Shown here: positions 1-14,231 of the stretch, piece by piece
Position numbering within the stretch: the first letter of the stretch is position 1
Layout: each line of letters starts with the position of its first letter
From: a virus
Taxonomy: Duplodnaviria > Heunggongvirae > Uroviricota > Caudoviricetes
IMG/VR virus record: IMGVR_UViG_3300050011_000047
Span: 78,132 to 92,362 of that record
Strand: one strand, 5' to 3'
Length of the DNA: 14,231 nt
The notes under the pieces: generated by a model
What the model was told of the DNA's origin: nothing
What the model saw: the letters and a program-made list of their open reading frames with translations, nothing else
Databases searched by the model: none
Translations under genes and position numbers: made by a program

Positions 1-22
1 GTCGTCTGTTCGGAGGCGTGGC

Positions 23-226
23 TTGAGACGCAACCGACGCAAGTTCGAGGCGCGCAAAGGACGCAACTCGGTCTACCTCGCGGAGCAGAAGGACGGCACA
101 TTCTCTATGTCGATCTTCTTGCGCTCGCCTACGGGTGTCAACGCATCGTGGTATGCTGCCGGGATGTCAACGTGGGATGAGGCGATCGCGTGCTTGCGCG
201 CGGCTTGGCCGGAGTGTCCGCTATGA
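23..226 (+). CDS. small hypothetical protein (67 aa)
   Basis: TTG start with GGAGG at 12-16; stop overlaps the next start (ATGA 223-226). Confidence 0.65.
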   Translation: MRRNRRKFEARKGRNSVYLAEQKDGTFSMSIFLRSPTGVNASWYAAGMSTWDEAIACLRAAWPECPL

Positions 227-462
227 TCGGGCGCGATTTCTTCCAGCGTGCGACCGATGCGGGCGCAATATCCGATGCTTCGATGAGCGAACTGCTCGAC
301 ACTTGGGGTATCGACATCGAAGCGTTCCTCGGGTGGATGATCGTCTACCGGCAGGCCGTCGTGAACTATGACCTTCCGATGGATGAGGTTGTCTCGTGCG
401 CACTCGTCGCGGGCTTCGAGACGGGCTATCGTGCTAGGCTTGCGGTCGAGGAGGCAGCATGA
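223..462 (+). CDS. small hypothetical protein (79 aa, MIGRDFFQ...)
   Basis: ATGA overlaps at both ends; start at 223 preferred over the track's 190. Confidence 0.7.
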   Translation: MIGRDFFQRATDAGAISDASMSELLDTWGIDIEAFLGWMIVYRQAVVNYDLPMDEVVSCALVAGFETGYRARLAVEEAA

Positions 463-638
463 GCGTACCCACCACCACCAAAGGCAAAACGGTCGGCGTT
501 CTTGGCTACACACGCATCCCCGCGCAGAAGTGCACGATCCCACCCGACGACCACGGGCTCACATGCAACGGCTACCCGTGCGACATGGTGCAGGAGAAGA
601 TGGGGCTTGACGAGTGGGGTAACCGGCTCGATGACTAG
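459..638 (+). CDS. small hypothetical protein (59 aa, MSVPTTTKGK...RLDD) with three Cys and one His
   Basis: Hand-translated, below track cut-off; ATGA coupling, GAGGAGG upstream, TAG 636-638. Confidence 0.7.
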   Translation: MSVPTTTKGKTVGVLGYTRIPAQKCTIPPDDHGLTCNGYPCDMVQEKMGLDEWGNRLDD

Positions 639-641
639 GAT
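636..641 (+). promoter_or_regulatory. -10 element TAGGAT of a leaderless promoter, overlapping the upstream TAG stop
   Basis: TANNNT + 6 nt + ATG648; no SD. Confidence 0.55.
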
Positions 642-647
642 GCGCGC

Positions 648-809
648 ATGACTAGACGGCAGATTGCGCACATTCCGCTCGTAGTGCTCGTGCTTCTGAT
701 TGGGTTGCCGGGCATCATCGTGGCGCTGCTCTATCGCGCGCTCGCGGCGTGGCTCCGTGCCTACATAAGCGCGCTCCGGTACCTACACTCGGTCTACATG
801 CCGTCATGA
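648..809 (+). CDS. small membrane protein (53 aa, MTRRQIAHIPLVVLVLLIGLPGIIVALLYRAL...)
   Basis: Hand-translated; long hydrophobic stretch; leaderless start. Confidence 0.65.
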   Translation: MTRRQIAHIPLVVLVLLIGLPGIIVALLYRALAAWLRAYISALRYLHSVYMPS

Positions 810-948
810 GGCAATCCGCTGCACGACTCTGAGGATGTCGTGCGCGATGGTGATGTGGAGGATTGGAGCCCGTACCACGAGTTCCGCGCCCGTACCGATC
901 CGCCGCCGTGGGGCCGAGGCGAGCGCGAATGATGGAGAGGATTGCACC

Positions 949-1068
949 GTGAGAGGCGAACTGCGCTTGAAGCCATGCCCGGTTTGCAACTACGCCTGCC
1001 TTGACGGCGACTGCACCAACTGCAAGCGCAAGGCAGCAGACGCGTTCGCGCGGTCGTTCGGGCGGTGA
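949..1068 (+). CDS. small zinc-finger-like protein (39 aa; CPVC...CTNC)
   Basis: GTG949 with GGAGAGG at 934-940; two CxxC; GTGA overlap with next gene. Confidence 0.6.
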   Translation: MRGELRLKPCPVCNYACLDGDCTNCKRKAADAFARSFGR

Positions 1069-1364
1069 ACAACCGCTTCACGGACACCGGCCCCTGCGTC
1101 GCGTGCGGGCTTATCCCGATGCCGGTCGAAGGGCTCGTGCATTACGAGCACGTCGATCCTTGCCTTGGCTGCCTCCCTGACGTGACGCAAGCGTGTTGCG
1201 GCCACGGCGGACTCTGCCAACCCTACGTCGTCATCGCGCCCGGCAATGCGCCCGGCACGTTCTCAAACGAACTCGCGCCCGGCACCAAGGAGCGTGTCCT
1301 TCATGACTCGGCGGCGCTTGCCTTCTTCGCGGAGCACGGCGTTGGCGCGGCAACGGCTGCGTAG
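1065..1364 (+). CDS. Cys-rich hypothetical protein (CVAC, DPCLGCLPDVTQACCGHG)
   Basis: Coupled at both ends; DPC-x-G-x-LP-x-V-xx-ACCGHG resembles a motif I recall from uncharacterised phage proteins. Confidence 0.75.
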   Translation: MNNRFTDTGPCVACGLIPMPVEGLVHYEHVDPCLGCLPDVTQACCGHGGLCQPYVVIAPGNAPGTFSNELAPGTKERVLHDSAALAFFAEHGVGAATAA

Positions 1365-1705
1365 TGGCGAGGCCCTCGAAGAAGCAGCAGGAGTGGCGCA
1401 GGGCGGTCAAGCGCGAGGAGCGCCGGTACGCCCGGATCGAACGTGGATTCCTTATGACGCCGTTCCACGCGCTCGCGGATTTCGCCTATGTCGTCTGCGA
1501 GGACTGCGGGCAGGAGCAGTCCGACCGGGACGTTTGCATGATGTGCGGCGGAGAGATTGCAACGACACACCCGCTCCACGATGAGTTCCGCGCCGAACTC
1601 GATAGACTCCGTTCGACGGCGCTCGATAGACTCGATGTATGGCTGATCCCGGACGCATCGACGGACGCATCACCGCTACCCACGGTGCAGCGGCAGCGGG
1701 CCTAG
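1364..1705 (+). CDS. zinc-ribbon hypothetical protein (CEDC...CMMC) with basic N-terminus
   Basis: TAGTG coupling; two CxxC 9 aa apart; 3' end overlaps next gene by 67 nt. Confidence 0.7.
   Translation: MARPSKKQQEWRRAVKREERRYARIERGFLMTPFHALADFAYVVCEDCGQEQSDRDVCMMCGGEIATTHPLHDEFRAELDRLRSTALDRLDVWLIPDASTDASPLPTVQRQRA
1627..1632 (+). promoter_or_regulatory. -10 element TAGACT of a leaderless promoter
   Basis: TAGACT + 6 nt + ATG1639, which is the first possible start in that frame. Confidence 0.55.
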
Positions 1706-2886
1706 GGGGCGCGGGCAGCAGTCAGAAGCCGGATAAGACGTTCGTCTTCGGTGGCACGCGGGACGCCAACGGCAACCCGGTAGCGCCGGGCTTCGCAGGC
1801 AAGCACCCCGCATCCCACAACGTGCCTCCCGCATTCGACGCGGGCGTAGCGCCGGACTCGGGCTCGCTCGATACAGCGGGCTTCACGACTCCCGTCGGCT
1901 TCGTCTTCAACGAGGGCACGGTTGTGATCCCATCGGCGTTGTTCGTCGCGGTTGGCGACATCGCGGATGCGGCGAACGCGGCTTCCACGCAGACGGTGAC
2001 CGCAGTCGCGATCCCTTACGTGACCTTCGACGGCGAGGACGAGAACGATTCTCCGATCCAACTCACGGACTACAGTCTGACGGATGCGTGGGTCACGGAC
2101 TATCAGTGGCTCTCGGACAACGGCTGCGTGTTCAACTCGACCGACCTCGCCAACCTCGATCCGACAACGTGCGCACGCGCGATGGGGCTCACCGGCATAG
2201 ACGAGTGGGGCTTCCTCGGATCGGTGACGCTCGACGGCGGGAACACGCTGCTTGTCTTCTCTACCGTGCCGGGATTCTTCGCGACGGACACGCTCACGCT
2301 CGACGCGACGGCAGTGACCGCCGTGTTCAACACGGGCACGTGGGAGTTCACGGCAATCAACGGCACCGGCCCGTTCACGCAGTACCTCTACACCGAGGAG
2401 GGCGGCGTCAATGCTCCGCTCCCGCTCGACCACGGCGTTCTCATGATCGACGGTTCGTACACCGGCCACAGTGAGATTGCGCTCCTGTGGAGTGACATCA
2501 TTGAGTCAACCCCGTACACGTTCCGCGCAAGCCAGTTCGACCGGCTTACGAACGACGCGGCAGAGTTCATCACCGGGCAAACCGATCCGGTCGGCCTCGA
2601 CCTGATTACAAGCGGGCCGCTCGCGGACATCTGCGTGGATCACGAGATGCGCCTGACTGACTACACGAACGGCTCGTGGATTCAGGGCTTGGTCACGAAC
2701 CTCGAAGCCCTCAACTTCGATCAAGACCTCCCTCCGAACGAGCGCCCGCTCAATGCCATCACCTGCACCTACACGATCACGGCGATGGACTTGTCGGGTT
2801 TGCTCCCCGTTGAGCAGATTCAGTTGAGCGGTGGTAATCCCGTCGAGGGCGACCACATTCTCATCTCGTGGGAGGGCGAGGGATGA
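1639..2886 (+). CDS. 415-aa acidic Asp/Thr/Gly-rich protein of unknown function, possibly virion-associated
   Basis: Long ORF with genome-typical codons; only 3 Lys; no signal peptide; ATGA-coupled to the protease. Confidence 0.8.
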   Translation: MADPGRIDGRITATHGAAAAGLGGAGSSQKPDKTFVFGGTRDANGNPVAPGFAGKHPASHNVPPAFDAGVAPDSGSLDTAGFTTPVGFVFNEGTVVIPSALFVAVGDIADAANAASTQTVTAVAIPYVTFDGEDENDSPIQLTDYSLTDAWVTDYQWLSDNGCVFNSTDLANLDPTTCARAMGLTGIDEWGFLGSVTLDGGNTLLVFSTVPGFFATDTLTLDATAVTAVFNTGTWEFTAINGTGPFTQYLYTEEGGVNAPLPLDHGVLMIDGSYTGHSEIALLWSDIIESTPYTFRASQFDRLTNDAAEFITGQTDPVGLDLITSGPLADICVDHEMRLTDYTNGSWIQGLVTNLEALNFDQDLPPNERPLNAITCTYTITAMDLSGLLPVEQIQLSGGNPVEGDHILISWEGEG

Positions 2887-3602
2887 GTCTTGAAACACGG
2901 ATCAAACTCGGCAACGTAACACCGGCCCGACGACGGCTCGCAGCCGCGACGGGCCAAGTCAGTGTTCCGGTAATCCCGACATCCCACTATTGGGCCACGT
3001 CTTCGGAGAACTTCCCGATGTACGGGAACGTGGCATACGGCGATTGCTCGTGCGCATCGGTGGGGCACATGATCGAGATTTGGTGCGCGAACAACGGCTC
3101 GGTCTACCTGCCGACGCTTGCCGACATCGTGCACGTCTACAAGTCCACACCGGACGCGGGCGGCGGCGGGCGCGATCAGGGAGTCGTGCTCGACTTCGTG
3201 AAGAACCACGGGATCGGCTCAAAGCAACTGCACAAAATCTATTGGCGCGAGGTCGCACCTACGCGCGACTCTGTGCGGCAGACGACCTACTTCCTCGGCG
3301 GCGGCTGCGTCGTGACGCTCAACCTCCCGAACTCGGTCAAGACGGGGCGCACATGGCGCGTCTCCTCGACCAACTCGACGCCCGGCGGCTTCGGCTCGCA
3401 CTCGGTCGATGTCGTCGGCTACGGGCCGAACGGCGTCGTCGTCTGCTCATGGGGGCAACTCATCCCGATGACGTGGGGCTTCTATGACAAGTACGTCGAA
3501 CAGGTGTTCGCGGTGCTCGGGTGGGATTGGATGGGTGCCGATGGCAACTCGCCGCTCGGGCACTCGTGGAAGGAACTGGCCCTACAGTTCGGCATCGAGT
3601 AG
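2883..3602 (+). CDS. papain-like (C1-type) cysteine peptidase
   Basis: GNVAYGDCSCAS (oxyanion Asn then catalytic Cys at papain Q19/C25 spacing), GSHSVDVVGYG (catalytic His), VVCSWG in place of NSWG; start 2883 from ATGA overlap. Confidence 0.75.
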   Translation: MSLETRIKLGNVTPARRRLAAATGQVSVPVIPTSHYWATSSENFPMYGNVAYGDCSCASVGHMIEIWCANNGSVYLPTLADIVHVYKSTPDAGGGGRDQGVVLDFVKNHGIGSKQLHKIYWREVAPTRDSVRQTTYFLGGGCVVTLNLPNSVKTGRTWRVSSTNSTPGGFGSHSVDVVGYGPNGVVVCSWGQLIPMTWGFYDKYVEQVFAVLGWDWMGADGNSPLGHSWKELALQFGIE

Positions 3603-3667
3603 TCCGGCGAATCTGCCCTTGCAAGGCCCGCGCATCTGTACTACTCACACAAGGCGCAGTATTCCGG

Positions 3668-3681
3668 GGAACGTGTGTTCG
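3668..3681. promoter_or_regulatory. LexA/SOS-like box GGAAC-GTGT-GTTCG
   Basis: One mismatch to Gram-positive CGAAC-N4-GTTCG; ends 5 nt upstream of the terS -10. Confidence 0.55.
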
Positions 3682-3686
3682 TCAGG

Positions 3687-3692
3687 TAGACT
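3687..3692 (+). promoter_or_regulatory. -10 element TAGACT of the leaderless terS promoter
   Basis: TAGACT + 6 nt + ATG3699; no usable SD. Confidence 0.65.
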
Positions 3693-3698
3693 TGGGGC

Positions 3699-4145
3699 AT
3701 GGCGACCCCCATCAAGATCACGCCTGAGGTCAAGGAGCGCGTTGCCGAGTTGATCGGCACCATCTGCACGTACCCGGAAGCGGCGGGCGCGGTCGGCATC
3801 TCCGAGCGGTCGGTCACGAACATCATGGCCGATCCCGAGTACCGCAAGAAGATGGAAGACATCAAGGCGGCACGCAACTCCGCGTCCGCGATGTTCGCGG
3901 CGGAGGTTCGGTCGATGATGGCGGCAACCAACGCCGACGGCACACCGGACATGTCGCTCCGCCGAGCCGGACTCGAACTCTACGGCAAGCACCCCGAACT
4001 CGTGGACACGGACATCGACGCGGGCGACGACGCGATGCTGCCGGGCGTAGTGATGCGCTTCCCGCGCGAGAAGTTCGCGGGCACGGAGATTCCCACGTTC
4101 ACTGAGGAAGACCTCGCGTACGTGCCGGTCGAAGCGGAACTCTAG
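3699..4145 (+). CDS. terS: terminase small subunit (N-terminal HTH)
   Basis: HTH-like TYPEAAGAVGISERSVTNIM; 148 aa; TAGTG-coupled to TerL. Confidence 0.75.
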   Translation: MATPIKITPEVKERVAELIGTICTYPEAAGAVGISERSVTNIMADPEYRKKMEDIKAARNSASAMFAAEVRSMMAATNADGTPDMSLRRAGLELYGKHPELVDTDIDAGDDAMLPGVVMRFPREKFAGTEIPTFTEEDLAYVPVEAEL

Positions 4146-5863
4146 TGGCACGGCACCTGTTCGTCGGCCCGCGCGGCGAAGTGCTCGGGATCATGAAGAA
4201 CATGCCGGGCTCGCGCGTGCACGTCGCGTGGACGGAGGAGAAGGCAGACGAGTGGTGGCTCGATCTTGAGCACGAGCAAATCCCTACCGATGTCGGCGTA
4301 GCGATCAGCGATCACGGGCTCGCGATGCTCGTGGGCTCGGGCACGTCGGGTGACGTGGGCGAGATGGAATCGGTGATGCCACCGAACGGTGACACCGAGG
4401 ATGTGCAACCGATCGGTTACAAACTCGGCCCGCTCGGGCAGCGGTTCATCCGGTGCTCGCACCCCGTCTACGGGTTCCGCGAGTTCCTCAACGTCTGGAA
4501 GTTCCTCGACCAAGACCACGGCATCATCCGCGTGTTCGGTGAGTCGTTGTGGCAGGGGCAGGAGATTGCCGTGCAGGCCGTGCAGTTGGAGGCGTGGATT
4601 TACTTCCTCAAGGCGCGGCAGATTGGCTACACAACCATCTGCATCGCCTACGACGCATGGGTGGCGCGGTTCCGCACACCGAACGCTCGCGTGCACCTTG
4701 TCTCGCGCACGGAGACGCTCGCGAAGGACTCACTGCTCAAGCCGATCAAGTCAGGCATTCAGCGGCTCCCGGCGGAGATGCAACTCCCGTGGATCGAGGA
4801 CACTACGACATATTTCACGCTCGACGCAGGGCCGGGCGACCGTCGGCACGTGCATGCCTACGCGGCGAAGGAGCCGGGGCGAGGCGAGACGTGTAACCAC
4901 CTGCATCTTGACGAGTGGGCGGCAATGGCGAAGACGGCTCCGTCGCTCCCGGCGGAGGTTTGGGCCTCAGCCGAACCGACCATCTCGAAGGCGGGCGGCA
5001 CCGCACACATCCTGACGACCGGCGTCGGCCCTGAGGGCTACTACGCGGAGACGTGGCACGCGGCGGTCGAGAACCGTGGGCAGTTCTTCGCCTGCTTCAT
5101 CGGCGCACAAGACTCGCGCCCGGACTACACGAAGCAGTGGCTCGCGGACAAAAAGCGCGAGATGAACGATGACGCTCGCTTCGCGCACGAGTACCCGCAG
5201 ACATGGCAGGACGCGCTCGCGGGCACAGGTGACACGTTCTTCACGGGCATCTCCCTCGACGCGGTAGGCGAGTACGCGCGTGGCTCAGTGCAGGCCGGAG
5301 CCCCAAGGCTGCGCGGCAAGGCGATGTTCATGGACAAGCGCACCGGCAAGTTGAAGAAGCGCAAGTACGTCAAGGCGTGGGATATCGCGGGGCCGGGCGA
5401 GAAGGCGGACGCCGTGGTCGGCACCGTGCTCGACGTGACCGAGGAAGTGTGGGACGTGGTGGAGCAGGAGGTCTACTACGGCGAGGAGTACCCGGTGACG
5501 GCGATGCGCATTCAGTGGATGGACGAGCGGTGGCCGGGGCTCAACGTGATCGAGGACAACGCGGCGGGCGGTGCGGTGCGTGCGTTCGTGACCGGCATCC
5601 CCGAGGATCGGCTCATCGGCTTCTCGACCAACCGCATCACGAAGCCGCTCATCCTCTCCGAGTTGAAGTTCGGACTCGAAGCGCAGTCGATCAAGTGGAA
5701 TCCGCGCGAGTGCCCGGTGCTTGATGCGCAGATGCGCACGTACAAGTTGGCGGACGAAAACATCAAGCAGGACACGGTGATGAGTTTGGCGTTTTGTGTT
5801 CATCATGGCCCCGATGCTAGAGAAGAATCAGGGGGGCGGATTCTTACAGTCGCACGAATCTGA
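4145..5863 (+). CDS. terL: terminase large subunit (T4 gp17 / Terminase_6-like)
   Basis: Walker A LKARQIGYTT, Walker B LHLDEWA, coupling motif ILTTG, nuclease acidic motifs KAWDIAG, IEDN, KQDTVMSLA. Confidence 0.95.
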   Translation: MARHLFVGPRGEVLGIMKNMPGSRVHVAWTEEKADEWWLDLEHEQIPTDVGVAISDHGLAMLVGSGTSGDVGEMESVMPPNGDTEDVQPIGYKLGPLGQRFIRCSHPVYGFREFLNVWKFLDQDHGIIRVFGESLWQGQEIAVQAVQLEAWIYFLKARQIGYTTICIAYDAWVARFRTPNARVHLVSRTETLAKDSLLKPIKSGIQRLPAEMQLPWIEDTTTYFTLDAGPGDRRHVHAYAAKEPGRGETCNHLHLDEWAAMAKTAPSLPAEVWASAEPTISKAGGTAHILTTGVGPEGYYAETWHAAVENRGQFFACFIGAQDSRPDYTKQWLADKKREMNDDARFAHEYPQTWQDALAGTGDTFFTGISLDAVGEYARGSVQAGAPRLRGKAMFMDKRTGKLKKRKYVKAWDIAGPGEKADAVVGTVLDVTEEVWDVVEQEVYYGEEYPVTAMRIQWMDERWPGLNVIEDNAAGGAVRAFVTGIPEDRLIGFSTNRITKPLILSELKFGLEAQSIKWNPRECPVLDAQMRTYKLADENIKQDTVMSLAFCVHHGPDAREESGGRILTVARI

Positions 5864-5873
5864 GGGTTTTTCC

Positions 5874-5902
5874 TTGACGGCTGCACATTTCTTTGCTACG
5901 AT
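5874..5902 (+). promoter_or_regulatory. sigma70/SigA-type promoter for the FkbM gene
   Basis: TTGACG (5874-5879), 17 nt, TG-c-TACGAT (-10 at 5897-5902). Confidence 0.8.
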
Positions 5903-5915
5903 GTATCCGTACACA

Positions 5916-5947
5916 ATCTACGCCATCTGCATCAACGAGGCGTAGAT
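5916..5947 (+). promoter_or_regulatory. 5'UTR hairpin covering the RBS and start codon
   Basis: ATCTACGCC (5916-5924) / GGCGTAGAT (5939-5947), perfect 9 bp; 3' arm takes part of GAGG and the AT of ATG5946. Confidence 0.55.
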
Positions 5948-6740
5948 GATCGAAGTGCCCACCCCTCGCGGAAGCACGGCGCGGTTCGAGTGCCGGGACG
6001 GTACGAGCGATGCCCAACTCGCCACGTACATCCTGACGACGGACGAGTACGCGCTAGCAGGGCGCTTCCTACAGGGGTGGGCACTCGATGTCGGCGCACA
6101 TATCGGCATCGTGTCCATCGCACTCGCGCTCGACAACCCCGGCCTCTGCATCCTTGCGCTAGAGGCCGTACCCGAAAACGCCAATGCACTGACACGGAAC
6201 GTCGCACTCAATGGGCTCGTAGGTCGAGTGCGTGTGGAGTGTGTTGCAGCCTCACGGCCCGGTATAGAGTTCGTGGACATCGACTACGGTTACATCCCGG
6301 ACGAAGACGAGTCCGAGCACCCGGACTATCAGGATCACACGTTCATCGGCAACACGTACCTCGGAGAAGGTAAGCGGGCAACACGCGCCGCACGAGTACC
6401 GGCTACCTCTCTGAGTGCAGTGCTCGACCGGCACGGGATCGAAGAAGTGTCGGCGCTCAAGATCGACTGCGAAGGCTGCGAGTGGGACTTCCTACAAGAC
6501 GCTGCCGTCGCACGAGTGCAGACGATCTTCGGGGAGACGCACGGCATCACGGCGGTCGAGGAGCATCTACGTGCTGCGTCGCACGAGGCGGCATGGCGAC
6601 CGGGCGCTCATCGTTGCAACTGCCAACGCGATCATCTTCACCGGCTGCTCGATACGACGCATGATGTTTCGTTCGGTGAGGTCTTCGCATTCGAGGCACA
6701 ACACAGAGAGGCCCCGAAGGGCCTCTCTGACGCTCGCTGA
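5946..6740 (+). CDS. FkbM-family SAM-dependent methyltransferase
   Basis: ALDVGAHIG, LEAVPEN, LKIDCEGCEW, IFGETH motifs. Confidence 0.9.
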   Translation: MIEVPTPRGSTARFECRDGTSDAQLATYILTTDEYALAGRFLQGWALDVGAHIGIVSIALALDNPGLCILALEAVPENANALTRNVALNGLVGRVRVECVAASRPGIEFVDIDYGYIPDEDESEHPDYQDHTFIGNTYLGEGKRATRAARVPATSLSAVLDRHGIEEVSALKIDCEGCEWDFLQDAAVARVQTIFGETHGITAVEEHLRAASHEAAWRPGAHRCNCQRDHLHRLLDTTHDVSFGEVFAFEAQHREAPKGLSDAR

Positions 6741-6845
6741 CCGTCACCACTGGACGACCTACTGTGCTCATCCCTCTGTGCGGGCGAGTCGCGATCCGGT
6801 GTCCAAACCGGCCTAGGTGCGTGGTTATCCGTGGCGCTGCGTGGA

Positions 6846-6851
6846 TAGAGT
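6846..6851 (+). promoter_or_regulatory. -10 element TAGAGT of a leaderless promoter
   Basis: TANNNT + 7 nt + GTG6859. Confidence 0.55.
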
Positions 6852-6858
6852 GTAGCAC

Positions 6859-7101
6859 GTGGTCTTCCTTCACTGGATCGAGCAGTTCTTCCATCCCGGC
6901 GAGTTGCGCACGCCTCACGGCGGCTATTGGTTTTGGAGCGGCATCGGCTCGGGCTCGCCTCTGTTCATCATGGCGCTCGGTTGGTGGTACAAGCACAACT
7001 GCCACGTGCACCGCTGCCCGCGCCTCTCCTGGCACCCGCACCCCGAGCACGGCCACCCGGTGTGCAAGCGCCACCATCCGCACGACCCTGCTACACTCTG
7101 A
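6859..7101 (+). CDS. small membrane protein with His/Cys-rich tail (HNCHVHRC...VCKRHH)
   Basis: YWFWSGIGS, hydrophobic segment, then HNCH-x3-C...C-xx-HH; resembles a family I recall from actinophages. Confidence 0.75.
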   Translation: MVFLHWIEQFFHPGELRTPHGGYWFWSGIGSGSPLFIMALGWWYKHNCHVHRCPRLSWHPHPEHGHPVCKRHHPHDPATL

Positions 7102-7166
7102 GAACATGTACGCCACGCAGCACCCGCAGACGCAGCATCAACCCGCCTAGGGCGGGCATAGTTCTC

Positions 7167-7238
7167 TGCGGGGTCTTGCTAATGGTAGGCGGACGGACTC
7201 TGAATTCGTAGGTGAAGGTTCGACTCCTTCCCCCGCAG
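7167..7238 (+). tRNA. tRNA-Gln(CTG), no encoded CCA
   Basis: Acceptor TGCGGGG/CCCCGCA + G73; anticodon arm ACGGA-CTCTGAA-TTCGT; T arm GAAGG-TTCGACT-CCTTC; D stem weak. Confidence 0.85.
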
Positions 7239-7246
7239 TTAGGGTC

Positions 7247-7269
7247 TTGAACATGCTACATTTGTTCAA
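7247..7269 (+). promoter_or_regulatory. extended -10 leaderless promoter (TG-c-TACATT) inside inverted repeat TTGAACA-N9-TGTTCAA
   Basis: -10 at 7257-7262, 6 nt to ATG7269; arms 7247-7253 and 7263-7269. Confidence 0.6.
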
Positions 7270-7610
7270 TGCCTAGAAAAGATCAAGAGGACAGAAACGC
7301 CTATCAGCGGAAGTGGTATTCGGAGAACAAGCAGGTCTACTACGACAAGAACAAGAGACGGCGTAACGAGTGTAGAGACTTCATCCGTAAATACTTGCTC
7401 GAACACCCGTGCGTGGACTGCGGGGAAGCGGACATTGTTGTCCTAGACTTCGATCATGTAAGAGGCGTGAAGATCAAGGAAGTGACGACAATGGCGCAGC
7501 AGGGGTACAGCATCAAACGGATAGTGAAGGAGATAGAAAAGTGTGAAGTTGTGTGCGCCAATGACCACAGACGGCGCACCAAGAAAAGACGACAATCGGG
7601 CGTGGTATAG
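7269..7610 (+). CDS. HNH endonuclease (free-standing, homing-endonuclease-like)
   Basis: CVDCG...LDFDH...EIEKCEVVCANDHRRRT; A-rich compared with neighbours; last 15 nt overlap tRNA-Pro. Confidence 0.85.
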   Translation: MPRKDQEDRNAYQRKWYSENKQVYYDKNKRRRNECRDFIRKYLLEHPCVDCGEADIVVLDFDHVRGVKIKEVTTMAQQGYSIKRIVKEIEKCEVVCANDHRRRTKKRRQSGVV

Positions 7611-7666
7611 CGGTAACACACGTGCTTTGGGGGCATGAGTCGGAGGTTCGAGTCCTCCCGCCCGGA
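7596..7666 (+). tRNA. tRNA-Pro(TGG), no encoded CCA
   Basis: Acceptor TCGGGCG/CGCCCGG + A73; anticodon arm CGTGC-TTTGGGG-GCATG; T arm GGAGG-TTCGAGT-CCTCC. Confidence 0.9.
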
Positions 7667-7727
7667 TGGGTCGCAAGGCTAGAGACGAGCCCTCCGGTTG
7701 TGAGCCGATGGAGCCGGCGACCCTTCG

Positions 7728-7736
7728 TGGTACACT
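7728..7736 (+). promoter_or_regulatory. extended -10 (TG-g-TACACT) leaderless promoter for the lysin operon
   Basis: -10 at 7731-7736 + 6 nt + ATG7743. Confidence 0.65.
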
Positions 7737-7742
7737 CGGTGC

Positions 7743-7991
7743 ATGGGTGAGTTCCGCATCGTGATCGACGCCATCGGCGGACACGGCGATGAGCGCGAAG
7801 TTGGCGACGGCGGGACGCTGCACTATTCGCTCTACCCCGAGCGCAGTCTCGACCTCGTAGCCTTCGAGGCCGTGGCCGAACTGCGCAAGCGCGGCGCGAC
7901 GGTGACCGGCGCAACTCTCATCCATTGGCCGGGCACACCGGGCGAGGTCGTGGACGACGTGCTCGCGGGCACGCGGAAGGGATCATTCTAG
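7743..7991 (+). CDS. hypothetical protein (82 aa; GGHG...HWPGTPGEVVDD)
   Basis: Leaderless start; TAGTG-coupled to the lysozyme. Confidence 0.75.
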   Translation: MGEFRIVIDAIGGHGDEREVGDGGTLHYSLYPERSLDLVAFEAVAELRKRGATVTGATLIHWPGTPGEVVDDVLAGTRKGSF

Positions 7992-8473
7992 TGGCGATCC
8001 TTCGGCCCAAGCATCTCTCCAAGGCAGGCGCGGCATTCATCGGCGCGTTCGAGGGCCTGCGCCTCACGCCGTACAACGATGCGGCGGGCCACGCCACCGT
8101 CGGCTACGGGCACCTGCTTCACTACGGGCCGGTCACGCAGCACGACCTCGACAAGTATCGCGGCTTCACCACGGGCGAGGCCGTCGCGCTCCTACAGACG
8201 GACGCCGAGAAGGCAGCAGTTGCCGTCCGCGCGATCACTCCGGCGATCACGAATCAGGCGCGCTTCGACGCGCTCGTGTCCATCGCGTTCAACTGCGGAA
8301 CCGGCGTGCTCGATCCACGCTCATCGCTCGGCGCGGAACTCCGCAAGCCGGGACGCGGCAAGGCTGCCGATGCGTTCCTGCTCTACGACCATGCGGGCAA
8401 CGTCGTGCTCGCGGGATTGCAGCGTCGGCGCGAGGCCGAGCGCAAGTTGTTCCTCACCGGCAAGTACGCCTAG
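7991..8473 (+). CDS. GH24 lysozyme / endolysin (160 aa, catalytic domain only)
   Basis: FEGLRLTPYNDAAGHATVGYGH (E-x8-D-x5-T), FDALVSIAFNCG, GLQRRREAERKLF; start 7991 from TAGTG overlap. Confidence 0.92.
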   Translation: MAILRPKHLSKAGAAFIGAFEGLRLTPYNDAAGHATVGYGHLLHYGPVTQHDLDKYRGFTTGEAVALLQTDAEKAAVAVRAITPAITNQARFDALVSIAFNCGTGVLDPRSSLGAELRKPGRGKAADAFLLYDHAGNVVLAGLQRRREAERKLFLTGKYA

Positions 8474-8733
8474 TCCCTCACACGGATACGCAGGTGCCGG
8501 ACGCCCCACGCGCGTGCGCGTGAGCACGAGCCCATCCATAGGTCGATGTGGTAGCCCTGCACCGCCGAGCCCGTGTCGAGGGCTCTCCCGCGCCCGTAGC
8601 CGGGCACGAAGATCCGCATGGGCTCGCGCATGATCCGGGGATCGACGGCTATCGCGCCGTAGTGGACGGGCTCGCCTGAGGCGGTGTGGCCCGTGAGGCA
8701 GTAGGCCGTCGCGAGGACATGCAAGAACCGCAT
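8470..8733 (-). CDS. stand-alone 3D-domain (MltA-like lytic transglycosylase) protein
   Basis: ATAY..GHTASG, IAVDP, GYG...ALDTG, HIDLW, WG; all three Asp present; no signal peptide. Confidence 0.88.
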   Translation of the reverse strand: MRFLHVLATAYCLTGHTASGEPVHYGAIAVDPRIMREPMRIFVPGYGRGRALDTGSAVQGYHIDLWMGSCSRARAWGVRHLRIRVRD

Positions 8734-8738
8734 CTACA

Positions 8739-8759
8739 AGACTAGCACGCGGCTAGAAT
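8739..8759. promoter_or_regulatory. back-to-back promoters: minus-strand TG-c-TAGTCT (8739-8744, leaderless for the 3D gene) and plus-strand TAGAAT (8754-8759)
   Basis: 5 nt from the minus -10 to ATG8733; CTAGC-N5-GCTAG palindrome (8742-8756) touches both -10s. Confidence 0.55.
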
Positions 8760-8791
8760 CCTTGGTATCCGAACAATCGAGAGGAGGCTAC

Positions 8792-8872
8792 ATGCCTACA
8801 TGGTTGCTCGTTGCGCTCATCGCATGCGCCACCCTGTTTGTGTGGCTCGTGCTCATCCCGGCGCTTCACTAG
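8792..8872 (+). CDS. 26-aa single-TM peptide MPTWLLVALIACATLFVWLVLIPALH
   Basis: Hand-translated; strong SD GAGGAGG at 8781-8787; upstream -10; wholly hydrophobic. Confidence 0.7.
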   Translation: MPTWLLVALIACATLFVWLVLIPALH

Positions 8873-8891
8873 GGATAGGGGGCCGTCGCCC

Positions 8892-8920
8892 TAGACACGG
8901 GGCGTCGGCCCTGCTACAGT
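8892..8920 (+). promoter_or_regulatory. sigma70/SigA-type promoter for the small-gene operon
   Basis: TAGACA (8892-8897), 17 nt, TG-c-TACAGT (-10 at 8915-8920). Confidence 0.75.
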
Positions 8921-8950
8921 CCGACCAACCTACAAGTTGGGAGGATTGTA

Positions 8951-9040
8951 ATGGACGACATTCTGGACATGAACCGGCGCTTCTGCGTGAAGATCCTCAC
9001 CAACTCGCTCGATGTGTGGTTTGGAGGCTCGGAAATATGA
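8951..9040 (+). CDS. 29-aa peptide MDDILDMNRRFCVKILTNSLDVWFGGSEI
   Basis: GGAGG SD upstream; ATGA coupling to next gene. Confidence 0.6.
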   Translation: MDDILDMNRRFCVKILTNSLDVWFGGSEI

Positions 9041-9171
9041 GAGTCACAGGCAGGGAACTACGCACGCTCGCGGATGCGGCGTGGGAAGCCGATCAGCGCG
9101 ACATCGCGGAGGCGCTACACGACCTCGCGCGGAAGGTCGAGGCCGACGAGCAGTTGGCGGAGACGGCGTAA
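9037..9171 (+). CDS. 44-aa hypothetical protein
   Basis: GGAGG at 9023-9027; ATGA and TAATG overlaps. Confidence 0.65.
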   Translation: MRVTGRELRTLADAAWEADQRDIAEALHDLARKVEADEQLAETA

Positions 9172-9347
9172 TGGCGAAGACGACGAACGAGGCCGTGCAG
9201 GGAATGCGCTCCGGCAACAAGCGGGGCTCGAACAAGGGCATCCTCACGCGCAAGAAGGAGCGCAAGCGCGAGGAGGCCGAGGCCCGCAACGCACGCACGC
9301 AGCCGGGCAACCGGCGCAGTGCTCGGCGTGCTACCCTCACGCCATGA
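9171..9347 (+). CDS. 58-aa very basic peptide, possibly nucleic-acid binding
   Basis: TAATG and ATGA overlaps; Lys/Arg-rich (TRKKERKREE, RRSARR). Confidence 0.6.
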   Translation: MAKTTNEAVQGMRSGNKRGSNKGILTRKKERKREEAEARNARTQPGNRRSARRATLTP

Positions 9348-9562
9348 CGATGACTCGCACCCACACGCACACCGTAGTGCGGTTCGAGGTCGTGACCAAG
9401 GGCGGTGTGTTCGAGGTCAAGGCGAAGGATCAGCGGGCGCTCGATGACGCCATCGAGCGCGGGCTCATCTTCGACGCCGAGGAATCGTTCGCCCGTGCCG
9501 AAGGGTGGCGCGTGAACATGGCCCACGTCATCGCCTACCGCACCAAGGCCGTCCGAGACTGA
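9344..9562 (+). CDS. 72-aa hypothetical protein
   Basis: ATGA coupling; typical codon usage. Confidence 0.7.
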   Translation: MTMTRTHTHTVVRFEVVTKGGVFEVKAKDQRALDDAIERGLIFDAEESFARAEGWRVNMAHVIAYRTKAVRD

Positions 9563-9570
9563 GGGCAACT

Positions 9571-9619
9571 TGTGGTAACCTTCCGGGAGACAACTTGAAT
9601 CCCGAGGGGAGGTTACACA
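9571..9619 (+). promoter_or_regulatory. extended -10 promoter (TG-g-TAACCT) embedded in an anti-SD hairpin
   Basis: -10 at 9576-9581; GTAACCTTC (9575-9583) pairs with GGAGGTTAC (9608-9616); CGGGA/TCCCG inner stem. Confidence 0.6.
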
Positions 9620-9621
9620 CA

Positions 9622-9837
9622 ATGGCAACAAAGAAGAAGACGCAGGTGGAGGTCATTCTCGCGACACTGGCCCGGCGCAAGTCAGGCTTCACGGACGCGG
9701 AGTTGATCGAGGCCACCGGCATCGAGTACGCCGACACGATCCGCGCGACGCTCAAGCGTCAGGGCAAGGTCAAGGCGGTCGGCACGAAGAAGAACGTCAC
9801 CACGAATCGCACGCTCAAGACGTGGGGCGTGGCGTAA
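9622..9837 (+). CDS. winged-HTH DNA-binding protein (71 aa)
   Basis: Strong SD; VILATL...GFTDAELIEATGIEYADTIRATLKRQGKV followed by a beta-hairpin wing. Confidence 0.7.
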   Translation: MATKKKTQVEVILATLARRKSGFTDAELIEATGIEYADTIRATLKRQGKVKAVGTKKNVTTNRTLKTWGVA

Positions 9838-9856
9838 GCCCGTCCTATCCACCACG

Positions 9857-9886
9857 ACGCGAGGCCGGGGAACCGGCCTTTCGCGT
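9857..9886 (+). terminator. strong GNRA-capped hairpin, likely terminator or processing site
   Basis: ACGCGA-GGCCGG-GGAA-CCGGCC-TT-TCGCGT just after the wHTH stop; no clean U tract. Confidence 0.5.
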
Positions 9887-9942
9887 ATCTTCACCCTTTT
9901 GGGTGATTCACAGCGGTAGTGAATATGCCCGATACTGTGAAT

Positions 9943-10104
9943 ATGGAAAAGACAGAGACACCCAACACACCCCTTCTCGACTGCGCCGCAGTTCTAGCGA
10001 AACTCGACGCAGACGAGGAACAGGCGCGCTACCTCCGCGCCGAGCGCGGCGAGTTCGCGCTCCCGAAGATCAACCTCTCTGACCCCTGGGGCCACGAGAG
10101 ATGA
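9943..10104 (+). CDS. hypothetical protein (about 53 aa; start could be 9919, 9925 or 9943)
   Basis: Open frame with ATGA coupling to next gene. Confidence 0.55.
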   Translation: MEKTETPNTPLLDCAAVLAKLDADEEQARYLRAERGEFALPKINLSDPWGHER

Positions 10105-10328
10105 CGGACGGCTTCGAGAATCTCATGCGTGCGGTCAACGCCATCCCGATGCACGCGCCGGTCACCTACTACCACGCCGACGGCACAGTGGTCGTGACCT
10201 ACTTCCCTGCCGAGTACGAGTACCTGCTCGCATTCGCGGATCGGTACGGCGTTGAGCAGGAGTTCGAGTTCGTCACACCCGAGGAACTCGTCTCGCGCTC
10301 GATGGCCGAAGGTTGGATACGCGCATGA
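10101..10328 (+). CDS. 75-aa hypothetical protein
   Basis: ATGA coupling; typical codons. Confidence 0.7.
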   Translation: MTDGFENLMRAVNAIPMHAPVTYYHADGTVVVTYFPAEYEYLLAFADRYGVEQEFEFVTPEELVSRSMAEGWIRA

Positions 10329-10396
10329 AGCAGCATCGCAGCACCCGCGCACGTGCCGTGCAGTTGGGCGGCTTCGCGATGGAAGGAGGTACGACC

Positions 10397-10564
10397 ATGC
10401 ACATCCTCATGACCGAGGCACAGGCGAAGGTGATCGGCGGACTCAGGTTCGACGGAAACCTCGTCATCGAGCAGGACGGCGAGAGCATCACGCTCACCTA
10501 CGCCAAGGACGGCAACTTGCTTTTCCAGCGCGTAGCACCGGACGGCGACATCGAGAACGGCTAA
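10397..10564 (+). CDS. 55-aa hypothetical protein (alternative start 10325)
   Basis: AAGGAGGT SD before ATG10397; convergent stop overlap with the minus-strand gene. Confidence 0.65.
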   Translation: MHILMTEAQAKVIGGLRFDGNLVIEQDGESITLTYAKDGNLLFQRVAPDGDIENG

Positions 10565-11310
10565 CGAAAACGGAAGCCGAAGCGGCGTAGCCACTTCCGC
10601 GTGTAGCAGAGGCCGTTGTCACAGAAGTCGCTCGTCTTACCGCACGGGCACTGCATCGTCGGTTCCTTGAAGGGCGTCTCGTCCGCACGTGCGGCGAGTG
10701 CTTCGAGGTCGATCACAGGCTCGGGCTTCGGGGCCTCGACCACCACGAGCGGGTTCTCGATCCGTTCGAGCGCAGCACTCACGCCCTCAGCGAAGGCGAG
10801 CAGTCCGGCGGCAAGATCATCTAGGCGCGCCCGCAGGTCTTCCTGGCCCTTGAGAATCTCGTCGGCATCGTGCGACCGCACTGCGAGCGGCGCGGGCCGT
10901 CGGCGGCGCTGTACGGGCTCCTCGTCGGACTCGGGCAGGAACGGCGGCGGGTCTTCGTCGCTCGGCTCCCCAAGGTCGAACTCCAACTCCTCCTCGGGCT
11001 CCGGCTCCTCGCCTACCTCGAACGGCTCGTCCGCGTCGGCGGCTTCGCGCGTGCCCGGCTGCGTGCCGGTGTAGTCCGTGTAGTCCATCTCGATGACCTC
11101 ATCCGACGCGGGCGCACGTCCGGCCCGGCCACGGAAGCGGGAGGCCATGTCGGCCCGTTCGAGCGAGGCGGCATCGAGCCCGCCTCCGCCACGGCCCGCG
11201 ATCACGTGCTCACCGGGCTTCATCGGATCGACCACGCCCTCGCGGATCAGGGCCTTTCGGCGCGCGGCGATGCGAGCGGTCAAGTCTTGGCTAGGTGCGT
11301 CGAGTCCCAC
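10561..11310 (-). CDS. 249-aa protein with acidic Pro-rich disordered middle, coiled coil and C-terminal Cys cluster
   Basis: Long ORF; leaderless -10 TAGACT at 11317-11322 (minus), 6 nt from GTG11310. Confidence 0.8.
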   Translation of the reverse strand: MGLDAPSQDLTARIAARRKALIREGVVDPMKPGEHVIAGRGGGGLDAASLERADMASRFRGRAGRAPASDEVIEMDYTDYTGTQPGTREAADADEPFEVGEEPEPEEELEFDLGEPSDEDPPPFLPESDEEPVQRRRRPAPLAVRSHDADEILKGQEDLRARLDDLAAGLLAFAEGVSAALERIENPLVVVEAPKPEPVIDLEALAARADETPFKEPTMQCPCGKTSDFCDNGLCYTRKWLRRFGFRFR

Positions 11311-11319
11311 GGTTCAAGT

Positions 11320-11883
11320 CTACCGGAAGACGACAAGTTTGCCGCCGGAATCGCCGCCACCGTAGATCAGGCTCGTGGGGCCTCGCTGCCGGAGCACGTC
11401 CACGAAGCGGTGAACCTCGGTGCCCGGCACGTCGCGCGTCACCGCGTCATCGAGCACGATCAGCCCGCCGTCGCGCACGAGCGGCGCGTACATCTCGAAG
11501 TCCGAGACGACGGCCTCGAACCCGTGATCGGCGTCGATGTAGAGGAAGTCGATCCACAGGCCGTCGAGCGCGTGCAAGACCTGCCGGTAGGTGTCCGGCT
11601 CATAGGTCTTCCCGTAGATGACGATGGCCCCGTCGGCTTCGAGCGGATCGAGTCCGGCCCGCGTGCGCTCGGAGTCCTCCGCCTCCATGCCGATCAGGAA
11701 CGAGGGGTCGAAGGCGTAGCGCCACACCGCGAGGCTCGCGCCCGCGTGCGACCCAAGTTCGAGCACGACGTGCGGGCGACCATAGCGCGGGACGTTGCAG
11801 GCGAGGTTGATGACGTGCTCAAACTCCCAACGGGCGGAGTAGGTGGCCCCGTGGGTTGTGCACCAATCATCGAGCGCGGACAT
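11320..11883 (-). CDS. class I SAM-dependent methyltransferase (Methyltransf_24-like)
   Basis: VLELGSHAGAS; DFLYIDADHGFEAVVSDFEMYAPLVRDGGLIVLDD. Confidence 0.9.
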   Translation of the reverse strand: MSALDDWCTTHGATYSARWEFEHVINLACNVPRYGRPHVVLELGSHAGASLAVWRYAFDPSFLIGMEAEDSERTRAGLDPLEADGAIVIYGKTYEPDTYRQVLHALDGLWIDFLYIDADHGFEAVVSDFEMYAPLVRDGGLIVLDDAVTRDVPGTEVHRFVDVLRQRGPTSLIYGGGDSGGKLVVFR

Positions 11884-11926
11884 GCCTCACAGGGTACAGG
11901 AAGCGCCGAGCCGCTACAATCGGGGC
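11884..11926. promoter_or_regulatory. overlapping divergent leaderless promoters
   Basis: Minus TACCCT (11891-11896) + 7 nt + ATG11883; plus TACAAT (11915-11920) + 6 nt + ATG11927. Confidence 0.65.
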
Positions 11927-13219
11927 ATGAGGGTCATCATGGACGAGAAGACCGACGGGACGCGCACCTTCCAGTTCGGAAGCGCGGGCGAGCCCTACGT
12001 GTTCGAGCCCGGCGACGCCGACTCGACCGCAATCGCGTTCACCAAGGCCGTGAATGACGGCATCGAGTCCGGCGAGGAAATCGAGGGCGAGGCAGCCATC
12101 GCGGTAGCCGAAGTCCTCAAGGCGACCGGCGACCTTGCGTGGCCTTCGGACGGCGGCTATCAGGCACTCCTCACCGCCGTGCAGGACGCGCTGCCGAAAC
12201 TGCCGCGCGTCAACTCCGGCCCGAACGAGCCGTACTCCTACGTGTACGTGCAGGACATCGCACTCGATGCGGCGCACGCGCTCGTCTGTGGGTACGACCT
12301 CGACGGCGACGGCGACTCGGACACCTACGTCGTGCCGTTCACGGTTCACGGTACGGGCGCTGACCTGAGCGTGATCGTGGGCGACAAGTCCACGTGGGTC
12401 GAGGTCGAACAGGAGTTCGTGGAGAAGGCCGGACGCATGTTCTCGGGCAGGAACCTCGGCGCAATGCAGGAGGCGTATACCGTGCTCGGCAACCTCATCG
12501 CGGCAGCAGACAAGCCGGACAAGGATGAGCACACGGACGAGACGCTCAAGGGCACGGGCAACGAGGACATGTCCTACACCGTGACGAAGGCGAACGCGGC
12601 GATGCGCTACACGCTCGGCCCGCTCTACGCGCCCGCGCGCAAGGATGCGCACGGCGAGTACATCGAGGACGACACGCTGCACAAGTCACTCCATGAGTTC
12701 GTGCGCGACTCCGCCGACAACGGTCGTCGGATCAACGTGCAGCACGGCGACAAGGGCGACTTGCAGTGCGGCGAGTGGGTCGAGGCCGTTCGTTGGCCCT
12801 ACGACCACACGATCACGATGAAGTCCGCCGACGGCACAAGCCACGAGGTCGAGATGCCTGCGGGCACGGTCTACCTCGGCGTCGTGTGGGACGAGGAGTA
12901 TTGGGACACCGCGAAGTGTGCACCCAAGGGCCTCAACGGATACTCCCTCGGCGGGCGCGCGATCAAGGTGCGCGGCGACGGCGAGACGGAGACGCTCAAG
13001 GACATGGGCTACAAGGTTGCGAAGTCCGCGCCGACGAAGGACGAAATCGAGCGCAGCACCGAGATTGACCTCGCGGTCGAGGTCGGTAGGGCCGAGGCCG
13101 AGGCGCGCGTGCATGCTTCACTCTCTGAGCGCCTGCTCGGTGTCCTCAAGGATCACGCCAAGTCCGGCGTCACGATCAACGAGCACTCGGCTCCGGGGCT
13201 CGAAGACCTCGTGGAGTAG
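11927..13219 (+). CDS. XkdF-like prohead serine protease with long N-terminal region (430 aa)
   Basis: YTLGPLYAP..KDAHGE...INVQH...GEWVE...GTVYLGVVW...W...GLNGYSLGGRA; start 11927 chosen from the leaderless -10 rather than the track's 11843. Confidence 0.8.
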   Translation: MRVIMDEKTDGTRTFQFGSAGEPYVFEPGDADSTAIAFTKAVNDGIESGEEIEGEAAIAVAEVLKATGDLAWPSDGGYQALLTAVQDALPKLPRVNSGPNEPYSYVYVQDIALDAAHALVCGYDLDGDGDSDTYVVPFTVHGTGADLSVIVGDKSTWVEVEQEFVEKAGRMFSGRNLGAMQEAYTVLGNLIAAADKPDKDEHTDETLKGTGNEDMSYTVTKANAAMRYTLGPLYAPARKDAHGEYIEDDTLHKSLHEFVRDSADNGRRINVQHGDKGDLQCGEWVEAVRWPYDHTITMKSADGTSHEVEMPAGTVYLGVVWDEEYWDTAKCAPKGLNGYSLGGRAIKVRGDGETETLKDMGYKVAKSAPTKDEIERSTEIDLAVEVGRAEAEARVHASLSERLLGVLKDHAKSGVTINEHSAPGLEDLVE

Positions 13220-13229
13220 GGTTCCCGCG

Positions 13230-13247
13230 ATGGAGCCGCAAGCCTAA
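13230..13247 (+). CDS. putative leaderless 5-aa upstream ORF (MEPQA)
   Basis: TAGGGT (13217-13222) + 7 nt + ATG; TAATG overlap with the collagen start. Confidence 0.4.
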   Translation: MEPQA

Positions 13248-14231
13248 TGGAAGTGAACCGTCCCCGCAAGGGGCTTACGTCTGAGGCGCGCGAGAAACTT
13301 GTAGATCAGATTGCCGATGCGGCTGCGCTCAAGGCGGCGGCTGCGCTCGGTGACGTGCTCAAGGACGTGCGCGCCGAGCCCGGCAAGCCGGGGTTGCGCG
13401 GCGCAGACGGCAACGACGGCCCGCCCGGCCCGAAGGGCGCAGACGGGCGCGACGGCGAGCCCGGCGAACCCGGCCCTACCGGCCCCGAAGGCCCGCCCGG
13501 CCCGAAGGGCGATACCGGCCCGAGCGGCGCGAGCGGCCCGAGCGGCCCGGCGGGTAAGGGCGGGCTCTCGATCTTCGGCGGCGGCGGCGGTAAGGCGCTC
13601 ATTCCACCGTTCCGTCCGGCGGGTACAACGCTCGTTCTCTCCGCCAAGGACGGAGACGATCCTCGCGCATGGGTAGCGCACGACATCAACGACATCGTGA
13701 CCGGCGGTGCAGGTGGTACCGGCGGCACAGGAGCGCAGGGCGCACCGGGCATAGACGGAGCCATCGGGCCTACAGGCCCGGCAGGCGCAGTAGGCCCCAC
13801 CGGAGCGGGCGGCGCAGCGGGAGCCGACGGCGCAGCAGGCCCGAGCGGCCCTACAGGCCCGGCGGGCGGCACAGGAGGCACAGGAGCAGCCGGTGCGGTA
13901 GGTGCAACCGGAAGTGCGGGCGGAACGGGAGGCACGGGCGCAGCAGGCGGCACAGGCCCACAAGGGGCAGGAGGTCTTGACGGTAACCCCGGTTCCGTCG
14001 GAGGCACAGGAGGCACAGGAGGCACAGGCTCGGCGGGTTCCGCAGGCGGTACGGGTGGGACGGGAGCCGCAGGAGGCATCGGCGCGACTGGCCCCACAGG
14101 TGGTACAGGAGGCACAGGCTCGGCGGGTTCCGCAGGCGGTACGGGTGGGACGGGAGCCGCAGGAGGCATCGGCGCGACTGGCCCCACAGGTGGTACAGGA
14201 GGCACAGGCTCGGCGGGTTCCGCAGGCGGTA
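13247..14231 (+). CDS. collagen-like (Gly-X-Y) protein, likely head or tail fibre; 3' end truncated by the window
   Basis: Hand-translated (absent from track as no stop): MEVNRPRKG..., about 20 charged GXY triplets, a short non-collagen linker, then about 59 uninterrupted GXY triplets rich in GGT/GPT/GAT/GSA. Confidence 0.9.
   Translation, partial: MEVNRPRKGLTSEAREKLVDQIADAAALKAAAALGDVLKDVRAEPGKPGLRGADGNDGPPGPKGADGRDGEPGEPGPTGPEGPPGPKGDTGPSGASGPSGPAGKGGLSIFGGGGGKALIPPFRPAGTTLVLSAKDGDDPRAWVAHDINDIVTGGAGGTGGTGAQGAPGIDGAIGPTGPAGAVGPTGAGGAAGADGAAGPSGPTGPAGGTGGTGAAGAVGATGSAGGTGGTGAAGGTGPQGAGGLDGNPGSVGGTGGTGGTGSAGSAGGTGGTGAAGGIGATGPTGGTGGTGSAGSAGGTGGTGAAGGIGATGPTGGTGGTGSAGSAGG
14015..14231 (+). 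repeat. perfect 90-bp tandem repeat (about 2.4 copies, runs off the window)
   Basis: Copies start at 14015, 14105, 14195; unit TGGTGSAGSAGGTGGTGAAGGIGATGPTGG; 9-bp GGCACAGG(A/C) x3 at 14003-14029. Confidence 0.95.

Follow-up and report, generated by a model that had tools for sequence, protein, structure and literature searches.

Avoidance of restriction sites by phages was reportedly the subject of older work by Sharp (1986) and by Rocha et al. (2001). Across about 4000 phages surveyed by Rusinov et al. (2018, PMC6286503), the sites avoided were almost exclusively those of orthodox Type II enzymes, most of them palindromic; Type III sites were rarely avoided, and Type I and IIG sites not at all. 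The uncultured soil phage analyzed here resembles the surveyed dsDNA phages in having lost sites by silent substitutions, and in an avoidance that is site-specific and varies between related phages. It differs in that the avoided word, CCAG/CTGG, is a 4-mer that is short, asymmetric and subject to flank rules, and in the unusual breadth of its panel: of the 523 sites in Biopython's REBASE copy that could be tested, 53 fall below 0.1, and AGCT is at zero. Since the survey found mostly orthodox Type II avoidance (PMC6286503), it is atypical for such a word to be avoided so strongly. Site avoidance as such is textbook biology and this phage a plain instance of an established anti-restriction strategy, here with a CCAG target that has no 4-bp enzyme in that REBASE copy. 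We attribute the deficit, with a probability of about 80%, to long-term purifying selection by host sequence-specific nucleases of the restriction-modification type.

Avoidance of CCWGG (EcoRII/BstNI-type, Dcm-linked) is alike in that CCAGG and CCTGG lie within the avoided words (30 copies in coding sequences vs 212 expected). However, CCAGH is depleted just as much (83 vs 429 under the codon-shuffle null) and GCCAGG, at 21 vs 67, ranks with the more weakly depleted contexts, so CCWGG is not the determinant. It was rejected as the sole cause, as the deficit extends to CCAGA (9 observed, 113 expected), CCAGC (23, 193) and CCAGT (51, 124).

AluI originates from the actinobacterium Arthrobacter luteus. 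AluI-type restriction is alike in that AGCT is wholly gone in the CCAG-purging clade, and only there; it differs in that AGCT is a separate palindromic site, whose loss cannot cause the CCAG deficit because the two overlap only in CCAGCT.

We also compared enzymes whose REBASE sites contain CCAG, namely BseYI (CCCAGC), HbaII (GCCCAG), BmrI (ACTGGG), BpmI/GsuI (CTGGAG), BspNCI (CCAGA), RdeGBII (ACCCAG), Nal45188II (ACCAGC), RflFIII (CGCCAG) and BsrI (ACTGG). Known enzymes of this kind differ in that none has a 4-bp CCAG site. In this phage most of their words reach only 0-0.19 of the null, and a union of such specificities could therefore build the signal; depletion is weakest, at 0.41, for the BsrI word ACTGG (= CCAGT).

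The window, by which we mean the whole stretch of DNA analyzed (14,231 nt, GC content 64.4%), and the terminase gene within it are as follows.

1 to 14231, no strand: whole window, the final 14.2 kb of a phage contig that shows the same bias along its full length; CCAG/CTGG down to 15 and AGCT to 0
4145 to 5863, plus strand: terL; one CTGG, no CCAG, no AGCT

An exact recount gave 4 CCAG and 11 CTGG, one of them in terL, just as the preliminary description had counted. Its expectation of about 170 copies is reproduced by composition (169, with 15 seen), although the 66% GC that it assumed is too high. The word also proved to be an outlier after trimer correction (maximal-order Markov), with 60 copies expected (z -7.2), the second lowest score among 136 strand-merged tetranucleotide classes, AGCT being the lowest. 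The coding sequences of the window hold 13 copies, compared with 87.0 ± 6.4 under synonymous-codon shuffling (300 shuffles, minimum 68; z -11.6).

The full phage, 92,362 bp, contains 132 copies, where composition predicts 1077 and the Markov model 447 (z -18.7). These 45 CCAG and 87 CTGG are interleaved along the genome, evenly scattered and enriched in no gene; escape from a Type III system through strand bias was rejected on the same counts. In coding DNA genome-wide, 113 copies remain of ~642 predicted when synonymous codons are shuffled within genes (z about -21), and each orientation is affected (CCAG 42 vs 303, CTGG 71 vs 341; z about -21 each). All six combinations of frame and orientation are depleted, as is intergenic DNA (19 vs 120 expected). 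Because the depletion extends to either orientation, every frame and the DNA outside genes, the pressure acts on the DNA itself, as had been claimed.

The observed/expected ratio of CCAG is 0.12 in this phage and 0.35-1.79 across 96 control loci of at least 10 kb each. One-base variants of CCAG reach 0.30-1.93 of expectation, so the loss is specific to the word; CGAG, CAAG and GCAG are in excess. Other short asymmetric Type IIS words are near normal at 0.82-1.37 (CCTC, CCGC, GGATC, GAGTC, GACGC, GGATG, GCATC, GGTGA, GAAGA and GTCTC). The CCAG/CTGG deficit is real after correction for composition, shorter words and codon usage.

Within genes the word is sidestepped by codon choice, as two cases illustrate.

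2988 to 2993, plus strand: TAT-TGG, in frame; Tyr ahead of Trp has the rare codon ending in T, which sidesteps TAC-TGG
4757 to 4762, plus strand: ATT-CAG, in frame inside terL; sidesteps ATC-CAG

All ten T-ending codons cited as examples in the preliminary description lie in frame at their coordinates, and the codon-pair biases that it read from the window extend to the genome. Codons of the form NNC make up 7.8% of those before TGG, compared with 46% before other T-starting codons; Gln is encoded by CAA in 63% of cases after NNC and in 15-26% after other endings; and CTG before G accounts for 1.9% of Leu codons. Genome-wide values are similarly low for CCA before G (0.6% of Pro codons), NCT before GG (2.5%) and NCC before AG (1.7%).

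CCAG is one item among about 50 purged restriction specificities, not the outstanding feature of this genome, and it is the sole short asymmetric word in the eliminated panel. AGCT occurs nowhere in the 92 kb (about 217 expected), and GGWCC nowhere in coding DNA (221 expected). Nearly eliminated are 21 of the 32 testable 6-bp palindromes, those at zero including CCGCGG, GCCGGC, CTCGAG, GTCGAC, CCCGGG, GGGCCC, GAGCTC, CTGCAG and GGATCC. Generic palindrome avoidance was rejected, as CCAG is non-palindromic and interrupted palindromes show no deficit as a class (0.90-1.04) apart from specific sites. Those lost are mostly enzyme sites (AlwNI, Tth111I, XmnI, BsaBI, PflMI, EcoNI, AhdI, BstXI), while CCCNGGG, GGGNCCC and TCGNCGA have no enzyme in Biopython's REBASE copy, which likewise lacks one for other avoided words, namely the CCAG core, CACCTC and GAGATC. 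Among 4-bp palindromes, all except AGCT, AATT, TTAA, TATA and ATAT are near normal (0.79-1.25). Only restriction explains this panel. Besides the atypical word and the unevenness among K-flanked contexts described below, two observations count against selection by host nucleases: CCAG/CTGG persists at 132 copies whereas AGCT and GGWCC are at zero, and the REBASE copy holds no plain 4-bp CCAG enzyme, only 14 longer sites containing the word.

Avoidance differs between related phages, as expected under host- or strain-specific pressure. The terL orthologue at 85% identity retains the same lone CTGG, and the purge is common to both phages even with 34% divergence at four-fold sites; selection is therefore still at work. 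Orthologues at 63% identity contain 7-12 CCAG/CTGG and 6-8 AGCT. At 17 positions of the terL alignment where a relative has CCAG, CTGG or AGCT, this phage has different, synonymous codons. The 63% clade retains AGCT (observed/expected 57/66, 68/68, 62/74 and 26/40) and shows nothing unusual in CCAG once the Markov correction is applied (z -4.1 to +2.3); these sister phages avoid MCCAGH (3 vs 229) and not TCCAG (163 vs 116). Each of the more distant relatives avoids a different subset or none, and GGWCC is missing across the whole family.

For a candidate host lineage we used Actinomycetota MAGs with related terL (Gaiellaceae, Thermoleophilia and unclassified Actinomycetota/Actinomycetes). CCAG is at 0.55-0.81 of composition in five such chromosomes, which stand only for a candidate lineage; in the three analyzed by Markov model it has z +4.7 to +6.6. 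AGCT is in excess in these chromosomes, and GGWCC is under-represented in them as well.

We observed the depletion, the synonymous changes behind it, its dependence on lineage and a specificity like that of restriction sites. Selection to escape a sequence-specific host system is supported by a deficit that is seen inside and outside genes, in every frame and in either orientation, is lineage-specific and absent from candidate-lineage chromosomes, and lies inside a panel of eliminated sites; that the agent is a nuclease, and whether one or several acted, we infer. Host nucleases of the restriction-modification type would cut unmodified DNA at particular short sites, and a phage variant that had lost a site by silent change would outlive infection more often. 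Sites would then vanish in coding and intergenic DNA alike, in the former by the choice of synonymous codons and codon pairs, with about 50 different specificities removed in total. One Dam-type methyltransferase was the only DNA methyltransferase found in the phage genome, and no base-hypermodification genes were found there, which leaves little other visible anti-restriction cover.

The copies that survive in the window are the following.

243 to 246, plus strand: CCAG in context CTTCCAGC, K at -1 and -2
2532 to 2535, plus strand: CCAG in context AAGCCAGT, K at -1, T at +1
3576 to 3579, minus strand: CTGG, minus strand GGGCCAGT, of the spared class KKCCAGT
4495 to 4498, minus strand: CTGG, sole terL survivor, in GTC-TGG (Val-Trp); kept in the 85% relative
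6750 to 6753, minus strand: intergenic CTGG, minus strand CGTCCAGT
6873 to 6876, minus strand: CTGG, minus strand GATCCAGT
7028 to 7032, no strand: CCTGG, a CCWGG site (CTGG at 7029)
8963 to 8966, minus strand: intergenic CTGG, minus strand TGTCCAGA
9667 to 9670, minus strand: CTGG, minus strand GGGCCAGT
10085 to 10089, no strand: CCTGG (CTGG at 10086), the one survivor in the window whose CCAG has C at -1
10525 to 10528, plus strand: CCAG in context TTTCCAGC
10842 to 10846, no strand: CCTGG (CTGG at 10843)
11971 to 11974, plus strand: CCAG in context CTTCCAGT
14088 to 14091, minus strand: CTGG in the collagen-like fibre gene, minus strand GGGCCAGT
14178 to 14181, minus strand: CTGG, repeating the GGGCCAGT context

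Three survivors are CCTGG and none is CCAGG, in line with the earlier remark that CCWGG alone is insufficient. The avoided set differs from plain CCAG: it is context-dependent, with KKCCAGT exempt (34 vs 37.8 expected in the phage) and any M at -1 giving ratios of 0-0.12.

A single host nuclease or defence with an asymmetric, flank-dependent 4-bp CCAG core would be a sub-case of selection by host nucleases, and we regard it as possible but doubtful. All eight one-base flank classes are depleted (0.04-0.42), flank influence is confined to positions -2 to +1 with none further out, and a CCAG modification motif appears in a Sporosarcina methylome table, flagged as 'not unique' (PMC5930826). Against it, besides the missing enzyme, K-flanked contexts range unevenly from 0.03 to 0.74 (chi-square ~66, 7 df), which would not be expected from one clean 4-bp specificity, and the narrower specificity exists alone in the sisters. 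Because KKCCAGT is spared and the sister phages avoid MCCAGH only, a single CCAG-core system is unproven; selection at the DNA level, the core of the escape originally proposed, held. The CCAG signal is probably layered, a layered or composite target being no less likely than one CCAG-core system. An older layer, MCCAG(H) avoidance, would be common to the sister clade; a newer one, in the phage's own clade only, would have widened avoidance to most other CCAG contexts with KKCCAGT exempt. Only tentatively do we suggest that uncultured soil Actinomycetota carry an uncharacterised DNA-targeting defence with a CCAG core, strongest with A/C at -1, blind to KKCCAGT, acting on single sites in either orientation and potent enough to have driven the 8-fold purge.

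Site avoidance is a record of the nucleases met by a phage lineage; here it is exceptionally rich and comes from never-cultured hosts, with sister phages holding different subsets. It could serve to predict which restriction systems uncultured Actinomycetota of peat and soil possess, to match phage contigs to host MAGs via methylation motifs in long-read metagenomes, and to nominate new specificities for enzyme discovery. Were a CCAG-core defence real, the phage genome would be a readable imprint of the enzyme's specificity, flank preferences included.

A lineage process erasing CCAG/CTGG without selection, such as methylated-C deamination or very-short-patch-like repair, is strongly disfavoured. 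In some bacteria 5mC deamination and VSP repair are established causes of short-word bias (PMC4687349), but here the products that C-to-T changes should leave show no enrichment (TCAG 0.58, CTAG 0.30), and no mutation process predicts the complete loss of dozens of unrelated palindromes alongside. The bias is also missing from candidate host-lineage chromosomes and the 63% relatives, and the 85% relative is still purged despite its four-fold divergence.

Very improbable, too, is a phage-encoded nuclease that cuts CCAG (and AGCT) in host DNA and spares a genome without such sites. The phage does encode several nucleases, a PD-(D/E)XK protein and HNH and GIY-YIG-type (T5orf172/MUG113) genes, and many proteins of no known function, and a cognate methyltransferase would be unnecessary. 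However, these nucleases resemble recombination and homing enzymes, restriction-endonuclease families had no match among the phage proteins in Pfam or PADLOC, the roughly 50 avoided sites exceed what a phage could encode enzymes for, and relatives carry mosaic subsets of the same panel.

Hardly credible is CRISPR PAM avoidance, or a translational codon-pair or RNA-level constraint, in place of cleavage at the word: intergenic DNA, both orientations and all reading frames are equally depleted, and, while PAM depletion in phages is reportedly a weak effect, an 8-fold loss of a 4-mer lies far above reported PAM effects and fewer PAMs bring a merely proportional benefit.

One further gene provides context outside the avoidance proper.

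7166 to 7239, plus strand: phage tRNA-Gln(CUG), decoding CAG

As it decodes CAG while the avoidance forces CAA, this tRNA is no compensation for the recoding.

The avoidance of CCAG/CTGG in this phage is real and highly significant. A recount of the window returned exactly the numbers of the preliminary description, 4 CCAG and 11 CTGG, three of them being CCTGG, with a single site in terL. Base composition predicts 169 sites, close to the roughly 170 estimated earlier, at a GC content of 64.4%, which had been taken as 66%. A trimer-corrected, maximal-order Markov model predicts 60 (z -7.2, the second lowest among all tetranucleotides). In G000, the whole genome of this uncultured tailed phage (a single contig of 92,362 bp, 63.4% GC, whose last 14,231 bp form the window), we counted 132 sites against 1077 expected from composition or 447 from the Markov model (z -18.7), so that the word remains an outlier once trimers are corrected for. 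The ratio of observed to expected CCAG was 0.12 in G000; 96 other loci, each 10 kb or longer, gave 0.35-1.79.

Features of the phage genome
Window 4145-5863: terL
Window 7166-7239: tRNA-Gln(CUG)
Window 7596-7666: tRNA-Pro(UGG)
Other window genes: terS, FkbM-type methyltransferase, prohead protease domain, collagen-like fibre gene
Genome 75444-76406 (fetched locus L111:18444-19406), minus strand, 1.7 kb before the window: Dam-type DNA methyltransferase, PF05869

The proposal that the depletion is enforced by synonymous codon choice was borne out, and all ten codon examples offered for it lie in frame and are correctly placed. When synonymous codons were permuted inside each gene, keeping protein sequence and codon usage, the sense strand of the G000 coding sequences held 42 CCAG against 303 and 71 CTGG against 341 expected (z about -21 each), and the coding sequences of the window held 13 sites against 87.0. 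NNC codons made up 7.8% of those before TGG, against 46% ahead of other T-starting codons, and NNT codons 19% against 6%. Gln was written as CAA in 63% of cases after NNC, versus 15-26% following other endings. Before G, CTG accounted for 1.9% of Leu codons and CCA for 0.6% of Pro codons; NCT before GG and NCC before AG stood at 2.5% and 1.7%. Intergenic DNA was as depleted as coding DNA (19 against 120 expected). Genes were called with a simple GC3/codon-score script (128 in G000), and the Markov and intergenic results are independent of these calls. At window 10561-11310 and 11320-11883 the caller preferred two minus-strand ORFs whose strand assignment is ambiguous; a plus-strand ORF at 10870-12057 (395 aa) overlaps both. 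The equivalent minus-strand genes of a relative (locus L004, 17157-18401) carry glycan-type methyltransferase domains.

ARAGORN found two tRNAs only, and no tmRNA. Both tRNAs read common codons, and the rarer codons forced by avoidance (CAA, NNT, TTG, CTT) are served by neither, so that the recoding cost has no visible compensation. The remainder of G000 encodes a family-A DNA polymerase, an SNF2 helicase, a primase, a sigma factor and an FtsH-like protease, together with a sortase, the Dam-type methyltransferase and a tyrosine recombinase of 206 aa. The Dam-type enzyme is the sole DNA methyltransferase found in G000, and neither restriction-endonuclease families nor base-hypermodification genes were found among the proteins scanned. 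PADLOC returned one orphan methyltransferase and generic matches of SNF2-helicase type to the ZorD, DpdE and DrmD models; none of these was taken for a defence system. The frequency of GATC is normal in G000, yet four 6-mers that contain it, RGATCY, CGATCG, TGATCA and GAGATC, have been eliminated.

Each of the eight one-base flank classes of CCAG was depleted, though to unequal degrees. The ratio to the null was 0.04-0.07 with A or C at position -1 and 0.21-0.30 with G or T; it was 0.42 with T at +1 and 0.08-0.14 with the other bases. In a two-class flank search, KKCCAGT was spared (34 against 37.8) and all remaining CCAG contexts stood at 0.13. No flank effect was found outside -2 to +1, ruling out long and bipartite motifs. 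The survivors, 45 CCAG and 87 CTGG, were evenly distributed over genes, with no clustering in particular genes (recent acquisitions, for instance) across G000, and their presence in both orientations excludes a Type III-style escape by strand bias. That CCWGG alone does not account for the signal, as had been argued from the sequence, was confirmed: CCAGH occurs 83 times against 429 expected and GCCAGG is among the better-tolerated contexts, so CCWGG was rejected as the determinant. A by-product of avoiding AGCT, CCWGG or palindromes was likewise rejected, as this would cover the CCAGCT and CCAGG subsets only.

The preliminary description had read the depletion as escape from a host system recognising a CCAG-core site. 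That reading is of the right kind and too narrow. CCAG is not the strongest signal. AGCT is absent from all 92,362 bp of G000, against 216-311 expected (z -24), and Lys, Glu and Gln codons preceding CTN end in A in 141/141 cases. We scanned all 4- to 6-mers and the 614 sites in Biopython's copy of REBASE under the codon-shuffle null. GGWCC was missing from the coding sequences of G000 (0 against 221), and zero copies were found of CCGCGG, GCCGGC, CTCGAG, GTCGAC, CCCGGG, GGGCCC, GAGCTC, CTGCAG, GGATCC, AGGCCT, ATCGAT and TCCGGA. CGGCCG, GGCGCC, RGATCY, CGATCG and GACGTC had ratios of at most 0.05, and asymmetric sites including CTCTTC (EarI), GGTCTC (BsaI), CTGAAG, CACCTC and GAGATC were nearly lost. 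Altogether, 53 of 523 testable known sites lay below 0.1, and 21 of 32 testable 6-bp palindromes below 0.15.

Generic palindrome avoidance was rejected, as interrupted palindromes (half-site, N1-10, reverse complement) had an overall ratio of 0.90-1.04 and most 4-bp palindromes occurred at normal frequency. Degenerate sites such as CYCGRG were also normal, as were other short Type IIS words (CCTC, CCGC, GGATC, GAGTC, GACGC, GGATG and others). The interrupted palindromes that were lost are mostly sites of AlwNI, Tth111I, XmnI, BsaBI, PflMI, EcoNI, AhdI and BstXI; the others, CCCNGGG, GGGNCCC and TCGNCGA, have no enzyme in Biopython's REBASE copy. Such fine specificity, matching real enzyme sites, is the signature of restriction-driven selection.

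Classical restriction-site avoidance is the best-supported explanation, with a probability of roughly 0.8. Unmodified sites would be cut as the phage DNA enters, the chance of escape would rise with each site lost, and silent substitutions removing sites would become fixed. With one methyltransferase and no hypermodification genes among the proteins scanned, avoidance appears to be the main anti-restriction cover of G000. Site avoidance in phages is a well-documented phenomenon. Among about 4000 phages surveyed, roughly a tenth of the genomes had lost sites completely or nearly so; almost all of these sites were of orthodox Type II, Type III sites were rarely affected and Type I and IIG sites not at all (PMC6286503). 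G000 is unusual in the breadth of its panel, in having a 4-bp site at zero and in its strong avoidance of a short asymmetric word.

An INPHARED search with terL as DNA and protein gave a best identity of 24%, and single-protein scans of genome and viral contig collections found no relatives; these collections required a profile built from 24 homologues. Relatives stem from peat, wetland and soil metagenomes, and the same phage (100% terL identity) was present in two other assemblies. One relative, a 1.9-kb contig, has a terL 85% identical in protein and 82% in DNA. It has the same single CTGG as G000 and no AGCT even though 34% of four-fold sites differ, which places the purge before the split of the two phages and shows that it is still being maintained. 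The terL alignments also show direct recoding: at 17 positions where a relative has CCAG, CTGG or AGCT, G000 uses other codons for the same residues.

The four contigs of a clade with 63% terL identity have normal AGCT (57/66, 68/68, 62/74 and 26/40, observed over expected) and unremarkable CCAG under Markov correction (z -4.1 to +2.3). They share with G000 the absence of GGWCC, CCGCGG, GCCGGC, CTCGAG, CTGCAG, GTCGAC and CAGCTG. In three of the four, MCCAGH is nearly absent (3 against 229) and TCCAG, at 163 against 116, is over-represented, so a narrower CCAG-containing specificity exists by itself. G000 looks like this MCCAGH layer plus at least one further layer, and we favour a layered target in which MCCAG(H) is common with the sister clade and another component is newer. 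One enzyme that recognises a CCAG core and depends strongly on the flanking bases is the less likely alternative, as the narrower specificity stands alone in the 63% clade. Among more distant IMG/VR relatives, the avoided subset differs for each or nothing is avoided.

The best cellular matches of the terL profile were Actinomycetota MAGs (Gaiellaceae, Thermoleophilia, unclassified Actinomycetota/Actinomycetes) at 35-47% identity, and a Pfam sortase match in G000 points to Actinomycetota too. Two of these matches are prophages, since the contigs around them measure 267 kb and 996 kb. In these prophage-like relatives (L009 and L010) most of the avoidance panel is missing: CCAG and AGCT occur at normal frequency, and GGWCC alone is scarce, as it is in the chromosomes of their hosts. 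Temperate phages are reported to avoid sites less strongly, which the weak panel fits; G000 nonetheless has the tyrosine-recombinase gene.

The chromosomal samples covered 19-80 kb in each of the five MAGs, which represent a candidate host lineage only. CCAG stood at 0.55-0.81 of composition in the five and was slightly over-represented in the three to which the Markov model was applied (z +4.7 to +6.6); AGCT was in 1.8- to 2-fold excess. GGWCC was scarce, reaching 0.31-0.45 of the composition expectation, with Markov z between -6 and -12 in three MAGs. In chromosomal stretches of G001, G003 and G004 (L114-L125; Gaiellaceae, Thermoleophilia and Actinomycetes MAGs with related terL) it stood at 0.31-0.37. 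This scarcity fits widespread GGWCC restriction in the lineage, and it also fits the disappearance of GGWCC from the whole phage family. For this candidate lineage, the chromosomes argue against a lineage-wide mutational bias, and the C-to-T decay products of CCAG are not enriched in the phage (TCAG 0.58, CTAG 0.30). Mutational bias is accordingly very unlikely, as are, each, self-avoidance of a phage-encoded nuclease, PAM avoidance and translational effects.

Biopython's REBASE copy lists 14 longer CCAG-containing sites and no 4-bp CCAG enzyme; a full-text literature search found no CCAG-specific restriction enzyme, and one on avoidance in actinophages or Streptomyces phages found nothing specific. 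A Sporosarcina methylome table includes a CCAG motif marked as previously seen (PMC5930826), which suggests that CCAG-specific modification exists. CCAG also appears in the literature as a VSP product.

Several eliminated words have no enzyme in Biopython's REBASE copy: TCGNCGA (2 against 81), CACCTC/GAGGTG (2 against 67) and GAGATC/GATCTC (3 against 64). These words, and CCCNGGG and GGGNCCC as well, may mark so far unknown specificities. CGAGATC, the SgrAII site of Streptomyces griseus, occurs 0 times in G000 against 27 expected. Homopolymers of C or G with at least five bases are also depleted in G000 (CCCCC/GGGGG 43 against 233, the hexamer 1 against 56); possible causes are avoidance of slippage and a further site.
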